NCBI GenBank assembly: GCA_001769385.1 | Contig: MEPB01000068.1 | Span: 63,917 to 127,916 of the forward strand | Direction: 5' to 3' | Origin: Bacteroidetes bacterium RIFCSPLOWO2_12_FULL_35_15 | GTDB taxonomy: Bacteria > Bacteroidota > Bacteroidia > 2-12-FULL-35-15 | Length of the DNA stretch: 64,000 nucleotides | In this document: one piece after another, positions 1 through 64,000 of the stretch | Layout: every line of letters begins with the position of its first letter | Position numbering within the stretch: position 1 is the stretch's first letter | Program-made: the position numbers and the translations under genes | Notes under the pieces: generated by a model | Told to the model about the DNA's origin: nothing | Database searches by the model: none | Seen by the model: only the letters and a program-made list of their open reading frames with translations

Positions 1-1
1 A

Positions 2-901
2 GTTGAATCATATAAATACTCCCAAAACATATCTAATGAGTATTTTAGAAGAAATTCGCCTGACTTTATATATGCACAGGGATTTACGGGGTGGGAACTT
101 CTAAAGAAGAAGAAAAAAAAACGAAATAATATATCACCTATTGGAGTTAACTTTCATGGCTTAAACATGTTTCAACCTTCATTTGGGTGGAAGACAAAAT
201 TAAACAATGTGTTTTTTAAACCAGCTGTAAAGTATAATTTATTAAACGCTGACTGTGTTTTTTCTCTTGGAACTAATTTAAGTAATTTAATTTCTCACAT
301 TTCTAAAAATATTATTGAAATTCCAATTGGAATAGATAACACCTGGTTAGTAAATGAAGAAGAAATAACAAATAATGATATTGTTAATTTTATTTTTGTG
401 GGTAGATATGATGTTGTTAAAGGGATTGATATACTTAATAACTCATTAAAAAAGTTAATTGCAAGTGATGCTTCCTTTATGTTTAATTTTGTTGGACCTT
501 TTCCTGCGGAGGGTCAAATTAATGATAAAAGAGTAAAGTATTTTGGAGAAATTAAAAATAAAGCAGAGCTCAAAAATATTGTAAAAAAATCAGACGTTAT
601 AGTGTTAGCAAGCTATAGTGAAGGTATGCCTACTGTGATTATAGAAGCTATGGCTTGTGGCTTAGCTGTGTTATCAACCAATGTAGGTGTGATTGATGAA
701 TTAGTTGATGATGGTAATGGAATATTAATTATTCCCGGTGATAGTGACATACTTAAAAAGGCTTTATCTGATTTTATTAAAATAAGTCCTAAGAAGCTTT
801 TAGAAATGAAATTAAATTCAAGGAAGAAAGTTGAATTAAATTTTCTTTGGGACAAAATAATAAGCAAAACAATTTATCAAATTGAAAAATTTATTTCGTA
901 A
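2..901 (+). CDS. Glycosyltransferase family 4 (5'-truncated by window edge)
   Basis: Frame is open from base 2 through the listed ORF 167..901; GT-B C-terminal motifs FVGR...KG and SYSEGMPTVIIEAMACG. Confidence 0.9.
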   Translation, partial: VESYKYSQNISNEYFRRNSPDFIYAQGFTGWELLKKKKKKRNNISPIGVNFHGLNMFQPSFGWKTKLNNVFFKPAVKYNLLNADCVFSLGTNLSNLISHISKNIIEIPIGIDNTWLVNEEEITNNDIVNFIFVGRYDVVKGIDILNNSLKKLIASDASFMFNFVGPFPAEGQINDKRVKYFGEIKNKAELKNIVKKSDVIVLASYSEGMPTVIIEAMACGLAVLSTNVGVIDELVDDGNGILIIPGDSDILKKALSDFIKISPKKLLEMKLNSRKKVELNFLWDKIISKTIYQIEKFIS

Positions 902-925
902 TATTTTAAGTTAGAGCTAAAAAAC

Positions 926-1471
926 ATGAAAGTAATTAGGATATTTAAACTTCTTTTAAGCATTTTAAAACTGAAATTTCATCATGTAAATTTCAATCGT
1001 AAAATTCGTGAAAATGGAACTTACATTTATAATAAAGGGAAAATAACAATTGGCAAAAATGTTCATTTGCATTCTTTTCCTGATGGCTCTTGCCATAAAA
1101 CCGCATTAGCAACCTACTTCACTGATGCAATGATAGTAATAGGCGATAACTGTAATTTAAATGGCACTGCAATTCATTGTAATGAGAAAATCATTATTGG
1201 AAACAAATGCATGTTTGGACCGGGAACAATCATTGTTGACAATGATTCGCATAGGGTTGTGATTGACAATTTAGAAAGAAATCAAAAGCCAATAAGTAAG
1301 CCAATTGAAATTTGTGACAATGTTTGGATCGGCATGAATACTATTATTTTAAAAGGAGTTACTATTGGAGAGAATTCAATTGTTGCAGCCGGTTCTATTG
1401 TATTGAAGGATATTCCACCCAATAGTTTGTATGGAGGCCATCCGGCTGTATTTTTAAAGAAACTTAATTAA
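926..1471 (+). CDS. Hexapeptide-repeat (left-handed beta-helix) sugar O-acyltransferase
   Basis: IGDNC/IGNKC repeats and the VWIGMNTIILKGVTIGENSIVAAGSIV motif; polysaccharide locus context. Confidence 0.88.
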   Translation: MKVIRIFKLLLSILKLKFHHVNFNRKIRENGTYIYNKGKITIGKNVHLHSFPDGSCHKTALATYFTDAMIVIGDNCNLNGTAIHCNEKIIIGNKCMFGPGTIIVDNDSHRVVIDNLERNQKPISKPIEICDNVWIGMNTIILKGVTIGENSIVAAGSIVLKDIPPNSLYGGHPAVFLKKLN

Positions 1472-1558
1472 TGATTTTGTGGACTTTTTATTCAAATTAA
1501 CAAAAACTATTATCCGAAAACTATTGGTACTCTTTTAACTTTTTCCACCAAAAAAATG

Positions 1559-1566
1559 TAGTTTTG
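1559..1566 (+). promoter_or_regulatory. Bacteroidota sigma -7 element (TAGTTTTG) upstream of the DUF4956 gene
   Basis: Matches TAnnTTTG, 18 bp before the ATG at 1584. Confidence 0.5.
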
Positions 1567-1583
1567 TATAAAATCAAAAATAT

Positions 1584-2267
1584 ATGAACGAACTAAAAGC
1601 CTTTATAGCAGATAATCTTTCCGGTTTTTCACCAAAAGCCATTCCCGGATTTATTTTTAGTTTTATGGTGTGTGCCGTATTATCCTTTATATTAGGACGA
1701 TTGTACGTGAAATATGGTAATTCCTTATCAAACCGAAAATCATTTTCAAGAAATTTTATTGTATTGGCAATAACTACCATGTTCATTATTTCAGTAGTAA
1801 AATCCTCTTTGGCATTGTCATTGGGTTTGGTTGGTGCCTTGTCAATTGTCCGTTTTCGGTCTGCTATCAAAGAACCTGAAGAATTAACCTATTTGTTTTT
1901 AACTATTGCAATTGGCTTAGGTTGCGGAGCAGGATTGACCATTTTAACACTTATTGCTTTTATCGGATTTATGATCGTTATCTGGTTCAATAACCGATTC
2001 CAGAAAGATATTGAAACTCAAAATCTGTATCTGACTATTTCAAGTAATGCTCCTGCATCAATTGATCTGAAGAAAATCATTAATGAATTAAAAAAACATT
2101 GTTCCTCTATAAAATTGAAACGCAGTGATGAAAACGCTTCTACAATGGAAGCATCATTTTATGTCGAATTTGAGGATATTGAACAATTGGAAAATACAAA
2201 AAATGCTTTAAAAAACATTCACCCGTCCGTAGCAGTTACATTTATGGATAATACACGTGATCTATAA
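1584..2267 (+). CDS. DUF4956 family membrane protein
   Basis: Signature SLALSLGLVGALSIVRFRSAIKEPEELTYLF, several TM segments and a soluble C-terminal domain; adjacent to a VTC-domain gene, as is typical for this family. Confidence 0.85.
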   Translation: MNELKAFIADNLSGFSPKAIPGFIFSFMVCAVLSFILGRLYVKYGNSLSNRKSFSRNFIVLAITTMFIISVVKSSLALSLGLVGALSIVRFRSAIKEPEELTYLFLTIAIGLGCGAGLTILTLIAFIGFMIVIWFNNRFQKDIETQNLYLTISSNAPASIDLKKIINELKKHCSSIKLKRSDENASTMEASFYVEFEDIEQLENTKNALKNIHPSVAVTFMDNTRDL

Positions 2268-2310
2268 TTCTTTGAAGAGCAGTTTAAATTTTTTGATGCT
2301 AATTGTTATA

Positions 2311-2510
2311 GAAACCTCTCGCCTTTTTCACTCTTTCTCGACTCCGCTCGAAATAACATTGCTGGGGCAGGCGAAGGTGTCAAATGTCGAAGTGAGGAGG
2401 TCATCCTGAGTTTGTCGAAGGAGTGGGAAAGCCCACGCAGATATTTCGACAGGCTCAATATGACTACACACGCTTCGGTTCTGTTTCGAGTCGAGAAACG
2501 AGAGAGGGAT
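2311..2510. repeat. Nested composite palindromic (REP-like) element
   Basis: Outer arms TTTCTCGACTCCGCTCGAAATAACA / TGTTTCGAGTCGAGAAA enclose an inner pair GTCATCCTGAGTTTGTCGAAGG / TTTCGACAGGCTCAATATGAC. Confidence 0.6.
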
Positions 2511-2548
2511 AAATAAAATTATTTTAGTAAAATTAAAATAGCGATTTC

Positions 2549-3247
2549 ATGTCTCAATTAAATAATAATCAATCAGAGGAGTTGCGGCATGAACGCAAGT
2601 TTCTAATTACCGATTATTCAGCAGCTGAAGTAGAACAGATCATAAAATACAATCCAGCTTGTTTTACAGAGATATATCATCCGCGAACAGTAAATAATAT
2701 TTATTTTGATAGCTTGGGTTTTGAAAGTTATTATGGAAATATTGAAGGAGACGCAGATCGCAGCAAAGCCCGTATTCGTTGGTACGGGATTTTATTCGGA
2801 GAAATTGATCATGGTGTGCTTGAGTTTAAGATCAAAAAAGGCTTATTGGGAAAAAAAGATTATTATACGCTTGCTCCATTTACTTTAGATACAGATTTTT
2901 CGAAACAGCAAATAGTGAAGGCTCTGAGTAGGGATACAATTCCGAATCATATTCGCAATTCAGTTTTATCCATGCAGCCTTCCTTATTAAATTCATACTC
3001 CCGTAAATACTTTATTTCAGCAGATAAGCAATTCAGAATTACTATTGATAAAAATTTAACTTATTACAGGATATCCTATAACAACACTACATTTTTGAAT
3101 AAAGTTATTGATAATAAGTCGGTGGTGCTGGAATTAAAATATGATTCAATATTAGAGCCTGAAGCCAAAGAAATTGGAAATAAATTCCCCTTTAAAATGA
3201 CAAAAAATTCTAAGTATTTACAAGGGATAGAACGTGTTTTATTTTGA
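2549..3247 (+). CDS. VTC domain (polyphosphate polymerase-like, CYTH/TTM fold) protein
   Basis: RHERKF, NNIYFD, RSKARIRWYG, LEFKIK, FRITID, VLELKY and KNSKY motifs. Confidence 0.88.
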   Translation: MSQLNNNQSEELRHERKFLITDYSAAEVEQIIKYNPACFTEIYHPRTVNNIYFDSLGFESYYGNIEGDADRSKARIRWYGILFGEIDHGVLEFKIKKGLLGKKDYYTLAPFTLDTDFSKQQIVKALSRDTIPNHIRNSVLSMQPSLLNSYSRKYFISADKQFRITIDKNLTYYRISYNNTTFLNKVIDNKSVVLELKYDSILEPEAKEIGNKFPFKMTKNSKYLQGIERVLF

Positions 3248-3268
3248 TGTTTCGATTGGCAAATAGAA

Positions 3269-3923
3269 CTGTCATTTCGAACGGAATGCAATGAAGAGAG
3301 AAATCTGCTTATCGAGGTGAGATTTCTCCCAGAGTTTATCCTGAGCGGAGTCGAAGGAGTCGAAATGCCATTAATAACTGGCATTTCGATCGGAATGTAA
3401 TGAAGAGAGAAATCTCATTTCGCAAAGAAGAGATTTCTCCTTGGCAGTCGAAATGACATTAGGGGACTGTCATTTCGATCGGAATTTAATGAAGAGAGAA
3501 ATCTCATTTCACGAAGGAGAGATTTCTCCTTGGCAGTCGAAATGACATTAGGGGACTGTCATTTCGAACGGAATGCAATGAAGAGAGAAATCTGCTTATC
3601 GAGGTGAGATTTCTCCCAGAGTTTATCCTGAGCGGAGTCGAAGGTGTCGAAATGCCATTAATAACTGTCATTTCGATCGGAATGCAATGAAGAGAGAAAT
3701 ATCATTTCGCAAAGAAGAGATTTCTCCTTGGCAGTCGAAATGACATTAGGGGACTGTCATTTCGAACGGAATGCAATGAAGAGAAGAAATCTCATTTCGT
3801 GAAGGAGAGATTTCTCCTTGGCAGTCGAAATGACATTAGGGGACTGTCATTTCGAACGGAATGTAATGAAGAGAGAAATCTCATTTCACGAAGAAAATTT
3901 TTCTCCTTGGCAGTCGAAATGAT
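3269..3923 (+). repeat. Tandem array of 7 palindromic units (family A: CTGTCATTTCGAACGGAATGCAATGAAGAGAGAAATCT-N13/15-AGATTTCTCC-x-GTCGAAATGACA)
   Basis: Units start at about 3269, 3378, 3467, 3556, 3665, 3754 and 3844; period about 89 bp, or about 109 bp when an insert is present. Confidence 0.95.
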
Positions 3924-3941
3924 ACACAATTACATTTTTAA

Positions 3942-5708
3942 ATGAAACCACTTTTAGAAACAAAAAAAAAATTATCACTAAAGCTAAAAGCGTTTATAAC
4001 ACTTTTTGTTGTTATTGTTGTTCTTGCATTTGTGTTTACGTTAAAATTTTCCGGTAATTCAAAAAAGGATTTTGCAAACCTACATTATTCAAAAAATGTA
4101 ATAGCTCCTATAAGCTCATCAGAAGGAGGGTTTTACAAAACAGCATTTACAATTAATCTATCTACTATTGATTTAAATACTCAAATTTATTATACCCTTG
4201 ATGGATCAGAACCTACACTGGCATCTACTTTATATTCAAAGCCAATTTTAATTGAAGACAGAACAGAGAATAAAAATTATTTATCAGCTATACCTACTTC
4301 GCCACGCTGGAAACCACCAATTGGTACTATTTTTAAAGGAACAGTTTTACGTGCGATCGCAATTGATGGGGAAAACAAAAAAAGTGCAGAATTGATAAAA
4401 ACATTTTTTGTAAATGAAAAAGGAAACCAACGTTATTCCTTGCCGGTTATCTCTATTACGGTGAATTCAAAAGAATTATTTGGTTATAACAGAGGTATTT
4501 ATGTTCTAGGGAAAAGCTATTCAGATAAAGATAATTACATACGAAAAAATATTCCCTTGGATCTTCCCTGGTGGGAATATCCTTCCAATTACCTGATGCG
4601 TGGTGCAGATGCAGAAAGAGAAGCTCATATAGAGTTTTATGAACCCTCAGGTAAATTGGGCTTTGAATCAACAGTGGGTCTGAGAATACACGGAAACGCT
4701 ACACGTGGGTATCCTCAAAAATCATTACGCGTTTGTTTCCGGGAAAAATACGGACAATCAGAATTGAATTATAATCTGTTCCCTGCAAATCCGGTAAAAA
4801 AATTCAGTTCTTTTATTTTGAGAAATTCAGGTAATGATTGGGACAAAACAATGTTTCGTGATGGATTCATGCAATCGCTGATGAAAAATTCTTCTATCGA
4901 TATACAAGATTATCGTCCTTCTATTGTTTTTATCAATGCCGAATATTGGGGAATACATAATATCAGGGAACGTTTTGATGAGAACTATTTAGCAAATAAA
5001 TACAATTTAAGTCCAGATAGTGTTATTATTCTGGAGATGAGTGGGAAATTGGTCAGGGGACAAAAAGGGGAGGAGCAAAAGTTTACAGAATTATTGAATT
5101 TCGTTTCGAAAAATGATCTTTCCATCCAGAAAAATTATGACTATGTAAGATCAAAAATGGAGATAGAAAGCTTTTCAGATTTTGTGATTGCAAATGTCTA
5201 TTTCTGTAATAGTGATTGGCCAAATAATAATGTACGGTTTTGGAGATATAATTCGGAGTCGGTAGCAGATAGCCTAGTAAAAAAAGAGGGTAAATGGCGA
5301 TGGATGTTGTATGATACAGACTGGGGTTTTGGATATAATGATTTGAGTTCACCAAAATCTAATTTACTCGAAAAAGCAACACGAGTGGGAAGCGTTGGGA
5401 TCTTATTTAGTGAGTTACTAAAAAATAAAGAATTTGTTTCCCAATTTTTAGATCGTTTTCAGCACCATTTAAATACCAGTTTTTATATCCCTTATGTTAA
5501 TCAAAAGATCGATCAAATGAAGTATTCAATTTCTCCTGAAATCCAAGAACATATTGATCGTTGGAGAGGAATTGGTTCCTATGAAAAGTGGCTTTCTAAT
5601 ATTGGTGTTTTAAAGGACTTCGCAGAACAAAGGCCTTCATTTCAGGCAGATCAATTAAATACATTTTTTAATTTAAAAGGGAAGCAACAAATTATCATAA
5701 AAAAGTAG
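3942..5708 (+). CDS. CotH kinase family protein with N-terminal membrane anchor and Fn3-associated/chitobiase-like domain
   Basis: IYYTLDGSEP, GLRIHGNATR, LRNSGND, YWGIHNIRE, NSDWPNNN and WRWMLYDTDWGFG motifs. Confidence 0.88.
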   Translation: MKPLLETKKKLSLKLKAFITLFVVIVVLAFVFTLKFSGNSKKDFANLHYSKNVIAPISSSEGGFYKTAFTINLSTIDLNTQIYYTLDGSEPTLASTLYSKPILIEDRTENKNYLSAIPTSPRWKPPIGTIFKGTVLRAIAIDGENKKSAELIKTFFVNEKGNQRYSLPVISITVNSKELFGYNRGIYVLGKSYSDKDNYIRKNIPLDLPWWEYPSNYLMRGADAEREAHIEFYEPSGKLGFESTVGLRIHGNATRGYPQKSLRVCFREKYGQSELNYNLFPANPVKKFSSFILRNSGNDWDKTMFRDGFMQSLMKNSSIDIQDYRPSIVFINAEYWGIHNIRERFDENYLANKYNLSPDSVIILEMSGKLVRGQKGEEQKFTELLNFVSKNDLSIQKNYDYVRSKMEIESFSDFVIANVYFCNSDWPNNNVRFWRYNSESVADSLVKKEGKWRWMLYDTDWGFGYNDLSSPKSNLLEKATRVGSVGILFSELLKNKEFVSQFLDRFQHHLNTSFYIPYVNQKIDQMKYSISPEIQEHIDRWRGIGSYEKWLSNIGVLKDFAEQRPSFQADQLNTFFNLKGKQQIIIKK

Positions 5709-5755
5709 GGCAAAACTCTATTTTGCCGTATATTTGAAGGTAAATTATTTTTATT

Positions 5756-7096
5756 GTGGTAGCATATTACAAAGCAAACTTTCAACTTTTTTCTATTTTT
5801 TTTATTTGGCTGATTATTGGAAAATATGCTCCGGTAATTTCCTATGCGGTGATCCCTATTACGATGTTTTTGATGTACAAAAAGGGAATGATAGAGGAAT
5901 TATTGATCGGATATTTTTTCATACTTATTCTATCTGATAGTTTAGAGGATTCTTTGTTTTTTGCTAAAAATGTCAAAAATATTTACATCAGTGTTTTGGC
6001 TGTTTTTTTCTTTTTTGACACCAAAAATTTCCAGCCCTTAAATAAGCTGTATAAACTGTATGTTCCTTTCTTTATTTTTGCACTTTTTACCATATCCATT
6101 AGTCTTTTTGAGCCATTTTTCTTTACCGGTTTTCAAAAAACCATTTCTTTTGCCATTTCATTAATGATCATCCCTAATTTTATTACCAGGCTGTATAGAG
6201 AAGGAGGGGGATTGTTTTTAAAACGAATTGTTTTTTTTGCGGTCACAATTTTGATAATCGGTTTTATTCTGAAATATGTCGCTCATGATTTTGCGTATTT
6301 AGAAAATGGACGATACCGTGGATTTTTGGGTAGTCCTAATGGTTTAGGAATATACAGTGTTTTAACGTTTATTATTTTTTTTGTTATCGATTATTTTTTT
6401 CCTTCCTTATTTACTAAACAGGAAAGAATTATTCTGATTGGGGCAATATTACTTTCCATCTTTCTTTCGGGATCCCGTAATAGCGTTTTTGCTATTCTTA
6501 TATTTTATTTTTTTCAACGTTTTTTTAGTGTATCTCCCTTCTTGGGTTTTATTCTATTTCTTTTAACTTTATTCGTTTCGGAACTAATTAGTACAAATCT
6601 CTCTTCTATATTAAATTCGATTGGGCTAGGGGAGTTTTTCAGAACAAAAACCTTGGAAGAAGGTAGCGGAAGATATATTGCATGGAACTTTGCATGGATT
6701 CACATTCAACAGAATTTTTTTATTGGGAAAGGTTTTGCCTACAACGAATTTTATATGCGCCAATATTACGCCTTGTTATCAAAGTTAGGACATCAGGGAG
6801 GGATACATAATTCTTTTTTAACATTTTGGATGGATCAGGGCTTGATAGGCTTATTAATATATTTGAGATCCTATATTTTAATGTTCATTAAATCCGCAAA
6901 ACAAACTAAGTTCGCATATCCGATACTCTTTGCTCTCTCTTTTACGGCAATTTTTGAGTCATGGTTGGTAGCGTCATTGAGTCCGTTTGCATTTCTGGCG
7001 ATTTTTATTTTTACGATCATTACAAGTGATGAAATTGTTCCACAAGAATATATGGTAAGTAAAGAACAAGCTCTAATTAAAGAACCTGTTATATGA
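5756..7096 (+). CDS. O-antigen polymerase/ligase (Wzy/WaaL-like)
   Basis: Multi-TM protein with R..G..G.PNGLG, LSGSRNS, SGR and HNSFL...GLIG motifs; GTG start preceded by TATATTTG (5729-5736). Confidence 0.82.
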   Translation: MVAYYKANFQLFSIFFIWLIIGKYAPVISYAVIPITMFLMYKKGMIEELLIGYFFILILSDSLEDSLFFAKNVKNIYISVLAVFFFFDTKNFQPLNKLYKLYVPFFIFALFTISISLFEPFFFTGFQKTISFAISLMIIPNFITRLYREGGGLFLKRIVFFAVTILIIGFILKYVAHDFAYLENGRYRGFLGSPNGLGIYSVLTFIIFFVIDYFFPSLFTKQERIILIGAILLSIFLSGSRNSVFAILIFYFFQRFFSVSPFLGFILFLLTLFVSELISTNLSSILNSIGLGEFFRTKTLEEGSGRYIAWNFAWIHIQQNFFIGKGFAYNEFYMRQYYALLSKLGHQGGIHNSFLTFWMDQGLIGLLIYLRSYILMFIKSAKQTKFAYPILFALSFTAIFESWLVASLSPFAFLAIFIFTIITSDEIVPQEYMVSKEQALIKEPVI

Positions 7097-9702
7097 AAAT
7101 AAACGATTCTTATAAACATAAGTTTTCCAATAACACATCAAAAAATAGTTTTTTTGGAAAACATGTTTTTACAAAGCGAACTCTCTTTTTGACTATAAGT
7201 AGTGTAATTTTTGTTTTCGGTTACCTTGCATCCAATTTTATTAAAAAAAAGGGATATACCGGTTTATGGGATTTCACAACTACAATTACGTCAAATTATG
7301 TTAAAGGATTAAGAGCCAATCCTGAAAATATTTCGATAGAGATAAAAGAAAAAGATTTTAAAAAGTTAGAAAAAAATAGAAAACAAGCCCTTGAACGCGG
7401 TGTGATCATCAATGATCTGGATGGCGATTATGTATCAGCAACGATTGAATACAATGGAAAAAAGATAGATGTAAAATTGCGGTTGAAGGGTCATATGACG
7501 GATCATTTGCAAAAAGATAAATGGTCCTTTCGGGTAAAAGTAAAAGACAAGGATTCATTTATAGGGATGAAACGATTTAGTTTGCAACATCCGGGTACGC
7601 GGGGATATATTTACGAATGGATCTATCATCAACTGATGAAACAGGAAGGAATTATCGCCCTTCGTTATAAATTTATGAATGTAACTGTCAACGGACGGGA
7701 TTGGGGAATCTATTGTGTGGAAGAAAATTTCGATAAAGAATTGATAGAAAATAACAATCGAAAAGCAGGACCAATCATTCGTTTTAATCCGGATCTGTAT
7801 TGGGTGGATAGATTAAATGAACTGGAAGGAGAAAAGCCGGTTGCTGAGTATGCTTCCTATTATTCTGCAAATGTAGAAGCTTATCGTGAGGATAAGGTAT
7901 TGGAAGATTCTACTCAAAAACAGTATTATTTGAAAGCAATTGCATTGATGGAAGGTTTTCGGAATCGAAAATTAAAGGCGGATGCTGTTTTTGATATTGA
8001 AAAATTGGCAAAATTTCATGCGATTATCGATCTGGTAGGTGGTCAGCACAGTATAGATTGGAGCGACATAAAGTATTATTATAATCCGGTTTCTGCAAAA
8101 TTAGAGCCGGTTGCTTATGAAAGTTTTACTGTATTTCCTTTTCGGGATATTTCCGGAAATTACAAATTTGTTATACCCGACAGTAATGAATACTATGAAG
8201 ATCTGCATACCGCTCTGTTTAGTGATCCTGAATTCTTCAAGGCTTATATTGTAAATTTAGAAAGGATATCGGAATCCACTTATCTCGATAACTATTTTGA
8301 TGATGTTAAAAAAGAATTGAATGAAAATCTGGCAATTCTTTACAAAGAATTTCCCTATAAAAAATTTGATAAACAAGGTTATTATCAAAATCAAGTAATG
8401 ATTAAAAAAATACTTAACGTACCTAAATCAATACATGCTTACTTCAGTAATTTTTCAAATGGAAGGATTACATTGCAAATAGGAGCAATAGAATCTTTGC
8501 CTGTTGAAATAAAATCTATTTTAATTGAGGGGAAATATTCATTTCCTTCTTCTCCAATAGTTTTAGCTGCAAAGCAACAAAATAGATATGTTAATTATAA
8601 GGAATATTCTTTCACATTGCCTGCTGGGATGGTTTGGAAGGATTCTTTACTTCAATACATCAAAATTAATTATTCTATTTTAGGATATTCAGTTCAACAG
8701 GAATCAAAGGTATTTCCTTTCCCTCATACCGATACCGAATTTATTTCAACAGATCTGAAAAACAAACAAAGTACTATAAATGAATTTTCATTTTTAATAG
8801 TAGATGAAAATACAAAATCAATATTTTTAAAATCCGGAAAACTGACCATTAGTAGCGATCTGATTATTCCTAAAGGATATAAAGTTTTTGCAAATTCAGG
8901 TGTTTCGATTGACGTTAAAAATTACGCAAAAATAATTTCATATTCAGCATTGTTTTTAACCGGAACAGAAGATGAACCATTTGTGATAGAATCAAGTGAT
9001 TCAACATTTCAGGGAATCGAAATTATAGATGCTAGTAAATCGAAGTTTAGCTATGTTACTTTTAAGAACCTTCCAAAGATACACGATGAACAATGGGCAA
9101 GAAGTGGTGCTCTGACATTTTATGAATCACCTGTTGAATTTAATAATTGTAGTTTTTATAATAGTAAGGCCGAAGATGCTGTAAATTTAATTCGCTCAAC
9201 ATTTTCATTTAAAAAATGTTTGTTTCACAGCATGCATAATGATGCTATTGATATTGACTTTTCGGAAGGTGTAGTTTCGAATTGTGTGTTTGAAAACTGC
9301 GATGAAAACTCCTTGGATATCACAATGGGAAAAGTAAACGTTAATTCGATATACATAAATGGAGCTGGAAACAAGGGATTAAATATAAAAGCCGGAACAC
9401 AGTTTAATGGTAATGATGTACGAATAAAAAACGCTAATATTGCTATTTCTGCTGAAGATCGGTCTTCTGTTGATTTGACTGATGTTAGTATTTCAGATTC
9501 TAAAATAGGCCTGGTTGCATATAAAAATAAACCGGGAGCCGGTCATCCAACAATAAGTGTGTCAGGATTGGTTTTGTCAAATGTAAAAAAGAACTACTTA
9601 AAAGAAAAAGAATCCACTATTAGTGCTAATGGGATCACCATTGGTGATGAAATGAATGACGTAGAAACACTACTTAAAGGTGATAAAAAGAAACGTAAAT
9701 AA
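7093..9702 (+). CDS. CotH kinase family protein with C-terminal right-handed beta-helix
   Basis: KLRLKGH..DH, WSFRVK, WGIYCVEE, KYYYNP..KLEPVAYE; C-terminal parallel beta-helix repeats (EDAVNL, NDAIDIDFS). Confidence 0.8.
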   Translation: MKINDSYKHKFSNNTSKNSFFGKHVFTKRTLFLTISSVIFVFGYLASNFIKKKGYTGLWDFTTTITSNYVKGLRANPENISIEIKEKDFKKLEKNRKQALERGVIINDLDGDYVSATIEYNGKKIDVKLRLKGHMTDHLQKDKWSFRVKVKDKDSFIGMKRFSLQHPGTRGYIYEWIYHQLMKQEGIIALRYKFMNVTVNGRDWGIYCVEENFDKELIENNNRKAGPIIRFNPDLYWVDRLNELEGEKPVAEYASYYSANVEAYREDKVLEDSTQKQYYLKAIALMEGFRNRKLKADAVFDIEKLAKFHAIIDLVGGQHSIDWSDIKYYYNPVSAKLEPVAYESFTVFPFRDISGNYKFVIPDSNEYYEDLHTALFSDPEFFKAYIVNLERISESTYLDNYFDDVKKELNENLAILYKEFPYKKFDKQGYYQNQVMIKKILNVPKSIHAYFSNFSNGRITLQIGAIESLPVEIKSILIEGKYSFPSSPIVLAAKQQNRYVNYKEYSFTLPAGMVWKDSLLQYIKINYSILGYSVQQESKVFPFPHTDTEFISTDLKNKQSTINEFSFLIVDENTKSIFLKSGKLTISSDLIIPKGYKVFANSGVSIDVKNYAKIISYSALFLTGTEDEPFVIESSDSTFQGIEIIDASKSKFSYVTFKNLPKIHDEQWARSGALTFYESPVEFNNCSFYNSKAEDAVNLIRSTFSFKKCLFHSMHNDAIDIDFSEGVVSNCVFENCDENSLDITMGKVNVNSIYINGAGNKGLNIKAGTQFNGNDVRIKNANIAISAEDRSSVDLTDVSISDSKIGLVAYKNKPGAGHPTISVSGLVLSNVKKNYLKEKESTISANGITIGDEMNDVETLLKGDKKKRK

Positions 9703-10738
9703 AATAATTAATTTATCTTTTTGTGGTTTGATAAGCATTCAGTTATTATCAGCACAAATTATTTCTCCATTTAATAAAGTAATGGTGGCCGACACTTCCG
9801 GTAATTATTCCTTTATTGTGAGTGGCCATTTTCACGGAGCTTCCACGAATCTTTCCACCTATCCTGCTTCCACGTTATTAGCGAATATAGATAACTTGAA
9901 CTCTTTGAAGCCAAATTTTTTAATGAGTTTGGGGGATATGTTCCTGGATGTGAATGAAACCTATTTAGAACATTATAAAACATCGTTATTTGAAAAGTTA
10001 AAAATGCCATTGTTGAATGCTGTTGGTAACCATGATCTGTCAAATGGTAATATGTATGAAAAAGTATTTGGCCGGACATATTTTTCATTTACTGCTCAAT
10101 CAGAATTATTTATTGTTCTGAATACGGAAATAAATGATGGAAGCATTAAAGGAGAGCAGCTCGAATTTTTAAAAGTTTGCTTAAATAAAGCAAAGTCAGC
10201 TGATATAAAAAATATTTTTATTTTTTCTCATCGACCTATTTGGGCGGAGGGAAATCCTAAATATGATATGTTATTCGAAGGTAACACGCATAGTCAGTTT
10301 GGTTCACCCAACTTCGAAAAAGAAATTCGTCCTCTACTCGAAAATATGACCTTACCAATTTTTTGGATTTCCGGATCGTTGGCAGGTGGACCGGCTTCAT
10401 TTTTTTATGATAAAGATGAAAACGACTCTATAACATTTATGCAAACCGCAATTCGTGATTTGCCAAGGGATGCCGTCTTACAAATAAATGTAAAAGATGG
10501 AAATGTTACGTTCAAAGGAGTTTCTTTAACAGGTCAGACACTCGAACCAATTGAAAACTACACGATTGATTATTGGAAAAAAACGATTCCGCCCGAAGCC
10601 TCTTTTAATTACAGACTAATTCCTTTATTATTTATTCAAATGTTGAAGCATTACTTTTTTTGGATTGGTTTTGTATCTTCATTAATTTTCTTTTTTGTTT
10701 TAAAATGGATCTTTAACAGATGGAAAAAAAGAAAATAG
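9680..10738 (+). CDS. Calcineurin-like metallophosphoesterase with C-terminal TM helix
   Basis: GHFHG, LGD, VGNHD and FSHRP motifs; signal-like N-terminus and hydrophobic C-terminus. Confidence 0.75.
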   Translation: MIKRNVNKIINLSFCGLISIQLLSAQIISPFNKVMVADTSGNYSFIVSGHFHGASTNLSTYPASTLLANIDNLNSLKPNFLMSLGDMFLDVNETYLEHYKTSLFEKLKMPLLNAVGNHDLSNGNMYEKVFGRTYFSFTAQSELFIVLNTEINDGSIKGEQLEFLKVCLNKAKSADIKNIFIFSHRPIWAEGNPKYDMLFEGNTHSQFGSPNFEKEIRPLLENMTLPIFWISGSLAGGPASFFYDKDENDSITFMQTAIRDLPRDAVLQINVKDGNVTFKGVSLTGQTLEPIENYTIDYWKKTIPPEASFNYRLIPLLFIQMLKHYFFWIGFVSSLIFFFVLKWIFNRWKKRK

Positions 10739-11766
10739 TTTTTCTTTATACCGAAATTGCTGATTATTTTTTAGCAGGATGTAAAGCATTAATCGAAAAA
10801 AATGCAGAAGTGCATATAATACGCTATCCTGTGAATAAAGAAGCGCCATTTCAATTCGATATTCCTGAAAAAATAAAAATTTATGAACGGAATAATTACG
10901 ATAAAAAAACTTTACTTTCTCTCGTTGAATCAATCAACCCGCAAATAATTGTATGCAGTGGTTGGGTTGACAAAAGCTATTTAACTATATGTAAAGTTTT
11001 TAAGAAAAAAGCGATAACTGTTTTAACCCTAGATAATCATTGGAGAGGAGATATTAAACAACGTATCGCCTCCTTCATAAGCCCTTTTTATTTACTAAAA
11101 CGATTTTCGAATTGTTGGGTGCCCGGTTCTTTGCAATTTGAATATGCACTAAAATTAGGTTTTAATAAAAAATCAATTTTATCAGGGTTTTATTCTTGCG
11201 ATTTTGATATGTTTTATAAACAATACCTGGCAAATAAAGATGAAAAACAAAAATATTTTCCAAAACGTTTTATTTTTGTGGGTCGTTATTACGAATTTAA
11301 AGGCATCAAAGATCTTTGGCAGGCATTTATTGAGTTGCAGACAAAGGAACCAACAGAATGGGAGTTATGGTGCTTAGGAACAGGTGATATTGAACCCATT
11401 AAGCATGATAAGATAAAGCATTTCGGATTTGTTCAACCGAAAGATCTACCTGAATTTATAAAGGAAACAGGTGTTTTTGTCTTGCCTAGTCATTTTGAGC
11501 CCTGGGGCGTTGTGGTGCATGAATTTGCAGCTGCAGGTTTTCCTATCATTTGCAGTGATGAAGTTGGTGCAAGGGGAATATTTGTTGAAGAAAATGTGAA
11601 TGGCTATATTTACAAAGCCGGTGATGTTGGAGAATTAAAAAAGCAATTGAAAAAGATGATGAGTTTAGGAGATCAAAAATTAATTGAGATGGGGAAAAAA
11701 AGTATAGAGAAAGCAAAGCAAATTACTCCGGATAGTTGGGCAGATACGTTGATGAAATTGTTGTAA
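10720..11766 (+). CDS. Glycosyltransferase family 4
   Basis: FVGRYYEFKG and LPSHFEPWGVVVHEFAAAG motifs. Confidence 0.9.
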   Translation: MEKKKIVFLYTEIADYFLAGCKALIEKNAEVHIIRYPVNKEAPFQFDIPEKIKIYERNNYDKKTLLSLVESINPQIIVCSGWVDKSYLTICKVFKKKAITVLTLDNHWRGDIKQRIASFISPFYLLKRFSNCWVPGSLQFEYALKLGFNKKSILSGFYSCDFDMFYKQYLANKDEKQKYFPKRFIFVGRYYEFKGIKDLWQAFIELQTKEPTEWELWCLGTGDIEPIKHDKIKHFGFVQPKDLPEFIKETGVFVLPSHFEPWGVVVHEFAAAGFPIICSDEVGARGIFVEENVNGYIYKAGDVGELKKQLKKMMSLGDQKLIEMGKKSIEKAKQITPDSWADTLMKLL

Positions 11767-11792
11767 TTTGTTTTGTCAAAAGACAAATATGA

Positions 11793-12062
11793 CTGTCATT
11801 TCGAACGAAATGAAATGAAGAGAGAAATCTGTTTATCGAGGTGAGATTTCTCCCGGTGGTCGAAATGACATTAGGGGTTGTCATTTCGAAAGGAATGAAA
11901 TGAAGAGCGAAATCTGTTTATCGAGATGAGATTTCTCCCGGAGTTTACCTGAGCGGAGTCGAAGGGGTCAAATGAGACGTACGAAGTCATTTCGACCGAA
12001 ATGAAATGTAAAGAGAAATCTGTTTTGGAGAACGAAATGCAATGAAGAGAGAAATCTCATTT
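11793..12062 (+). repeat. Family A palindromic repeat array upstream of the GIY-YIG gene (2 full units plus 2 left halves)
   Basis: Units at about 11793 and 11879; half units at about 11986 and 12030; same consensus as 3269-3923. Confidence 0.92.
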
Positions 12063-12088
12063 TAGAGGAATCATAATTTAAAATTAAA

Positions 12089-12409
12089 ATGAAACACCAT
12101 AACTATTTTGTATATATTTTAACAAATAAAAACAAAACTGTTTTATACATTGGTGTTACGAATAACCTTGAAAGAAGAATATACGAGCATGAAAGTAATA
12201 GTGGAAATAATTATAAATTTACCTCAAAATACAATTGCATAAATCTTATTTATCATGAAAGATTTGGTAATATAAATCAAGCAATTGAAAGGGAGACAGA
12301 ATTAAAAAAGTGGAGAAGAGAAAAGAAAAATGATTTGATAAATGCAGTTAATCCAAATTGGGATTTTCTAAATGAGGAAATTAAAGAAAGATTTTTTGAA
12401 AAGGTTTGA
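12089..12409 (+). CDS. Small stand-alone GIY-YIG nuclease family protein
   Basis: YFVYILTNKNKTVLYIGVTNNLERRIYEH, FTSKY, AIERE..LKKWRREKK..LI...NP.W motifs. Confidence 0.92.
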   Translation: MKHHNYFVYILTNKNKTVLYIGVTNNLERRIYEHESNSGNNYKFTSKYNCINLIYHERFGNINQAIERETELKKWRREKKNDLINAVNPNWDFLNEEIKERFFEKV

Positions 12410-12413
12410 AAAT

Positions 12414-12722
12414 AAAATTTCTTTCTGATCGAAATGGTTAATTTTACTGTCATTTCGAACGGAACAAAGTGAAGAGAGAAATCTCATTTCACGAAGATGA
12501 GATTTCTCCCTCTGGTCGAAATGACATAAAGTACTGTCATTTCGAACGGAATGAAATGAAGAGAGAAATCTGTTTATCGAGGTGAGATTTCTCCCGGAGT
12601 TTACCTGAGCGGAGTCGAAGGGGTCGAAATGACATTAAAAACTGTCATTTCGAACGGAACAGAGTGAAGAGAGAAATCTCATTTAACGAAGAAAAGATTT
12701 CTTCCTTTGCTCGAAATGAACA
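12414..12722 (+). repeat. Family A palindromic repeat array downstream of the GIY-YIG gene (degenerate right half plus 3 full units)
   Basis: Right-half remnant AAATTTCTTTCTGATCGAAATGG at about 12415-12437; full units at about 12447, 12534 and 12642. Confidence 0.92.
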
Positions 12723-12744
12723 GTTCTACTTGAAACAATAAATT

Positions 12745-14640
12745 ATGTGTGGCATAAACGGAATAGTAGGTTTTAATGATCTAATCCTTGCAAAACAAAA
12801 AATAATTGCAATGAATAACCGTATGCGGCATCGTGGACCGGATGATGAGGGTGTATTTGTGGCTGATAAAATTGCATTAGGTCATAGACGTCTTTCGATC
12901 ATTGATCTTTCTGCTGCAGGACACCAACCCATGCAATCGCATGATGGAAGATATCAAATAGTTTATAATGGAGAGATCTATAATTATAAAGAACTGAAAT
13001 TTGAATTACAACGTGTTGTTTCCGGTTCAAACCAGCAAACTTATTTTTTTCAAACTAATACGGATACTGAAGTTATCATTGCTGCTTATGCTCGCTGGGG
13101 TTCCGACTGTGTCAATCATTTCAATGGTATGTTTGCTTTTGCCATCTGGGATGATCAGACCAAAGAATTATTTATTGCACGCGATAGATTAGGGATAAAG
13201 CCATTGTATTATTGTTTTACGGATGGTGTATTTGCTTTTTCTTCTGAGCTGCGTTCGTTGTTAGCATGTGAACTAATTCCTAAAAAAATAGATGAAGATA
13301 GTTTAATTGATTATCTCCGCTATCAAACTGTTCATGCTCCCAATACTATTGTAAAAGGCATAAAAATGCTTATGCCCGGACATTTCATTGAAATGAAAAA
13401 TGAGCAATTAACAATAAAAAATTATTGGTCCCTAACAAAAAACATTTCCAACGAATCGAATGATAAGAGTTATAATGATGTTTGTAAGGATGTGAATCAG
13501 CTATTAACAAAATCTGTTGAAAGACGTTTGATCGCTGATGTTCCATTTGGCGCATTTCTTTCAGGAGGAATAGATTCCAGTGCCATAGTAGGATTGATGA
13601 GCAAAGTCTCGACTGAAAAAGTGAAGACCTTTTCAGTAACATTTGATGAAAGGGAATTTTCCGAAGCAAAATATGCACAACTGATCGCTAAAAAATTTAA
13701 TACAGATCATCATGAAATAAAATTGAAACCCTCTGATTTTATTGAGCAATTACCAAATGCCTTAAAAGCAATGGATCACCCAAGTGGTGATGGACCCAAT
13801 ACATTTATTGTTTCAAAAGCAACCAAAGAAGCAGGGATCACCATGGCATTATCAGGGTTAGGTGGCGATGAATTATTTGCAGGGTATGATGTTTTTAAAA
13901 AATCATTGGAATTAAATAAAAAAGCCTGGTTAAATCTGATTCCACAATTTATGCGTGGAGCAGGAGCTTCGATTTTACTTAAGGCAAAGCCAGGCGTTTC
14001 ATCAGAAAAAATTGCAGAATTATTAAAACAAAATAAAATAAATTTCAATTCTTTTTATCCTATAACCCGTCAGGTACTTATGGATAAACAAATTCTCGAA
14101 ATAGTAAATGGTGAAACCTTAGTAGCCAATAAAGTGTCTGAAATAATTTCGGAAATACAACCAATATCCAACATCCAACAACTAACATCCGTCAGTATTG
14201 CAGAAATATCTACCTATATGCAAAATGTGCTTTTGCGCGATGCTGATCAAATGAGTATGGCGCATGCATTAGAAGTTCGTGTCCCCTTTTTGGATCACAC
14301 ATTGGTTGAATATGTTTTAGGTGTTCCCGATAACTATAAAAGTACTGTTTCCCCTAAAAAATTATTAGTAGATGCATTAGGTGAGCTCTTACCTTCAGAA
14401 ATTGTTAACCGACCAAAAATGGGTTTTACTTTTCCATGGAAAAATTGGATGAAAAACGAATTGAAAATCGTTTGCGAACAAAAAATAGTATCATTATCCA
14501 AACGCAAATTATTTAATGAACAAGGTGTTACGAACTTATGGAACTCTTTTCTGAAAGATGATCCACGAATTACCTGGTCGCGAATCTGGTATTTAGTTGT
14601 ATTGGAAAATTGGATGCAGGAAAATGGAATTGAAAATTAA
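12745..14640 (+). CDS. asnB: Asparagine synthase (glutamine-hydrolysing)-type amidotransferase of a polysaccharide locus
   Basis: N-terminal MCGI, HRGPD, LGHRRLSIID, FLSGGIDSS, SGLGGDELFAGY and EVRVPFLDH motifs. Confidence 0.93.
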   Translation: MCGINGIVGFNDLILAKQKIIAMNNRMRHRGPDDEGVFVADKIALGHRRLSIIDLSAAGHQPMQSHDGRYQIVYNGEIYNYKELKFELQRVVSGSNQQTYFFQTNTDTEVIIAAYARWGSDCVNHFNGMFAFAIWDDQTKELFIARDRLGIKPLYYCFTDGVFAFSSELRSLLACELIPKKIDEDSLIDYLRYQTVHAPNTIVKGIKMLMPGHFIEMKNEQLTIKNYWSLTKNISNESNDKSYNDVCKDVNQLLTKSVERRLIADVPFGAFLSGGIDSSAIVGLMSKVSTEKVKTFSVTFDEREFSEAKYAQLIAKKFNTDHHEIKLKPSDFIEQLPNALKAMDHPSGDGPNTFIVSKATKEAGITMALSGLGGDELFAGYDVFKKSLELNKKAWLNLIPQFMRGAGASILLKAKPGVSSEKIAELLKQNKINFNSFYPITRQVLMDKQILEIVNGETLVANKVSEIISEIQPISNIQQLTSVSIAEISTYMQNVLLRDADQMSMAHALEVRVPFLDHTLVEYVLGVPDNYKSTVSPKKLLVDALGELLPSEIVNRPKMGFTFPWKNWMKNELKIVCEQKIVSLSKRKLFNEQGVTNLWNSFLKDDPRITWSRIWYLVVLENWMQENGIEN

Positions 14641-14668
14641 TAACAAAAATGTTTATTAAAAACTATTT

Positions 14669-14700
14669 CCCTCCTATTTAAAGGAGGGGTTAGGGGTGGT
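14669..14700 (+). repeat. Family B short hairpin repeat (CCCTCT/CC-loop-GGAGAGGG plus GGGTGAGG-type tail), variant copy
   Basis: CCCTCCT ATTTAA AGGAGGG GTTAGGGGTGGT; related copies at 25301, 46101, 56005, 58216, 58309 and 59761. Confidence 0.65.
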
Positions 14701-14702
14701 CT

Positions 14703-15845
14703 ATGACAAAAAAGAAAATTCTCATATTCATTGATTGGTATTTACCCGGTTACAAAGCAGGCGGACCGATTCAATCGGTTTCTAATCTGGTAGAACATTT
14801 AAAAAATGAATTTGAGTTTTCTATTATTACACGGGATACGGATTATTGTGAAAGCAAGCCATATCCAAATGTAAAAAGTGATCAATGGAACAAGTTACAA
14901 AACGGGGTTAACGTCTATTATTTTTCCAAAGATCAATTGACACGCTCAAATATTCGTGATCTTATCGATAAAACAGAATTTGATGCAGTATATCTTAACG
15001 GCATTTATTCCCTTTACTTTACCTTGTTCCCGCTTTATTATTTGCGTAAAAAAAAGAAAAAACGTATTGTTATTGCTGCAAGAGGAATGTTTGCTGAAAG
15101 TGCATTAGGGGTAAAAAAAACAAAGAAACGAATATTTTTAAGCTGCATTAAGATATTAAAAATGTTTGACGATGTACTATTTCATGCAACAACAGAAAAT
15201 GAAAAAAATGAAATACAAAAAGTGCTTGAAAAAAAAACAAAAGTGAAAGTGGCCGGAAATCTTCCTCAAAAAGCAAATGTCGAAAATGTTCCGAAAAGAA
15301 TAAAATCAAGAGATTTGGTAAGGCTCATCAATGTGGCTCGAATTGCACCAGAAAAAAACTTATTGTATGCTTTACAAGTTCTAAAAGGTGTGAAATCAAG
15401 TGTTGAATTTGATTTTTATGGGCCAATTTATAACCTGGAGTACTGGAAGGAATGTGAAAATGCAATTAACAAATTACCTTCCAATATAAAAGTTTGTTAT
15501 AAAGGCAGTATTGAACCTGAAAGGGTGTTAGATGTTATGAGGGATTATCATTTTATGTTTATGCCAACCCGGGGAGAAAATTTCGGACACATTATTTTGC
15601 AATCGTTAATGATCGGTTGTCCTGTAATAATTAGTGATCAAACTCCGTGGAAACAACTCTATGAAAAAAATATTGGATGGGATATTTCGTTAGAAAACAC
15701 CGAAGAGTTTGCTAAAACAATTGATTCATGTGTTCTGATGAACCAAACAGATTATGACCAAATGTCAAATTCGGCTTTTGATTATGCTCAACAATATATT
15801 CATAACCCTGAAATTAGTGCACAAAATCGGGCTTTGTTCCTTTAG
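14703..15845 (+). CDS. Glycosyltransferase family 4
   Basis: YLPGYKAGGPIQS N-terminus, ARIAPEKN and GENFGHIILQSL motifs. Confidence 0.9.
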   Translation: MTKKKILIFIDWYLPGYKAGGPIQSVSNLVEHLKNEFEFSIITRDTDYCESKPYPNVKSDQWNKLQNGVNVYYFSKDQLTRSNIRDLIDKTEFDAVYLNGIYSLYFTLFPLYYLRKKKKKRIVIAARGMFAESALGVKKTKKRIFLSCIKILKMFDDVLFHATTENEKNEIQKVLEKKTKVKVAGNLPQKANVENVPKRIKSRDLVRLINVARIAPEKNLLYALQVLKGVKSSVEFDFYGPIYNLEYWKECENAINKLPSNIKVCYKGSIEPERVLDVMRDYHFMFMPTRGENFGHIILQSLMIGCPVIISDQTPWKQLYEKNIGWDISLENTEEFAKTIDSCVLMNQTDYDQMSNSAFDYAQQYIHNPEISAQNRALFL

Positions 15846-15863
15846 GTTTAATAAATTTGTAAA

Positions 15864-16412
15864 ATGAATAAAACTAATTTAGCAAGATTCAATAATTCCT
15901 GGTACAATACGGGTGCAAACCCATTTAAGCGTTTGTGTTGGTATTTTGCAAATGCCGTTTGCTTTAATTCCTCTTTTCCAATTAATAGGGTTAAGATTTT
16001 TTTATTGCGGATATATGGGGCAAAAATCGGTTCTGGTGTCATAATTAAACCTCATGTAAATATTAAATATCCCTGGAAGTTGATAGTAGGAAAAAATGTT
16101 TGGATCGGAGAAAATGTTTGGATTGATAATTTGGAGCAAATAACTATCGGAGATAATGTATGTGTATCACAAGGAGCGATGTTGTTGTGTGGAAACCATG
16201 ACTATACTAAAACAACATTCGATTTAATTGTCAGATCAATTGTTTTGGAAGAAGGTGTCTGGATTGGTGCAAAAGCAATTGTTTGCCCGGGTATAAAATG
16301 TTTTTCACATTCTGTTTTATCGGTTGCTTCTATTGCAACTTCTGATCTGGAAGCTTATTCAATTTATCAAGGGAATCCTGCTGTTAAGGTCAGAGAACGA
16401 ATAATTCAATAA
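15864..16412 (+). CDS. wcaF: WcaF-like polysaccharide acetyltransferase
   Basis: LLRIYGAKIG, IKYPWKL..G..VWIGE, SQGAMLLCGNHDY motifs; preceded by TAAATTTG. Confidence 0.85.
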   Translation: MNKTNLARFNNSWYNTGANPFKRLCWYFANAVCFNSSFPINRVKIFLLRIYGAKIGSGVIIKPHVNIKYPWKLIVGKNVWIGENVWIDNLEQITIGDNVCVSQGAMLLCGNHDYTKTTFDLIVRSIVLEEGVWIGAKAIVCPGIKCFSHSVLSVASIATSDLEAYSIYQGNPAVKVRERIIQ

Positions 16413-17159
16413 ATGCTCAAAGTTTCCATCATAACCGTTTGTTATAATAGTGCTGAAACTATTGAAAATACAATTCAATCTGTTCTTGAGCAAGATTATA
16501 AAAATATCGAATATATTATTATTGATGGGAAATCATCGGATACTACACTTCAGATAATTGATAAGTATAGTTCCCGTATTTCAAAAGTAATTTCTGAAAA
16601 AGACGATGGAATTTATTTTGCCATCAATAAGGGGATTGCGACTGCAACAGGTGATATCATTGGAATTCTTCATGCAGACGATTTTTATACGAATGAGCAG
16701 ATCATTTCTAAGGTTGTAAATAAATTCCAGGAAAAGCATGTTGATACAGTTTATGGCAATCTGCAATATGTTGATAGAATAGATATTTCAAAAATAAAGC
16801 GTAATTGGATCTCAGGAGATTATAAAGAGGGATTGTTTTTGAAAGGATGGATGCCTCCTCATCCCACATTTTTTGTTCAAAAAAACTGTTATGAGAAATA
16901 CGGTGTTTTTAATACTTCCTTAAGATCAGCGTCAGATTATGAATTAATGTTACGTTTATTGCATAAGAACAAATGTTCAACTGTTTATATTCCCGAAGTG
17001 CTTGTTAAAATGAGGGTAGGAGGGAAGAGCAATGTCTCCTTACTAAATAGAATTAAAGCAAACAGGGAAGATAAAAAAGCCTGGTTATTGAATGATTTGA
17101 AACCTGGAATATTTACATTGTTTTTAAAGCCACTTTCCAAATTAAGACAATTTTTTTAA
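16413..17159 (+). CDS. Glycosyltransferase family 2 (WcaE-like)
   Basis: KVSIITVCYN, IIDGKSSD, LHADD, PPHPTFF and SDYE motifs. Confidence 0.92.
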   Translation: MLKVSIITVCYNSAETIENTIQSVLEQDYKNIEYIIIDGKSSDTTLQIIDKYSSRISKVISEKDDGIYFAINKGIATATGDIIGILHADDFYTNEQIISKVVNKFQEKHVDTVYGNLQYVDRIDISKIKRNWISGDYKEGLFLKGWMPPHPTFFVQKNCYEKYGVFNTSLRSASDYELMLRLLHKNKCSTVYIPEVLVKMRVGGKSNVSLLNRIKANREDKKAWLLNDLKPGIFTLFLKPLSKLRQFF

Positions 17160-17162
17160 CGT

Positions 17163-17190
17163 TCATTGCGAGTGATAGCGAAGCAATCTC
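17163..17190 (+). repeat. Family C half-repeat (TCATTGCGAG...CGAAGCAATC)
   Basis: TCATTGCGAGTGATAGCGAAGCAATCTC; related degenerate full copy at 30439-30510. Confidence 0.55.
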
Positions 17191-17210
17191 CCCAAAAAGT
17201 CTTGTGTTTA

Positions 17211-17616
17211 AATTTCGAACACAATGAAATGTAGAAAGAAATCTGTTTATTGAACGCAATTGTCATTTCGAACGGAACGAAGAGAAGAGAGAAATCTGTT
17301 TATCGAGGTGAGATTCTTCATTTCATTCAGAATGACATTTAGGAAAGTCATTTGGAACGCAATGAAATGTAGAAAGAAATCTGCTTATCAAACACAACTG
17401 TCATTTCGAACGGAATGGAATGAAGAGAGAAATCTGCTTATCGGAGGAGAGATTCTTCCTTTCATTCAGAATAACATTTATGAACTGTCATTTCGAACGG
17501 AATGGAATGAAGAGAGAAATCTGCTTATCGAGCTGAGATTTCTTCATTTCATTAAGAATGACATTTAGGAAAGTCATTTCGAAAGGAATGGAATGAAGAG
17601 AGAAATCGGCTTATCG
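17211..17616 (+). repeat. Family A array with variant right halves and interspersed half units
   Basis: Left halves at about 17211, 17261, 17347, 17398, 17485 and 17573; three are followed by an AGATTCTTCATTTCATTCAGAATGACA-type right arm. Confidence 0.9.
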
Positions 17617-17626
17617 AAAAAAATAA

Positions 17627-17663
17627 AAAGAAAGGCTGCCTCGATTTCGAGGCAGCCTTTTTA
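17627..17663. terminator. Likely bidirectional intrinsic terminator between convergent transcription units
   Basis: AAAGGCTGCCTCG-ATTT-CGAGGCAGCCTTT 13-bp perfect stem flanked by A- and T-tracts. Confidence 0.8.
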
Positions 17664-17678
17664 TAAAGCAAATGAAAA

Positions 17679-19991
17679 TTATTTTTTTATTACTATTTTC
17701 TTTATCTGTACACCTGAATCTGTATCGCATAATGATAATTCGCAGAGTTTCTGTACACCTTGTGTGTTTTTTGCTTTAAGAATATATTCTCCATTATTTA
17801 ATTTTGATAGATCAATTATCGTTGCATTGTTTACAATTTTTTGGTTATAAACAAGTTGTCCCAATTGATTAAATATTTCAATTGTGCCCATGTTATATGG
17901 GGTTATAATGTTTATTATTCCGGAATTTGGATTAGGATATACATTGAATTCTTTATCATTAGAAACAGTTTCTGATTTCCTTTCTGTTATTTCTATTGCA
18001 TTATTTCCTTCTTTCATTATTTCCGAATCATTATTTTCTGCAGTTGTTATTTCCATTTGTTTTCCGGCTGGAGTTGTAATTTGACAGACTGTGGAAAAAT
18101 TTCCCCATAAAGATCCGACTTTTGCTCTAACACGAACATCATATGTTTTGTTGTATTGAATTCCAATAATCCAACTTGGATTGAAAGCGCATTGCGAAGT
18201 ATTTGTTTTAATATAACTAAAACTACCATTCACAAACTCCCATTCATAATTAATCGCTCCTGGAACAGCATCGCAATAGATTAATTGATTTAGACTTGAT
18301 AAAACACTACCACAATCTAAAGTTCTCACTTTAGTATCGGGAATGTTTTGAGGAGTGGTAATTTGACAAACAGTCGCAAAAGTTCCCCATAAAGATCCAA
18401 CTTTTGCTCTAACACGGACATCATAAGTTTTGTTATATTCAATTCCAATAATCCATGTAGGATTGAAAGCACATTGCGAAGTATTTGTTTTACTATAACT
18501 AAAACTACCATTCACAAATTCCCATTCATAATTAATCGCTCCGGGAACAGCATCACAATAGATTAATTGATTGAGACTTGATAAAACACTTCCACAATCC
18601 AAAGTTCGTACTTTTGTATTAGGTATGCTTGCAGGAGTTGTAATTTGACACATAACATTAAAATTCCCCCATTTAGTACCAACTTTAGCTCTCACTCTCA
18701 CATCATAAGTTTTGTTGTATTCAATCCCTGAAATTAAAAAAAGAGCCATGGCATGATCACCATTACCTTTATTTTTTGTTTTGCTAAATCCGCTTGCAGT
18801 GTTTACAAACTCCCATTCGAAGTCTACAGCATTTTTAACACCATCACAGTATATTAATTGATTTAAAGTAACCAAAGTAATTCCACAATCTAATGCTCTC
18901 ACTTTTGTGTCGGGTGGACAACCGGTAGCATCCACTTGAATGCTTGAAGTATCAGAACTTGTACATCCATTTACATCTGTATAGGTATAGGTAATGAGGT
19001 GAATACCAACTCCAGCCAATCCAGGATTAAAATTTGTTCCTGTAACATTTGTTCCTGAATAAATACCACCAACAGGAGTCCCCCCAGATAGCGGGTACAC
19101 TGCTGTTAAAATACACGTATTAGAGAAGGTAGCAAGATTAACAATTGGTAATGGATTTACGGTAATAGTAATTGTTGCAGTGTTGGAACATGAATTTGCA
19201 TCTGTACCTGTAACCGTATAAGTTGTTGTAGAAGTCGGTACAAATGGAACACCATTGCTTACACCCCCTGACCAAACATACGATGAAGCACCACTGCCAC
19301 TCAATGTTGTACTGGCTCCTGCACAAAGTGTAGAAACAGTAGCACTCGCGGTAACTGCCGGTAATGGATTTACTGTAATTGTTACTGAGTTTGATTTTGT
19401 ACATCCTGTTGCTTCAATCGTTTCGGTTAATGTATAAGTTGTTGTTTCTGTCGGACTAACTGTTGGATTAGCTGATGTAGAAGTAAATCCTGCCGGGCTG
19501 GATACCCAGCTATACGTATTTCCTGCAACTGCTGTTGTTCCTAATACAGCATTATTTCCGATACAAATACCTGAAGAGGCTCCAGTAAAGGCTGCCGGTA
19601 ATGGATTGATTATAAAAGAGATTGAATTTCCACTAACGACAACAGGAGTTGTTGAAACAACCCGGATCTTATATCCTGTTCCAGGTGCAGTATTTAGTGG
19701 TATTATGGAAGGAATGGGGAAGCCATTAGCAACCGTGGATGTTATAGATCCAATATTTACAGGGCTTCCCCAGCCACCTGATGCGTCACTCAATTGCGCA
19801 ATAAATTGATTACCGGGAGTATAACTTCCCCCTTTAGTGAAAATAACACTTATAGAAGCTGCAGACCCGTAACACGCAACGCTTGGAGTTACTGAATTGA
19901 CGGTGAGTGAAGTACCTGCACCAAAAGTGTAGCTTGTAACGAATAACATATATAATGTTAGAACCGTTATTTTTTGTAGTATTGTTTTCAT
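17679..19991 (-). CDS. T9SS type A sorting domain protein with Ig-like/PKD-type repeats and three Cys-containing about 95-aa repeats
   Basis: Signal peptide; INPLP/TTTYT Ig-like repeats; three (P)DTKVR.LDCG...YDVRVRAKVG..WG repeats; CTD VYPNP...G.YILK...KKIVIKK. Confidence 0.85.
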   Translation of the reverse strand: MKTILQKITVLTLYMLFVTSYTFGAGTSLTVNSVTPSVACYGSAASISVIFTKGGSYTPGNQFIAQLSDASGGWGSPVNIGSITSTVANGFPIPSIIPLNTAPGTGYKIRVVSTTPVVVSGNSISFIINPLPAAFTGASSGICIGNNAVLGTTAVAGNTYSWVSSPAGFTSTSANPTVSPTETTTYTLTETIEATGCTKSNSVTITVNPLPAVTASATVSTLCAGASTTLSGSGASSYVWSGGVSNGVPFVPTSTTTYTVTGTDANSCSNTATITITVNPLPIVNLATFSNTCILTAVYPLSGGTPVGGIYSGTNVTGTNFNPGLAGVGIHLITYTYTDVNGCTSSDTSSIQVDATGCPPDTKVRALDCGITLVTLNQLIYCDGVKNAVDFEWEFVNTASGFSKTKNKGNGDHAMALFLISGIEYNKTYDVRVRAKVGTKWGNFNVMCQITTPASIPNTKVRTLDCGSVLSSLNQLIYCDAVPGAINYEWEFVNGSFSYSKTNTSQCAFNPTWIIGIEYNKTYDVRVRAKVGSLWGTFATVCQITTPQNIPDTKVRTLDCGSVLSSLNQLIYCDAVPGAINYEWEFVNGSFSYIKTNTSQCAFNPSWIIGIQYNKTYDVRVRAKVGSLWGNFSTVCQITTPAGKQMEITTAENNDSEIMKEGNNAIEITERKSETVSNDKEFNVYPNPNSGIINIITPYNMGTIEIFNQLGQLVYNQKIVNNATIIDLSKLNNGEYILKAKNTQGVQKLCELSLCDTDSGVQIKKIVIKK

Positions 19992-20118
19992 GGCTTTATA
20001 GATTTATACCACAAAAATAGATTCACTTGCAAACTATAAAAATGGCAATCGTCAAGAGATCGTATGATTTTAATTACAATAGAAAAAGGGATGTGGAATT
20101 TTTTTTGTGATTTTAAAA

Positions 20119-20192
20119 CTGTTCATTTCGAACGGAATGAAATGAGGTGAGAAATCTGTTTATTGAGGATAAGATCCTGCTGGTCGAAATAA
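20119..20192 (+). repeat. Single degenerate family A unit
   Basis: CTGTTCATTTCGAACGGAATGAAATGAGGTGAGAAATCTGTTTATTGAGG...GGTCGAAAT. Confidence 0.8.
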
Positions 20193-20417
20193 TAAAGATC
20201 AAAATTTTTGGTATCGAAATAAAGCGATTCGTAACGGCTTATTCTTTTCCTTTTACCTCCAACACCCGATAATCGTTTTTGATTTTTTTCGGAATATCAG
20301 GTAATTGATTGAGCCTGAAAACAAATTTAGTGTCTGTCCGGTCCATCAAAGCACATTATCCATTTCTTTTAGAGAAATAGTTTCAAAACCGGTTAATATA
20401 TTTTTTATTCCGTTCAA
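20190..20417 (-). pseudogene. Frameshifted, 3'-truncated VTC-domain (polyphosphate polymerase) gene
   Basis: Joining frames across two single-base shifts gives LNGIKNILTGFETISLKEMDNV/LMDRTDTKFVFRLNQLPDIPKKIKNDYRVLEVKGK/RISRYESLYFDTKNFDLYY, the typical N-terminus of Bacteroidota VTC proteins; it ends at the repeat unit. Confidence 0.75.
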
Positions 20418-20418
20418 T

Positions 20419-20988
20419 TTAATATTCGTAAGCGTATTTTTTTATAGAGATCAAATTCCCTTTTGAATCGGTAGTTTTTTTCTCAATTTTCATACTGTTT
20501 TTATCGTAAGTGTAAATTGACTTCTTAATGATATTGCCTTTATTATCAGTAGTTAACTCATATGTTTTTTCAGCTTTTGCATTATAACCATATTGCGTTT
20601 TTTCGATCAACTGATCTTTCCCATCATAAACATATTCTACCGTTTTATCTTTATTGTTATTGTATTCAGTAAGTGTTTTCTTTTTAATATTTCCTTTTTC
20701 ATCATAAATAATATCTTCAATTACATCATTGTTCTTATTGTATTTACGCGTTTCTTTTTTCTTGAATGTACCATCTTTATTATATTCTACATCCTCCACT
20801 TCATTGCCTGAATTATCAAATTTTTGATACGTTTCATTGAATGTTTTTTCTTTCCCATCCACCATTTCAGTAATAGTAACTGTAGATGATTTAATTTTTA
20901 ATTTTTTTACTTCTTTTTTACTTTGAGCAAAAGAGCTGTTACAAGAAAGTAGTAGCAGTACGAGGAAGAAAATGTTTTTAATTTTCAT
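20419..20988 (-). CDS. Secreted hypothetical protein with repetitive beta-hairpin (YD-like) motifs
   Basis: Signal peptide ending SFAQ; repeated Y(D/N)xxG(N)xxxK units. Confidence 0.7.
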   Translation of the reverse strand: MKIKNIFFLVLLLLSCNSSFAQSKKEVKKLKIKSSTVTITEMVDGKEKTFNETYQKFDNSGNEVEDVEYNKDGTFKKKETRKYNKNNDVIEDIIYDEKGNIKKKTLTEYNNNKDKTVEYVYDGKDQLIEKTQYGYNAKAEKTYELTTDNKGNIIKKSIYTYDKNSMKIEKKTTDSKGNLISIKKYAYEY

Positions 20989-21124
20989 AAGATAATTTTA
21001 AAAAGTAGTTTTTAATTGTAAATTTCGAAAGTATCTGCATCAACAGTGTCTTTCTTTCTTTTTATTCATTTCAATATTTTTGAAAACACAATTTTGCACC
21101 ATTTTGTTCATCAGATACTAACCT

Positions 21125-22651
21125 TCATTTTAAAATTTGAAGTTTTAGAAATTGGTCTTCATTTATTTTTAGAATGTAGAAACCTTCTGAGAACTCGGAA
21201 GTATTTATTTTTGCTGTTTTGTTTGTTGAAATGATTGTTTTTGTTTCCTGGCCGAAGGCATTAAAAATCGTAATCCTGTTTTCTTTTTCCTTTCCATTAA
21301 ACTCAATTGTAACCAGGTTGCTTGCCGGATTTGGATATACATGTACAGCGTTTGAAAAAGGATGGTTCTCATCTATCGCAACAAAACAATTATTCAGTGC
21401 CAACTCAGTAATAAGTGAATTTCTGCGAGCTGTTATAAATGATTTTAAACCTAAAATTGTTCCGCCTCCCGGGGGTGGGCCAGTTGTTGTAATGTCTGTT
21501 GTGAGATTATCTTCAAATTGCTGATTGGAATAAAACTTTTTTGTATCAGCATATACTGCGATGCGTATGGCATTGGCAAGTGAATCAATTTTCCCATCCA
21601 ATGCAGCATTACTGAAGTCATAATTTAACCATTGGCAAATAGTATTTATAAATTCGGTTTTATAATTATTGTTTTGCAGCATTTTTTGCATTAAAGGTCT
21701 GCTGCCCGATGGAATTGAAACAAAAAACATACTTAGGTTTTTTAGTTGGGTACTTGTCATTCCCATATTAAAATTTCCGAATGATTCATTCACATCCCAT
21801 GCTACCCATTCAAATTTATTACTTAAGGTATCGTGGTAAATATAATAATTATGACCGCTGCCGATGTATGAATCAAGATTTGCAAAAATATTTATAGCCG
21901 CCCATTGTTTAACAAAACTACCGGTATTGAATATTGTTTCGAGTGAATCGGAAAAATAGGTTCCGGTATTATTGATTTTATTAATAAAAGAAACCAGATC
22001 TGACCAATCATTTATGGTTTCATTCGTATGCAATTCGTATTTAGTGTAATAGGAAGAGGGAGTGCTATTGATCCATTTTAAATCACCGGATGGATCGCCT
22101 TTAAACATATTCCCCTGTTTATTACCAAAGTGTTTATTAAGAAATTGTTTGGTATCAATTTCTTCAATAAACGTATATAATCCCCAATAGCTTCCATTTA
22201 TGTAAACCTTTGTAAAAGCACATCTTGGAGCTCCTAAACCCTGTTCATTGTAAAAGTCACATGCCAGTTTTTCACGCAAAAAAGAAGGATCTTTAAACCC
22301 ATTGTTTAGATTGAATTTTTTTAACCCATCAACGTTTTGTCCGGCAACATATTCATTCAGACTTATTTTAAATGATTTTTTATCGCTTGGATTATTATAC
22401 GATGAATTGCCTTTGAATTTTATTCCAACATTCGAAATAACTGTTCCATCAATTTGTATATTTCCCGTTAAATATTGATCAAGCGGCATATATAATGTAA
22501 GAGAATCCCAATAGTTGGTTTGGCTGAAGGTCATGTATATTTCATGAACCTGAGGGGCTCCAAAAATAATATTGCCTTCAGTTTGTGCTAAAATAGGATT
22601 AGAAAGGATACTGAATAAAGCAAAAAAAGAGAGTCGCTTTTTTAGTTTCAT
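21125..22651 (-). CDS. CotH kinase family protein with T9SS C-terminal sorting domain
   Basis: VGIKFKGNSS, KKSFKI, DPSFLRE, YWGLY, NLDSY..SGHNYYIY, WDVNESFG; CTD VYPNPAS...GFYILKI. Confidence 0.88.
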   Translation of the reverse strand: MKLKKRLSFFALFSILSNPILAQTEGNIIFGAPQVHEIYMTFSQTNYWDSLTLYMPLDQYLTGNIQIDGTVISNVGIKFKGNSSYNNPSDKKSFKISLNEYVAGQNVDGLKKFNLNNGFKDPSFLREKLACDFYNEQGLGAPRCAFTKVYINGSYWGLYTFIEEIDTKQFLNKHFGNKQGNMFKGDPSGDLKWINSTPSSYYTKYELHTNETINDWSDLVSFINKINNTGTYFSDSLETIFNTGSFVKQWAAINIFANLDSYIGSGHNYYIYHDTLSNKFEWVAWDVNESFGNFNMGMTSTQLKNLSMFFVSIPSGSRPLMQKMLQNNNYKTEFINTICQWLNYDFSNAALDGKIDSLANAIRIAVYADTKKFYSNQQFEDNLTTDITTTGPPPGGGTILGLKSFITARRNSLITELALNNCFVAIDENHPFSNAVHVYPNPASNLVTIEFNGKEKENRITIFNAFGQETKTIISTNKTAKINTSEFSEGFYILKINEDQFLKLQILK

Positions 22652-22759
22652 TGTCGGTTAGTTTAGTATAAAATTAGGAAATAAAAAGAACATAACCAGC
22701 TATAAATATGTCATGTATTTTGTTCTATTTGCTTAGTTTTAATTTGTATCCAATTTGTT

Positions 22760-24979
22760 TCAAAGCCTAACTCCAATAACACACACATCATCTACCTGTT
22801 CTAAATTTCCTTTCCAATTTAAGAAGGTGTCGTTAAGAGTTTCCTTTTGTTTTGCAACCGGTTTATTCTGTATCGAAAGGAGGAGTTCCTTCATTTGGCT
22901 ATACTTAAATTTTTTTCCTTTTACACCACCAAATTGATCAGCATAACCATCTGTAAAAACATAAAATGAGGTTTCACCTTCCATCTTGAAAAAATGATTG
23001 TTAAATGGTTGCATTTCATCATTGTAGCCAATACACTGTTTGTCGGGCTTTATTTCGGTTAGTTCACCTTTATTAATAATGTATAAGGGGTTATTTGCAC
23101 CGGCCCATTGTAACTCTTTCGTTTCGAGATCCAACCGGATAAGCGACATATCCATTCCGTCTTTTGTTTCATTATCACGTCCGGTTTGATTCAGTTCTTT
23201 TACCACTTTATCTCGTAATTGATTAAGAATTTCGGAAGGGGTAAGTAATTGATTACTTGCAGTAATTTCATTTAGAAATGCCACTCCCAACATACTCATA
23301 AAGGCACCCGGAACTCCATGTCCTGTGCAATCAACAGCCGCCAGATAAAATTGTTTTCCTTTCTCAAGGGCCCAATAAAAATCACCGCTAACAATGTCTT
23401 TGGGCTTAAATAAAATAAAGTGTTCCGGCAAATGTTTGCTTACATGTTCCTGCTCTTTCAACAACGCATCCTGAATCCTCTTGGCATAGTTAATTGAATC
23501 AATAATGTCTTTATTTTTTTCTTCTACAATTTCTTTCTGCTCTTCAATAATTTTTTTCTGCTCTTCTGTTTGTCTGTTTTTCTCTTCAATTAATTTTTTT
23601 TGTTTACGGGTGAAACGCAATGCCCTGAAAATAAATCCGGCAAAAATAAAAACCAAAAGCAAACCACCCGAAACAAAAAGTAATATCAGTTGTTGTTTTT
23701 TAGCATTAACTTCAGTAAGTACATCTTTCTTGTCCTGCTCTGCTTTGCTTTGTGCTTCTTTTTTCTCATATTCATAAGTCATTTCCTTCCGGGTGATCTC
23801 TTTATTTTTATCAGAACTAAAAAGAGAATCCTTTATAGCCACGGCTTCTTCATAATGTTCAAGCGCTATAGAATACTTGCCGGTTGCTTTAAATAAATTA
23901 CTCAACGACAAATGACTTTCCCGGATATCATTCAATGAACCAAGTTCCTGGGCAATAACCAATGACCTGTTTAAATAATCTTCCGCTTCACTGTATTTTT
24001 TTGTTGCTGTATATAACATTCCAATATTTCGAAGCCCACTGGCAATTAAAACTTTTGATTCGATCTCTTCTCTGATTTTCAAGGATCGTAAAAAATAAGT
24101 AAGTGCTTGTTCATAATCCTTTTGGGTATAATAGATACTTCCGATATTACCAAGATTTCGCGCAATTCCACCTTTGTTATTAATTTCCTCGTTGATCTTT
24201 AATGCTTTTATATAAAAATCCAGTGCTTTTTTATTTTCCTTTTGTTCACCATAAACACCTCCCAGATTTCCAAGATGACGCGCAACCCCGGTTTTATTAC
24301 CCAGCTCTTCATCCATTTTTAATGCACGAAATAAGTAATCGAGTGTTTTCGGATAATTTTTAAGCATATAATACAAAGTGCCTATATTGCCCAGGTCAGT
24401 AGCGATTTCATTTTTTCCTCCAATCTCTTCATCCAGCTTCAGGGCCTGTAAATAATATTCAAGAGCTTTTGGATAATTCCCTTGCTTACGATGTACAATT
24501 CCAATATTTCCAAGAGTGGTTGCCTTTTGCAATTTTATTCTTTTGATTTGAGTTTTATTGGAATTATCAGATGACAAAAGCTCCTCCCAGACATCAAGTG
24601 CTTTTGAGTAGTATTTCATGGAAAGTGCATACTCATCTTTGTCATCATTAAAGGAACCAATTTGATAATAAGAAATTCCGATGCCTATTTTTATTGCCTT
24701 GACCAATGATGGATCTTGATTATTGGCTAGTATATTTTCAGCCAGCAGAAGTGCTTCTTTGCTCAGTGATAATGCAGTATCTGAATTATTGAAACTCAGT
24801 TGCCAGGCAAGTGCATTCAGGTAATTGACCTTTGATGTATCTTTTATTCCTGAAACAGCAGCAGAAGGATAGTTTTTTAAAAGTTTGGATAATGAATCAA
24901 TTTTGTCTTGCTGAGCGAATGAATTTAAATGAAAAAAAATAAAAATTAAACATATAAAGTGTTTTTCAACTGCTTTCAT
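22760..24979 (-). CDS. Periplasmic TPR - TM - coiled coil - SpoIIE/PP2C phosphatase signalling protein
   Basis: TPR repeats, one TM, DSINYAKRIQ, PKDIVSGDFYW, DCTGHGVPGA, DGMD, TDGYADQFGG, QVDD. Confidence 0.9.
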   Translation of the reverse strand: MKAVEKHFICLIFIFFHLNSFAQQDKIDSLSKLLKNYPSAAVSGIKDTSKVNYLNALAWQLSFNNSDTALSLSKEALLLAENILANNQDPSLVKAIKIGIGISYYQIGSFNDDKDEYALSMKYYSKALDVWEELLSSDNSNKTQIKRIKLQKATTLGNIGIVHRKQGNYPKALEYYLQALKLDEEIGGKNEIATDLGNIGTLYYMLKNYPKTLDYLFRALKMDEELGNKTGVARHLGNLGGVYGEQKENKKALDFYIKALKINEEINNKGGIARNLGNIGSIYYTQKDYEQALTYFLRSLKIREEIESKVLIASGLRNIGMLYTATKKYSEAEDYLNRSLVIAQELGSLNDIRESHLSLSNLFKATGKYSIALEHYEEAVAIKDSLFSSDKNKEITRKEMTYEYEKKEAQSKAEQDKKDVLTEVNAKKQQLILLFVSGGLLLVFIFAGFIFRALRFTRKQKKLIEEKNRQTEEQKKIIEEQKEIVEEKNKDIIDSINYAKRIQDALLKEQEHVSKHLPEHFILFKPKDIVSGDFYWALEKGKQFYLAAVDCTGHGVPGAFMSMLGVAFLNEITASNQLLTPSEILNQLRDKVVKELNQTGRDNETKDGMDMSLIRLDLETKELQWAGANNPLYIINKGELTEIKPDKQCIGYNDEMQPFNNHFFKMEGETSFYVFTDGYADQFGGVKGKKFKYSQMKELLLSIQNKPVAKQKETLNDTFLNWKGNLEQVDDVCVIGVRL

Positions 24980-25263
24980 ATACTACTCCTGAAATATGGG
25001 GTTTTACTAATAATTGCGTTTCAGAACAAATCTAACAAATAAATTGAATAATGACAATAAAGGCACTTTCTTCATCCGCAAAAAATCATATTCTATTCTG
25101 GCTTTGAATTAACCTATACTTTATAAGTGGAAGGGTATAAGAATAAGTGATTAAGTTTCAGGTACAATGTGCAATCAACTTTATAAATTTTTGGATGTCA
25201 GTAATGTGATTTTTTTGTTTTTTGGAGATCATGGGAATAAAAAATGCAGATTGATTCTTAAAT

Positions 25264-25372
25264 GTAATACCATTAGCTTATATAAAATATACCAATTATT
25301 TCCCTCTCTTTCGGAGAGGGATTAAGGGTGAGGTCAGAAAAAAAACTGTTTTATATAAGCTAATGGTATTAC
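25264..25372. mobile_element. MITE-like element with 24-bp perfect terminal inverted repeats carrying a family B hairpin
   Basis: GTAATACCATTAGCTTATATAAAA (25264-25287) and its exact reverse complement (25349-25372); family B repeat at 25301-25333 inside. Confidence 0.6.
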
Positions 25373-25516
25373 TATCAAATTCTGTCACCTGTTTTCGATA
25401 CCTATTTAATAATCAAAACACTCGAATCGAGGACATTCAGCCGAACAGAGGTGTTAAAGTCCCTGCCAGCCTATAATCGGCAGGCTGTTTCGCCAACGTA
25501 GCCGTTTTTATATTTA

Positions 25517-25559
25517 TGACTTAAGTCATTGTATTATAATTAATTATGTGCTTTTTTTG
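25517..25559 (+). promoter_or_regulatory. TGAY-N4-RTCA box plus -7-like element upstream of the PocR histidine kinase
   Basis: Perfect palindrome TGACTTAAGTCA (25517-25528); TTTTTTTG starts exactly 35 bp later (25552). Confidence 0.55.
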
Positions 25560-25591
25560 CACTACTCTTTAAGCTATTCCTTGCAAAAAAA

Positions 25592-28102
25592 ATGGAAAAC
25601 TTAAAACCAAATTCTGAAAAAATAAAACCATTAGGTATAAACACTATTTCAGATTTTTCTTTTTCTGATCTGCTTGATATTTCTGACTTGCAGCAATTAG
25701 TGAATCATCTTTCCGAATTAGCCGGTTGTCCGATCGGAATACTTGATATAGATAATACTATTTTAGCAAGTGCCGGATGGCAAAAAATATGCACTTGTTT
25801 TCATCGCATTCATCCCGAAACGAGTCGTAATTGCACAGAAAGCGATAATTTAATCAAAAAGAATCTGAAAACAAAAAGTCCCATTGTATATAAATGCAAA
25901 AATGGATTATGGGATGTTGCTTACCCTGTTTTTATTGAAAAAAAACATGTTGCAAATATTTTCTTTGGACAATTCTTTTACGATGATGAAAAAATTGATA
26001 CGCATTATTTTGAACTTCAGGCCGAAAAATACAACTTCGACAAAACAGAATACTTGAACTGTTTAAATAAAGTTCCTGTCATTTCACGCAAAAGAGAAGA
26101 AATCTTAAAGAATTTTTCTATCACTTTAGCTCGAATGATCACTAAAGCGGGATATTCTAATTTAGTACTAAAAAAAGAAAAAATAGAAGAACTCAGTTTA
26201 GCGAATGAAAAAATAAAAGAAAGTGAGTCGAAAATCAGAAAAATATTTGAACAAGCAGGCGTTGGTGTGCTGCAGGTGGATGCTTCAAGCGGACGGTTTT
26301 TAAAAATAAACCAGAAGTTCGCTGATATGCTTGGTTACAGAAGTGATGAGCTATTGCAGTTGACCTTAAAAGATATAACTCATCCTGATGACCACAAAAA
26401 AAATCTGGACCAAATAAACTTGTTAAAAAAAAAACAAGTCAAAGAATTTTCAATTGAAAAAAGATACATCCGAAAGGATGGAACTATTCTTTGGGCAATA
26501 CTCACAGTAACTGTCCTGAACGAAACAACCGATGGGAAATTAACAAATATCGGGATCGCTCAGGATATCACTGAACGAAAAAAAGCAGAGCAAGAATTAA
26601 AAGAAAGTGAAGAAAAGTTTAAAACTGTTTTTAATCAATCTCCAATCGGACTTGAGCTTTACAACATGGATGGGCAATTGTTAGATTGCAATCCCGCCTG
26701 CCTTAATATGTTCGGGATCGATAATATACTTGAGGTAATCGGATTTAATCTTTTTGAAGATCCTAATCTAACGGAGCAACAAAAATGTGATATCAAAATA
26801 GGTAAAAATGTTCTATTTGAAATTAAATTTGATTTTGATATTGTTAAAAAACTTAATCTTTATAATACTAGTAAATCGGGCCATTGTTTTCTTAGCTGTT
26901 TTGCAACATCATTCAAAACCGAAGGAAACAATAAAACAGGAATTTTGCTTCATGTGATCGATATTACTCAACGCAAAAAAGCTGAAGTGGATTTAAAAGA
27001 AGAGAACGACCGATTCCATACTTCTATGAATGCAATGGATTCAATAGTATATGTTGCTGATCTGGAAAATCACCAGGTTTTATTTGCCAATAAATATGTT
27101 AAAGATCTATTTGGGGATATAGTCGGTAAAAAATGTTATTCAGCATTACAAGGAAAAAATGCACCCTGTGATTTTTGTACTAATCATTTATTAATTGATG
27201 ATAAGGGAAAGGCCAATCCCCCTTATGTTTGGGAATTTCAAAATTTAATTACCGGAAAATGGTACCAATGCCATGATCAGGCAATACTATGGATAAACGG
27301 GAAACTTGTGCGGTTTGAAATGGCAACTGATATTTCTGTAAATAAAGAAAATGAACAAGCATTGAAGGAAAATGAAATCAAACTTCAGGAATTAAATTCA
27401 ACCAAAGATAAATTCTTTTCTATCATCGGCCACGATTTAAAAAACCCATTTACAGTTTTGAAAAGTAGTTCCGAATTGCTTTCAGTCTATTTAGAAAAAA
27501 ATGATCTTGCCAAAAGTAAAGCAAAAGCTGCAATGATCTCGAACGCGTCCAATCATGGTTATGCTTTATTGGAAAATCTGTTAGTATGGGCGAAATCACA
27601 AACAGGAGGACTAAAGTTTGAACCCCAAAAAATAAATTTTAATACAAGTGTCTCTAAAACCATCGGAGAAATAGAAGATCATGCATTTGAAAAAAATATT
27701 GTAATAAAAAATGAAATACCGGAAGATTTGATTTTGGAAGCCGATGAAAATTTATTGTCCGTTGTTTTCCGTAATCTGATAACCAACGCTATTAAATTTA
27801 CACACCGTGGAGGATCAATAACTATAACAGCAAAAACAGATAAGGATAATGTGGAAGTGGCCGTTATTGATACAGGTATTGGTATTCCGAAAGAACATCA
27901 ATACAAACTTTTCAGGTTAGATGTCAATTTTTCAAGAGTAGGAACAGCAAATGAAGAAAGTACAAGTTTAGGATTGATCCTTTGCAAAGAATTTATTGAA
28001 AAGCACAAAGGCAAAATCTGGGTGGAGAGTGAAGCAAATAAAGGAAGTGAGTTTAGATTTACCATACCTCATATCTGGCAGGAAAATAATCCATATTCTT
28101 AA
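25592..28102 (+). CDS. Cytoplasmic sensor histidine kinase (PocR ligand-binding - PAS x3 - HisKA - HATPase)
   Basis: PocR motif GWQKICTCFHR...C..SD...YKCKNGLWDVAYP; PAS motifs THPDD/DITERK; H-box IIGHDLKNP; N-box NLITNAIKF; G1 DTGIGI. Confidence 0.9.
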   Translation: MENLKPNSEKIKPLGINTISDFSFSDLLDISDLQQLVNHLSELAGCPIGILDIDNTILASAGWQKICTCFHRIHPETSRNCTESDNLIKKNLKTKSPIVYKCKNGLWDVAYPVFIEKKHVANIFFGQFFYDDEKIDTHYFELQAEKYNFDKTEYLNCLNKVPVISRKREEILKNFSITLARMITKAGYSNLVLKKEKIEELSLANEKIKESESKIRKIFEQAGVGVLQVDASSGRFLKINQKFADMLGYRSDELLQLTLKDITHPDDHKKNLDQINLLKKKQVKEFSIEKRYIRKDGTILWAILTVTVLNETTDGKLTNIGIAQDITERKKAEQELKESEEKFKTVFNQSPIGLELYNMDGQLLDCNPACLNMFGIDNILEVIGFNLFEDPNLTEQQKCDIKIGKNVLFEIKFDFDIVKKLNLYNTSKSGHCFLSCFATSFKTEGNNKTGILLHVIDITQRKKAEVDLKEENDRFHTSMNAMDSIVYVADLENHQVLFANKYVKDLFGDIVGKKCYSALQGKNAPCDFCTNHLLIDDKGKANPPYVWEFQNLITGKWYQCHDQAILWINGKLVRFEMATDISVNKENEQALKENEIKLQELNSTKDKFFSIIGHDLKNPFTVLKSSSELLSVYLEKNDLAKSKAKAAMISNASNHGYALLENLLVWAKSQTGGLKFEPQKINFNTSVSKTIGEIEDHAFEKNIVIKNEIPEDLILEADENLLSVVFRNLITNAIKFTHRGGSITITAKTDKDNVEVAVIDTGIGIPKEHQYKLFRLDVNFSRVGTANEESTSLGLILCKEFIEKHKGKIWVESEANKGSEFRFTIPHIWQENNPYS

Positions 28103-28154
28103 ACATTTCTTTAACACTATATTCTTACTGTATTAAATTATCAAATGGTGTTTG

Positions 28155-30221
28155 TTAAATTTTAATTCCAATGACTAATATATCATCCACCTGTTCAAGA
28201 TCACCTTTCCAATCGTTTAAGGTTCTGCTTAGAATCTGCTGCTGTTGTTTCATAGATTTCTCCTGAATAGAAATGATCAACTCCTGCAAAGGTTTATACT
28301 TGAATTTTTTTCCTTTTGCACCACCAAACTGATCGGCAAAACCATCAGTAAAGATATATACAGTATCACCAGGGAACAACTCTACTTCATGGTTATTGAA
28401 CAAATGAAGTTCTTCTCCAACAAAAATTCCAATAGGAAATTTATCTCCTTTTATTTCTATTAGTTCAGGAATTTGTTTTGATCTTACTATCCATACCGGA
28501 TTATTTGCACCAGCGAATTGAAGTGTAAACGAATTTGAATTGTTTTTTTTGAGTGAACAAAGAGCAATGTCCATCCCGTCTTTCACGGCAGAATCTTCTT
28601 GAGTTTGTCGGAGTGTTTCACTCAATCCAATATTTAATTCATTTAATATATCAGAAGGTTTTATTTTATGATGTTCGTTCACGGCCTGATTCAAAAGGTT
28701 ATGACCTACAATACTCATAAACGCTCCAGGGACACCATGCCCGGTGCAATCAACAGCAGCGAATAGGATTTGTGTTGAATTATTTATTTTCACTTCCTCT
28801 ATCCAATAAAAATCACCACTTACAATATCTTTTGGTTTATAAAAAACAAAAGCATTATCCTTAAAAGTACTATTGAATGCTGCTGTTGGAAGAATCGCTT
28901 CCTGAAGGCGTTGTGCATAACGAATACTATCCTTAATATCCTTATGCTGATCTTCAATTATATTATATGCAGTTTCTATTTTTTTATTTTTTATCCCTAG
29001 CTCATTGTACACTTTTCGTTTTTGTATATAACCACGAATTGCTAGTATAGCCAGCAGTAATACCAAAAAGCCTCCAATTCCAATCGACCAGCTAATTATC
29101 CGTTGTTGCGTTAATTCATCTTCCTTTATCTTTTTATCCTTTGTTAGCAGATCAATTTCTTTTGCTTTTTTTTCTGTTTCAAAACGCGCCTGCATTTCAG
29201 CTATTTGTTTACTGTTTTCAGTATTGTAAATGGAATCATTCATTTTCTGATACAATTCAAAGTTGTCAAGCGCTTTTTTAAAATTTCCCATTTTCTTGTA
29301 TGAAGCCGAAATCCCTTTGTATGCTGCAAGAATTCGATCATTCGCTCCGATTTTTTTTGCTTGTTCCAATCCCCTGTTATAATATTCTATCGCCTTTTCA
29401 GCGTTCCCGGTAGATCGATAAAAGTCACCAAGGTTGTTTAAAGCTAAAGCCATTCCATAAATATTTCCAATTTCACTATATTTATCATATGCTTTATTAA
29501 TATAAAATAATGCCTTTGAATAATCTTTTAAATTAAGATAACTATCAGCGATATTATTATAACAGGTGGCGACAGCTTCCTTATTATCCATTTCCTCAAA
29601 TAATTTTACTGCTTGAAAACAATATTCCAATGATTTTTTATAATCCTTTTTATCGCTAAAAACAGTTCCAATAGCTATTAAGGAAGATGCGATTCCTCTT
29701 TTGCTGTTAAGTTCCTTTGAGATCGCCAATGATTGTTTAAAATAGGTATAGGCTTTATCGGGTTCATGAAGATCAAGAAAAACATTCCCGATCGAACCGG
29801 ATGATGATAAAATACCTTTTTTATTTCCGAGGCTTTCTTGAATATTTAATGCTTTTATATAATAAAACAACGCAACCTTATACTCAGCGAGGTTATAATG
29901 TCCATTGCCAATATTATTCAGTGCTTTTGCTTCTAACTTTTTTAACTTTGTTTTTTCAGCGATCTTCAATGCTTCGCTGGCATAGTTTATTGATTTTGCG
30001 GGATCAATATCTACTATCTGCTCCGAAAGTTGATTTAAAACTTGTATTCTACTACTATCGATAGTTATGGAAGGCAATACTTTTTGAAGTGAATCTATTT
30101 CGTGCTGATCTTGTGCAAATGATTCAGACACGAAACTGAGCAAAAAGAATATAAGGCAGCAATATATTAGTTCATGCCTTGCGTTTTGAAATTTTTGAAA
30201 AAATTTCAATAATTGTTTCAT
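28155..30221 (-). CDS. Periplasmic TPR - TM - SpoIIE/PP2C phosphatase signalling protein
   Basis: TPR repeats, TM, DSIRYAQRLQ, PKDIVSGDFYW, DCTGHGVPGA, TDGFADQFGG, QVDD; paralogue of 22760..24979. Confidence 0.9.
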   Translation of the reverse strand: MKQLLKFFQKFQNARHELIYCCLIFFLLSFVSESFAQDQHEIDSLQKVLPSITIDSSRIQVLNQLSEQIVDIDPAKSINYASEALKIAEKTKLKKLEAKALNNIGNGHYNLAEYKVALFYYIKALNIQESLGNKKGILSSSGSIGNVFLDLHEPDKAYTYFKQSLAISKELNSKRGIASSLIAIGTVFSDKKDYKKSLEYCFQAVKLFEEMDNKEAVATCYNNIADSYLNLKDYSKALFYINKAYDKYSEIGNIYGMALALNNLGDFYRSTGNAEKAIEYYNRGLEQAKKIGANDRILAAYKGISASYKKMGNFKKALDNFELYQKMNDSIYNTENSKQIAEMQARFETEKKAKEIDLLTKDKKIKEDELTQQRIISWSIGIGGFLVLLLAILAIRGYIQKRKVYNELGIKNKKIETAYNIIEDQHKDIKDSIRYAQRLQEAILPTAAFNSTFKDNAFVFYKPKDIVSGDFYWIEEVKINNSTQILFAAVDCTGHGVPGAFMSIVGHNLLNQAVNEHHKIKPSDILNELNIGLSETLRQTQEDSAVKDGMDIALCSLKKNNSNSFTLQFAGANNPVWIVRSKQIPELIEIKGDKFPIGIFVGEELHLFNNHEVELFPGDTVYIFTDGFADQFGGAKGKKFKYKPLQELIISIQEKSMKQQQQILSRTLNDWKGDLEQVDDILVIGIKI

Positions 30222-30438
30222 ATGGGCCGAATTGATTTCTTAGTTTCATTCCAAATATATGAATAAATCAATATTTACTTCAATTGAGGACATTAAATTA
30301 CACCTTCTTTTTGTTGAGGATTAATTGAAGTAATTTGGAGCCATACCAATTGTTAAACATATTTATTGTTTCAGTTCCTTAGTTCAAACTATGCACTTTG
30401 AGAGCAAGACTTTCAGTTTCTACAAATATTAAATTTAC

Positions 30439-30510
30439 CGTCATAACGAGGAACGAAGCAATCCCAATTTATTAATGAGATTGCTTTTTCGCACCTCCTT
30501 CGCAGTAACG
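30439..30510 (+). repeat. Degenerate family C palindromic repeat
   Basis: CGTCATAACGAGGAACGAAGCAATC...GAGATTGCTT...TTCGCAGTAACG. Confidence 0.55.
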
Positions 30511-30554
30511 TGTAATTTTAGCATTTGTTAAAAAGAATTTCATTCTTTTATTTT

Positions 30555-30588
30555 AAACCTCTGCACTTTCAGTGCAGAGTGTTTTTTT
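30555..30588. terminator. Hairpin, probable terminator downstream of the 30622..34224 gene
   Basis: CTCTGCACT-TTC-AGTGCAGAG stem flanked by A/T runs. Confidence 0.55.
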
Positions 30589-30621
30589 ACGTTTTTATAA
30601 ATAATTTTAAAGATTTATCCA

Positions 30622-33600
30622 TTAATATTTTATTGATCTCAATGAAGTACTGTACTTATCAGATGAGATTTTTAAAATGTAAACACCTTTTGCAAGGTTT
30701 AGTTTAGCTGTGTTTATGTTAATGCTATGTTCTCCTGCAGAATAGATAGTACTGGTTAAAAGTATTTCTTTCCCAAGCACATCAATAAGTGAAATGGTAA
30801 TTTTTTGTTCCGTTTTTTGAGAAAAAAGCAGTGTTGCATTTTCATTAAAAGGATTCGGTTGAATTGAAAGAGTAATTGCATTTTCATTTTCGTTTATACC
30901 TGTTGTGGCATCCACCAGAATTCCGTCAGAACTGCAGATACTATTTAAGCCTGCACCATCCATTGCTTTAATACTAAAATAGTACATCTGTCCAGGACTA
31001 AGTGTAAGCCCTGATCTGGTAACAGAAGTATTCAGTGTGTTATTTGTCCAGTTAACCACATCTGTTGCTCCGGAACTTGTTCCGATTGCATACCAATAGT
31101 CTGCTATATCTGAATTAGGATCAAGGGAACTTGTCCAGTTTGCTGAAAGTGTATTAAGTGATGCAACAAGATCACTATCATTTCCGGTACCATCATTCAC
31201 TGTTACGCAGGAAGGATCTGTCCAATCAATATTTACGGTATGATCAGCAATTGTTGACAAATTTCCGGATGCATCATTCACAATAGATTTTATTATTCCT
31301 GAATAAGAGCTGGCGTTTTGATTCTGAAAGCGAATATCATTCGTAGCCGCAGCACCTACACTTACTGTAACAGAAGGCAGTCTGGAACGATATACTTTTA
31401 GATCGCTGATATTCGCTTTACAATTTCCGGTACGAAATGAAATATAATTACCGGGAGTAGTTAAAACGCTGGTATCTGTCCACGTGCCAAGAAATATATT
31501 GTCGCGATACACATCAACTTTTCCTGTGGTCCTGTCAAAAATAATTTTGTAATCGTTCCATTGACCAAGAGTAGTGGTCACATTATTAATTGTTTTCGAT
31601 AAAGTAAAAACATCATTTACTACTTTATAAAATTCAAGAGTACTTGTTTCCTGTCTGAAATAAATGAAATAAGAATTGCCTCTGTTCGGAAGCGCTCCAT
31701 TATCACTAAAAAAATGAAAACCAAAGCGATGTTGGCTAGTGCCGAATGTGGTAGGGGATATCATTGCATTAAACTGATACAAATAGCGATTCGATAAGTT
31801 CTGATTGAGTGCTGCATAGATATTGGAATTGCCTGCCGCTGAATCACTCTGAATTAAGTTTCCTGCAGAAACCTGAAAGATTCCGCTGCCTGCAAGGATA
31901 GACCATATGGAAGAATTGTAGGAATCAAAATTATCTGCAAAAAAACCATTCGTTGCATTTGCATGCCATTCGGAACCATTAAAGTCCTGTACCTGATAAT
32001 AACTTTTTTCAATTCCGCTTCCACCGGAATTATCAGTATCGGTAAATGTTGTTGTGAAATTGGTTGTTTTCCAATTGTTAATGGAGGCGATAGAAGTGGT
32101 GGGTATTAGATTATCAACAGCAGTCATGTTTTTAAATTTCATAGCATCAAAGGCAATGTTTTGAGATGCTACATTGCTGGAGTCCCCTAAATAAACATAT
32201 GCACTTTGTCCTGCTGCTAAACTGTATGTACCTAGCGATACCCATTGTCCGGTGCTTTGTGTTTGATCTATCACCACACTGGTTACTCCACTTGAATGAT
32301 AAATTTTATAGTTTGCATTCACAGCAGTACAACCGGTTCCCCCCGGGATAAAAGCAAGTATTTCATAATTACCTGCTGCTGAAAGGGTGGGGGTCCATGT
32401 AACATAACAAATATCCGGAATACCCGCTTCGGTTCCGGTGTACCAATAGTGATTGTCATAGCCTGCATTCAGGTCATGAAAATACCGTTGATGAGATCCG
32501 TTTGCACTGTTATTCATATAAAATCCATGGTTATAATAAACATCATCGATCAGTGTATCGTTATAGGAAATTTCTGAACCTTCTGCAGTAACGGTCCATG
32601 CAACAGTATTCAGGTTTTGATAACCATTATTATAACCCGGCCAATCGTAGGAAGAATTTTGTCCGTACCAATTTGGCCATGCACCATTATTTTTATTCCC
32701 ATAAGGGTCATTAAAAACGATAGTATGTTGTCCGTTGATATATCCAACTGCAACAGTCAAATGCCCGGCAGTGGTGAGTAAATTACATATCGGGAAAGGG
32801 AAACCGTTATTAATCTGTAATAACACTTTAGCATAATTATCAGCATCTTCCTGAGTAGAATTTAAGTAATGATCGCTAAGGTATTGACGCATGTGGGAGT
32901 GAGGTGAGAAAGAACCGGTCCACATATAACAATAACCACCCCAGGCATTTTCTCCACCCCCGGTAGCAGAAACATCCTGATAATAATATTGATTTAAAGT
33001 GTATTTATCAGCTACGTATGCTCCATAATTACTGGTGTGATTTCCTACTCCGTTACTTGTGGTGATGGGCCATTTAGGAACTCTGTTGTAATAGGCGATT
33101 GCCATAATGGCGGAGGTTGGTGCGCAAGAGCCGTAACCATAGTGCCATTCGGGAGTATCGTACACCTGGTTCACATATGGAACTGTACCTGGAACGTAAG
33201 TAAAAGATTGAACTGATTTTTGAAAACTCTGATTGCTTATGTTTAAAGGACCTGTAGCATTAAAAATCAGTTGATTGGACAATTTCCCATTAACTGTTAA
33301 TGGTTGGCTTGTAACAGTTTTTTGATTTAAACTTTGATATATTATTTTATTTCCTGATTGGATGGCTGCTATTTCGAAATTATCTGAAGTGTTGCTGATA
33401 TTAATTATTCCTGAACCATCAAACGTTGCAGTGTAAATATCAGAACCTACAAAACGGAAATTATTTGTTTCAATTTTTGTAAAAATAATATGTTGTGAAT
33501 CATTAACCCATGATGAGTACATCCCTTCTGCAATAAAAGTAGTTTTTTTGCTTTGCAGATCAAAAATATAAAGTTCACCTGAAATGGATGAATACATTAG

Positions 33601-34224
33601 TTTAGAACCATCAGGCGACCATTGAGGATAAATGTTTCCTTTTTCACCTTTGGTGAATTTATATAAATTGTTGTTTGATAAATTCAATAAAAATAACTGG
33701 TCCTGATCATCGTTGTAACACACGAAATTTCCATTTGGTGATAGGGGGGCAATATTAACGTATTGACCCAAAGAATAACGGTTACTAGTTATACCATCTT
33801 TAACAATCAAATCATTTCCAACCGTGAAAGCTGTTTTTCCATTTTGAGAGAAACTGACCTGTCCGCATAGGTCAACAGGAGGATGTAATAAAATGATCTT
33901 TTTTGTTTGGATAGATAAAACGGCAGGAGCTTGTTTCCCATCTGTCTGGATATATTTAAAGCCAATACTTTTTTTATCAGGGGATAAAGTCATATACCTT
34001 CCGCAACCCGGAGAACTAAAAAGAATAGTGTACTTTCCATCCTTAAAAAGATAAATGTTGGAAGCATAATTATCGGTTGCAACAATTCCAACGGGTGTTT
34101 CCATAAAATTGATAAAATATCCATCTGTTTCTGCTTTATAAGCATCAAAAATTTTGTCTTGAGCATAAGTTAAATGCTGTCCCACAAAAATAAACAGGAC
34201 GAAAATGATCGTTTTAAATTTCAT
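30622..34224 (-). CDS. Multidomain T9SS cargo: TolB/PD40-like propeller, C39-like cysteine peptidase, golvesin-like module, beta-sandwich/Fn3 and CTD
   Basis: LSPD/WSPDG repeats; YVNQ...SCAPTSAIMAIAYY, GHLTVAVGY, NDPYG (Cys-His-Asp); TWTPTL..AGNYEI...DAMKF; CTD QPNPF...GVYILKI. Confidence 0.78.
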   Translation of the reverse strand: MKFKTIIFVLFIFVGQHLTYAQDKIFDAYKAETDGYFINFMETPVGIVATDNYASNIYLFKDGKYTILFSSPGCGRYMTLSPDKKSIGFKYIQTDGKQAPAVLSIQTKKIILLHPPVDLCGQVSFSQNGKTAFTVGNDLIVKDGITSNRYSLGQYVNIAPLSPNGNFVCYNDDQDQLFLLNLSNNNLYKFTKGEKGNIYPQWSPDGSKLMYSSISGELYIFDLQSKKTTFIAEGMYSSWVNDSQHIIFTKIETNNFRFVGSDIYTATFDGSGIINISNTSDNFEIAAIQSGNKIIYQSLNQKTVTSQPLTVNGKLSNQLIFNATGPLNISNQSFQKSVQSFTYVPGTVPYVNQVYDTPEWHYGYGSCAPTSAIMAIAYYNRVPKWPITTSNGVGNHTSNYGAYVADKYTLNQYYYQDVSATGGGENAWGGYCYMWTGSFSPHSHMRQYLSDHYLNSTQEDADNYAKVLLQINNGFPFPICNLLTTAGHLTVAVGYINGQHTIVFNDPYGNKNNGAWPNWYGQNSSYDWPGYNNGYQNLNTVAWTVTAEGSEISYNDTLIDDVYYNHGFYMNNSANGSHQRYFHDLNAGYDNHYWYTGTEAGIPDICYVTWTPTLSAAGNYEILAFIPGGTGCTAVNANYKIYHSSGVTSVVIDQTQSTGQWVSLGTYSLAAGQSAYVYLGDSSNVASQNIAFDAMKFKNMTAVDNLIPTTSIASINNWKTTNFTTTFTDTDNSGGSGIEKSYYQVQDFNGSEWHANATNGFFADNFDSYNSSIWSILAGSGIFQVSAGNLIQSDSAAGNSNIYAALNQNLSNRYLYQFNAMISPTTFGTSQHRFGFHFFSDNGALPNRGNSYFIYFRQETSTLEFYKVVNDVFTLSKTINNVTTTLGQWNDYKIIFDRTTGKVDVYRDNIFLGTWTDTSVLTTPGNYISFRTGNCKANISDLKVYRSRLPSVTVSVGAAATNDIRFQNQNASSYSGIIKSIVNDASGNLSTIADHTVNIDWTDPSCVTVNDGTGNDSDLVASLNTLSANWTSSLDPNSDIADYWYAIGTSSGATDVVNWTNNTLNTSVTRSGLTLSPGQMYYFSIKAMDGAGLNSICSSDGILVDATTGINENENAITLSIQPNPFNENATLLFSQKTEQKITISLIDVLGKEILLTSTIYSAGEHSININTAKLNLAKGVYILKISSDKYSTSLRSIKY

Positions 34225-34332
34225 AAATTAAAGTATTTGGAGCGTTAATTTTGAAGATAACAGTAGTAAATATATGAAATATTTATCCGAAAAGCACCGG
34301 TTTCAAAATTTTCAGATTTCAATTTGATGGAG

Positions 34333-34397
34333 TGACAGAAATCACTTATTCGCTTAATCAGTATCATTGAAAAAAAAAATCGATAACACTTTCTTTG
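34333..34397 (+). promoter_or_regulatory. Tandem TGAY-N4-RTCA boxes plus -7-like element upstream of the BON gene
   Basis: TGACAGAAATCA (34333), TAATCAGTATCA (34355, +22), TTTCTTTG (34390, +35). Confidence 0.6.
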
Positions 34398-34436
34398 CTA
34401 CCGATAATTTTTTATAAACTTAAAATTTAAACATTC

Positions 34437-35105
34437 ATGAAATCAGATTCAGAGATCCAAAAAAATGTAATGGAAGAGCTTAATTGGGAACCCTTACTTA
34501 ATGCCAGTGAAATTGGTGTAGCAGTTAAAAACGGAGTAGTAACACTTTCCGGGACAGTAAATACGTATAGCAAAAAACTTGCTGCTGAAGAAGCTGCAAA
34601 AAGAGTTTTAGGTGTTAAAGCTGTTGCCGAAGACCTTGAAGTTTTACTTGCTGTGCACGGTAAAAAAACAGATGCAGATATTGCACAAGCCGTAATTAAC
34701 GCTCTTAAATGGCATACTTCTATACCGGATGAGAAAATAAAAGTGAAAGTGGAAAACGGTTGGGTAACACTTGATGGAGAAGTGGAGTGGGAGTTTCAAC
34801 GAAATTCAGCCAGAACTGCTGTCAAAAATCTGGCAGGTGTTGTAGGAATCTCTAATAACATTGCCATTGTTCCAACACTTAAAATATCAGATGTAAAAAA
34901 CAAAATTACATCCGCATTTCAGCGCAGTGCAACAATTGATGCAGAAAAAATAACTATCTCTTCCGAAGGAAGCAAAGTGATACTTACCGGAAAAGTTCGT
35001 TCCTATGTAGAAAAAAGAGATGCTGAAAAGGCAGCATGGCTTGCACCTGGTGTGAATAAGGTTGAAAACAAATTAGAGATTGATGCAGAAGTATATGCCT
35101 TCTAA
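34437..35105 (+). CDS. Triple BON domain protein (OsmY-like)
   Basis: Three repeats of D..I...V...L, V.V.NG.VTL.G.V and A....GV..V.N.L. Confidence 0.92.
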   Translation: MKSDSEIQKNVMEELNWEPLLNASEIGVAVKNGVVTLSGTVNTYSKKLAAEEAAKRVLGVKAVAEDLEVLLAVHGKKTDADIAQAVINALKWHTSIPDEKIKVKVENGWVTLDGEVEWEFQRNSARTAVKNLAGVVGISNNIAIVPTLKISDVKNKITSAFQRSATIDAEKITISSEGSKVILTGKVRSYVEKRDAEKAAWLAPGVNKVENKLEIDAEVYAF

Positions 35106-35148
35106 ATTTTAACAAAAAAGAGATCAATGTTACTTACATTAAATATAT

Positions 35149-35182
35149 AAAACCCAATCTTCAAAGGTTGGGTTTTGTTTTT
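35149..35182 (+). terminator. Intrinsic terminator of the BON gene
   Basis: AAAACCCAATCT-TCAA-AGGTTGGGTTTT followed by a T-rich run. Confidence 0.7.
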
Positions 35183-35442
35183 CAATTCTAAAAATTTAAT
35201 AGTTTCTTCCATGTTCGAAAATATTCTGCTTCCAAAAATTATTACAGTGATAAGTATATTAGCTGCTCTTTTTCTTTTTTTTATAACTGTTATACTGTTT
35301 TTAGCTTCCTATATTGATGCTGTGTTTTATACTATCATTAAAACATGCCGCACATTTATTTGCCATTTTATAAAAAAAGAATTTAAGCTAATGTTTAAAT
35401 TTTAATAAAAGAATCTGATTAGGAGTGTTTTTACCAATCTTT

Positions 35443-35618
35443 TCATTTCGACTCCTTCAACTCCGCTCAGGATAAACTCATGAAGAAATCTGTTCTTTGC
35501 AAAATGAGATTTCTCTCTTCATTTCATTGCGTTCGAAATGACAGTCCCTAAATGTCATTTCGACCAGAGGGAGAAATCTCTCCTTCGATTAACAGATTTC
35601 TCTCTTCATTTCATTCGA
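35443..35618 (-). repeat. Two family A units in reverse orientation
   Basis: AGATTTCTCTCTTCATTTCATTGCGTTCGAAATGACAG is the reverse complement of the unit left half; the first unit carries the CTCCGCTCAGGATAAACT insert. Confidence 0.9.
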
Positions 35619-35748
35619 CATATAATACATGTTGAGTAAAATTTAAACATGTCCTAGAATGCTTTTATTTTATACCCTTTCCAACCATAAACCAAAATAT
35701 ATAAATACAGGGTAATTTTATTTTTTCTTTTGTAAACAAAAAATTCAT

Positions 35749-35775
35749 AAAAAAAGGCAGGTATTATCCTGCCTT
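35749..35775 (-). terminator. Intrinsic terminator, minus strand
   Basis: Minus strand AAGGCAGG-ATAATA-CCTGCC followed by T7. Confidence 0.75.
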
Positions 35776-35862
35776 CCGAAGAATAGTTTTCATAACCTTT
35801 TTACAGGTTAATATTGTCTATTTTAATCGACTCTTGATCAGAAATAAATCTGTATCAAGACT
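35749..35862 (-). ncRNA. Candidate about 110-nt small RNA
   Basis: Bounded by -7 element TACCTTTG (35874-35867) with tandem upstream boxes and by a terminator; 5' hairpin TCTTGAT/ATCAAGA; no ORF in the track. Confidence 0.45.
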
Positions 35863-35866
35863 GAAA

Positions 35867-35931
35867 CAAAGGTAAACTGAATTCATTTTAATTCTCTTGA
35901 CCTTCATCAATAAAACGTAAGATAGATATCA
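35867..35931 (-). promoter_or_regulatory. Tandem TGAY-N4-RTCA boxes plus -7 element (minus strand)
   Basis: Boxes at 35920-35931 and 35898-35909 (TTGACCTTCATCAA), 22 bp apart; TACCTTTG begins 35 bp from the proximal box. Confidence 0.62.
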
Positions 35932-35958
35932 CTATTTTTTAAAATTACGTTTTGCTTT

Positions 35959-35989
35959 AAAAAAAAGCAGGTCCTTACGAACCTGCTTT
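35959..35989 (-). terminator. Intrinsic terminator, minus strand
   Basis: Minus strand AAAGCAGGTTC-GTAA-GGACCTGC followed by T8. Confidence 0.8.
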
Positions 35990-36455
35990 CCGGATTTCTA
36001 CTCGTTTTTCATGCTTACTCAGCATTTATTACGAGTATTTATTCTTTCATAATCTTAGCGAAACGTACGTAACCGGTTTATTAAACCGACCTTGGATTTG
36101 ACAGTTTAACCATTTTTTAGGATGGGTGTATATCTGCTTCAATCAAATATGCAGGTTGTCCTTACATATTACAGTTGCCTGTCTTTGAGCGTTTCAACAA
36201 AACAACATCATCGCTGACGTTTATTCTATTTACTAAGCCTATACTATGTTCCGATTATTCCTAAACCCCAACAGCCATTACAAACTATTACTTTGGACAG
36301 CGGAATGCAAGCATTACCATCTATCTATCTGAAAAAGGATTTTCACCTTAAACAGCATCAACTTTCGTTGCCTTTGAGTCTGTCAGTTTTAAAAATCTTT
36401 TACAATTTATATTTTCTGACCTAACTTATGTTTAAGAACAATTTCTTTAATTATG
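35959..36455 (-). ncRNA. Candidate large (about 500 nt) structured non-coding RNA of unknown class
   Basis: Promoter TAATTTTG (36469-36462), boxA-like TGTTCTTAAACA, several helices with GNRA/T-loop-like caps, terminator at the 3' end, and no ORF of 60 aa or more on either strand. Confidence 0.55.
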
Positions 36456-36461
36456 ACGATA

Positions 36462-36526
36462 CAAAATTACAACGATTGTAAGGCGATTGGTATGAACTCC
36501 ATCACCATTGATGGTGATTAATCGCA
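36462..36526 (-). promoter_or_regulatory. Tandem TGAY-N4-RTCA-like boxes plus -7 element driving the candidate large ncRNA
   Basis: Boxes 36515-36526 and 36493-36504, 22 bp apart; TAATTTTG starts 35 bp from the proximal box. Confidence 0.6.
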
Positions 36527-36569
36527 TTAATAAAAAAAATCAGAATTGTTTTTTTATTAATTGTAAGAG

Positions 36570-36634
36570 TGATTAAAATCAAATTTCATTTTGATCCTCC
36601 TCATTCTGAAACCTAAGAAGCCTTTATACATTCG
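36570..36634 (+). promoter_or_regulatory. Tandem TGAY-N4-RTCA-like boxes plus -7-like element upstream of spt
   Basis: TGATTAAAATCA (36570), TGATCCTCCTCA (36592, +22), TACATTCG (36627, +35). Confidence 0.6.
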
Positions 36635-36642
36635 ACTTTTAA

Positions 36643-37890
<1,248 letters not shown>

Positions 37891-37945
37891 TTTTTTAGTA
37901 TGAAAGAATGGTTAGCAGATTACTCTATAGATTAAAAAAAAAGAT

Positions 37946-38452
37946 ATGACCACATTTATAGTAAGTACATTAATTAATCAACCGCTTGGTATTGTAACAA
38001 AAGCATTGGTGAATCCGGAGAATTTTTCTTATTGGACCACTGATTTGGTAAAGTTTGAAGTAATGAAAGGAACACCAGGGGAAGTTGGTGCAATTAATCA
38101 TTTGCATTATTTGCAAAAAGGACGTTCCTATGTTATGGAAGATAAACTAATTTATTGTGAGCCCGGAAAAAAATATGTATCACAAGTTTCAGGGGATGCG
38201 CTAACTGCTATTGTAGAGACAGTGCTTCATCCCTTGGGAAATAAAACTGAAATGAAAGTAACATGGTCTGGAAAAGGGAAACTGTTTTTTTTGAAATTTT
38301 TGCTTCCATTACTACGCGGAAAGCTTATAAAACAATCGAAAGCAGAATTAGGGTCTTTTAAAAAATTAGTAGAAACTAAAGGATATGATTTTAAAAACTA
38401 TGACCATGTTTCTAATAAAACAAGTTTAAAATTAGCTGACAAAATAAAATAA
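37946..38452 (+). CDS. SRPBCC/START-like ligand-binding protein
   Basis: About 160-aa pattern IN.P...V...L.NPEN...W...L...E...G.PG.VG, with a C-terminal long helix ending FKKLVE. Confidence 0.7.
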   Translation: MTTFIVSTLINQPLGIVTKALVNPENFSYWTTDLVKFEVMKGTPGEVGAINHLHYLQKGRSYVMEDKLIYCEPGKKYVSQVSGDALTAIVETVLHPLGNKTEMKVTWSGKGKLFFLKFLLPLLRGKLIKQSKAELGSFKKLVETKGYDFKNYDHVSNKTSLKLADKIK

Positions 38453-38457
38453 ATTTC

Positions 38458-39585
38458 ATGATCCAGGTAAAAGAGGTTAAAACAAAAAAACAATTATCGG
38501 ACTTTATTAAATTTCCTGATATTCTTTATTATAACAATAAATACAGGGTGCCACAATTACATTCGTATGAGAAATCTATCTTGAAACCTTCTAATAATCC
38601 TGCATTTGAATTTTGTGAGGCAAAATATTGGCTGGCTTATGATAACGATAATATTGTTGGCAGGATCGCTGGTATCATCAATAAAAAGGCCAATGAGGTC
38701 TGGAACGAAAAAATTGCACGGTTCGGCTGGATTGATTTTGTCAATAATAAAAATGTATCATATGCATTAATTAAAACAGTTGAAGATTGGGGCAAATTAA
38801 ATGGAATGACAAAAATTCAAGGTCCGATGGGATTCACTGATATGGATCTGGAGGGAATGTTGGTGGAAGGTTTTGAGGAAGTAGGGACCCAAGCTGTGAT
38901 CTACAACCATCCTTACTATCCTGATCATTTGGAATTAAATGGGTATTCGAAAGATGCGGATTGGGTACAATTTGAGATAAAAGTACCTGATAAAGTACCT
39001 GACAAAGTAAAACGTGTTTCAGAGATTGTACAAAAGAAATATAATTTAAGACCATTAAAAGCAAAAAAGGCAAAAGACTTAATCCCTTATGCAAAAAAAA
39101 TGTTTAACACGCTGAATACATCATTTAAAGACCTTTATGGTTTTGTGCCGCTGAATGAAAAACAAAAAGATTTTTATATTAAGCAATATTTCTCAATGGT
39201 CAACCCAAAATTTGCCAGCTTTGTACTCGATAAAAATGATGATGTAGTCGGCTTTGGGATTTCTTTTGCTTCCCTTTCCGAAGCAATGATAAAGGCAAAA
39301 GGGAAATTATTTCCAACTGGATTTTATCATATTTTAAAAGCAATGCGTAAAAACGATAAAGTGGATATGCTTTTACAAGGAGTGAAACCGGAGTACAAGA
39401 ACAAAGGAGTGCCCGCTATTTTTTTTTCTGAAATGATGCAGGCCTATATTGATAGTGGTGTAAAAACAGCGGTTTCAAGTCACGCATTAGAAAATAATCA
39501 AAGTGCATTTTTAATGTTTAATGATTATGAATCCCGACAACATTTAAGACGAAGAAGCTACGCCAAACAATTAGATGCAAAATGA
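38458..39585 (+). CDS. Putative bacterial ceramide synthase (GNAT-fold N-acyltransferase)
   Basis: VGRIAGIIN, FGWIDF, GPMGFTDMDLEGMLVEGF, YNHPYY and GVKPEY..KG motifs; lies between spt and an NAD-dependent reductase. Confidence 0.72.
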   Translation: MIQVKEVKTKKQLSDFIKFPDILYYNNKYRVPQLHSYEKSILKPSNNPAFEFCEAKYWLAYDNDNIVGRIAGIINKKANEVWNEKIARFGWIDFVNNKNVSYALIKTVEDWGKLNGMTKIQGPMGFTDMDLEGMLVEGFEEVGTQAVIYNHPYYPDHLELNGYSKDADWVQFEIKVPDKVPDKVKRVSEIVQKKYNLRPLKAKKAKDLIPYAKKMFNTLNTSFKDLYGFVPLNEKQKDFYIKQYFSMVNPKFASFVLDKNDDVVGFGISFASLSEAMIKAKGKLFPTGFYHILKAMRKNDKVDMLLQGVKPEYKNKGVPAIFFSEMMQAYIDSGVKTAVSSHALENNQSAFLMFNDYESRQHLRRRSYAKQLDAK

Positions 39586-40577
39586 AAAAAGTACTTATAA
39601 CAGGAGCAAGTGGATTCATAGGAAGTTTTTTGGTAGAAGAAGCTTTAAAAAGAAATTATGAGGTTTATGCAAGTATCAGAAAAACAAGCAACACCGAATA
39701 TCTTACTGATCCACGAATAAAATTTATTGAACTTGATTTTTCTGATAAGGATTCATTAAGTAAAAAAATATTCGGATTGCCTTATTTTGATTATGTAATT
39801 CATAGTGCAGGACTTACAAAAGCTGTGCAAAAAAGCGACTACTTTTTAACTAATTTTCAGTACACAAAAAACATCATTAAGGTGTTGATAAGTCAAAAAC
39901 GGATTCCCCAAAAATTTATTTATATGAGTAGCCTTGCCGCCTATGGCCCTGGGGACCCGATTTTACTTCAAGAAATTAAATCATCCGACACACCAAATCC
40001 GGTTACTTCTTATGGAAAAAGTAAACTTGAATCCGAAAAATATTTATCTACATTGATTGATTTTCCATATGTGATCATAAGACCAACGGCTGTATATGGC
40101 CCAAGAGAAAAAGATCTGTACACCGTTTTTAAACTTATCAATAAAAATCTTGAACTATTTGTAGGTTCAAAAAAACAACATCTTTCATTTGTGTATGTAA
40201 AAGATCTTGTAAAAGTGGTGTTTCAGACAATGGAATCGAATATTGTAAATAAAGGATATTTTGTTTCGGATGGAAATGTGTATGATGGTGAGATACTGGG
40301 AAATATTATAAAGGAGCAGCTCAATAAAAAAACTATCCGGATAAAAGTTCCTGTTGAAATGGCCAGATGGATAGCAATGATCACAGAGGGAACAAAATAT
40401 ATAACCGGGAAACAACCCGTATTAAATCTTGAAAAGATAAAAGAGCTGGAATCTATAAATTGGAAATGCGATGTACAGCCACTTTTCGATGATTTTAATT
40501 TTAAACCGGAATATAATTTAAGCCAAGGCATAACTGAAACAATTCAGTGGTACAGGCAAGCAAACTGGTTAAAATAA
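39582..40577 (+). CDS. NAD(P)-dependent epimerase/dehydratase, putative ceramide reductase
   Basis: TGASGFIG, SSLAAYGP, YGKSK and RPTAVYGP motifs; ATGA overlap with the preceding gene. Confidence 0.72.
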   Translation: MKKVLITGASGFIGSFLVEEALKRNYEVYASIRKTSNTEYLTDPRIKFIELDFSDKDSLSKKIFGLPYFDYVIHSAGLTKAVQKSDYFLTNFQYTKNIIKVLISQKRIPQKFIYMSSLAAYGPGDPILLQEIKSSDTPNPVTSYGKSKLESEKYLSTLIDFPYVIIRPTAVYGPREKDLYTVFKLINKNLELFVGSKKQHLSFVYVKDLVKVVFQTMESNIVNKGYFVSDGNVYDGEILGNIIKEQLNKKTIRIKVPVEMARWIAMITEGTKYITGKQPVLNLEKIKELESINWKCDVQPLFDDFNFKPEYNLSQGITETIQWYRQANWLK

Positions 40578-40660
40578 ATTTGCAATTATTTTTTTATGAA
40601 TTCAATCAATTATTTTAATATCTAAACTCATTAACCAAAGGAATCTAAATTGAATTCATT

Positions 40661-41143
40661 ATGAACACACCAGAAAATTTTGAAACAGGTTGTTGTCCAC
40701 GGTTAAATGTTGATGCCTGGCAGGAAAAAGAAATTCATTTTGAAAATAAATTATTTCTTAAAGATCATGTAACCAGTATTTTTCATATTCCCTTGAATTT
40801 CGGAAAGGTCATGGAAAGAGACATGGCCATGATTGAGAAAGCACATGCTCAATCAAAGGAGCAGATTGTTCTTACAGATGAAAAATCTCCTTGGGGAGCG
40901 GATGTCTATATTGCGGTTGAAAAGGAAGTTCCAAAGGCAGAAATGAAAAAAATATCAGGTACTTTTTTAACCAAAGTATTTGAAGGACCTTATACTAAAA
41001 TGGGTAAATATGTGGAGGAGATGGAGAGTTATGTGAAATCCAAAAATAAAGAAATAAAAAAACTGTATTTCTACTATGCCTATTGTCCAAGCTGTGCAAA
41101 AGCGTATGGAAAAAATTATATCGTTATTCTTGCTAAAGTATAG
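40661..41143 (+). CDS. Conserved hypothetical protein (GyrI-like fold suspected) with CCP and CxxC motifs
   Basis: TGCCPR N-terminus, FLTKVFEGPY and YCPSCAKAYGKNY C-terminus. Confidence 0.65.
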   Translation: MNTPENFETGCCPRLNVDAWQEKEIHFENKLFLKDHVTSIFHIPLNFGKVMERDMAMIEKAHAQSKEQIVLTDEKSPWGADVYIAVEKEVPKAEMKKISGTFLTKVFEGPYTKMGKYVEEMESYVKSKNKEIKKLYFYYAYCPSCAKAYGKNYIVILAKV

Positions 41144-41183
41144 TTCTTACAAGTTAGAGCAACTGAAGAATAAAGTAAAATAT

Positions 41184-42596
41184 CTAAAATATTTTACTTA
41201 ATTCTTCAATCTCAGTTGTTTTTTCAATGATCTCTTTAATAACGCTATCACACATCAATGAAGTTTTTTTGAGGTGATAAAATATTTCAATATTTTTTGG
41301 GTCTTCCGGGTTTTCAAAATTAATAAGCTCTATTAAACCTAGTATGGAAGCTATCGGTGCCCTTACATGATGTGAATGTAAAAATGCAATGTCGGAAAGC
41401 TTTTTAAAATGTTTTCTTTGTTGATTCTCAGCGTTTTTTCGTTCTGATATATCACGTATTATTCCGCAATAAAATTTTTCATTCCCGTTTTTCCAATGAC
41501 TTAAAGATAGTTCTATTGGAAATTCTTTACCATTTTTTTTGAGTCCGAAAAGTTCCATTGTATTGTCTTTATCTGTATCCTGATTTGTTAAAACATGATT
41601 TTTAAAGCCCTCCTGATGAGCCTGTCTAAACTTTTCCGGCATAAGGATAGTAAGTGGTTTCCCATAAACCTCATTTTCTGTGTACCCGAATATTTTTTCT
41701 GCACAATGGTTCCAAAAAATAATTTCTCCTTTTTCATTTGCCAGAACAATTGAATCTTTAGCGGATTTTACAACCGATTTAAATTTATTTTCCGTTTCAA
41801 TTATTTCTTGTTGCGATTGTTTTCGTTCGGTGATATCCTGAATTGTACCCACCATTTTTATTGGATTGTCATTATTGTCGAATTCCAATTCGCCTATACC
41901 ATGCACCCAAAGTTCTTCCTGTGTTTTTTGATTTATAATTTTATACTCCTTATCAAAGCGTTGTTTTTTGCCAATAACCTCTAATTCCAAATATTCAAGT
42001 AGCATTTTTTTATGTTCCGGATGAATAATGGATTGCCAACATTCAACGGTATAACTCTCTGGTGCCGTAAGTCCAAAAATTCTTTTCAATTCATCAGAAC
42101 CTTTCCAGGTTCCTGATTTTAGATCTGTAATATAACTTCCTATTTTTGAAACGCGTTGTGATTCGTTAAGAAAATGTTGGCTTTTTTGTAATTCACGTTC
42201 CACCTGTTTGCGTTCACTGATGTTCTGAGCTGAAACATAAATGATGTCAACATCTTTATGATCTCCATGAGAAACATTCACGAACATATCAATTATTTTT
42301 CCCTCTTTACTTTTCCATTCCCGCTCCCCGGTATTTCGTTGTTTGGTTTGGATCACCAGATCAATAAATGAATCAATTGATTCTTTGGAGTGATTTATAA
42401 AATCATAAAGGGTAAGGTTTTCTCCTTCTTCCGGTAGATAACCAAGTAGCTTGTAAAATGAAGGGTTTGCAAAAATAATTTTTTTTGTTTTTGCATCTAA
42501 GCAATAGATACATAAATGCGAGTCATTTACAAATTTTTCTATGCTTTGTTCATTAAGATTATATATTTTATTTTTCATGCGAAAAAATTTATTCAA
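41184..42596 (-). CDS. PAS x3 protein with HisKA-like dimerisation helix but no ATPase domain
   Basis: PAS motifs (IHPEH, DITERK, FPIELSLS, DISERK); SHHVRAPIASILGL; ends about 50 aa later. Confidence 0.82.
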   Translation of the reverse strand: MNKFFRMKNKIYNLNEQSIEKFVNDSHLCIYCLDAKTKKIIFANPSFYKLLGYLPEEGENLTLYDFINHSKESIDSFIDLVIQTKQRNTGEREWKSKEGKIIDMFVNVSHGDHKDVDIIYVSAQNISERKQVERELQKSQHFLNESQRVSKIGSYITDLKSGTWKGSDELKRIFGLTAPESYTVECWQSIIHPEHKKMLLEYLELEVIGKKQRFDKEYKIINQKTQEELWVHGIGELEFDNNDNPIKMVGTIQDITERKQSQQEIIETENKFKSVVKSAKDSIVLANEKGEIIFWNHCAEKIFGYTENEVYGKPLTILMPEKFRQAHQEGFKNHVLTNQDTDKDNTMELFGLKKNGKEFPIELSLSHWKNGNEKFYCGIIRDISERKNAENQQRKHFKKLSDIAFLHSHHVRAPIASILGLIELINFENPEDPKNIEIFYHLKKTSLMCDSVIKEIIEKTTEIEELSKIF

Positions 42597-42604
42597 AGCT
42601 ATTG

Positions 42605-42994
42605 TTACAATTGTTTTTCTGTAAGTTCTTTTCGAGCTTTTAAATCATTCTGAATTATTATTTCAATTAATTGATTTCGATTTTCCATGCTGCTTAATAA
42701 ACAGCTCCACGAAGGGTAATTGTCTTTTTTGTGCTTGTTATTCTCCCATTGCAAAGGTTGCAAATTAGTAAGATCATCTGTTCCACCCAGGGATTTAGGT
42801 TTAATATGATCTATTTCCCAGGCCATTGATAATGAACCTTTCGTTACTCCATATAAATCTTTTTTTATCAGTGCTCCACACTTATCTTTTCTGATCATTT
42901 GTGGATCAAAGTCAGAAACTATTTTACCTTTCTCCCAAGCTTTCTCAATTAGCTCAGGAGTAAATATTTTTTTATCTATTTGTCTATTTGTCAA
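42605..42994 (-). CDS. HNH endonuclease family protein
   Basis: WEIDHIKPKSLGGTDDLTNLQPLQWENN motif. Confidence 0.88.
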   Translation of the reverse strand: MTNRQIDKKIFTPELIEKAWEKGKIVSDFDPQMIRKDKCGALIKKDLYGVTKGSLSMAWEIDHIKPKSLGGTDDLTNLQPLQWENNKHKKDNYPSWSCLLSSMENRNQLIEIIIQNDLKARKELTEKQL

Positions 42995-43175
42995 TGTTCT
43001 GTTTTTTTCGGTTTAAGTAAAGATAGGTGTCAACCAGTTTTGCAGCGTTCCCTATTGTTAATACAGCTTGTGTCAGGTCCTCTTCGGTGCAGCAAAGCAA
43101 TTCACTCCAACATTTTAATTCCTGTTTATTTAAAATGTCAATACGCCCATTATTGATATTTAATTGTTCCTGCAT
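42984..43175 (-). CDS. DUF3606-like small protein
   Basis: RID.....EL..W...L....E.L..AV..IG.....V..YL pattern. Confidence 0.6.
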   Translation of the reverse strand: MQEQLNINNGRIDILNKQELKCWSELLCCTEEDLTQAVLTIGNAAKLVDTYLYLNRKKQNIDK

Positions 43176-43226
43176 CTGTTCCGGATTTTATGGTATAAAA
43201 TTATTTCATTAAAACTTAGTGGTCAA

Positions 43227-43290
43227 GAGTAAAATTACCCTTTTTGTTTAGGGGGTAATTTTACCCCTTTATGGGGGTAAAATTACCCCC
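43227..43290. promoter_or_regulatory. Three palindromic GGGTAA(A/T)(A/T)TTACCC sites in a divergent intergenic region
   Basis: GAGTAAAATTACCC (43227), GGGGGTAATTTTACCCC (43251), GGGGGTAAAATTACCCCC (43273). Confidence 0.6.
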
Positions 43291-43426
43291 TTAAAATTTT
43301 TATAAATTTTATTACATATTGTAAATCAGCGCATTAATATTTTTTGATGTTTTAAAATACAGTCCGCTATTTTCTTCTTTAGTATATTTGAAAAAAATTA
43401 TTGTTAAACAATTAAATATAAAAATT

Positions 43427-43738
43427 ATGAGTTTTACAGGAGAAGAAAATCACGAGATTTCATTAGAACAAGCTTCTACATGGACAAAAGATTACAGGGA
43501 TCTAGACCCTAGAGCCACTAAAGGACACTTTTTTGGAAAAAATGCAATCCAGAGCATTTTAGATCAAACAGATTGTGTTGGAATCAGAATTTATTACGGT
43601 TTGGATGGTGATGGAGCAAAACAATTGATTATAGCCGGTGCAACAGCAAATGAAGATGATCTTTACGAAGGATTGCTGGCGGAAAGAAGTATGCCAACTC
43701 CTCCATTTGGAGGAGCAAATAATCCTTTGAACAGCTAG
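43427..43738 (+). CDS. Conserved small hypothetical protein heading a two-component cassette
   Basis: ATG at 43427 preferred to TTG 43388, which overlaps the TATATTTG -7 element at 43383; motifs ISL..A..WT..YR, GIRIYYG, LIIAG. Confidence 0.75.
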   Translation: MSFTGEENHEISLEQASTWTKDYRDLDPRATKGHFFGKNAIQSILDQTDCVGIRIYYGLDGDGAKQLIIAGATANEDDLYEGLLAERSMPTPPFGGANNPLNS

Positions 43739-43761
43739 GCCAAAGAAAAAATCTTAATTTT

Positions 43762-43788
43762 AAGACGGCTATTGCCGTCTTTTTTTTT
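43762..43788 (+). terminator. Intrinsic terminator/attenuator after the small gene
   Basis: AAGACGGC-TATT-GCCGTC followed by T9. Confidence 0.75.
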
Positions 43789-43792
43789 ACAA

Positions 43793-44440
43793 ATGGATAC
43801 TAAATTTTTAGATTGTTTCGGTTACATCTCAATTGCATTCTCAATAATTCCGTTATTGGTTGGATTTATTTGTATTAAAACAATTAAGAGCTATTTAGTT
43901 CCATTGTTTTTAATTGTCTTTATTTCTGCATGTGTTGAAATAATTAGTCGAATTATCGCAAATATTTATGAGAACAATTTTCCAATACTTCACATTTATA
44001 CGGGCATAGAATTTTCGTTGATCTTTGTTTTTTATATGCTTTTTTATAAACAATATTATAAATTTAAAATTTTATATTTAATTCTTCCGGTGTTTTATGT
44101 GGTTACATACATCGATTATAAAGTAAACGGACTAAATGAAATGGATAGCTTTTCGGTTACAGTTGAGTCCGCCTTTTTTATTATAACCTCCTTACTTTCT
44201 TTCTTCTTTATTATTCGGCATTTGATCTTTGAGAATATTTTAAATATGCCTTTTTTTTGGATAAATTCAGGGATCCTGATTTATTTTTCAGGTAATATTT
44301 TATTATTTATTTTTAGTAATTCCTTTATCAAATCAGAAATAAAAACATTTTTAATATTATGGGCTATTATTCATTCTCTTTTAAATATTATTTATAATAG
44401 TTTAATTTGTATTGGTTTCTCGAAATCCCGCATAAAATGA
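43793..44440 (+). CDS. Multi-pass (about 7 TM) membrane protein, probable sensor partner
   Basis: ATG at 43793 within ORF 43772..44440; hydrophobic helices, N..ILHIYT..EF and PFFWINSGILIYFSG motifs. Confidence 0.75.
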   Translation: MDTKFLDCFGYISIAFSIIPLLVGFICIKTIKSYLVPLFLIVFISACVEIISRIIANIYENNFPILHIYTGIEFSLIFVFYMLFYKQYYKFKILYLILPVFYVVTYIDYKVNGLNEMDSFSVTVESAFFIITSLLSFFFIIRHLIFENILNMPFFWINSGILIYFSGNILLFIFSNSFIKSEIKTFLILWAIIHSLLNIIYNSLICIGFSKSRIK

Positions 44441-45237
44441 GTACAACGATATTATTAATTATAGGAACATTCGCAATTTTATTTTTAACCTTTTTTGTCA
44501 TTTTTTTTGTTCTTATTCACCAAAAAAGAATGTTTGAAAACAGGGCCTTGATAATAAATAAAGAAAATATACATCAGAAAAAATTAATAGATGCATCCAT
44601 TGAAGTAGCGGAATTAGAGCGGGAAAAAATTGCCAAGGATATTCACGATGATGTAGGTTCTGTTTTGAATGTAATTAATTTACATTTAAACAGAATATCA
44701 CGTAGCGTGGATGATAAAGTATTAATGAAAGAGTTGATTCATGAAAGCAAGGACTTGCTGGAATCGTCAATCGAAACTATTCGAGGAATATCAAGAGATC
44801 TGATGCCGCCAATTTTAATTCGTTTGGGATACGAGAAAGGGATAGCTGAATTGTGCCGCCAGATAAAATTTTCAAATGCAATTGAAACAACCTTCATAAC
44901 ATCCGCACAGGAATTTGCTATCTCCAAAAGAGTTGAATTGCAATTGTACAGAATAGTACAGGAAGTCGTAAATAATATTATCAAACACGCTAAAGCATCT
45001 GAGATAAAGATAACATTGCAAAGCAGTCCTTCCGTTTTTACAACAGAAATATTTCATGATGGAAAAGGTATCAGTTCAGAAATGATCAACCAATTATCAG
45101 AAGGAAAGGGTGGAGTGGGACTAAGAAGCATTCAGAGCCGAGCGCAAATGATAAGTGCTACTGTTCAATATGTTACCATTAGTGAAAAGAGATCTTTAAT
45201 TATTATAGAAGTTCCAACGTATGAAATTACCAATTAA
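44437..45237 (+). CDS. Single-TM histidine kinase (HisKA_3 type)
   Basis: ATGA overlap with the upstream stop; EREKIAKDIHDDVG, YRIVQEVVNNIIKHA, DGKG and GVGL motifs. Confidence 0.9.
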   Translation: MSTTILLIIGTFAILFLTFFVIFFVLIHQKRMFENRALIINKENIHQKKLIDASIEVAELEREKIAKDIHDDVGSVLNVINLHLNRISRSVDDKVLMKELIHESKDLLESSIETIRGISRDLMPPILIRLGYEKGIAELCRQIKFSNAIETTFITSAQEFAISKRVELQLYRIVQEVVNNIIKHAKASEIKITLQSSPSVFTTEIFHDGKGISSEMINQLSEGKGGVGLRSIQSRAQMISATVQYVTISEKRSLIIIEVPTYEITN

Positions 45238-45871
45238 ACTAGCAGTGGTGGATGATCACGACCTTTTTAGAAAAGGACTGATTGCTTTACTAAAAGATTT
45301 TCCGGAATTAGAAGTTGTGATGGAAGCTTCGAACGGTGAAGAGCTACTCGAGCAGCTAAAAAAGAAACGGGTAGATGTGATTCTAATGGATATACAAATG
45401 CCAAAAATGGATGGTATTGAAGCTACTGAGCGATTGCAAAATAAATATGCAAACACTAAAATAATAATATTAACGATGCATAATGAGGAAGGCTTCATAC
45501 ATCACCTCATAAGTAAAGGGGCGCATGGTTTTCTTTTAAAGAATCAAGATATAGAAATAGTTGTTGATGCCATTTATGGAGTGCTGGAAAATGGATATTT
45601 TTTTAACGATCGGGTTTCAAGAGCAATGGTAAAAGGACTTGTTGAGAGTAATAAAATTCGTCCTGAATTTAATGAAGTAAGTTTAACAGAGCGGGAAATT
45701 GAAATTATTCGTTTGATCAGTAAAGAACTTACGAATAGGGAGATCGCAGAAAAGCTTATGCTAAGCGTCAGAACTGTTGACGGATATAAGGAAAAAATAT
45801 TCGAAAAAACAAAAACAAAAAACTCTATTGGAATTGTAATGTATGCAGTTAGGCACAATTTGCTGGGATAA
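45221..45871 (+). CDS. NarL/LuxR family response regulator
   Basis: VVDDH, LMDIQMP.MDG, ILTMH, FLLK and the HTH LTEREIEII...TNREIAEKL..S.RTV. Confidence 0.93.
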   Translation: MKLPIKLAVVDDHDLFRKGLIALLKDFPELEVVMEASNGEELLEQLKKKRVDVILMDIQMPKMDGIEATERLQNKYANTKIIILTMHNEEGFIHHLISKGAHGFLLKNQDIEIVVDAIYGVLENGYFFNDRVSRAMVKGLVESNKIRPEFNEVSLTEREIEIIRLISKELTNREIAEKLMLSVRTVDGYKEKIFEKTKTKNSIGIVMYAVRHNLLG

Positions 45872-45996
45872 AATAAGTTCCTTACAAATTGTTTAAATTT
45901 ATTTACAACCTGTCTTTTCGCATCAACCATTCTGTCTTTGATGGGGTACCGATTTCCACATATACTTCTCATTCAACTATTCAGCTATTCAAATAT

Positions 45997-46061
45997 TGAT
46001 ATAGGTCATTATTCTATTTGATGATTGTCATTTTAGACTGCTCCTTTTCATTACAATTTTG
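45997..46061 (+). promoter_or_regulatory. Tandem TGAY-N4-RTCA boxes plus -7-like element upstream of the metal-efflux operon
   Basis: TGATATAGGTCA (45997), TGATGATTGTCA (46019, +22), CAATTTTG (46054, +35). Confidence 0.65.
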
Positions 46062-46100
46062 TTTTCTAATATCAATTGAAATATAAAATTGTCCAATCAT

Positions 46101-46135
46101 CCTCTCCTTTTTTCAAGGAGAGGGTTTGGCTGAGG
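46101..46135 (+). repeat. Family B hairpin repeat
   Basis: CCTCTCCTT-TTTTC-AAGGAGAGG GTTTGGCTGAGG. Confidence 0.65.
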
Positions 46136-46186
46136 TTTTAAAAATGGACTATTTGATATTTCAATCGATTTCTAAATGAAAAAAGC

Positions 46187-46492
46187 ATGAAAAATTATAT
46201 TGCTAAAAGCAGATACGATGTCATTGAATTGGCAGAAATGATAAAATCAATCGCTCATCCCGAACGATTACAAATTTTAAATTTTATGTGTAATTGCGGG
46301 AGTGATAAATTGAGTGTAAAAAACATTTATGAAACTTTGAAAATGGAACAACCAATTGTATCAAGGCATCTTGGCATAATGAAGAGAGCCGGTTTGTTGA
46401 AGAAAGAAGTGGATGGCAGAAGTACCTATTACCATCTTAATTTAGAAAATCCTGCTTGCTCCTACGCTCGAGAATGTTTGCTAAATAATTAA
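46187..46492 (+). CDS. ArsR/SmtB family transcriptional regulator
   Basis: KSIAHPERLQIL and EQPIVSRHL..MK.AGL motifs. Confidence 0.9.
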   Translation: MKNYIAKSRYDVIELAEMIKSIAHPERLQILNFMCNCGSDKLSVKNIYETLKMEQPIVSRHLGIMKRAGLLKKEVDGRSTYYHLNLENPACSYARECLLNN

Positions 46493-46509
46493 TATTTTAT
46501 TAGAGGAAG

Positions 46510-47778
46510 ATGATTGAAAAAATAATATCAGGATCAATGCATAACAGGTTCTTTGTTTGGATCGGTGTTGTTATGATTATTATTGGCGGAGTTTATTCTA
46601 TTTATGAAACTCCGGTTGATGCCATTCCCGATTTGTCCGAGAATCAGGTTATTGTTTATACAGAATGGATGGGCCGTAATCCGAAAATAATGGAGGACCA
46701 GATCACTTATCCGCTTGTTTCAAATTTGCAAGGTATTCCAAAAATAAAATCCATCCGTGCTTCATCCATGTTCGGGATGAGTTTCATTTTTGTGGTGTTC
46801 AAGGACGAGGCTGATATTTATTGGGCTCGTACACGAGTATTAGAACGATTGAACTACGCGCAAAAACAGTTGCCTGCCGGAATCACTCCAACTCTTGGAC
46901 CTGATGGAACAGGCGTTGGACATGTTTTTTGGTACACACTGGATGCACCGAATTATGATCTTGGTGAACTCCGCGCATTGCAAGACTGGTATGTTAAATT
47001 TGCCTTACAGAATGTAGATGGCGTAAGCGAAGTAGCATCCTTCGGGGGATTTCAAAAACAATATCAAATTGCAATTAATCCTTACAAGTTATTATACTTT
47101 GATGTTCCCCTGATGGATGTTACCCGTGCAGTTGCAGCGAATAACAAAGATGTAGGCGGAAGTTTGTTTGAGTTCAACTCGACCGGTTACATGATTCGGG
47201 GCTTGGGCTATATTGAAAATATAGAGGACATCAGGCAAATTGCTGTTGGCAATTACAAAAATATTTCAATAAAAATAAAAGACATTGCAACGGTTCAGAT
47301 GAGTAGCGATCTGCGATTGGGTATCACCGAAGAAAACGGCACAGGGGAAGTGGTTGGTGGGATCGTGGTATCACGCTATGGAGAGAATGCAAAAGATGTG
47401 ATTGAACGCGTGAAAGAAAAAATAAAAGAGGTTGAAAAGGGACTGCCTGAAGGCGTGAAATTTAAAATTGCTTATGACAGAAGTGATTTGATAAATGAAA
47501 CCATTGAGACACTGAAGGAATCTGTTTTGGAAGAAGTAATTGTGGTGAGTTGTGTTGTTCTGCTTTTTCTTTTTCACTTCGGCAGCGGCTTCGTGTGTAT
47601 TCTGAATATAATTCTCTCTATGTTGATAGGGTTTATCCTGATGAAACTTTTTGGAGTTACGTCCAACATCATGTCGATGGGTGGAATTGCCCTTGCCGTA
47701 GGTGATTTGGTGGATTCAAGCATTGTGATGTCAGAAAATGCATACAGGCAACTGGCAAATCGTATTTTGAAGAAGTGA
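46510..47778 (+). CDS. cusA: CusA/CzcA heavy-metal RND permease, N-terminal part
   Basis: PVDAIPDLSENQVIV, ITYPL, LGPDGTGVG, SNIMSMGGIALAVGDLVD motifs; stops after TM4. Confidence 0.85.
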   Translation: MIEKIISGSMHNRFFVWIGVVMIIIGGVYSIYETPVDAIPDLSENQVIVYTEWMGRNPKIMEDQITYPLVSNLQGIPKIKSIRASSMFGMSFIFVVFKDEADIYWARTRVLERLNYAQKQLPAGITPTLGPDGTGVGHVFWYTLDAPNYDLGELRALQDWYVKFALQNVDGVSEVASFGGFQKQYQIAINPYKLLYFDVPLMDVTRAVAANNKDVGGSLFEFNSTGYMIRGLGYIENIEDIRQIAVGNYKNISIKIKDIATVQMSSDLRLGITEENGTGEVVGGIVVSRYGENAKDVIERVKEKIKEVEKGLPEGVKFKIAYDRSDLINETIETLKESVLEEVIVVSCVVLLFLFHFGSGFVCILNIILSMLIGFILMKLFGVTSNIMSMGGIALAVGDLVDSSIVMSENAYRQLANRILKK

Positions 47779-47784
47779 TTTGTA

Positions 47785-49707
47785 ATGGAAAATAAAATAG
47801 GACATACTTCTGAAATACCGGAAGAGGAGCGAATAGAAATTATTCGCAAATCTACTGTTACTATCGGACGTGCTGTTTTCATGTCGATTCTGGTTACGCT
47901 TATTTCTTTTGCTCCTATTTTATTTCTCGAAGGCCAGGAAAAGAAACTCTTCACTCCATTAGTATTGACAAAAACATTCTGCATGATCGGCTCAGCAATT
48001 GCGACCCTTTTTATTATACCGGTTGCTTTGCAAAGCTTTATGAAAGGGAAACTGCGCAGTGAAGATGCCAACCCTGTTTCCAAATATCTCTCGAAGTTTT
48101 TTTCACCGATAACAAGATTTTGTCTTCGTTGGAAAAAAATGGTAATTCTTATAATTGCAGCTCTGGTTGTGGCAAGTATCCCGGTTGTTTTGAATACCGG
48201 GACTGAATTTATGCCTCCGCTGGATGAAGGTTCATTGCTGCTGATGCCGGTGACACTTCCCGATGTGTCCAATTCAGAGGCGAAAAGAATTTTACAGGTT
48301 CAGGACCGGATTATAAAAAGTTTTCCGGAAGTAGAAAATGTGTTGGGAAAAGCAGGTCGCGCCTATACTGCCACTGATAATGCTCCAATGAGCATGATTG
48401 AAACAATCATTATTCTGAAACCAAAATCGAAGTGGCGGGAAGGAATGACAAAAGAAAAACTCATCGATGAAATGAATAAAAAAGTTCAGGTTCCCGGTGT
48501 TACTATAGGATGGACACAACCCATCATTAATCGTATCAACATGCTTTCGACAGGAATAAGAACGGATGTAGGAATAAAAATTTACGGACAAAATCTGGAT
48601 AGTATTTATGACCTGTCACTGAAAGTTGAAAATGCACTGAAAGGAGTTGAAGGTCTTGCAGATTTATATGTAGAGCAGCTTACAGGAGGAAAATACCTGG
48701 ATATAAAGATCGATCGAAAAGAAATTGCCCGCTATGGCTTGAGTGTGGATGATGTGAATATGATCATTGAAACGGCACTTGGCGGAATGATAATTACGAA
48801 TACGGTTGAAGGCAGGGAGCGTTTTAATATTAGTATTCGCCTTGGACAGGATTTTCGGAATGATATTTCTGAAATAAAACGTATTCCTGTTCAAACGCAA
48901 CAATACGGTGCTATTCCCCTTTCCTCTGTCACTGATATTAAAATTACGGAAGGGCCTCCGATGATTAGCTCAGAGAATGCAATGTTACGTGGAACGGTGC
49001 TATTCAATATCAGAGGAAAGGATATGGGTAGCGTAGTGAAGGAAGCAAAAAAAAGAATTGATACCGAATTCAAAAAACTTCCGAAAGGATATTTTATTCA
49101 ATGGAGCGGTCAGTATGAGAATCAGGTGAGGGCGCAAAAAAGATTAAGCCTCATTATTCCCATTGTGTTGCTGATTATGATTCTTGTTTTATATACCACC
49201 TTTCATTCGTTTCGTGAAGTGCTGATTATTTTTACAGGAATACCTGTTGCAATAATTGGCGGTATTCTTTCCCTTCATTTTTACAATGTGAATATTTCGG
49301 TTGCGGTTGTTGTTGGTTTTATCTCTCTGCTTGGTGTTGCTGTGGAAACAGGTGTTTTAATTCTTGTTTATATGAACAACGAATTAGCGATCTTAAAAGA
49401 AAGAGCTAAGTCGGAAAAGTTTTCTATTACCCCTTTGCATATTGAAGATGCCGTATTCAAAGGATCTGCATTACGTATCCGTCCCATACTGATGACCGTT
49501 ATTGTTGATTTATTAGGGATGATTCCTGTTATAGCTGCAACCGGTGCAGGTAGCGATGTGATGCGCCCAATCACACTTCCCTTCGTATTTGGTTTGTTAT
49601 TTTCTATTTTATACTCGCTTATTTTACTTCCGGCTGTTTTTGCCCTTATCAAAGAATATGAATTTAAAAGGAGCGGGACCCTAACCTATGTTAATGCTAA
49701 AGATTAA
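47785..49707 (+). CDS. cusA: CusA/CzcA heavy-metal RND permease, C-terminal part
   Basis: EGQEKKLFTPL, GTEFMPPLDEG, QPIINRINML.TG, RIRPILMT motifs; same reading frame as the N-terminal part, 6 bp after its stop. Confidence 0.85.
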   Translation: MENKIGHTSEIPEEERIEIIRKSTVTIGRAVFMSILVTLISFAPILFLEGQEKKLFTPLVLTKTFCMIGSAIATLFIIPVALQSFMKGKLRSEDANPVSKYLSKFFSPITRFCLRWKKMVILIIAALVVASIPVVLNTGTEFMPPLDEGSLLLMPVTLPDVSNSEAKRILQVQDRIIKSFPEVENVLGKAGRAYTATDNAPMSMIETIIILKPKSKWREGMTKEKLIDEMNKKVQVPGVTIGWTQPIINRINMLSTGIRTDVGIKIYGQNLDSIYDLSLKVENALKGVEGLADLYVEQLTGGKYLDIKIDRKEIARYGLSVDDVNMIIETALGGMIITNTVEGRERFNISIRLGQDFRNDISEIKRIPVQTQQYGAIPLSSVTDIKITEGPPMISSENAMLRGTVLFNIRGKDMGSVVKEAKKRIDTEFKKLPKGYFIQWSGQYENQVRAQKRLSLIIPIVLLIMILVLYTTFHSFREVLIIFTGIPVAIIGGILSLHFYNVNISVAVVVGFISLLGVAVETGVLILVYMNNELAILKERAKSEKFSITPLHIEDAVFKGSALRIRPILMTVIVDLLGMIPVIAATGAGSDVMRPITLPFVFGLLFSILYSLILLPAVFALIKEYEFKRSGTLTYVNAKD

Positions 49708-49710
49708 AAA

Positions 49711-50193
49711 ATGAAAACTCGTACTAAAAGTATCATTATTCATTCAACGCCCGAAAAGGTATTCGCATATATGGATAGCCTCGGAAATACGGGAATGCAC
49801 ATGACCCAATCAAATATGCCGATGATGGGTGGAAAGCTGGAACTTAAGCAACTTTCTCAGAATTCAACCGGGCCTCATGCAAAATTCCAATGGAAGGGAA
49901 ATGTATTATGGATGAAACTTGATTTTACGGTTGAAGTAACAGAATGGGAAAAAAATAAAGTAAAAGTTTGGGAAACACTTGCTGAAGCAAAAATAATTAT
50001 TCTTTCGTGGTATCGGATGCGTCTCCAGCTCACTCCAGTGAAGGAAGGAACTATGGCGGATTTGAGTATTTCCTTTACTACTCCTCAAACTGTTTTTGAA
50101 AAAATTCTTGCTTTCTTTTTAGCAGATTGGTATGCAAACTGGTGCTTGAAAAACATGTTGTATGATAGTAAAAAAGCGCTTGAACAAAAATGA
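49711..50193 (+). CDS. SRPBCC family protein
   Basis: I.I...PEKVF.Y.D N-terminus and VTEW...K.K.W motif; Met-rich segment GMHMTQSNMPMMGG. Confidence 0.7.
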   Translation: MKTRTKSIIIHSTPEKVFAYMDSLGNTGMHMTQSNMPMMGGKLELKQLSQNSTGPHAKFQWKGNVLWMKLDFTVEVTEWEKNKVKVWETLAEAKIIILSWYRMRLQLTPVKEGTMADLSISFTTPQTVFEKILAFFLADWYANWCLKNMLYDSKKALEQK

Positions 50194-51455
50194 TAAAAAA
50201 AATAAATAGAAAATATTTTTTCTACCTGGCAATATCGTTTTTGCTTGTCAAATTCTCTTTTGCTCAGGATACGACTCATTTAAGTCTGTCAACAATATTT
50301 CAGAAAATAGAAAGCTCTTATCCGGAAATACAGATGTATGAAGCAAAAATAAAATCCATTCAGGCTCAATCAGAAGGAGCGAAAAGCTGGATGCCGCCAA
50401 GTGCTTCATTCGGAATTGATAGGTTCCCTTATGATTTTATGATGCTCAAATCAAAGGATGATCCAATGAATCAGGCAGGTTTTATGTTTTCTGTGGAACA
50501 GATGATTCCTAATCCTACAAAACTAAGTTCAAAGCAAAACTATATCAATTCACTTTCAAGCGTTCAGCAAAATAATGCGGAGTGGACAAAAAATATTCTG
50601 AGAAGTCGTGCTAAGTTTTTCTATTACCAACGATATGTTGCTGAGAAAAAACTGAAAATAACAAAAGAGAATATGAACTTATTGAATCTTTTTATTGGCA
50701 CAGCAGAAGAGCGTTACAAATACAACCAATCTGATTTAAATACGATCTACAAAGCCCAGGCAAAGCTCCAGGATTTGAAAAATATGCAGAGCATGTTGTT
50801 ATCTGAAATATCGGAAAGTAATATCGGTTTGAATATTTTGATGAACCGGGATCTCCAAATTTTATTCAGCATCGATACACTGATTTTGCTTCACAACTAT
50901 GAAAAGTTTACTATCGATACTTCGGCACTTAAACGAAATGACATCGCTTCTGTTGAAAGTTCTATTCAATCCATGAAACTTAATCAAACATGGATGGGAA
51001 GTTCAAAAAAACCAGATTTTGGTATAAAAGTTCAACACATGCAAATGCTTGGAATGCCCAACCAGTTTTCGGTAATGGGAATGGTAACGATCCCTATTGT
51101 GCCCTGGTCAGCTAAGATGTATAAATCAGATATTAAATCAATGGGATTTGATATTGATGCCATGCAGAAAGAAAAAGAAACAATGAAGTTGATGGCGATG
51201 CAAATGATCCGGGAAAAATTAATAATGCTGAAATATGAAAAAGAACAATTATTGAATTATGAAAATGAAATTATTCCTGCTTATCAGAAAAATATGGAAG
51301 CAAGTTTGATTTCTTATAAACAAAATACAGGTAGTTTTTTCATTTTGCTTGATGCATGGGATATGATACTGATGAAACAAATGGAATATTTAAACAAACT
51401 GAATACCGTTCTTAAACTGGAAGCCGAATACGAATACGAAATTGAAAAGAAATGA
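50190..51455 (+). CDS. TolC family outer membrane efflux protein (CusC-like)
   Basis: Signal peptide, helical OEP-type repeats, Q.IP and TIPI beta motifs; RND operon context. Confidence 0.82.
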   Translation: MIKKINRKYFFYLAISFLLVKFSFAQDTTHLSLSTIFQKIESSYPEIQMYEAKIKSIQAQSEGAKSWMPPSASFGIDRFPYDFMMLKSKDDPMNQAGFMFSVEQMIPNPTKLSSKQNYINSLSSVQQNNAEWTKNILRSRAKFFYYQRYVAEKKLKITKENMNLLNLFIGTAEERYKYNQSDLNTIYKAQAKLQDLKNMQSMLLSEISESNIGLNILMNRDLQILFSIDTLILLHNYEKFTIDTSALKRNDIASVESSIQSMKLNQTWMGSSKKPDFGIKVQHMQMLGMPNQFSVMGMVTIPIVPWSAKMYKSDIKSMGFDIDAMQKEKETMKLMAMQMIREKLIMLKYEKEQLLNYENEIIPAYQKNMEASLISYKQNTGSFFILLDAWDMILMKQMEYLNKLNTVLKLEAEYEYEIEKK

Positions 51456-52678
51456 TGAAACACTATATATCCACTCTGTTGGTTTTTTTATTAGCAACAA
51501 GTTGCGAAAATAAAACTATCGACCATTCTAAACACAACATGCATGATATGCATGATATGAAAGGAAAGGATACATCAACCGTGCATCAGGATACAACTTC
51601 AATTGAAAGCTATTTGGATGAAGTAATTAATCCTGTAAATGAAGTGGTGATCTCCAATCAGGAAACGGTTAAACCAATAAAGAGAGAGTTCGGAAATACT
51701 ATTTTCAATGATGGATACATTTCAGTTGACGAAAGAAGAAACAACAAAATTTCGGCAAGATTTGGAGGTAGAATTGAAAAACTTCATGTGAAATACAATT
51801 ATCAGTATGTGAAGAAAGGAGAAAAAATTATGGAACTCTTTAGCCCCGAAATAATTACAATGGAGGAAGAGTACATTCATCATCTGATGACTTTTAGCGA
51901 CAAAAATTTAATTCAGAAAACAAAAGAAAAATTAGTACTGCTTGGATTGTCTGAAAACGAAATCACAACAATTGAAAAAACAGGAAAGCCGCTTGAAGCA
52001 ATTCCTATTTATAGTCCGTATGAAGGATATGTATTATTTGATACCGGTGAAAAAGAATTTAATACAAGTACGAAAGAGATGCCGAACGGAATGAATATGG
52101 GAGTTGAGTCAGATAAAAACAAATCTTCAATGCAAGCAACACCCACACAGATCAAGGAAGGAAGTTATGTAAAGGAGGGACAACTATTATTTGTCGTGAA
52201 TGATTTAAAAGTAGTATGGGCAATCATTGCTTTGAATACAAAAGATGAATCAGGATTAAAAATTAATTCGCCTGTGAGTATAGTTAGTGAACTGACAGAT
52301 GATCCGGTTCATGGAATTATAAATTTCATTGAGCCTGGTTATAAAACAGGGCAAAAATTTACACAGGCGAGAATTTATCTGAAGAATGATAATCAACATT
52401 ATAAAATCAATTCTCTTGTAACCATGCAAATTTCAGAAGAAGGAAAAGTCGTGAGTGTTCCTAACAGTTCGGTTTTAGATTTAGGGAAAAAAAAAATGGT
52501 TTGGATTAAATCCGGTGAGACAAAAGGAGGAAGTAAATTGTTTAAAGCAAGAAGTGTAATTGCCGGAAATGATAGAAATGGATTTACAGAAATAATTTCT
52601 GGAATTACTGAAAAGGATGAAATTGCAAAAGGCGCAGGATACCTTATTGACAGTGAAAGTTTAATTAAAGAAAAGTAA
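51452..52678 (+). CDS. RND periplasmic adaptor (CusB-like), lipoprotein with His/Met-rich N-terminus
   Basis: LLATSC lipobox, HSKHNMHDMHDM, RFGGRIEKL, VKKGE and YLIDSES motifs. Confidence 0.85.
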   Translation: MMKHYISTLLVFLLATSCENKTIDHSKHNMHDMHDMKGKDTSTVHQDTTSIESYLDEVINPVNEVVISNQETVKPIKREFGNTIFNDGYISVDERRNNKISARFGGRIEKLHVKYNYQYVKKGEKIMELFSPEIITMEEEYIHHLMTFSDKNLIQKTKEKLVLLGLSENEITTIEKTGKPLEAIPIYSPYEGYVLFDTGEKEFNTSTKEMPNGMNMGVESDKNKSSMQATPTQIKEGSYVKEGQLLFVVNDLKVVWAIIALNTKDESGLKINSPVSIVSELTDDPVHGIINFIEPGYKTGQKFTQARIYLKNDNQHYKINSLVTMQISEEGKVVSVPNSSVLDLGKKKMVWIKSGETKGGSKLFKARSVIAGNDRNGFTEIISGITEKDEIAKGAGYLIDSESLIKEK

Positions 52679-52679
52679 G

Positions 52680-53777
52680 ATGAAAGCAGTTAACATATTT
52701 TTATTTCTTACCGTTTCCTTTTTTTCTTGCGACAAAAAACCGAAAGAGAAACCAAATGAAATTGGTACTCAAGAAAACAATACTATTATAGAGCTTTCAG
52801 CCCGTGAGCAAGGTTTAGTCAATCTTAATATTGAAACCGTAAGAAATAAAACTATTTTTGAAACAACAACCTTGCTTGGAAAAGCTACCGTTGATGAAAA
52901 CAAAATCAGTATTATCAGTTCACGAATAAAAGGAAGAGTAGAAAGTCTGTTTGTCCGTACTACCGGAGAAGAAATAAAAAACGGAGAAGCATTGTATTCC
53001 ATATACAGTGAAGAATTGTTAACTGATCAAAATGAATATCTTCTTGCCATTAAACAACGACCAGAATTTTCATCCGAAAAAAATATGGTAAATAAATTAA
53101 CCGAGGCATCAAAAAAAAAATTACTTCTATGGGGTATGGGTGAAAACCAAATAAATAAACTTGAACAATCAAAATCACCATCTCCTTCAATTACTTTTTA
53201 TAGTGATGTCAGTGGTTATTTAGCGGAACTGAATATTAGTGAAGGCGAGTATGTTGATATTGGAACAGCGCTTTTAAAAATTGCTCAAGCAAGTTCTGTT
53301 TGGGTGGAAGCACAGGCTTTTCCCAATGAAATTAACTATCTCTATCAAAACCCTGAAACCAATATTGAGTTTGAAGCATTGCCGAATGAAGTTTTCAAAG
53401 GTCGGATTGTTTTTAATTCTCCGGCATTTGAACAAAACTCTAAAATCAATTTTGTACGAATTGAGATCCAAAATATAAACAGAACAATAAAGCCGGGAAT
53501 GATGGCTTCAGTTGTCTTGAAAACAGATGCGAAAAAAACAGTAGTTATTCCTAAATCATCCATCACGCTTGGTGAAATGCCAACCGTTTGGATTGAAAAA
53601 GAAAAAGGCAAATATGAAATGAGACGAATTCATACAGGGATCCAAACAAAAAATGAAATTGAAGTAATACATGGAATTGCTGAAGGTGAAAAAATTGTAA
53701 CATCAGGGACGTATCTCATTAATAGTGCCTATATATTAACGAATGGAGCAAACTCAATGGAAGGAATGAAAATGTAA
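52680..53777 (+). CDS. Second RND periplasmic adaptor (CusB-like)
   Basis: FFSC lipobox, RIKGRVESL, IYSEEL...Q.EYL, KPGM and C-terminal MEGMKM motifs. Confidence 0.85.
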   Translation: MKAVNIFLFLTVSFFSCDKKPKEKPNEIGTQENNTIIELSAREQGLVNLNIETVRNKTIFETTTLLGKATVDENKISIISSRIKGRVESLFVRTTGEEIKNGEALYSIYSEELLTDQNEYLLAIKQRPEFSSEKNMVNKLTEASKKKLLLWGMGENQINKLEQSKSPSPSITFYSDVSGYLAELNISEGEYVDIGTALLKIAQASSVWVEAQAFPNEINYLYQNPETNIEFEALPNEVFKGRIVFNSPAFEQNSKINFVRIEIQNINRTIKPGMMASVVLKTDAKKTVVIPKSSITLGEMPTVWIEKEKGKYEMRRIHTGIQTKNEIEVIHGIAEGEKIVTSGTYLINSAYILTNGANSMEGMKM

Positions 53778-53782
53778 ATCCT

Positions 53783-54628
53783 ATGGAAAATTTTATAATT
53801 ACAAAGGCATCCGGAGAAAAAGTCACATACTCATCTCAAAAACTTCGCAAATCGCTGGAGCGTTCGGGTGCAAATACAGAAACAATAAGTGCAATCATAA
53901 AAGAAGTTGAAAGTCGGCTTTATAACGGAATAACTTCGAAAAAAATTTATCGCATCGCATTCGAACTATTAAAAAAATATTCCAAGCCGGTTGCAGCAAA
54001 GTATAAACTGAAGCAGGCAATTATGGAACTGGGTCCTTCGGGTTATCCCTTTGAAAAATTTATTGCTGAAATCATGAAATATCAAGGCTTTCAAATTAAG
54101 GTCGGGAAAATTGTAAGCGGTAGTTGCGTAAATCACGAGATAGATGTAATAGCCGAAAAAGATGAAAAACATTTTATGGTGGAATGTAAATACCACAACA
54201 GAAGGGGGACAATCTGTGACGTAAAAATTCCGCTATACATACAAGCTCGATTTAAAGATGTGGAACAAGAATGGAAAAATCTACCGGGGCATGGAACAAA
54301 ATTTCATCAAGGTTGGGTGGTCACCAATACACGGTTTTCGGATGATGCAATTCAATATGGAACCTGCGCGGGGCTTCACCTTGTCGGCTGGGATTTTCCA
54401 AAGCAGGGAAGTTTGAAAGAACAAATTGATGTTTCAGGTCTCTATCCAATAACTTGTCTCAACACTTTAACCTTAGGAGATAAACAACAACTGCTTGATC
54501 ATAAAATTGTTTTGTGCAAAGAGATTTGTGATAACCCAAACCTGCTTTCTGAAAATGGCATTAATGCTAAACGAATAGGTCCCATTTTAAAAGAAGCGCA
54601 ACTATTATGTGAAGGAGGAAAATTATGA
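53783..54628 (+). CDS. ATP-cone plus Mrr-like restriction endonuclease domain protein
   Basis: ITKASGE...Y...KL..SL..SG ATP cone; LGPSGYPFEKF, HEIDV.A, VECKYH and VTNTRF PD-(D/E)xK motifs. Confidence 0.82.
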   Translation: MENFIITKASGEKVTYSSQKLRKSLERSGANTETISAIIKEVESRLYNGITSKKIYRIAFELLKKYSKPVAAKYKLKQAIMELGPSGYPFEKFIAEIMKYQGFQIKVGKIVSGSCVNHEIDVIAEKDEKHFMVECKYHNRRGTICDVKIPLYIQARFKDVEQEWKNLPGHGTKFHQGWVVTNTRFSDDAIQYGTCAGLHLVGWDFPKQGSLKEQIDVSGLYPITCLNTLTLGDKQQLLDHKIVLCKEICDNPNLLSENGINAKRIGPILKEAQLLCEGGKL

Positions 54629-54750
54629 ATTTAATTATATTCCCAATCGAAAATCCTCATACACTTCACAAAAATGAATTTTGTGAAAGACTTGCTGTTA
54701 TTAACAAGATGCTTCATTCCATTCATCATGACAAAACAACAAACACATAA
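54625..54750 (+). CDS. Possible 41-aa His-rich peptide
   Basis: ATGA overlap with the upstream stop; MNLIIFPIENPHTLHKNEFCERLAVINKMLHSIHHDKTTNT; below the ORF-track cutoff. Confidence 0.3.
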   Translation: MNLIIFPIENPHTLHKNEFCERLAVINKMLHSIHHDKTTNT

Positions 54751-54837
54751 TTTCATAAATCTGTTTGTTGATGTTTTCGAGGCATTATTAATCGAACTCA
54801 GGTTAAAAAGAATTTTGAAAAAATAAAAAACAGTATA

Positions 54838-56889
54838 ATGGAACACGTATCACACAATCAGAACGAAATGGATCATACTAAAATGGATCATACATCCCAC
54901 AGCAATCCTCCAATGGGGCACACAGGACATGATCATCACAAAATGATGGTTGATGATTTCAAAAAAAGATTTTATGTAACATTAATTATTACTATTCCGG
55001 TGATGTTGCTTTCACCAATGATTCAGAAATGGTTTCATTTTAATTTTTCATTCGCAGGCTCCACCTATTTTCTCCTTGCACTTTCAACAATAATTTTCTT
55101 TTACGGTGGCTTACCATTTTTAAAAGGATTGATGGATGAATTAAAACAAAAAGCATTAGGTATGATGACTTTGATCGCTGTTGCCATTACAGCCTCATAC
55201 ACATACAGCGTTGCAACTGTTTTTGGTTTGCAGGGCATGGATTTTTTCTGGGAACTCTGCACACTCATTTTAATAATGTTATTAGGACATTGGATTGAAA
55301 TGAAATCTGTAGCCGGTGCTTCACGCGAATTAGAATTATTGGTTCAGCTCATGCCATCCAAAGCACACATGCTAATGGGAGATATAATGCACGAAGTAAA
55401 AACAGATTCACTCAAAGAAGGGGATTTGATTTTGATAAAGCCGGGAGAAAATGTTGCAGCTGACGGAATTATTTCAGAAGGAGAGAGTTATTTGAATGAA
55501 TCCATGCTAACAGGTGAATCTGTTCCCGTAAAAAAACAAAAAGGAGAAAAAGTAATTGCCGGTTCGATTAACGGAAACGGTTCCCTGAAAGTAAAAGTAA
55601 GTCATGCTTCAAAAGATTCCTACTTATCAAGAGTGATCAAATTGGTGGACGATGCACAAAAAACAAAATCAAAAACTCAATTACTTGCAGATAAAGCAGC
55701 GCGTATCCTTACCATCGTTGCATTGCTTGCCGGTTTTTCAACCTTCTTTTTTTGGTCGGTGATTGCAGATGAACCCTTGGTATTTGCGTTGGAAAGAATG
55801 GTAACGGTGATTGTGATTTGCTGTCCTCATGCATTAGGATTAGCTGTTCCTTTGGTTGTTTCTATTTCAACATCCCTCTCAGCAAAAAATGGTTTGCTTA
55901 TTAAAAACAGAACAGCATTTGAGAATGCCAGAAAAATAACGACCATCATTTTTGATAAAACAGGAACACTGACTTTTGGAAAATTTGAAGTCGTACGCAT
56001 AGTTCCCATTTCCTTTGGAGATGGGGGAGGAGTGAAGTCAGATGAAAAAGAATTAATTTATCTCGCGGCAGCATTAGAACAAAATTCCGAACATCCGATT
56101 GCAACAGGAATCATTGTAAAAGCAAAAGAGTTGGCAGTTAAAATTCCAACAGTAAATAATTTTAATGCCATTACCGGAAAAGGAATAGAAGCTGAATTAG
56201 AAGGGAAAAATGTTAAAGTGGTAAGTCCGGGTTATCTGAAAGAAAATAAAATTGCATTGCCCGAAAATTATTCAAGCACCAAGGCAGAAACAATTGTGTT
56301 TATTATTCTAAATAATCAACTGACAGGATATATTGCCCTTGCGGATAAAATTCGTCCTGAAGCTTATGATGCAATTAATATACTTCATGAAAATGGAATC
56401 AAATCAATATTGCTCACCGGTGATAACCAAACAGTAGCAAAAAGTGTAAGTGAGGCATTAAAGATGGATGGATTCTTTGCTGAAGTATTACCCCATCAGA
56501 AATTAGAAAAAATAAAAGAGTTGCAGGGCAAAGGAGAATTTGTGGCCATGGCTGGTGATGGAGTGAACGATGCACCGGCATTAGCACAAGCAGATATTGG
56601 AATTGCAGTAGGAAGCGGAAGTGATATTGCAGCTGAAACAGCAGGAATTATTTTAGTGAACAGTAATCCTAAAGACATTACAAGTTTGATATTATTTGGC
56701 AAGGCAACCTACAAAAAAATGATCCAGAATTTAATTTGGGCAACCGGATACAATGTAATTGCATTACCATTAGCAGCAGGAGTTCTTTACAAATGGAACA
56801 TCATGCTAAGTCCTGCAGCAGGAGCAGTGCTTATGAGTTTAAGCACTGTTATTGTTGCAATCAATGCGAAATTCCTTAACCTGAAATAG
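54838..56889 (+). CDS. copB: Copper-translocating P1B-3 type ATPase
   Basis: His/Met-rich N-terminus, TGES, CPHALG, DKTGTLT, SEHP, GDGVNDAPAL, YN and MSLS motifs. Confidence 0.9.
   Translation: MEHVSHNQNEMDHTKMDHTSHSNPPMGHTGHDHHKMMVDDFKKRFYVTLIITIPVMLLSPMIQKWFHFNFSFAGSTYFLLALSTIIFFYGGLPFLKGLMDELKQKALGMMTLIAVAITASYTYSVATVFGLQGMDFFWELCTLILIMLLGHWIEMKSVAGASRELELLVQLMPSKAHMLMGDIMHEVKTDSLKEGDLILIKPGENVAADGIISEGESYLNESMLTGESVPVKKQKGEKVIAGSINGNGSLKVKVSHASKDSYLSRVIKLVDDAQKTKSKTQLLADKAARILTIVALLAGFSTFFFWSVIADEPLVFALERMVTVIVICCPHALGLAVPLVVSISTSLSAKNGLLIKNRTAFENARKITTIIFDKTGTLTFGKFEVVRIVPISFGDGGGVKSDEKELIYLAAALEQNSEHPIATGIIVKAKELAVKIPTVNNFNAITGKGIEAELEGKNVKVVSPGYLKENKIALPENYSSTKAETIVFIILNNQLTGYIALADKIRPEAYDAINILHENGIKSILLTGDNQTVAKSVSEALKMDGFFAEVLPHQKLEKIKELQGKGEFVAMAGDGVNDAPALAQADIGIAVGSGSDIAAETAGIILVNSNPKDITSLILFGKATYKKMIQNLIWATGYNVIALPLAAGVLYKWNIMLSPAAGAVLMSLSTVIVAINAKFLNLK
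56005..56037 (+). repeat. Family B hairpin repeat embedded in frame in copB
   Basis: CCCATTTCC-TTT-GGAGATGGG GGAGGAGTGAAG, translated as PISFGDGGGVK. Confidence 0.6.
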
Positions 56890-56931
56890 ATTTTTCACAC
56901 ATTTTATTTTAAATCTTTTTTATTTTACAAA

Positions 56932-58200
56932 CTAGTGATCATTTAATGGTAATCCTCTTCTTTGAAACTCTGTCCAGTTAAGGTATTCAGCACCTTTGCG
57001 TTGTTCCACCATGGTAATGCAATCATTAACCGGACAAACAATTTTACATAAATTACAACCAACACATTCTTCTTCTTTTATCTTATAAGTATTGTAAGGG
57101 TTGCCTTGTTCAATTGAAATCGCTTGGTGGGAAGTATCTTCACATGCGATGTAACACAAACCGCAATGAATACACTTTTCATTATTTATATTTGCGACAA
57201 TGTGAAAATTGATGTCCAGCTCTTCCCATTTGGATATTTTAGGAACTGATAAGCCAATAAAATCTTCAAGGTTTTTATATCCTTTTTCATCCATCCAATT
57301 ATTTAATCCATCACACATATCCCTTATAATATTGAATCCGCTGATCATTACAGCGGTGCATACCTGAACATTACTTGCACCAAGCAACATAAATTCTGCT
57401 GCGTCTTTCCAGGTTGAAATGCCACCGATCCCAGAAATAGGGGTATTACGGGTTTTCTCATCCTGCGCAAGTGTTGTTAAAAATTTTAACGCTATTGGTT
57501 TCACTGCTGGTCCGCAATATCCGCCAAAAGCTGATTGCCCACCAACGTTCGGACTTGGCACCAGTGTATCCAGATCAATTCCTGTAACAGATTGTATGGT
57601 GTTGATAAGAGAAAGCCCATTTGAGCCTGCTTCTATAACTGCTCTTCCTATTGGAACAACGGAGTGTACATTGGGGGTAAGTTTTGTGATAACAGGAATA
57701 GTTGCAACTTCCATCACCCATTCAACAACCATTTTTGCAATTTCTGGATCCTGGCCAACTGCCGCACCCATTCCTCTTTCAACCATCCCATGCGGGCAGC
57801 CGAAGTTTAATTCTAATCCATGAGCCCCGGTATCCTGAGCTTTTTTAACCATTTCATGCCAGCTCTTTTTGTCATTATCAGCCATCAGTGAAATAATCAT
57901 TGCCCTGTCAGGAAATAATTTTAATACTTCTTTTATTTCTTTTAAATTTATTTCTAATGGTCGGTCAGAAATAAGTTCAATATTGTTAAATCCAACTACT
58001 TTTTTTCCGTTATAATTTAAAGAAGAGTATCTGGATGACACATTTTTAACCTGTGAACCAAGTGTTTTCCATACCACTCCGCCCCAACCGGCTTCAAATG
58101 CACGTATAACATTAATTTTTTTATCAGTTGGTGGAGCAGACGCTAACCAAAAAGGATTGGGTGATTTTATGCCTAAAAAATTGGATTGTAAGTTTGCCAT
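56932..58200 (-). CDS. preA: NAD-dependent dihydropyrimidine dehydrogenase subunit PreA
   Basis: NPFWLASAPPTD, NNIELISDRP, ELNFGCPHGM.ERGMG, KLTPN and C-terminal 2x[4Fe-4S] motifs. Confidence 0.95.
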   Translation of the reverse strand: MANLQSNFLGIKSPNPFWLASAPPTDKKINVIRAFEAGWGGVVWKTLGSQVKNVSSRYSSLNYNGKKVVGFNNIELISDRPLEINLKEIKEVLKLFPDRAMIISLMADNDKKSWHEMVKKAQDTGAHGLELNFGCPHGMVERGMGAAVGQDPEIAKMVVEWVMEVATIPVITKLTPNVHSVVPIGRAVIEAGSNGLSLINTIQSVTGIDLDTLVPSPNVGGQSAFGGYCGPAVKPIALKFLTTLAQDEKTRNTPISGIGGISTWKDAAEFMLLGASNVQVCTAVMISGFNIIRDMCDGLNNWMDEKGYKNLEDFIGLSVPKISKWEELDINFHIVANINNEKCIHCGLCYIACEDTSHQAISIEQGNPYNTYKIKEEECVGCNLCKIVCPVNDCITMVEQRKGAEYLNWTEFQRRGLPLNDH

Positions 58201-58215
58201 GATTTTTTAATTTAC

Positions 58216-58258
58216 CTCACCCTTCATCCCTCTCCGAAGGAGAGGGATGAAGGGTGAG
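58216..58258. repeat. Family B element, fully palindromic form (20-bp perfect stem)
   Basis: CTCACCCTTCATCCCTCTCC-GAA-GGAGAGGGATGAAGGGTGAG. Confidence 0.8.
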
Positions 58259-58308
58259 TTGGTGAAAAATAATCTTTTTTGTTAATGTCATTTATCTTTG
58301 AGTCCAGC

Positions 58309-58343
58309 CTCCTCTCCTTTGGAGAGGAGATTAAGAGGTGAGG
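58309..58343 (+). repeat. Family B repeat overlapping the 3' end of preT
   Basis: CTCCTCTCC-TTT-GGAGAGGAG ATTAAGAGGTGAGG; includes the preT stop at 58331-58333. Confidence 0.75.
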
Positions 58344-59671
58344 TATTCTAAAATCCCTTTTGCTCCGTCTTTTCCGGCCTGAACAGCATCTACAACTTCT
58401 TTGCCTCCATTTACCGCATCGCCACCGGCAAAAACGCCTTTAAGGGTTGTTTCAGATTTTTTGTTTATTGAAATTTTTCCACTTTTATTTTCAAGCGATG
58501 ATTTGCTTACAAGTTCTTCAAACGGGATCTGACCTGCTGCTTTTATTACCATATCTACATCAATAGTAAATGTTTCACCAGTATCAACCGGAGCTCTTCG
58601 TCCAGAAGCATCGGGCTCCCCCAGTTTCATTTTGCTGCAAACTAATTTTTTTACTTTCCCATTTTCTCCTATTATTTCTTTCGGATTTGCAAGCCAAACG
58701 ATGGAACAACCATCAAGTTTTGCAAGATCCAATTCAACATCAGTACATGGTTTTTCATTTTCTGTTCTTCGGTAAATCATAGTTACTTCTTTTGCACCAA
58801 GCCTTTTGGATTGTGTGGCAGCATCTATCGCGGTCATTCCCATTCCAATCACAGCAACTTTATCACCTACAGGAGTTTTTGAAAAATCAGTTGTGCGAAG
58901 GTTATAAATAAATGAAATCGCATCTTCAACACCTTCCAGTTCTTCACCCGGAATATCCAATCTGCGTGCTATTCCAACACCGATTCCTAAAAACACAGCA
59001 TCGTATTTTTGTTGCAGTTCAGGAAGTGTAATATCGGTGCCAAGTGCTTTTTTATAGTGAATATCAATGCCGCCTACCGAAAGAATATAATCCACTTCAT
59101 TTTTACAAAACTCAGGAGTAACCTTGTAGGCAGCCACTCCATAAGTCATGAGTCCTCCACCTTTTTCTTCTTTTTCGAAAATGGTAACATCAACTCCCTG
59201 AAGTGATAATGCATGTGCACAAGCCAATCCCGCAGGACCGGCTCCAACTACTGCTACTTTTTTTCCAATAGAAGGCTTACGATTAAATAATTTCCATTTT
59301 CCTGCAATTGCTTTTTCGGTTGAATAACGTTGAAGCTTAGCAATGGATATTGGTTTTTCCTGAAGCAAATTATAAACACAAGCGCCTTCGCAAAGTTTTT
59401 CTACCGGACAAACTTTTGAGCAAGCGCCACCCATAATGTTGGAAGAAAAAATTGTTTTTGCTGATCCTTTAATATTTCCGGAAGAAATTTGCTTGATAAA
59501 CAAAGGAACGTCAATGCTTGTTGGACACAATTTTGTGCAAGGTGCATCATAGCAGGAAAGACATCTGTTAGCTTCAATCACAGCTCCTTCAATATGTTCA
59601 AAGGGAGGGTGAATATCTGAAAAATTATTTTCAAATTCTTGTGGAGACAAACGATTATTTTGAATGGACAT
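58331..59671 (-). CDS. preT: Dihydropyrimidine dehydrogenase subunit PreT (GltD-like)
   Basis: EANRCLSCYDAPC...CP, VCPVEKLCEGAC, GAGPAG, GMGMTAIDAA and GGDAVNGG motifs; adjacent to preA. Confidence 0.92.
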   Translation of the reverse strand: MSIQNNRLSPQEFENNFSDIHPPFEHIEGAVIEANRCLSCYDAPCTKLCPTSIDVPLFIKQISSGNIKGSAKTIFSSNIMGGACSKVCPVEKLCEGACVYNLLQEKPISIAKLQRYSTEKAIAGKWKLFNRKPSIGKKVAVVGAGPAGLACAHALSLQGVDVTIFEKEEKGGGLMTYGVAAYKVTPEFCKNEVDYILSVGGIDIHYKKALGTDITLPELQQKYDAVFLGIGVGIARRLDIPGEELEGVEDAISFIYNLRTTDFSKTPVGDKVAVIGMGMTAIDAATQSKRLGAKEVTMIYRRTENEKPCTDVELDLAKLDGCSIVWLANPKEIIGENGKVKKLVCSKMKLGEPDASGRRAPVDTGETFTIDVDMVIKAAGQIPFEELVSKSSLENKSGKISINKKSETTLKGVFAGGDAVNGGKEVVDAVQAGKDGAKGILEYLTS

Positions 59672-59760
59672 TATTAGATATTAGTTATTGGTTATTAAGT
59701 TATCAGTTATTGGGGCATTAACTTTAATTACAGATTAAATTTTAGTGCTTCACCAATCGC

Positions 59761-59793
59761 CCCTCTCTTATGGAGAGGGATTAAGGAGTGAGG
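59761..59793 (+). repeat. Family B hairpin repeat
   Basis: CCCTCTC-TTATG-GAGAGGG ATTAAGGAGTGAGG. Confidence 0.75.
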
Positions 59794-59799
59794 TGTTTT

Positions 59800-60666
59800 T
59801 TATAGTTCAGTAATTTTTCCATAAGTTTCAGGTCTTCTGTCTCTGAAAAATTGCCAGGTTGATCTTACTTCATCAATCATGTCGAGATCAAAATCTGCAA
59901 TTAACAGTTCATCATTATCTTCAGAAGCACAGGCAAATATTTGTCCGCGTGGATCAACAAAATAAGAACTACCATAAAATCTGCCAAGGTTCCATGGCTT
60001 TTCAATTCCAACTCTATTGATACATCCCATAAAATATCCGTTAGCAGCAGCATGTGCAGGTTGTTCTAGTTTCCACAGATACTGAGATAAACCGGCAACA
60101 GTAGCAGATGGATTATAAACTATTTCAGCACCATTTAATCCCAAACATCTTGCGCCATCAGGAAAATGTCTGTCGTAGCAAATATAAACCCCTATTTTAG
60201 CATACTTTGTCTGAAACACCGGGTAACCAAGGTTTCCAGGTTTGAAGAAAAATTTCTCCCAAAATCCGGTTGTTTGAGGAATATGATTTTTTCTGTATTT
60301 CCCAAGATACGTTCCATCAGCATCAATCACTGCGGCAGTATTATATAAAACGCCTGCTTGTTCCTTTTCATAAATAGGAACAATAATTACCATATTGTAT
60401 TTTTTTGCATAGGTCGCCATCAATTCTGTGGTTGGCCCGGGTACTGATTCTGCTGATTCATACCATTTTTTATCTTGTCCCGGACAGAAATAAGGGGTGT
60501 TAAATATTTCCTGAAGGCATAAGATCTGAACTCCTTTTTTTCCTGCTTCTTCAATATATGGAATATGTTTTTGCACCATTGCATTACAAATTTCCTGGAT
60601 ACTTCCTTCTCCTTCTGTTAGCGGCAGACTCATTTGTATAAGTCCTGATTTAATAATTCTTGACAT
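59800..60666 (-). CDS. Nitrilase-family beta-ureidopropionase (N-carbamoyl-beta-alanine amidohydrolase)
   Basis: CLQEIF, YRKNHIP and ICYDRHFP (Glu-Lys-Cys triad); located between hydA and preT. Confidence 0.85.
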   Translation of the reverse strand: MSRIIKSGLIQMSLPLTEGEGSIQEICNAMVQKHIPYIEEAGKKGVQILCLQEIFNTPYFCPGQDKKWYESAESVPGPTTELMATYAKKYNMVIIVPIYEKEQAGVLYNTAAVIDADGTYLGKYRKNHIPQTTGFWEKFFFKPGNLGYPVFQTKYAKIGVYICYDRHFPDGARCLGLNGAEIVYNPSATVAGLSQYLWKLEQPAHAAANGYFMGCINRVGIEKPWNLGRFYGSSYFVDPRGQIFACASEDNDELLIADFDLDMIDEVRSTWQFFRDRRPETYGKITEL

Positions 60667-60770
60667 AGGTATTTAGTTTAGAGTTAATAATAGTTTGAAC
60701 GCTGTTGATGCTGTTTTTTTATGGTTTAAATGATTTCTATTGTGTTTGATATTAAATTATATGCGTTCCA

Positions 60771-62150
60771 TTAAACTAAAGAAAACTTATTTCTTTTAAT
60801 GAACTTTCCATATCCTTTTTCAACTAATAGTTTATTGTTATCCACTGCCACTTTTCCTCTTAAAATAATTGTTTTGCATTTACCGGTTATTTCCCATCCT
60901 TCGTAACTTGAATAATCACAATTCATATGATGAGTTTTTGCGGAAATGGTATGTTTTTCATTCGGATCTAAAATCACGATATCGGCATCTGAACCAACAG
61001 CAATAGTGCCTTTTTGAGGATACATGCCAAAAATTTTAGCTGCATTGGTAGAACTAACTTCCACAAATTTGTTTAAACTTATTTTGTTTTTTAATACCCC
61101 TTCCGAAAATAATAATTCCATCCTGTTTTCTATTGCAGGAGATCCATTTGGAATTTTTGAAAAATCTTTTTCTCCCATTTTCTTTTGTTCCAACATGAAT
61201 GGGCAATGATCTGTTGCAACTACTTGTACGCTTCCCTGATTGATTCCTGCCCAAAGACCTGCCTGATCTTTTTTCTCTCTTATAGGAGGACTCATTACCC
61301 ACTTGGCTGACTCAAATCCTTTGTCATAAACTGACGCATCCAATACCAAATATTGAATACACGTTTCTACAAAAACTTTTTGATTTCTTTTTGCGGCATC
61401 TCTGATATGATTAAGTGCATTCTCGCTGGTCATGTGAACAATATATGCAGGAACACCGGTATGATGCGCCATATCTGCAAAACGGTTTGAGGCTTCACTT
61501 TCTGTAATTTCGGGCTGTGATAAATAATGATATAAAGGAGAAAGTTTCCCTTCTGATTTATGTTTTGCAACCAGGTAATCGATCATGTCGCCATTGGTGG
61601 CATGAGTGGTAACCATTCCTCCCTGTTTTTTTACTTCATTCATCAAGCCAACCATTTGCTTGTCATCGATCATTAAAGCTCCTTTGTAGGCCATAAAAGT
61701 TTTGAAAGAAGTGATGCCTTCTTTTTCAATCATATCTTTTATTTCGGATTTTGTTTCTTCGTTGAAATCAGTTACTGCCATGTGAAAAGAATAATCTCCA
61801 ACAGCATTTCCATCTGAGCGGCCTTTCCATTCGTTGAGCGCAGAATACAATGATTTACCTTGTGTTTGAAGTACAAAATCTATTACCATTGTTGTTCCAC
61901 CAAACAGGGCAGCACTTGTTCCTGTTTCATAATTATCACTGGAGTATGTTCCCATAAAAGGCATGTCCAGATGAACATGTGGGTCAATTCCACCGGGTAT
62001 TACAAATTTATTTTTTGCATCAATAACCTGGTCAGCTTTAATATCAAGGTTTGTACCTATGGTTGATATTTTATCGTTTTCAATAAAAATATCAGCAACA
62101 TAGTCGTCAGCAGCAGTTATGATTCTTCCGTTTTTGATCAGTAATGACAT
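60771..62150 (-). CDS. hydA: Dihydropyrimidinase
   Basis: PGGIDPHVHL, SFKTFMAYK, YIVHM, MSPP and ATDHCPF motifs. Confidence 0.94.
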   Translation of the reverse strand: MSLLIKNGRIITAADDYVADIFIENDKISTIGTNLDIKADQVIDAKNKFVIPGGIDPHVHLDMPFMGTYSSDNYETGTSAALFGGTTMVIDFVLQTQGKSLYSALNEWKGRSDGNAVGDYSFHMAVTDFNEETKSEIKDMIEKEGITSFKTFMAYKGALMIDDKQMVGLMNEVKKQGGMVTTHATNGDMIDYLVAKHKSEGKLSPLYHYLSQPEITESEASNRFADMAHHTGVPAYIVHMTSENALNHIRDAAKRNQKVFVETCIQYLVLDASVYDKGFESAKWVMSPPIREKKDQAGLWAGINQGSVQVVATDHCPFMLEQKKMGEKDFSKIPNGSPAIENRMELLFSEGVLKNKISLNKFVEVSSTNAAKIFGMYPQKGTIAVGSDADIVILDPNEKHTISAKTHHMNCDYSSYEGWEITGKCKTIILRGKVAVDNNKLLVEKGYGKFIKRNKFSLV

Positions 62151-62497
62151 TATTTAAAGTTTTTTGATGAGTTTAAATTATATTATTTTAATAAAAATAG
62201 ATAAACAAATTGTAAAACGAAAATTAAGTTAACCTTATGAAAAATGAAAAAACTATTTTCATTGACATTTGATTTTAAAATTATGATTTTTTTATTTGAA
62301 AACGGTTGCAGAATTAGATAGAAGATCCTAAGAATTCTTGTAGGTTGTTCGTTTCAGTAAATATGTTAAACAAATATAATATTTTTTCTTTTTGAAAAGA
62401 AGTTTTTAAAATTTGACAAAAAAAACAACTTATAACTTTAGTTCGATTAATAATGTATTTTAATAAATGCTTGCAGCCTTTTATTTATAAGCAATTT

Positions 62498-62588
62498 GCC
62501 ATTTTGAGCCCTTCGGCTGGGCTCAGGATAAACTCTGCGAAAATCTTTTTATTGACCAGCAAGATGTTTCATTCCATTCAGCATGATT
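62498..62588. repeat. Degenerate palindromic repeat related to family A and its insert
   Basis: GCCATTTTGAGCCCTTCGGCTGGGCTCAGGATAAACT...AAAATCT...AGATGTTTCATTCCATTCAGCATGA. Confidence 0.55.
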
Positions 62589-62662
62589 AAAAAAAATAAC
62601 AAACAATTTATTGAATAGCCCGGTTCATTTGGTTTCCAATGAATTAGTAAACGAACTCAGGT

Positions 62663-63097
62663 TCATAGTTCACCAATATCTTCATTCCATAATTTTGGAT
62701 TTTTTTCAATAAACTCTTTCATCATATTTTTACATTCCTCATTGTTCATATCAATAACTTCAACCCCATGCGCTTCCATAAATTCTTTAGCTCCCGAAAA
62801 AGTTTCGGATTCACCTGCATATACTTTTTTTATTCCGAATTGGACAACTGCACCAGCACATAAATAACAAGGCATTAGTGTTGAATAAAGAACGGTTCCT
62901 TTGTAACTGCCAACTCGTCCTGCATTTCGCAAACAATCAATTTCAGCATGGGTAACAGGATCATTATCCTGTACGCGTTTATTATGCCCGCGTCCAACTA
63001 TCTTTCCATCTTTTACCAAAACGCTTCCAATTGGAATTCCATTCTGACTCTGCCCGATCTTGGCTTCATCAATTGCAACTTTCATAAATTCGTTCAT
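62663..63097 (-). CDS. Zinc-dependent nucleoside/cytosine deaminase
   Basis: PIGSVLV, HAEIDC, PCYLC and WNEDIGE motifs. Confidence 0.9.
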   Translation of the reverse strand: MNEFMKVAIDEAKIGQSQNGIPIGSVLVKDGKIVGRGHNKRVQDNDPVTHAEIDCLRNAGRVGSYKGTVLYSTLMPCYLCAGAVVQFGIKKVYAGESETFSGAKEFMEAHGVEVIDMNNEECKNMMKEFIEKNPKLWNEDIGEL

Positions 63098-63133
63098 AGT
63101 ATTTTATTTAAAATGATTGTTTCTTATCAAACA

Positions 63134-63328
63134 AAAAATGGAACGCAGATTATTATGAAAACAGAGATTAAAAATGATTTGAAAATCTTAATTTATCATA
63201 TAAATAAGCGTCATCTGCTTTCTATTTTAACCAACAAAAAATGGAACGCAGATTATTATGAAAACAAAATTTAAAATATTTTTTAAAATCATTTTTGATC
63301 ATAAAGATCAGCTTCATCTGCGTTCTAT
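63134..63328. repeat. Two tandem about 102-bp imperfect hairpin units (GAACGCAGAT...CATCTGCGTTC)
   Basis: AAAAAATGGAACGCAGATTATTATGAAAACA occurs twice, each closed by CATCTGC(T/G)TTCTATTT; a weaker relative lies at about 60697-60770. Confidence 0.7.
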
Positions 63329-64000
63329 TTATTTCTTTCGCATCATTATCAAATACGTAATCCCTGAAACAAAGAACCCGACAAACCAGGCGTAATTATA
63401 AAGTTGAGAAATCCAGTGCCAAACAGCATCTTTATCAATAGCACCGATTGTTGTTAAAAAGCCAGGTATATTGGGAAGTATTCCAAAAATCAATGCAAGG
63501 ATGGCAAATTTATTAAATCCGTTTTCATACGTATAAATTCCTTTTAATTGATACAGATCTTTTACAACAAGATTCTGTTTGCGAATGAAATAATAATCAG
63601 CGATCATAATACCTCCAATAGGACCAAGCAGACTGGAATAAGCGATGAGCCAGGTGAATATATATCCGGATGGGTCTGCAATAAGTTTCCATGGAAATAT
63701 TAATAATCCAATGATACCGGTAATGTATCCACCTTTTTTAAAATCAATTTTTGAAGGGGATAAATTTGCAAAATCGTTTGCTGGACTCACAATATTGGCG
63801 GCAATATTTGTAGCCAGGGTTGAAAGTGTTACAGCAATCATTGCAATACTTACCAGCATTTTACTTTCAAATTTTCCGGCAAGAACCAATGGGTCCCAAA
63901 TTGTTTCACCATAAATAATAAGTGTTGCTGATGTTACTACTACTCCGATAAAAGAAAACAAGGTCATGGAAGCAGGAAGTGCAATTGCTTGTCCGATGAT
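63329..64000 (-). CDS. NCS1 family nucleobase:cation symporter (5' part outside window)
   Basis: IWDP, ATNIAANIVSPANDF, PWKL, LGPIGGIMIADYY and YAWFVG motifs; frame open to the window edge. Confidence 0.92.
   Translation of the reverse strand: MIGQAIALPASMTLFSFIGVVVTSATLIIYGETIWDPLVLAGKFESKMLVSIAMIAVTLSTLATNIAANIVSPANDFANLSPSKIDFKKGGYITGIIGLLIFPWKLIADPSGYIFTWLIAYSSLLGPIGGIMIADYYFIRKQNLVVKDLYQLKGIYTYENGFNKFAILALIFGILPNIPGFLTTIGAIDKDAVWHWISQLYNYAWFVGFFVSGITYLIMMRKK

Follow-up and report, generated by a model that had tools for sequence, protein, structure and literature searches.

Gene content of the polysaccharide locus

The window, the whole 64,000-nucleotide stretch of DNA analyzed here, was originally predicted to hold a co-oriented six-gene module inside a polysaccharide locus. 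ORF positions and Pfam searches bore this out: the six ORFs lie exactly where they were predicted, all on the plus strand, and the genes flanking this cassette encode glycosyltransferases and sugar-modifying enzymes (Pfam). The features of the locus are listed below.

1584..2267, + strand: DUF4956 membrane protein, 227 aa; helical membrane domain and C-terminal ACT/ferredoxin-like domain (residues 144-227) (Pfam, AlphaFold model)
2268..2548, no strand: spacer with one copy of a short repeat, family D3 (repeat search)
2549..3247, + strand: VTC-domain protein, soluble, Vtc4-like triphosphate-tunnel, 232 aa (Pfam, profile alignment)
3248..3941, no strand: array of ~89-nt hairpin-bearing repeats between VTC and CotH1 (repeat search)
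3942..5708, + strand: CotH1; N-terminal membrane anchor (18-36), CHB_HEX_C_1/Fn3_assoc module, canonical CotH kinase domain (Pfam, hydrophobicity)
5756..7096, + strand: Wzy_C (O-antigen ligase/polymerase family), polytopic membrane protein, conserved cassette member (Pfam)
7093..9702, + strand: CotH2; N-terminal anchor (32-50), divergent CotH-fold domain, C-terminal right-handed beta-helix (Pfam, hhalign)
9680..10738, + strand: divergent metallophosphoesterase; N-terminal signal-like segment and C-terminal membrane anchor (ESM Atlas, motifs, hydrophobicity)
10720..11766, + strand: GT4 glycosyltransferase, frequent next gene of the cassette (Pfam)
20419..20988, - strand: exported Lys/Asn-rich repeat protein, 189 aa, not VTC (no Pfam family; 92% identity to a paralogue)
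21125..22651, - strand: CotH3; secreted CotH with T9SS C-terminal sorting domain (Pfam)

In the spacer between the DUF4956 and VTC genes, contigs of other samples end and the summed depth jumps; the corresponding gap in orthologous loci is ~10-40 bases (e.g., locus L048). The repeat array contains five copies of family D1 together with D2 and many inverted pairs. The 89-nt unit has four occurrences, all on the window's contig, and a 31-nt hairpin has 13 occurrences over five contigs.

A second CotH-VTC pairing had been proposed at 20190-22651. Its CotH half holds, as CotH3 matches the Pfam families CotH (E 4.9e-65) and Por_Secre_tail (E 4.2e-13). Its VTC half does not: the ORF at 20419-20988 belongs to no Pfam family, has no similarity to the window's VTC and was rejected, and a whole-genome search for VTC found only one on this contig. 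The paralogue of this ORF (L007:4471-5040), also a 189-aa exported repeat protein, is encoded on contig C39, where a VTC gene closely follows it.

Conservation of the cassette

The 108 relatives of CotH2 that we found were narrowed to the best 80 loci, and upstream genes were counted on the 56 loci with at least 5.5 kb of upstream sequence. DUF4956 and CotH1 were each present in 53 of these 56 loci, Wzy_C in 52, and VTC in 28. In the same best 80 of 108, the phosphoesterase gene lies at most two genes downstream of CotH2 in 63/65 loci, and the commonest gene orders in related loci end '...CotH2-MPE-GT4'. Identity of CotH2 among relatives goes down to 32%. The grouping is more than chance, as dozens of species-level genomes share this gene order. 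A second, independent order, DUF4956-CotH2-VTC(-Wzy_C), was found in locus L026 of another class and in MAGs labelled Omnitrophota and Anaerolineales.

Among 151 genomes of the phylum, VTC was present in 27, all of which also have DUF4956 and CotH, and CotH was present in 45 of the 48 genomes with DUF4956 compared to 12 of the 103 without it. VTC and DUF4956 were matched in the same three of 14 control genomes, and CotH in those three and B. subtilis. The original expectation that these families co-occur beyond this lineage is borne out by the 151 genomes, by the best 80 of 108 loci, and by a gene trio already in the literature.

VTC is absent in cis from the other 28 of the 56 cassettes (loci from the best 80 of 108 CotH2 relatives). 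In cassettes without VTC, DUF4956 is a 133-143-aa form that lacks the C-terminal domain. All five checked genomes of this kind encode a single VTC-DUF4956 pair elsewhere; as this pair lies outside the cassette, any polyphosphate (polyP) supply there would be in trans. On the CotH2 tree, the association of the long DUF4956 form with VTC traces back to one evolutionary event and is therefore of no statistical value.

The cotH/VTC/DUF4956 trio is already known from Gram-positive pel loci: in the accessible portions of the sources, cotH, a 'poly-phosphate polymerase' gene (VTC) and a DUF4956 gene (plus DUF4832) are contiguous with pel operons (bioRxiv 10.1101/768473; 10.1101/2024.04.20.589940; PMC12345266). 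In the available text, CotH is described as predicted to be secreted, VTC as cytoplasmic and DUF4956 as MgtC-like, with four TM segments and an ACT domain. The S. intermedius study reports that Pel was not abolished on deleting the homologues (10.1101/2024.04.20.589940; PMC12345266). In the portions available, the published version gives effects for the DUF4956 and CotH mutants and names none for the VTC mutant, and its authors state in mBio that they encountered the trio only within pel loci (PMC12345266). Contrary to that statement, the trio also occurs outside pel loci, namely in other operons of this genome, in locus L026 and in the cassette loci. Both here and at pel loci the same three families are contiguous at an exopolysaccharide locus. 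However, the host here is a Gram-negative member of the Bacteroidota and the locus is of the Wzy_C type; the cassette has two CotH genes, of which one encodes His in place of the catalytic Asp and a fused beta-helix; and a conserved Wzy_C and an anchored metallophosphoesterase are present, with no DUF4832 hydrolase.

VTC and its membrane partner DUF4956

The VTC protein (Pfam E 7.5e-30) has no hydrophobic segment by hydrophobicity analysis, and neither an SPX domain nor a fused DUF202 transmembrane domain was found by Pfam and hydrophobicity. The best fit of the family profile is to the catalytic domain of Vtc4 (3g3q; E 1.3e-23), ahead of Vtc2 (5.7e-17) and Vtc3 (1.1e-11), which are non-catalytic. 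In the alignment, R13, K17, R75, R77, E92, K94, K103, R152, R163, E195, S221 and K222 correspond to Vtc4 R196, K200, R264, R266, E279, K281, K294, R361, R373, E426, S457 and K458, respectively. All Vtc4 residues checked, which we take to act in the active site, have kept equivalents, and the protein appears to keep a Vtc4-type active site.

VTC adjoins DUF4956 in 32 of 32 cases in the phylum sample, at a distance of 502-960 bp in 31 of them and of 3526 bp in one, where a CotH2-type gene lies between. DUF4956 is thus the constant membrane partner of VTC. Of the 32 VTC loci fetched, 15 have an HlyD/AcrA/EmrA-type adaptor gene immediately upstream of VTC. In the three other VTC-DUF4956 operons of this genome the pair is followed by DUF2490, whose fold is a small barrel with four invariant arginines, nearest to the NanC and KdgM porins (TM 0.56-0.60). 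An adaptor or a porin-like outer-membrane barrel beside the pair in other loci fits export. PolyP as such is independent of VTC, since the genome also encodes PPK1 and PPK2.

The arrangement resembles the eukaryotic VTC complex (Vtc4/Vtc3 or Vtc2/Vtc1; 3g3q, 7ytj, 8i6v) in the catalytic domain family and its active-site residues, in the constant coupling of a soluble synthase to a membrane protein, and in a logic, here only a proposal, of synthesis coupled to translocation out of the cytoplasm. It differs in that VTC here lacks the SPX and fused DUF202 domains, and in that its membrane partner belongs to the unrelated family DUF4956.

The DUF4956 protein (Pfam E 6.8e-18; 65.4 bits, cut-off 30.6) was modelled by AlphaFold with a mean pLDDT of 74.8 as five long helices followed by a beta-alpha-beta-beta-alpha-beta domain. 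G81, L82, R90, R92 and F105 are invariant across 38 relatives. Its C-terminal domain resembles ACT-like folds (Z 8.4-10.5), including the C-domain of MgtC (2lqj, Z 8.4). MgtC/SapB proteins likewise consist of a small helical membrane domain and an ACT-like C-terminal domain, but DUF4956 scores far under the MgtC family cut-offs (Pfam, 18.1 vs 31.4; NCBIfam, 17.4 vs 214), and we know of no link of MgtC to VTC or CotH. This weak likeness counts against an exporter role for DUF4956, MgtC being described in the accessible text as a regulator with no known transporter activity (10.1101/2024.04.20.589940; PMC12345266).

CotH proteins, Wzy_C and the metallophosphoesterase

CotH1 matches the Pfam family CotH (E 3.8e-52) and also contains CHB_HEX_C_1 and Fn3_assoc; the CotH profile matches B. 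cereus CotH (5jd9) with E 1.3e-45. Residues N423, D425 and D458, which align with the catalytic motifs, are invariant in a nine-sequence alignment. CotH2 gave a lower-scoring CotH match (E 1.2e-10, 41.9 bits against a cut-off of 23.8) and a weak pectate-lyase-like beta-helix, and PF13229 Beta_helix is present in its homologues. Aligned with canonical CotH by hhalign (97.4% probability), it has H319 where the catalytic Asp is expected, K327 in place of the Mg-binding Asn and E343 in place of the DFG-like Asp; H319 is conserved in 75/78 sequences, D313 in 77/78 and K132 in 78/78. That CotH2 lacks the canonical catalytic Asp and Mg-binding Asn counts against the polyP-fuelled glycan phosphorylation proposed below, and the fusion of each CotH to a carbohydrate-type module speaks for it.

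Topology was assessed by simple hydrophobicity and charge analysis of the window proteins and their orthologues. An N-terminal anchor is present in 51/55 CotH1 proteins (N-in by charge in 46/51) and in 66/68 CotH2 proteins (62/66), and a C-terminal anchor in 50/64 phosphoesterases. The predicted location of CotH1, CotH2 and the phosphoesterase is outside the cytoplasm, facing the periplasm, and this is kept in orthologues; for the CotH domains the prediction agrees with the membrane-anchored, extracytoplasmic placement first proposed.

Fam20/POMK-type kinases of the secretory pathway phosphorylate sugars of a growing glycan outside the cytosol, drawing on ATP that is brought into the lumen of the Golgi or ER. 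The proposed CotH role is similar in that kinase-fold enzymes would act on a glycan outside the cytosol. We know of no ATP supply to the bacterial periplasm and of no CotH that uses polyP. B. subtilis CotH acts in the mother cell, where ATP is present. According to the accessible text, this sole characterized CotH is ATP-dependent and phosphorylates proteins (PMC7821199). The CotH proteins here share the Pfam family of the Bacillus spore-coat kinase (5jd9), and CotH1 keeps residues matching B. subtilis D228 and D251. In contrast to the cytoplasmic spore-coat kinase, they are predicted to be periplasmic and carry glycan-type modules, and the three catalytic positions of CotH2 are occupied by His, Lys and Glu.

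Wzy_C (E 5.4e-12; 46.2 bits, cut-off 31.7) has 10 hydrophobic segments and a median identity of 43% over 69 loci. Its predicted family stands, but its supposed role as the locus polymerase is in doubt: because its conservation equals that of the other cassette members, it may instead be a dedicated, ligase-like part.

The 9680-10738 product is a divergent metallophosphoesterase. In the ESM Atlas its feature score was 0.98, and it matched Metallophos clusters with TM 0.76-0.80; the GD and GNHD motifs are invariant in 67/67 relatives, and 66/67 have the motif-IV His. The Atlas match, the motifs and the hydrophobic ends sustain the exported metallophosphoesterase of the original prediction, but there is no Pfam match at E ≤ 0.01, and the motif-I Asp is missing in the motif counts over the 67 relatives.

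A possible function of the cassette and alternative explanations

Gene content, conservation of the cassette, kept active-site residues and predicted topology are the basis on which we tentatively propose that the six genes function together as one conserved cassette, acting on the glycan of the locus from the periplasmic side of the inner membrane. The steps of the mechanism, all of which we infer, would be as follows. The soluble Vtc4-like enzyme, docked on DUF4956, would make polyP from ATP in the cytoplasm; DUF4956 would move the chain over the inner membrane, perhaps past the invariant R90 and R92; the two membrane-anchored CotH-fold enzymes would use it to place phosphate onto the glycan polymerized or ligated by Wzy_C; and the anchored metallophosphoesterase would trim or remove phosphate. 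Such polyP-fuelled periplasmic phosphorylation is plausible but unproven. Against it count the 28 of 56 cassettes devoid of VTC in cis, the His of CotH2 in place of the catalytic Asp, the ATP dependence of the sole characterized CotH, the MgtC likeness of DUF4956, the S. intermedius deletions that did not abolish Pel, and the presence of PPK1 and PPK2 in the genome.

The gene-linkage data apply equally to a reading in which polyP is itself the cargo. VTC and DUF4956 would export the chain, the CotH-fold enzymes and Wzy_C would attach it to the glycan or envelope, and the phosphoesterase would set its length, giving a polyphosphorylated glycan or surface polyP. The VTC-DUF4956 pairs that elsewhere stand with adaptors or an outer-membrane barrel and no adjoining CotH suggest polymer export as an end in itself, and the strict conservation of the unusual His/Lys active site in CotH2 suits a reaction different from ordinary kinase transfer. 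However, the window's cassette has no outer-membrane component by Pfam and ORF analysis, VTC is absent in cis from half of the cassettes, and we know of no enzyme that ligates polyP to sugars; we consider this reading unlikely. Somewhat less improbable is that VTC and DUF4956 act in the cytoplasm only, turning over polyP or triphosphate, regulating phosphate or ATP balance in the manner of MgtC, or controlling glycan output, and that the periplasmic CotH enzymes use another donor, e.g., undecaprenyl-pyrophosphate-linked intermediates or phospholipid head groups. To our knowledge, the known periplasmic phosphotransferases do use lipid donors. The weak MgtC likeness and ACT-type regulatory domain of DUF4956 also favor this reading, as do the cassettes without VTC in cis and with a DUF4956 devoid of the ACT-like domain. 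The S. intermedius authors, in the accessible text of their preprint, likewise thought that polyP 'may remain in the cytoplasm' (10.1101/2024.04.20.589940). Yet this reading leaves unexplained the exported-type CotH in all 27 VTC genomes, the membrane part of DUF4956 kept in 53/56 cassettes, and the periplasmic adaptors or porin-like barrel flanking VTC-DUF4956 pairs.

The canonical motifs of CotH1, and the protein substrates described in the accessible text for the sole CotH tested (PMC7821199), would also suit protein kinases as in Bacillus, with envelope or secreted proteins as targets and a placement in the glycan locus that reflects co-regulation only. The location of Wzy_C between both CotH genes in 52/56 loci and the carbohydrate-type modules of both proteins argue against this, the cassettes of related loci showed no conserved gene for a Ser-rich substrate, and we regard it as improbable. 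Returning to polyP-fuelled phosphorylation of the glycan, the cassette hints at a possible way to do phosphate chemistry in a compartment without ATP.

Genes of the cassette and their surroundings

The original prediction described six co-oriented ORFs at 1584-10738, and all six were recovered on the plus strand with exactly these coordinates.

Genes of the cassette
1584-2267, plus strand: DUF4956 (Pfam PF16316, E 6.8e-18), with a weak MgtC likeness
2549-3247, plus strand: VTC (Pfam PF09359, E 7.5e-30)
3942-5708, plus strand: CotH1 (Pfam PF08757, E 3.8e-52), with CHB_HEX_C_1/Fn3_assoc modules ahead
5756-7096, plus strand: Wzy_C (Pfam PF04932, E 5.4e-12)
7093-9702, plus strand: CotH2 (Pfam PF08757, E 1.2e-10, a weak match), with an added beta-helix
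9680-10738, plus strand: probable divergent metallophosphoesterase, without a Pfam family at E <= 0.01

The cassette is surrounded by a large glycan locus. Pfam searches identified four DegT aminotransferases, two GFO/MocA oxidoreductases and several hexapeptide acyltransferases upstream, along with an epimerase/dehydratase and GT2 and GT4 enzymes; downstream lie a GT4, an asparagine-synthase-like amidotransferase, a second GT4, an acyltransferase and a GT2. A 106-aa ORF with a GIY-YIG nuclease domain (12089-12409) sits between the GT4 and asparagine-synthase-like genes. The G+C content of the window is about 33%, and its T9SS sorting tails and nearest loci place the host in Bacteroidota.

The window spacers 2268-2548 and 3248-3941 are filled with hairpin-bearing repeats of approximately 89 nt, among them five family D1 copies and numerous inverted pairs, and a 31-nt hairpin of the repeat unit occurs 13 times on five contigs of the genome. 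In orthologous loci, unlike the window, DUF4956, VTC and CotH1 nearly abut. In four DNA runs, contigs cover the cassette genes and are interrupted at the repeat spacers, where the summed depth of contigs from other samples rises 10- to 30-fold. None of the 12 runs listed is from RNA. Between 800 and 12800, a sigma-70 scan, whose consensus differs from Bacteroidota promoters, gave 41 promoter-like sites compared to 51.0 +/- 7.4 in shuffled sequence, and a terminator scan gave 10 sites compared to 5.8 +/- 2.8; neither count is informative.

Conservation of the cassette around CotH2 relatives

Among the candidates scored, at least 532 match the CotH2 family (about 860 aa) at E <= 1e-5, and the best 120 of these are all at least 46% identical. 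With each species represented by one genome, a scan yielded 108 CotH2 relatives; the 80 best loci were retained, one of which (L120) gave no called CotH2 ORF. Upstream genes were counted over the 56 of these loci that extend at least 5.5 kb upstream of CotH2, and downstream genes over the 65 that extend at least 1.3 kb downstream.

Cassette genes near CotH2
DUF4956: 53/56 loci
CotH1-type gene: 53/56 loci
Wzy_C: 52/56 loci
VTC: 28/56 loci
Phosphoesterase, at most two genes downstream: 63/65 loci

The commonest orders are DUF4956-VTC-CotH-Wzy_C-CotH2-phosphoesterase-GT4 and, in MAGs labelled Flavobacteriales or Crocinitomicaceae, DUF4956-CotH-Wzy_C-(x)-CotH2-phosphoesterase. A third order, DUF4956-CotH2-VTC, is found beside Wzy_C and sugar-modifying genes in one locus (L026), and MAGs with the labels Omnitrophota, Anaerolineales and "bacterium" show it too. 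Median identity to the window proteins is 74% for DUF4956, 61% for VTC, 37% for CotH1, 43% for Wzy_C, 41% for CotH2 and 46% for the phosphoesterase. The conservation across loci rules out a chance juxtaposition of these genes, and we conclude with high confidence that the cassette is one functional unit.

The length of DUF4956 differs between the two cassette types. It is 227-248 aa in all 30 loci with VTC and 133-143 aa in 27 of the 28 VTC-less loci, the short forms being devoid of the C-terminal domain. We rejected this covariation as statistical evidence that the C-terminal domain serves VTC, since the CotH2 tree shows one change in VTC presence and two in DUF4956 length, leaving one independent pair and hence a single evolutionary event. 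Five genomes with VTC-less cassettes have exactly one VTC elsewhere, each adjoining a canonical long DUF4956.

Linkage of VTC, DUF4956 and CotH across the phylum

The co-occurrence of DUF4956, VTC and CotH that the original prediction called for was observed in a phylum sample as well as in the loci of CotH2 relatives. Among 151 sampled genomes, which are kin, so that the counts overstate independence, VTC was present in 27, DUF4956 in 48 and CotH in 57. All 27 VTC genomes contain both DUF4956 and CotH, and CotH was found in 45 of the 48 genomes with DUF4956 versus 12 of the 103 without it. Each of the 32 full VTC matches shares its contig with a DUF4956 match. Measured from start to start, 31 of these pairs are 502-960 bp apart; the remaining pair, with a CotH2-type gene between the two, is 3526 bp apart. 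In 14 control genomes, VTC and DUF4956 matched the same three (a Bacteroides, a Corynebacterium and a Methanosarcina), and CotH matched these three and B. subtilis.

Forty loci of the phylum sample, 32 of them VTC loci, were fetched and their ORFs clustered. In 15 of the 32, a gene of about 355 aa with no Pfam name lies directly upstream of VTC (L008-L023, e.g. L008:10172-11248). Its profile matches periplasmic adaptors (ZneB 6.3e-07, MexC-like 9.6e-07, AcrA 4.6e-06, EmrA 3.3e-05), HlyD_3 was detected in 4 of 14 members of the group, and no ordinary inner-membrane pump gene was called beside this HlyD/AcrA/EmrA-type adaptor in the 15 loci. A TolC-type OEP gene is also nearby in L017. A Cthe_2159-type beta-helix carbohydrate-binding protein stands beside the VTC-DUF4956 module in three loci (L009:6558-8285, E 2.7e-96; L024:12089-13702; L025:7593-9125).

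Another DUF4956-phosphoesterase pairing occurs in one locus (L037:9563-12671), where a canonical DUF4956 unaccompanied by VTC precedes an unnamed protein of 341 aa and a Metallophos protein of 480 aa. A weak DUF4956-like gene, likewise without VTC, recurs in 16 genomes from a single family (E ~1e-11, N-terminal half only; L041-L047, e.g. L041:9633-10310). It forms part of a conserved block with YceI, DUF6580, an HlyD-like gene, an unnamed gene of 410 aa and a short-chain dehydrogenase. This block probably represents a different system, and these genomes were kept out of the argument.

VTC and DUF4956 proteins

The window VTC scored 104.6 bits against a curated cut-off of 23 (PF09359). The bacterial VTC profile matched the yeast Vtc4 catalytic domain (3g3q) with 1.3e-23, ahead of Vtc2 (5.7e-17) and Vtc3 (1.1e-11). 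Residue pairs were counted along the printed profile alignment.

Window VTC residues and their Vtc4 counterparts
R13, K17: R196, K200
R75, R77: R264, R266
E92, K94: E279, K281
K103: K294
R152: R361
R163: R373
E195: E426
S221, K222: S457, K458

The paired Vtc4 positions include tunnel residues and have catalytic roles in the Vtc4 structure. Their equivalents in the window VTC are invariant or nearly so among 26-38 relatives. By the alignment, the protein keeps an intact Vtc4-type site, and it is predicted to synthesize polyP from ATP. At 232 aa, it has a single Pfam domain and zero hydrophobic segments, in contrast to the eukaryotic VTC complex with its SPX and fused DUF202 transmembrane domains. 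With the window VTC as query, no VTC-DUF4956 or VTC-CotH fusions were found among proteins of 407-2000 aa. A profile search at 532-2000 aa, a range above the approximately 460 aa expected of such a fusion, returned one match, a eukaryote-type SPX-DUF202-VTC protein, so that the searches weigh only weakly against fusions.

The window DUF4956 scored 65.4 bits against a cut-off of 30.6 (PF16316). Its model shows five long helices and, at the C-terminus, a ferredoxin/ACT-like domain, and a fold search gave clear matches for this domain only (2nyi, Z 10.5; ACT protein 1zpv, Z 9.2; MgtC C-domain 2lqj, Z 8.4), the membrane part being barely covered. Only G81, L82, R90, R92 and F105 are invariant among 38 relatives from all operon types. 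The likeness to the regulator MgtC is weak, with MgtC/SapB scores below the cut-offs in both Pfam (18.1 vs 31.4) and NCBIfam (17.4 vs 214). A complex prediction for DUF4956 and VTC with 38-row alignments of both scored 0.00, which counts neither for nor against binding.

CotH proteins and Wzy_C

CotH1 scored 178.2 bits against a cut-off of 23.8 (PF08757). Its N423, D425 and D458 are invariant and align with the B. cereus CotH (5jd9) motifs, which comprise the catalytic Asp, the Mg-binding Asn and the DFG-like Asp. The 5jd9 match came from a profile search; a single-sequence PDB search with CotH1 returned nothing relevant. In B. subtilis CotH, mutating the counterparts D228 and D251 is reported to abolish activity (PMC7821199).

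CotH2 scored 41.9 bits against the same cut-off (PF08757), and hhalign related it to canonical CotH with 97.4% probability. Unlike the canonical active site, that of CotH2 has no catalytic Asp. H319 occupies the catalytic-Asp column (His in 75 of 78 family members), K327 the Mg-binding-Asn column (Lys in 73, Arg in 5) and E343 the DFG-like-Asp column (Glu in 73, Asp in 5). In addition, K132, E175, E210 and E211 are present in 78/78 members and D313 in 77/78. The retention of these residues across the 78 members speaks for CotH2 being catalytically active, with an altered chemistry, rather than a decayed pseudokinase.

Wzy_C scored 46.2 bits against a cut-off of 31.7 (PF04932), a family that includes both polymerases and ligases. 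Its standing as a conserved cassette member (52/56 loci) argues against an ordinary, fast-evolving serotype polymerase.

Phosphoesterase and membrane topology

The exported metallophosphoesterase of the original prediction agrees with the fold comparison and the export signals but was not recovered as a PF00149 profile match, since neither PF00149 nor any other Pfam family was found on 9680-10738 at E <= 0.01. The protein was placed with Metallophos clusters of the ESM Atlas (features 0.98, TM 0.76-0.80). The GD and GNHD motifs are kept in 67/67 relatives and the motif-IV His in 66/67; motif I is G-H without Asp, and motif V is G-S. It is probably a divergent metallophosphoesterase.

Topology was assessed by simple hydrophobicity and charge rules. 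As originally proposed, the CotH domains are predicted to be extracytoplasmic, both in the window proteins and in their orthologues. CotH1 and CotH2 each have one hydrophobic segment (residues 18-36 and 32-50, respectively) after a Lys-rich N-terminus. Of 55 CotH1 orthologues, 51 have this N-terminal segment (N-in by charge in 46 of the 51), as do 66 of 68 CotH2 orthologues (N-in in 62 of the 66). The phosphoesterase begins with a signal-like segment, and its C-terminal anchor, which basic residues follow, was found in 50 of 64 orthologues.

Other VTC, DUF4956 and CotH copies in the source genome

A second CotH-VTC pairing had been proposed at 20190-22651. Its CotH half was recovered as CotH3 (21125-22651, minus strand), a secreted protein with a T9SS tail, but the VTC half was not. 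The candidate (20419-20988, minus strand) has neither a Pfam family nor likeness to the window VTC and was ruled out, and a genome-wide search found four VTC genes, just one of them on the contig of the window. This ORF shares 92% identity with an exported repeat protein of 189 aa encoded directly upstream of VTC on contig C39, so its link to VTC modules is indirect, through a paralogue that adjoins VTC. The gene directly beside CotH3 (22760-24979, minus strand) encodes a TPR-rich protein that ends in a SpoIIE/PP2C phosphatase domain.

The source genome contains four VTC and four DUF4956 genes, side by side every time, and seven CotH matches. The three other VTC-DUF4956 pairs belong to one operon type.

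Paralogous VTC operons
Contig C109: L005:4345-9321
Contig C38: L006:7348-10617
Contig C39: L007:2216-5486

The order is a 143-aa lipoprotein-like gene, a 189/198-aa repeat protein (two cases), VTC, DUF4956 and DUF2490. A CotH-LTD-T9SS gene precedes the operon on C109, and TPR-histidine-kinase and response-regulator genes flank that on C39. The DUF2490 model is an all-beta barrel preceded by a signal-like helix (mean pLDDT 83.9); among solved chains, the small porins NanC and KdgM (TM 0.56-0.60) and PcoB fit it best, and four arginines are invariant across nine sequences. By its barrel and its arginines, it is a candidate outer-membrane anion channel. In Bacteroides thetaiotaomicron, BT3498-BT3499 carry DUF4956 and DUF2490 annotations (PMC10434189). 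PPK1 and PPK2 are also present in the genome, which makes VTC at best an extra, specialized polyP enzyme.

Relation to known gene sets and proposed mechanism

A trio of cotH, "poly-phosphate polymerase" and DUF4956 is described as accessory genes of Gram-positive pel operons (10.1101/768473; 10.1101/2024.04.20.589940; PMC12345266). The cassette is a variant of this published yet unexplained gene set. The three genes are contiguous in the window too, but the Gram-positive set adjoins pelDEA(DA)FG whereas the window cassette does not, and Pfam searches found no Pel families among 18 window and 18 upstream proteins. The authors of the S. intermedius study state that the trio was not found outside pel loci (PMC12345266), and the preprint suggests that polyP may remain cytoplasmic (10.1101/2024.04.20.589940). 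No paper on the Bacteroidota cassette, on a CotH with His for the catalytic Asp or on exported CotH drawing on polyP as phosphoryl donor was found in a search whose coverage stopped at subscription journals. Queries on the VTC domain in bacteria with polyphosphate returned eukaryote-centred papers only; for secreted Bacteroidetes CotH kinases, no title or opening of an abstract pointed to a relevant paper.

In the mechanism favored here, VTC would make polyP at the cytoplasmic side of DUF4956, which would hand it to the periplasmic face. There, the two anchored CotH-fold enzymes with their carbohydrate-type modules may use polyP on the glycan handled by Wzy_C, and the anchored phosphoesterase may trim the phosphate. 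The polyP-fuelled phosphorylation first proposed finds partial support: the coupling, site and topology agree with it, but half of the cassettes are without a VTC in cis. The full chain is favored by the strict VTC-DUF4956 coupling and the phyletic tie to exported CotH, by the intact Vtc4-type site and the extracytoplasmic topology, and by the adaptor or porin neighbors of VTC-DUF4956 pairs elsewhere. It is weakened by the VTC-less half of the cassettes, by the resemblance of DUF4956 to the regulator MgtC, by the ATP dependence of the one characterized CotH and by the odd CotH2 active site. It is weakened further by the S. intermedius deletions of the trio, whose phenotypes are mild, the VTC mutant not being named among those with an effect in the accessible text (PMC12345266). 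On balance, the full chain is possible, with a likelihood somewhat short of even.

A broader reading is that a soluble Vtc4-like synthase and a DUF4956 translocator form a bacterial counterpart of the VTC machine and deliver polyP outside. Here polyP, not ATP, would be the donor for a large exported CotH-fold family, and the His-variant CotH2 would phosphorylate a surface glycan, possibly via phospho-histidine. We consider this reading rather unlikely.

Exported kinase-fold enzymes are common in bacteria. The periplasm and the outside have no known ATP supply, which raises the question of what powers these enzymes. A polyP synthase that is always tied to a membrane protein and, in the genomes sampled, to exported CotH, and that belongs to a conserved glycan cassette, provides a concrete hypothesis. 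The mechanism, if true, would be categorically new. It would give bacteria a route for exporting polyP and a new extracytoplasmic currency of energy and phosphate, and it would add a new class of glycan modification to a phylum that is prominent in the environment and in the gut. Should the polyP reading prove false, the cassette still marks a widespread, uncharacterized step of surface-glycan assembly in Bacteroidota.

Follow-up and report, generated by a model that had tools for sequence, protein, structure and literature searches.

Single-domain GIY-YIG nucleases that work with hairpin repeats were described by Chenal et al. in 2025 (Nat Commun 16:2388, PMC11893778), who paired the Ssn nucleases with NTS/SRM hairpins. 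According to that paper, Ssn proteins bind the hairpin repeats that flank their genes solely when the DNA is single-stranded, and the cut falls a few nucleotides 5' of the hairpin. None of the enzymes tested cleaved double-stranded DNA, and cutting by SsnA of Neisseria meningitidis was abolished when two tyrosines (Y6, Y17) or the glutamate were mutated. Homologues were defined by E<1e-10 to SsnA (CAX49033.1), and a gene was counted as flanked when a degenerate pattern found at least one SRM within 500 bp on both sides. No recognised Bacteroidota genus name stands among the 29 seed genomes of this pattern. Among ten Bacteroidota-named entries of its Supplementary Data 4, a cd10448 (GIY-YIG_unchar_3) homologue was given for six, and the ten showed no clear SRM enrichment (0.9-1.9-fold in nine, 4.3-fold in one). 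Our literature search on GIY-YIG proteins with hairpin or palindromic repeats gave nothing relevant besides this paper. The pairing of nuclease and hairpin has been known since 2025 as the Ssn family, and a sequence-only reading of the present locus, which had named no mechanistic description, was out of date in this respect.

A nuclease gene within a split palindromic unit

The window, meaning the whole 64-kb stretch of DNA that was analysed, belongs to a 5.39-Mb Bacteroidota genome. A 106-aa nuclease gene was located between the degenerate left and right halves of one palindromic unit of ~78 nt. The split unit was one of several arranged in tandem, with a GT4 gene on one side and asnB on the other; the features are as follows.

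10720..11766, + strand: GT4 glycosyltransferase gene to the left of the insert (open reading frame; Pfam Glycos_transf_1, E=2.9e-22)
11794..11870, no strand: complete palindromic unit made up of an inverted pair of hairpin sites, GTCATTTCGA...GAGAAATCT / AGATTTCTC...TCGAAATGAC (profile match, 79 bits)
11879..11985, no strand: long unit, right half interrupted by a nested ~23-nt insert, AGTTTACCTGAGCGGAGTCGAAGG; right end decayed (sequence; profile match 11879-11942)
11986..12027, + strand: lone left half-site, GTCATTTCGA intact (sequence, profile)
12030..12067, + strand: gene-proximal left half-site, 5' end word gone (GTTTTGGAG replaces GTCATTTCG; sequence, profile)
12089..12409, + strand: Ssn-like single-domain GIY-YIG nuclease gene, 106 aa (open reading frame; Pfam PF01541)
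12415..12437, - strand: gene-proximal right half-site, degenerate, AAATTTCTTTCTGATCGAAATGG, ending in ATGG and not ATGAC (sequence; inverted pair I1)
12448..12526, no strand: complete palindromic unit (profile match, 77 bits)
12535..12634, no strand: long unit with nested insert, as in 11879..11985 (sequence, direct repeat, profile)
12643..12719, no strand: unit with decayed right end, the last ahead of asnB (sequence, profile)
12745..14640, + strand: asparagine synthase (asnB-like) gene to the right of the insert (open reading frame, Pfam)

The units belonged to one family, named family A. Each consisted of two hairpin sites in inverted orientation with the form GTC-ATTTC-loop-GAAAT-C, in which the stems were A+T-rich and 5 bp long and the loops 11-21 nt. 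The left-half string ...AGAGAGAAATCTCATTT ended at 12062, 26 nt ahead of the ATG, and the right half-site started 5 nt past the stop codon. The sequence-only reading had placed a GIY-YIG gene in a split palindrome of the polysaccharide operon and had quoted both half strings at these positions. This layout was confirmed and recurred far beyond the window. Both flanking halves were present as it had claimed, and both had lost the GTCAT/ATGAC end word. Complete hairpin sites were found within 300 nt of the gene on both sides, the two nearest sites being the decayed ones. The long unit 11879-11985 had a direct repeat (D2) in common with 12475-12628.

Folding was calculated for these sequences as single-stranded DNA. 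The unit 11794-11870 gave -13.3 kcal/mol (z -3.1), and the unit 12448-12526 gave -20.8 kcal/mol (z -6.2), with 0 of 200 shuffles as good. The half-site hairpins were weak alone (-2.6 to -4.5 kcal/mol, z -1.8 and +0.3), and the gene-proximal left half-site folded no better than shuffles (z 0.18). When the unit is complete, it folds into a single long hairpin, and this structure would be a competitor of the half-site hairpins. An Rfam scan of ten loci gave two matches, both at chance level (DapZ E=0.44, MIR172 E=0.064). The same scan gave no support for a 'Pedo-repair' motif.

The protein matched Pfam GIY-YIG PF01541 with E=2.4e-17 over residues 5-80, and Pfam found no second domain in it, save an overlapping T5orf172 match. 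Its 106 aa fall below the 150 aa that bound single-domain proteins in the Ssn system. Residues Y9, Y20, G22, H34 and E69 were invariant in 59 of 59 aligned homologues, and R30 was kept in 98%. The catalytic-type residues, two tyrosines and a glutamate, were intact, and the Tyr-Tyr spacing of 11 equalled that of Y6/Y17 as mutated in Chenal et al. 2025. An NCBIfam scan gave no model above cut-off; the intron-endonuclease model TIGR01453 reached 21.4 bits against a cut-off of 56. The nearest solved structures were UPF0213 proteins (PDB 1ywl, E=1e-6; 1zg2, E=1.5e-5).

Five genes of Sphingopyxis witflariensis were 37-44% identical to the nuclease. The best match (44% identity, E=1.5e-21) had pattern-fitting SRMs on both flanks. 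Among seven gene copies read in S. witflariensis, the published SRM pattern fitted a flank at three, and one locus (L207) had a pattern-fitting SRM on both sides in the convergent layout observed here. The published pattern does detect Sphingopyxis sites; it gave 0 sites in our whole genome, where controls gave 2-12. By the operational flank test of PMC11893778, the gene is not 'SRM-flanked'. Judged by structure, the gene flanks showed the NTS signature (GTCAT, stem, loop, stem, ATC) in inverted orientation. An exact NTS scan gave at least 129 stretches from many phyla and was the route to the N. lactamica and N. mucosa genomes. Matches to the nuclease in these two genomes were weak (E 2.4e-4 to 1e-3), and the N. 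mucosa one looked YhbQ-like or UPF0213-like, with no published-pattern hairpins nearby.

Recurrence of the hairpins in the genome and beside homologues

A profile was built from the units of the window and run on the genome. It gave 23 units in the window, where the sequence-only reading had counted over 20, and 148 merged matches in 90 clusters genome-wide. The window contained 25 copies of the end word GTCATTTCGA; 100 shuffles led to an expectation of 0.17, and not one of them reached 25. Gene-less copies were confirmed at four other sites of the window, all by profile and with no strand assigned.

3270..3923: seven units in a gene-less array, with a VTC-domain gene on one side and a CotH gene on the other
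17212..17617: six units, full or half, in a gene-less array past the GT2 gene that ends the glycan operon
20123..20192: single unit
35479..35616: two units past a BON-domain gene

Strict hairpins in the genome numbered 157 with stem ATTTC, 42 with ATTGC and 27 with ATTCC. Paralogues of the nuclease on three contigs (C58, C24, C17) were each located between their own inverted hairpin variant, and at least three intact nuclease/hairpin pairs were present in this one genome. One hairpin nested inside another was also observed.

The flanks of homologues were examined at 83 loci from 31 related genomes. GTCA was present 30-80 nt upstream of the start at 48 of 83 loci, compared with 6 of 83 for the control word TGAC. 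A perfect GTC-stem(at least 5)-loop-stem-C hairpin was found within 110 nt upstream at 24 of 83 loci and at none of the 83 reversed flanks. Seven different stems were represented among these 24 loci, and every one was kept complementary. Flank-to-flank complementarity scores of at least 16 were obtained for 28 of 81 loci, compared with 3 of 78 with a displaced flank. Downstream of homologues, TGAC was not discriminating (36/81 against 29/81 for the control word). When 201 genomes were sampled from the phylum, 100 of them had homologues (E<=1e-10). Of 31 genes sampled phylum-wide, 20 had perfect hairpins on one or both sides (1 and 2 in reversed controls). These results showed that the association between nuclease and hairpin is not chance.

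Hairpin class changed 8 times on the protein tree, compared with at least 20 times in 500 label shuffles, a type of test that kinship inflates. On the same tree, the Sphingopyxis paralogues grouped by host and not by hairpin class. The count of GTCATTTCGA showed no clear link with orthologue presence among 61 genomes of the genus (24-256 copies in carriers, 134-150 in some non-carriers), a comparison limited by the fact that this word is also common to another hairpin class.

Gain and loss of units and the possible role of the nuclease

The cassette is an insertion into the glycan operon. In nine relatives that were fetched, the GT4-asnB gap was 12-92 nt long and had neither a unit nor a GIY-YIG gene, and one genome (G056) had the same insertion. 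Six of the 61 genus genomes had an orthologue of the nuclease, and five or six distinct gene neighbourhoods were represented. Those in the five other genomes were all flanked by family A units, at different places. The ~75-nt unit was a discrete module that was present or absent inside copies of an unrelated 86-bp MITE. One MITE family in this genome had copies that were empty or carried one, three or five units, and the module ends in these copies were GTCAT/ATGAC. Target duplications were absent from the 21 solo units examined, and direct repeats detected in arrays were just the spacers; no conserved target was found at the nine empty GT4-asnB junctions. The DNA was present in 11 DNA sequencing runs from 8 studies, with no RNA run listed. 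Contigs from 4 sequencing runs broke at the arrays, and their joints (such as 11836 linked to 12448 through other letters) lay in repeats and could not be read as excision. The sequence-only reading had pointed to repeat-enriched homologue flanks, hairpin variants that follow protein phylogeny, empty junctions in relatives and a gene that is not syntenically fixed, and the data bore out all of these.

It is likely that the locus represents an Ssn/SRM module in a Bacteroidota genome. The gene lies between the two hairpin sites of one inverted pair. Like the published enzymes, the nuclease would recognise the short hairpin only while the DNA is single-stranded, and its cut would fall a few nucleotides 5' of the hairpin. 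By homology, the protein probably binds its sites when DNA is unwound, during replication, repair or in incoming DNA, and it probably nicks the outer edge of each hairpin site. The sequence-only reading had thought of a nickase or endonuclease, with an assay on hairpin or cruciform repeat DNA. A nickase acting on cruciforms is not favoured because the Ssn enzymes tested in PMC11893778 left double-stranded DNA uncut. Both gene-proximal sites are without end words, and this copy may therefore have ceased to be a substrate. The nuclease might cause the gains and losses of units and cassettes. Alternatively, it might limit recombination of incoming DNA near surface-polysaccharide genes, by analogy with Neisseria. 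That it 'maintains' or spreads the repeats is put forward as a hypothesis in Chenal et al. 2025 and here.

The best-surviving rival was an autonomous transposon-like cassette, in which the GIY-YIG enzyme itself excises and inserts the cassette and the non-autonomous gene-less units, as RAYT does for REPINs. The convergent hairpin sites at both ends resembled IS ends, and cuts 5' of each site, as made by the published enzymes, would hit the outer edges of the unit. The module-wise presence and absence with GTCAT/ATGAC ends in MITE copies, the hairpin nested in a hairpin, the patchy orthologues in differing neighbourhoods and the nine relatives without the insert were all consistent with it. The same idea is raised in the Discussion of PMC11893778. 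However, neither a target duplication nor a conserved target was seen, and the sites adjoining this gene were decayed. To our knowledge, GIY-YIG nucleases have no strand-joining activity, and the published enzymes solely cleave. Many solo units were inside a MITE whose own terminal inverted repeats make it a possible carrier, and unequal exchange can lengthen arrays. In addition, one paralogue class had a fixed place in several species, with the same genes on either side (L009, L016, L025). We regard this explanation, and with it transposition by the nuclease, as possible but doubtful.

We also considered, more tentatively still and as an unlikely reading, that hairpin pairs and hairpin-gene-hairpin cassettes are the two tiers of one mobile system, and that a hydrolytic GIY-YIG nuclease drives it in place of a transposase. 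Nicks on opposite strands at the outer site edges would release or copy the palindromic module, and host replication or repair would then place it into single-stranded or palindromic DNA. This would explain units at the exact centre of an unrelated MITE, a hairpin in the loop of another, and a gene in the 'loop' of a unit. If so, orthogonal nuclease/hairpin pairs would co-exist and compete in one Bacteroidota genome, and recombination at glycan loci would be shaped by them.

A different explanation is that the hairpins are mere cis-acting signals (operator, transcript end or stabiliser) and that the genome-wide copies are unrelated to the protein. The distance from the upstream hairpin to the start codon was tight and short at homologue loci (median ~16 nt), the downstream hairpin often overlapped the stop codon, and regulation was the first idea considered by Chenal et al. 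(PMC11893778). However, no terminator-like site was found in 11600-12900, and promoter-like sites there were at chance level. Hundreds of gene-less copies of the same hairpins exist, stem variants co-vary with the protein, and published homologues cut beside such hairpins (PMC11893778). These results made a purely cis-acting role improbable.

It is very improbable that a Y1 HUH transposase of the RAYT/IS200 type drives family A with the GIY-YIG gene as a passenger in a permissive array. The genome had 11 Pfam Y1_Tnp matches, five of them of ~150 aa, but none was within 4.5 kb of a family A unit and six were on unit-free contigs, and the GIY-YIG link recurred in the 31 related genomes and the phylum-wide sample. 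The idea that gene and repeats came together by chance, at an intergenic hot spot within a variable glycan locus, can be dismissed for practical purposes: glycan loci are variable and only one of five paralogues in the genome adjoined family A units by profile search, but the other paralogues had their own hairpin variants, the orthologues in five other genomes were embedded in the same repeats at different places, and the flank controls (GTCA, perfect-hairpin and flank-to-flank) contradicted it.

Significance and comparison with known systems

The main value of assigning the locus to the Ssn/SRM system is in annotation. Small 'GIY-YIG family' genes, and likewise the repeat arrays that break Bacteroidota assemblies, become readable as Ssn nuclease/hairpin modules. 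The published pattern misses these hairpins entirely, so the system is likely under-counted in the phylum. The three intact pairs in one genome are natural material for specificity studies, which are of practical interest where tools for cutting single-stranded DNA are wanted. Whether and how such hairpins move can be approached through the MITE copies, which have zero, one, three or five units.

UPF0213/YhbQ proteins have the same size and fold and are the nearest solved structures. However, the match was weak, and the UPF0213-like gene of N. mucosa was without published-pattern hairpins. GIY-YIG homing endonucleases (I-TevI, T4 Seg proteins) have the same catalytic domain and are likewise free-standing selfish genes between host genes. 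They carry a separate DNA-binding domain and have double-stranded targets, whereas the present protein is the catalytic domain alone. Identity with them was rejected on the missing DNA-binding domain and the TIGR01453 score. RAYT/REPIN and IS200/IS605 systems are similar in that a small nuclease gene is bracketed by hairpins, which also occur as gene-less inverted doublets and are recognised in single-stranded DNA. This analogy was already drawn in the Discussion of PMC11893778. They differ in using an HUH tyrosine with a covalent intermediate, in contrast to the hydrolytic GIY-YIG fold here, and the Y1 genes of this genome were not near family A repeats.

The Ssn/SRM system has the most in common with the locus. 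Both have a stand-alone GIY-YIG protein of ~100 aa and inverted flanking hairpins that start with GTCAT and have ATC after the stem. Many gene-less hairpin copies clustered near surface-structure genes, and several nuclease/hairpin specificities, are also common to both. The hairpins here differ in escaping the published pattern, with their short A+T-rich stems and 11-21-nt loops, and the sites are arranged as inverted pairs of ~78 nt in tandem arrays. At least three intact pairs are present in one genome. What is added to the published system is a set of Bacteroidota hairpins outside its pattern, empty GT4-asnB junctions, patchy orthologues and a unit that behaves as a module within a MITE.

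GIY-YIG gene and palindromic units at the glycan locus

The open reading frame encoded a 106-aa protein that matched GIY-YIG in Pfam (E=2.4e-17, residues 5-80) and no other domain, and catalytic-type residues were retained. It was located in a surface-glycan locus with GT4, GT2, acetyltransferase, Wzy-like and CotH genes, between two neighbours.

10720-11766, + strand, GT4 glycosyltransferase gene, upstream neighbour
12089-12409, + strand, GIY-YIG open reading frame
12745-14640, + strand, asparagine synthase gene (asnB), downstream neighbour

The sequence-only reading had placed this gene inside a split palindrome at 11793-12722, and direct reading of the sequence confirmed it. The half positions were also right: the left half ended 26 nt 5' of the ATG, and the degenerate right half lay 5 nt past the stop. 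The GTCAT/ATGAC word was gone from both of these nearest halves, and the decayed halves did not fold better than shuffles. Three CotH-kinase-like genes (window 3942-9702 and 21128-22651), one carrying a sorting domain for type IX secretion, were interspersed among the glycan genes and repeat arrays.

The family-A unit was approximately 78 nt long and consisted of GTCATTTCGA...GAGAAATCT, a 13-nt loop and AGATTTCTC...TCGAAATGAC. A profile built on copies from the genome (5.39 Mb, 110 contigs) identified 23 units in the window. Genome-wide it gave 148 merged hits, grouped into 90 clusters, and 39 of these hits were on the 165-kb contig carrying the window. The end word of the unit was observed 25 times in the window, where 0.17 were expected. 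As single-stranded DNA, half-sites folded weakly (−4.5 kcal/mol, z −1.8; −2.6 kcal/mol, z +0.3), and whole units formed one long hairpin (−13.3 kcal/mol, z −3.1; −20.8 kcal/mol, z −6.2). None of the 11 Y1 transposase matches in the genome was located within 4.5 kb of a family-A unit. No terminator-like sites were found at the locus, promoter-like sites were at chance level, and Rfam gave nothing.

In two long units, the right-hand hairpin had a further sequence of about 23 nt, AGTTTACCTGAGCGGAGTCGAAGG, nested in its loop (window 11939-11965 and 12599-12625). The core of this insert was similar to a second hairpin class, GTCA[CG]TTCGAG..., and comparable nesting was observed in relatives (loci L004 and L013). 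In four metagenome runs, summed contig depth at window 11719-11900 and 12447-12719 was 10- to 100-fold higher over the units than over the unique flanks, and contigs stopped at the arrays. The units are therefore common in those communities and interrupt assemblies.

Gain and loss of the cassette and the unit

GT4 and asnB were searched at the DNA level in 61 genomes of the genus; the tallies include one unpublished genome (G054), on which no specific claim rests. Empty GT4-asnB junctions in relatives, which the sequence-only reading had envisaged, were found in nine genomes, with a gap of 12-92 nt and neither a unit nor a GIY-YIG gene. The spacing was 1.4-7 kb in at least 12 more. The insertion was also present in genome G056, where a copy truncated by the contig end lay one unit ahead of asnB and was 91% identical over residues 64-106. 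A second contig of G056 showed the order GT4, array, DegT gene, array, full copy (86% identical) and more units. Orthologues of the window gene (E <= 1e-38) were found in six of the 61 genomes, and every one was bracketed by family-A units or halves. A different paralogue class was fixed at one site with identical neighbours in three species (L009, L016, L025).

Neighbours of the orthologues in relatives
G001: two CoA-transferase genes
G067: GT2 and STELLO-like genes
G052: UDP-GlcNAc 2-epimerase and DUF7033
G065: unknown ORFs
G056: DegT

The unit itself was found as a module. Eight aligned solo units had longer flanks in common, and these flanks belonged to a MITE-like element. The element measured about 158 bp, was bounded by terminal inverted repeats of 16-17 nt (GAGCCTGTTTAAATTT...AAATTTAAACAGGCTC) and had one family-A unit at its exact centre.

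MITE-like elements in the source genome (G000), by contig, all outside the window
C62:21859-22016, ~158 bp, one unit, outside the window
C19:177018-177175, ~158 bp, one unit, outside the window
C49:161238-161395, ~158 bp, one unit, outside the window
C19:203093-203178, empty (86-88 bp, ...TTATAT CC GAATGG...)
C37:209685-209772, empty (same form)
C94:21365-21863, further location

Other copies had GTC joined to AATGACA, half a unit, three units or five units. The states with and without units meant that a 75-nt unit was gained or lost as a block with the ends GTCAT and ATGAC. These ends would lie close to the expected cut positions of the published Ssn enzymes on each strand. The flanks of 21 solo units showed no target duplication. 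There is comparative evidence that the cassette and the unit have each been gained and lost.

Hairpins flanking GIY-YIG homologues

The homologue set consisted of 83 matches (E <= 0.001) from 31 genomes, 19 belonging to the same genus and 12 to other families within the class. GTCA was located 30-80 nt 5' of the start in 48 of the 83 loci, and its reverse complement TGAC in six. A perfect hairpin (GTC-stem(>=5)-loop(3-30)-stem-C, <=110 nt upstream) was found in 24/83 loci versus 0/83 reversed flanks, and its end lay at a median of about 16 nt from the start codon. Seven stems were present (ATTGC, ATTTC, ATCCC, ATGCT, ATCCT, ATTCC, ATTCT), each paired with its complement, in effect a compensatory change. 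The immediate flanks were mutually complementary (score >=16) in 28/81 loci versus 3/78 when the downstream flank was moved by 450 nt. The downstream TGAC count was not discriminating (36/81 versus 29/81 in the control), and in many loci the stop codon lay inside or just 5' of the right-hand hairpin. Hairpins were absent from most weak matches (E > 1e-7), four of which were preceded by apparent tRNA genes. The distant small homologues L063 (G001), L067 (G026), L069 (G028) and L070 (G003), all with E > 1e-6, lay immediately 3' of a tRNA-3'-end-like GGTTCGAnnCC and had no GTCAT-type hairpin.

Across the phylum, a homologue (E <= 1e-10) was present in 100 of 201 sampled genomes. At 29 new loci with 31 genes, 20 genes were flanked by a perfect hairpin on one or both sides (upstream 7, downstream 17, both 4), versus 1 and 2 in reversed controls. 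Three homologues within 7 kb in one genome (G188:C31:267285-274109) each contained one or two in-frame TAA inside the match, and a single in-frame TAA occurred in homologues of several other phylum genomes. These could be pseudogenes, or alignments extending past the stop into the hairpin.

The source genome contained five GIY-YIG paralogues. By profile search, family-A units adjoined only the window copy; each of the others was bracketed by its own hairpin variant when the flanks were inspected by eye.

Flanks of paralogues, named by contig
C58: upstream GTCATTCCGACC..., downstream ...GGTCGAGATGAC
C24: upstream GTCATTGCGAGC..., downstream ...CTCGCAATGAC
C17 (pseudogene): upstream GTCATTTCGAGC..., downstream ...GCTCGAAATGAC

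A structural search gave 488 hairpins in the genome versus 256 in the reversed control, with an excess by stem of ATTTC 157, ATTGC 42, ATTCC 27, ATTCT 25 and ATGCT 21. One genome houses several coexisting nuclease/hairpin pairs. The second hairpin class flanked more distant GIY-YIG paralogues, and an inverted pair of it was found inside MITE-like elements that measured 205-213 bp and had similar terminal repeats (C26:75431-75643, C58:10716-10926, C69:92117-92321). In G000, a 456-aa open frame contained a GIY-YIG domain (C102:36597-36815), and a Y1, IS200-like transposase match (C102:35358-35702) lay about 0.9 kb away from this domain.

On a tree of 60 proteins, with 45 rows labelled by hairpin class, the class changed 8 times versus 20-29 in 500 label shuffles, a test that overstates co-variation because related rows share labels by descent. 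Five paralogues of Sphingopyxis formed one cluster (support 98) despite three hairpin classes, so across phyla a given hairpin class does not go with a given protein clade.

Relation to the Ssn/SRM system

The sequence-only reading knew of no mechanistic description of a GIY-YIG system analogous to RAYT/REP. The idea was already published, and the nuclease mechanism was shown biochemically (Chenal et al. 2025, PMC11893778). The interpretation was partly supported by our results, and the literature had overtaken it. SsnA of N. meningitidis has 94 aa and a GIY-YIG domain as its only domain, and falls in CDD class cd10448; it binds the NTS repeat CGTCATTCCCGCGMAVGCGGGAATCYRG as single-stranded DNA only and cleaves a few nucleotides upstream of the repeat (PMC11893778). 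The Ssn system reduces transformation of Neisseria by NTS-bearing DNA, and SRM motifs are near 71% of Ssn homologues and on both sides in 42% (PMC11893778).

The published SRM pattern gave 0 sites in our whole genome, with 12 in the reversed sequence and 2-10 in five shuffles. None of its 29 seed genomes has a recognisably Bacteroidota genus name (PMC11893778). Among ten Bacteroidota-named entries in Supplementary Data 4, SRM counts were 0.9-1.9x the shuffled mean in nine and 4.3x in one (PMC11893778). The Bacteroidota hairpins escape this pattern.

Exact copies of NTS were found on genome contigs in at least 129 stretches from many phyla, and three genomes were searched for homologues via these loci. 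Matches to the window protein in N. lactamica and N. mucosa were all weak; the N. mucosa gene appeared YhbQ-like, with no hairpins of the published pattern nearby. Sphingopyxis witflariensis gave nine matches (best 44% identity, E=1.5e-21). Its best gene (L207) was bracketed by two convergent hairpins fitting the published SRM pattern, and other copies by GTCATTGCGAGG... or GTCACCCTGAACTTGTTTCAGGG... hairpins, variants found at Bacteroidota loci.

Like those of the Ssn/NTS system, the hairpins here start with GTCAT and have ATC after the stem. In their Discussion, Chenal et al. likened NTS-ssnA-NTS, as a hypothesis, to insertion sequences and to RAYT/REP (PMC11893778). From these sequence comparisons, it is quite likely that the window locus belongs to the Ssn/SRM kind.

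Follow-up and report, generated by a model that had tools for sequence, protein, structure and literature searches.

Do the palindromic boxes that recur upstream of several genes in a 64,000-nucleotide window (the whole stretch of DNA analysed) form the operator of a regulon, and which proteins would occupy them? The first-pass annotation had assigned a TGAY-N4-RTCA operator of identical geometry to six promoters of this window. All 11 boxes and all -7 elements were found where it had placed them, with the -7 element 35 bp from the proximal box at every promoter and 22 bp between the starts of tandem boxes. The features, with matrix scores for the boxes, are as follows.

25517..25528: PocR promoter box TGACTTAAGTCA, single, a perfect palindrome, 13.3; no distal box
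25552-25559: PocR -7-like element TTTTTTTG, 35 bp downstream of that box
25592-28102, plus strand: PocR-PAS histidine kinase gene (Pfam PocR, PAS, HATPase_c), behind the single box
34333..34366, plus strand: BON tandem boxes, distal TGACAGAAATCA (perfect, 14.3) and proximal TAATCAGTATCA (one mismatch, 3.8)
34390-34397, plus strand: BON -7-like element TTTCTTTG
34437-35105, plus strand: BON-domain gene, one of four 222-aa paralogues
35898..35931, minus strand: small RNA tandem boxes, proximal TGATGAAGGTCA at 35898-35909 (perfect, 13.0) and distal TGATATCTATCT at 35920-35931 (one mismatch, 6.0)
35867-35874, minus strand: small RNA -7 element TACCTTTG, perfect
35750..35874 including the -7 element, minus strand: small RNA candidate of ~110 nt with a 3' terminator hairpin and U run
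36493..36526, minus strand: degenerate large RNA box pair, proximal TGATGGAGTTCA (one mismatch, 4.6) and distal TGCGATTAATCA (two mismatches, 0.6)
36462-36469, minus strand: large RNA -7 element TAATTTTG, perfect
35955..36469 including the -7 element, minus strand: large structured RNA of ~500 nt
36570..36603, plus strand: spt-like operon tandem boxes, distal TGATTAAAATCA (perfect, 15.6) and proximal TGATCCTCCTCA (one mismatch, 5.2)
36627-36634, plus strand: spt-like operon -7-like element TACATTCG
36679-41143, plus strand: spt-like operon (36627..41143 with the -7 element)
45997..46030, plus strand: arsR/efflux tandem boxes TGATATAGGTCA and TGATGATTGTCA, both perfect (13.3 and 13.2)
46054-46061, plus strand: arsR -7-like element CAATTTTG
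46187-46492, plus strand: ArsR-type regulator gene, first in the gene run 46054..56889
46510-49707, plus strand: RND pump gene, split by an in-frame TGA

Six of the 11 boxes fit the operator pattern exactly, four have one mismatch and one has two. Several -7 elements had been described as deviating from consensus, and those of BON, spt, arsR and PocR indeed carry one mismatch each. The six exact boxes are the only perfect ones in the window and all are intergenic, against the 0.53 that the Markov-3 rate predicts for 8,909 bases of intergenic DNA (P ~2e-5, Poisson); coding DNA of the window contains none, with ~3.3 expected. Five of the six promoters passed our scoring matrix, and that of the large RNA fell below threshold. 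The inner half-sites of this last pair, ATCA and TGAY, are conserved at the same geometry in two paralogues and one orthologue; because the boxes are weak, membership of the large RNA in the regulon is doubtful. The RNA runs that we found were contigs and covered the large RNA only. The window also contains an extra weak box pair at 20043..20076 (5.5 and 5.9), common to divergent -7 elements at 20019 (minus strand) and 20100 (plus strand), 81 bp apart; on its minus side, it lies upstream of a gene for a T9SS-tailed protein (17679-19991).

All four BON paralogues lie behind box promoters in the genome under study (G000), and tandem boxes are kept at the BON orthologues of two of three same-genus relatives, with no geometry match at that of G202. 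A paralogue of the small RNA (C18:67446-67568, 84% identical) also has a box promoter upstream; at the G208 orthologue, the proximal box is not conserved. The spt-like operon encodes an Spt/KBL-like aminotransferase, an NAD-dependent epimerase/reductase-family protein, a Bact_hydrolase protein and two further products without a Pfam family, a content that makes sphingolipid synthesis a plausible role. The remainder of the putative arsR/efflux operon (plus strand, to 56889) specifies an outer-membrane factor, two CusB-type adaptors and a P-type ATPase.

The pattern extends throughout the genome. With genes called crudely as ATG-start open reading frames of at least 100 aa, we counted 225 perfect intergenic boxes in G000, compared with 41-46 in Markov-3 simulations, or about five times the simulated density. 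The distances to TAnnTTTG measured from 230 perfect intergenic boxes showed only two peaks, with 24 sites at 35 bp and 20 at 57 bp, against a background of 0-5. The spaced patterns were far from equally frequent in randomised sequence (12 Markov-3 runs): box plus 23 nt plus TAnnTTTG occurred 23 times versus 0, box plus 45 nt plus TAnnTTTG 19 times versus 0.25, and box-N10-box 17 times versus 0. A summed box score of at least 6 was reached by 79 of 22,373 -7-like sites, compared with 2.8 in offset controls, and the scoring scan of G000 yielded 126 candidate promoters, 57 of them tandem. The box pattern is confirmed, and the candidate promoters of the proposed regulon number not six but ~80-126. 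Outside the motif, the 126 promoters share a mean identity of 33%, with at least 60% in just one of 7,875 pairs. The consensus, tTGAT-N4-ATCAa, is two-fold symmetric with both halves equally conserved, and bears out the resemblance of the core to FNR/CRP sites: it is FNR/FixK-like and has the form of FnrL sites listed in PMC2908626.

Genes behind the boxes are of general-stress and low-oxygen types. Targets in G000 include those for BON (4), DUF892 (3), CsbD (2), Hsp20 (2), Usp (2), Dps-like, OsmC, Ku, PolX and hemerythrin proteins, among others; in other genomes we found ccoNO (2), a ccoI-like ATPase, hemerythrin (2), Usp (4), Hsp20 (2), BON, CBS and PEP synthase. Boxes are also present upstream of ccoS-ccoNO of G000, but off the 35-bp geometry.

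A search for CRP/FNR-family regulators in G000, which has 14 cNMP-domain genes, identified 11 proteins with Pfam cNMP_binding and HTH_Crp_2 domains: nine stand-alone paralogues and two fusions, of 352 and 353 aa, in which these domains are joined to a receiver (REC; Response_reg matches at E 5e-30 and 2e-29). In the receiver alignment the acidic pocket could be recognised, as could the T and K positions and the D of a CDVMMP stretch. One fusion gene lies directly behind a gene for a FixL-like haem-PAS histidine kinase, by cbb3-oxidase maturation genes, and the other is third in a hemerythrin-Usp operon whose tandem promoter is among the highest-scoring. The best solved-structure matches of the kinase PAS domain were the haem domains of FixL and DosP (E 1e-13 to 1e-10), and its His62, invariant in 13 kinases, aligned to the His of the FixL RSRH stretch, the proximal histidine that serves as haem ligand. 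Likeness of the PAS domain and the aligned His place the kinase with FixL-type haem-PAS sensors, haem binding being putative. The suggestion of an oxygen- or redox-responsive regulon gains support from context, namely this kinase and REC-Crp regulator next to cbb3-oxidase maturation genes, and the cbb3 oxidase, hemerythrin and Usp genes behind boxes elsewhere.

The boxes co-distribute in evolution with the pair of sensor kinase and fused regulator. Of 198 other genomes sampled from the class, 111 gave a full-length match to the fusion (E 1e-50 or better), and perfect tandem boxes were present in 77 of these 111 versus 22 of the 87 without a detected fusion; the counts include related, non-independent genomes, which inflates the significance of the association. 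By family (n = 66), both were present in 39, neither in 21, the fusion alone in two and tandem boxes alone in four, such that 60 families were concordant. At 20 fusion loci from 19 other genomes, the neighbour was a PAS-HisKA-HATPase kinase gene in 16 and a Usp gene in two, and on the basis of its receiver and this adjoining kinase gene the fusion is classed as a predicted two-component response regulator. At least one geometry match was found in 18 of the 20 loci (41 matches in total), and seven of 62 strict sites fell within fusion loci, which make up 0.5% of the DNA of those genomes. In G000, a 56-kb island around a fusion gene (C56) holds 17 promoters, 14 of them tandem.

We consider it probable that the boxes are operators of dimeric Crp/Fnr-family activators at housekeeping-sigma promoters, with the tandem form bound by REC-Crp proteins in response to a low-oxygen or redox signal. 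According to PMC9723704, the -7 element TAnnTTTG of Flavobacterium psychrophilum covers positions -12 to -5; on that basis, we infer box centres of -41.5, by analogy the classic class II activator position, and, 22 bp further upstream on the same helix face, -63.5. For the tandem boxes, the two fusions are the likeliest regulators. The earlier proposal of one activator is too simple, given that nine stand-alone paralogues exist alongside them and that 10 of the 11 proteins share the recognition-helix pattern E..(S/I/V/T)R, which reads E..SR or E..IR in the fusions.

That the stand-alone FNR-like paralogues bind all boxes, tandem ones included, with the fusions minor or active only in their own islands, appears unlikely. 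Five of these paralogues have an N-terminal CxxC and further Cys residues and are possibly Fe-S proteins (for example, C110:17781-18491), and their recognition helices match those of the fusions, the helices of all nine being near-identical; PMC2908626 also reports FNR, FixK and DNR sites to be indistinguishable. A box lies near five stand-alone genes, a strong single one in four cases (C110, C72, C53 and C77). Single boxes do not track the fusion, since the strict single-box pattern was no more common in fusion genomes (mean 3.8, n = 26) than in others (3.7, n = 23), and one genome without a detected fusion, G135, has seven perfect tandem boxes, with a gene for a stand-alone Crp of 238 aa adjoining. 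Tandem boxes, by contrast, do track the fusion across genomes and families and are concentrated around fusion genes, including in the C56 island, as detailed above, and sequence cannot reveal paralogue-specific binding.

A role as operators for a repressor, or as sites for dimers of another family, with the fixed distance to the -7 element serving occlusion rather than activation, is improbable. Crp/Fnr proteins can also repress, but a predicted centre at -41.5, helped by a second site two turns of the helix further up, is the geometry of an activator, the box resembles FNR/FixK sites and Crp/Fnr genes adjoin boxes; in addition, of the 126 candidate -7 elements, 75 are one mismatch off TAnnTTTG, a count that covers box promoters alone. 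We give very little credence to the idea that an alternative sigma factor reads the box as its upstream, -35-like element. The rigid spacing to a downstream element would fit such a role, but that element is the housekeeping TAnnTTTG, and the box is an evenly conserved palindrome that recurs in tandem at 22 bp and is common to divergent promoters, with -7 elements exactly 59 bp (three) or 81 bp (four) apart in seven back-to-back pairs. Chance occurrence in AT-rich spacers or a footprint of promoter duplication, for which one might cite a total genomic count of 503 boxes against a mononucleotide expectation of 461 and paralogous targets (four BON genes, two small RNAs and three large RNAs), is refuted by the intergenic density, the sharp distance peaks, the simulations and the low promoter identity, together with a reversed-pattern control of ~0 across 201 genomes, and has next to no probability.

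Under the activator reading, tandem boxes would be bound by a response regulator consisting of a phospho-receiver fused to a whole Crp/Fnr module. Low oxygen or a related redox signal would lead the kinase to phosphorylate this receiver, and two regulator dimers would then bind cooperatively at the tandem boxes. A strong distal box could in this way support a weak proximal partner, of which BON and spt are examples, and RNA polymerase would be recruited by the proximal dimer. At single boxes such as that of PocR, stand-alone FNR-like paralogues may act instead. The predicted output is a large hypoxia and general-stress programme comprising BON, CsbD, Hsp20, DUF892, Usp, Dps, Ku, PolX, PEP synthase, metal efflux, the spt-like lipid operon and the small RNA. 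The boxes are thus predicted FNR/Crp-type docking sites at one fixed distance from ~100 stress and low-oxygen promoters of a Bacteroidota genome. A literature search turned up no paper describing this regulon or circuit, in agreement with its designation as undescribed, and the associated pair of sensor kinase and fused regulator appears unstudied.

Among known systems, FixL-FixJ-FixK of rhizobia and Caulobacter is similar in its haem-PAS-type kinase (PAS match to FixL at E 1e-13, aligned His invariant), in a phospho-receiver step and Crp/Fnr-type protein for TTGAT-N4-ATCAA-like boxes, as inferred here, and in cbb3-oxidase and Usp-type targets, seen in other genomes; the G000 regulator pair also adjoins cco and ccoI-like genes. 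Unlike that cascade, the REC and Crp/Fnr modules here form one polypeptide (352 or 353 aa), and the direct fusion therefore makes a separate FixJ (REC plus LuxR-type HTH) or a separately transcribed fixK unnecessary. The boxes here are also rigid tandems, at predicted positions of -41.5 and -63.5, the promoters have the Bacteroidota -7 element, and the regulon is much larger, with an abundance of general-stress genes.

Class II and tandem-site promoters of Escherichia coli FNR/CRP likewise have an FNR-type palindrome, centred here at -41.5 if the -7 element occupies -12 to -5. The recognition-helix pattern of E. coli FNR is E..SR, as in the C56 fusion (ESVSR). The fusions are nevertheless not FNR proper, in that a receiver domain takes the N-terminal place of the cysteine cluster (four Cys ligands, three near the N-terminus). 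Nothing here implies a ligand of the cAMP type, both the sigma factor and the promoter elements are different, and the second site here lies at a fixed 22 bp. In mycobacterial DosS/DosT-DosR, a haem-based sensor kinase works with a response regulator to induce survival genes in hypoxia, among them Usp and small heat-shock genes. The output domain of DosR is of the LuxR/NarL type and the Dos sensors use GAF domains, unlike the proteins described here, and the DNA motif is unrelated. The similarity in kind of gene content (Usp, Hsp20) is one of analogy, not homology.

Six promoters of the window, those of a PocR kinase gene, a BON gene, a small and a large RNA candidate, the spt operon and the arsR operon, were proposed in a first-pass annotation to share a 12-base operator (box) of the form TGAY-N4-RTCA. 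All box and -7 element coordinates of that annotation were correct, and its claim of identical geometry held in every case, with 22 bp between box starts (tandem boxes) and 35 bp between the start of the proximal box and a TAnnTTTG-like -7 element. Exact fits were found for six of the 11 boxes (25517, 34333, 35898-35909, 36570, 45997 and 46019), a single mismatch for four (the proximal boxes of BON, the large RNA and spt, and the distal box of the small RNA) and two mismatches for the distal box of the large RNA. The -7 element was perfect at both RNA promoters and showed one mismatch at the BON, spt, arsR and PocR promoters. The following lie behind the six promoters.

PocR-PAS kinase gene
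BON protein gene
Window 35750-35862, minus strand: small RNA candidate, approximately 110 nt
Window 35955-36469, minus strand: large RNA candidate, approximately 500 nt
spt-like operon: Spt/KBL-type aminotransferase, two proteins without Pfam family, epimerase/reductase-family protein, hydrolase
arsR operon: ArsR regulator, then RND pump, outer-membrane factor, two CusB-type adaptors, P-type ATPase

Judged from sequence, "ceramide synthesis" and "copper" appear to be reasonable labels for the window operons. The RND pump gene (AcrB/CusA-type) contains an in-frame TGA at window 47776-47778, which splits it exactly between its two halves; the resulting ORFs, 46510-47778 and 47785-49707, correspond to Pfam ACR_tran positions 4-415 and 407-1021, and an ATG lies 7 bases after the TGA. 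The two ORFs may be a pump naturally encoded by two genes, a gene read through at the TGA, or a pseudogene.

The six exact boxes are the only perfect ones in the 64-kb window, and all six are intergenic. In the window's 8,909 intergenic bases, as defined by a crude ORF mask, 0.53 perfect boxes were expected at the Markov-3 rate (P approximately 2e-5), whereas the coding DNA contained none versus approximately 3.3 expected.

The whole genome (5.39 Mb, 34.6% G+C, 110 contigs) shows Bacteroidota features, namely the -7 promoter element and many T9SS and SprB domains. Its total box count was not enriched (503 seen versus 461 expected from base composition). Intergenic boxes numbered 225, compared with 41-46 in Markov-1 and Markov-3 simulations, and box density was five times as high in intergenic as in coding DNA. 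Distances from intergenic boxes to TAnnTTTG clustered sharply at 35 bp (24 sites) and at 57 bp (20 sites), with 0-5 sites at each other offset from -60 to +120. Three spaced patterns occurred 23, 19 and 17 times in real intergenic DNA, versus 0, 0.25 and 0 times in 12 Markov-3 simulations. The spaced pattern is thus not as frequent in shuffled AT-rich intergenic DNA, and the idea of a common operator survives.

With a symmetric 16-mer scoring matrix made from well-placed boxes, we scored both box positions upstream of 22,373 intergenic -7-like sites (up to one mismatch to TAnnTTTG), with box positions shifted by 4-9 bp as controls. A summed score of at least 6 was reached at 79 sites versus 2.8 in the shifted controls, and a score of at least 10 at 69 versus 7.6 for the proximal box and at 52 versus 7.5 for the distal box. 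Merging yielded 126 candidate promoters, among which 57 were tandem (both boxes at least 5), 42 had the proximal box only and 23 combined a strong distal with a weak proximal box. An ORF of at least 100 amino acids started at -30 to +400 bp for 113 of the 126, and the median distance from -7 element to start codon was 52 bp. Promoters with one perfect box still showed a weak TGA...TCA consensus at the other position. Outside the motifs the 126 promoters averaged 33% identity and are therefore not mutual copies; identity of at least 60% was seen for one of 7,875 pairs, that of the two small RNA paralogues. Box sequence was also tried as a discriminator of tandem and single promoters and was rejected, as the cores were identical and only a TT after the proximal box stood out. 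In a test for a missing -33 element, TTG showed weak enrichment at positions -27, -23 and -22 among 927 other promoters; the 38 box promoters were too few to compare.

Five of the six window promoters were present in the scored list, whereas that of the large RNA, with scores of 4.6 and 0.6, was not. The 20.5-kb stretch holding them contained six listed sites, one being a mirror artefact, versus 0.48 expected from the genome average. This artefact, a plus-strand candidate at window 35933, was treated as spurious, given that it is the mirror image of the small RNA's palindromic box and has no gene downstream. An island on contig C56 was denser still: its 56 kb contained 17 promoters, of which 14 were tandem. 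Seven pairs of back-to-back promoters had common boxes, their -7 elements being exactly 59 bp apart with one common box (three pairs) or 81 bp apart with two (four pairs), an arrangement predicted by a two-fold symmetric protein and not by a sigma-factor element. At C52:49582-49653, upstream of ccoS-ccoNO, two strong boxes (12.1 and 13.1) lie 60 bp apart, off the 35-bp and 57-bp geometry, and the design of the cbb3 oxidase promoter in this genome seems to differ from that of the other regulon promoters.

In textbooks, class II sites of CRP and FNR are centred at -41.5. If the -7 position described for Flavobacterium psychrophilum in PMC9723704 (TAnnTTTG at -12 to -5) is assumed, the proximal box is predicted to span -47 to -36 with its centre at -41.5, and the distal box to be centred at -63.5. 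The box consensus, tTGAT-N4-ATCAa, matches FnrL sites given in PMC2908626, where FNR, FixK and DNR sites are described as virtually identical. The boxes are predicted with high confidence to be class II operators, bound by activators of the Crp/Fnr family.

To identify candidate regulators, we surveyed the 14 cNMP-domain genes of the genome, 11 of which encode a Crp-type helix-turn-helix. The recognition helix reads E..(S/I/V/T)R in 10 of these 11 proteins, so that it failed to tell the paralogues apart and sequence alone cannot assign boxes to them. Two of the 11 are fusions of a receiver domain with a whole Crp/Fnr module (REC-Crp).

C52:37687-38745: first fusion, directly behind the gene for a 395-amino acid PAS-HisKA-HATPase kinase
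C56:61097-62158: second fusion, third gene of a hemerythrin-Usp operon

The PAS domain of the C52 kinase gave its best matches to the haem domains of FixL and DosP (E 1e-13 to 1e-10), and His62 of the kinase aligned to the His of FixL's RSRH stretch. Neighbours of the kinase-fusion pair are a ccoI-like P-type ATPase gene and the ccoS-ccoNO cluster. The promoter of the C56 operon is among the highest-scoring tandems (15.9 and 14.5). An N-terminal CxxC motif is present in five stand-alone paralogues, and five stand-alone paralogue genes have a nearby box, which is single in four of the five. With moderate confidence, the tandem boxes can be assigned to the kinase and REC-Crp pair, which would act in a FixLJ-FixK-like manner with low oxygen or a related redox cue as the likely signal. 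Single boxes, including that of the PocR kinase, may be served by the stand-alone FNR-like paralogues. Flavobacteriales Crp/Fnr homologues were placed in a MalR-like group in PMC8510549.

We compared the genome with 200 others of the phylum, 49 of the same class and 151 of other classes, using a strict single-box pattern (box, 23 nt, TAnnTTTG) and its reverse as a control. The pattern was present in 42 of the 49 same-class genomes (0-11 copies) and in 40 of the 151 others, mostly in one or two copies; the genome of the window had the highest count (26), and the reversed control gave approximately 0. This pattern did not track the fusion in the phylum sample, with means of 3.8 per genome with it (n=26) and 3.7 without it (n=23). 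The perfect tandem pattern does track the fusion: it was found in 13 of 26 genomes with and six of 23 without the fusion in the phylum sample, and in 77 of 111 versus 22 of 87 in a class-wide sample of 198 genomes, from which two flagged as unpublished were excluded. The Fisher P value for the latter (1e-9) is overstated because related genomes are not independent, and a fairer view is given by the family-level split, in which 39 families had both features, 21 neither, two the fusion only and four tandem boxes only. Exact-pattern counts can also be inflated by repeats: G064, a genome of another class, has four perfect tandem matches on four contigs with near-identical spacer sequence, which look like repeat copies and not promoters.

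The neighbourhoods of fusion genes (20 loci of 20 kb from 19 other genomes) contained 96 perfect boxes and 41 geometry hits, with at least one hit in 18 of the 20. Seven of the 62 strict sites of the 19 genomes lay inside these loci, which constitute 0.5% of their DNA. Genes fronted by boxes there encode ccoNO (2), a ccoI-like ATPase, cytochrome c, hemerythrin (2), Usp (4), Hsp20 (2), BON, CBS, PEP synthase, a PAS kinase, ScdA, phosphoketolase and 2-hydroxyacid dehydrogenase. Directly next to the fusion, 16 of the 20 loci have a PAS-HisKA-HATPase kinase gene and two a Usp gene, and His62 was invariant across 13 aligned kinases. Within the genus, tandem boxes were kept in two of three BON orthologues checked.

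All 112 distinct genes downstream of the candidate promoters were scanned against Pfam (108 and 4 in two scans), with no family for 23 of the 108 proteins of the first scan.

Box-fronted genes of the genome by function
Protection and stress: BON (4), DUF892 (3), CsbD (2), Hsp20 (2), Usp (2), YceI (2), Dps-like ferritin, OsmC, MscL, HtrA-type protease
DNA repair: Ku, PolX polymerase
Redox and respiration: hemerythrin, cytochrome c peroxidase, NADH dehydrogenase chain 3 (2)
Metabolism: PEP synthase, enolase, pyrophosphatase, formate-THF ligase, ADP-forming acyl-CoA ligase, 2-hydroxyglutaryl-CoA dehydratase component
Metals: Nramp, multicopper oxidase, CusB-type adaptor
Signalling: KaiC, CBS, SpoIIE phosphatase, six PAS or histidine-kinase proteins
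Surface: 13 T9SS-tailed or SprB-repeat proteins

Taken together, these genes resemble a programme that combines hypoxia with general-stress or dormancy functions, as far as predicted domains indicate. Genes for TPR proteins with a SpoIIE (PP2C-type) phosphatase domain flank the PocR-PAS kinase gene on both sides (window 22760-24979 and 28155-30221, both minus strand), and a third, C35:30198-32015, lies behind a box promoter, which may point to a partner-switching layer connected with the regulon.

No Rfam family reached the gathering threshold in the whole window, and only sub-threshold hits at chance level were obtained in 35100-36700. The large RNA is one of three paralogues in the genome, the others being C8:16631-17138 and C18:75966-76473 (82-83% identical), and orthologues in five of 67 other species of the genus. 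RNAalifold with eight sequences predicted 131 pairs, compensatory changes being present in 51, together with a long-range closing helix; CAAAG(G/A) words recur in or beside predicted hairpins, and the RNA ends in a terminator hairpin. Eight RNA runs were found, with 6-7% of sampled words present. Metatranscriptome contigs from four runs of four studies covered, within window 34200-37000, only 36035-36442 in the large RNA and are thus uninformative on the other box promoters; in some, a variable inner stretch (roughly 36167-36337) was replaced or skipped. The paralogues, compensatory changes and contigs uphold the large RNA candidate as a real RNA-like element of approximately 500 nt. The small RNA has three predicted hairpins, the last a terminator, with a paralogue at C18:67446-67568 (84% identical) and an orthologue in G208, another genome compared (86%). 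Both copies in the genome of the window lie behind box promoters, and in the G208 orthologue the proximal box has been lost. Window 35443-35621, which lies between the BON and small RNA genes, is a copy of a dispersed repeat, often in tandem, that matches at least 15 places in the genome at 82-94% identity (contigs C48, C66, C68 and C94), with shorter matches in same-genus relatives.

Gene regulation in Bacteroidota is poorly mapped outside polysaccharide use, and we know of no RpoS, SigB or EcfG-type stress sigma factor in the phylum. We tentatively propose, as a possibility that we consider rather unlikely at present, that the general stress and dormancy switch of Bacteroidota consists of the kinase, the REC-Crp protein and the tandem boxes. 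One phosphorylation-dependent Crp-family activator would bind as a dimer of dimers to the boxes at -41.5 and -63.5 and would co-induce the whole programme: high-affinity respiration, macromolecule protection (BON, Hsp20, Dps, DUF892 and CsbD), DNA-end repair (Ku and PolX), metal efflux, envelope lipid remodelling and dedicated non-coding RNAs. If so, the genome of the window, with 18 perfect tandem sites versus 14 in the next highest genome, would be the most expanded version among those sampled.

Our literature search found no description of a REC-Crp regulator or of tandem FNR-type boxes in Bacteroidota, subscription journals being mostly outside its reach, so that this is no proof of absence. 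New here are statistics for the whole genome, the fixed spacings of 35, 57, 59 and 81 bp, the joint occurrence of tandem boxes and fusion across the class, the regulon size and stress flavour, and a small RNA among the targets. One short motif of rigid geometry predicts approximately 100 co-regulated promoters in a single genome, and across more than half of the class genomes sampled it tracks a receiver-Crp/Fnr fusion that is paired with a FixL-like kinase. The fixed 35-bp and 22-bp spacings make the promoters useful as parts for genetic tools in Bacteroidota. Confirmation would provide a testable model of low-oxygen sensing and entry into a protected state in common soil, water and host-associated bacteria, and would supply a list of targets for study, among them many genes of unknown function. 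Whereas FixLJ-FixK has two regulator tiers, both are fused into one protein in the proposed circuit of this genome, which, if confirmed, would be a compact natural case of the two-tier cascade collapsed into a single protein.
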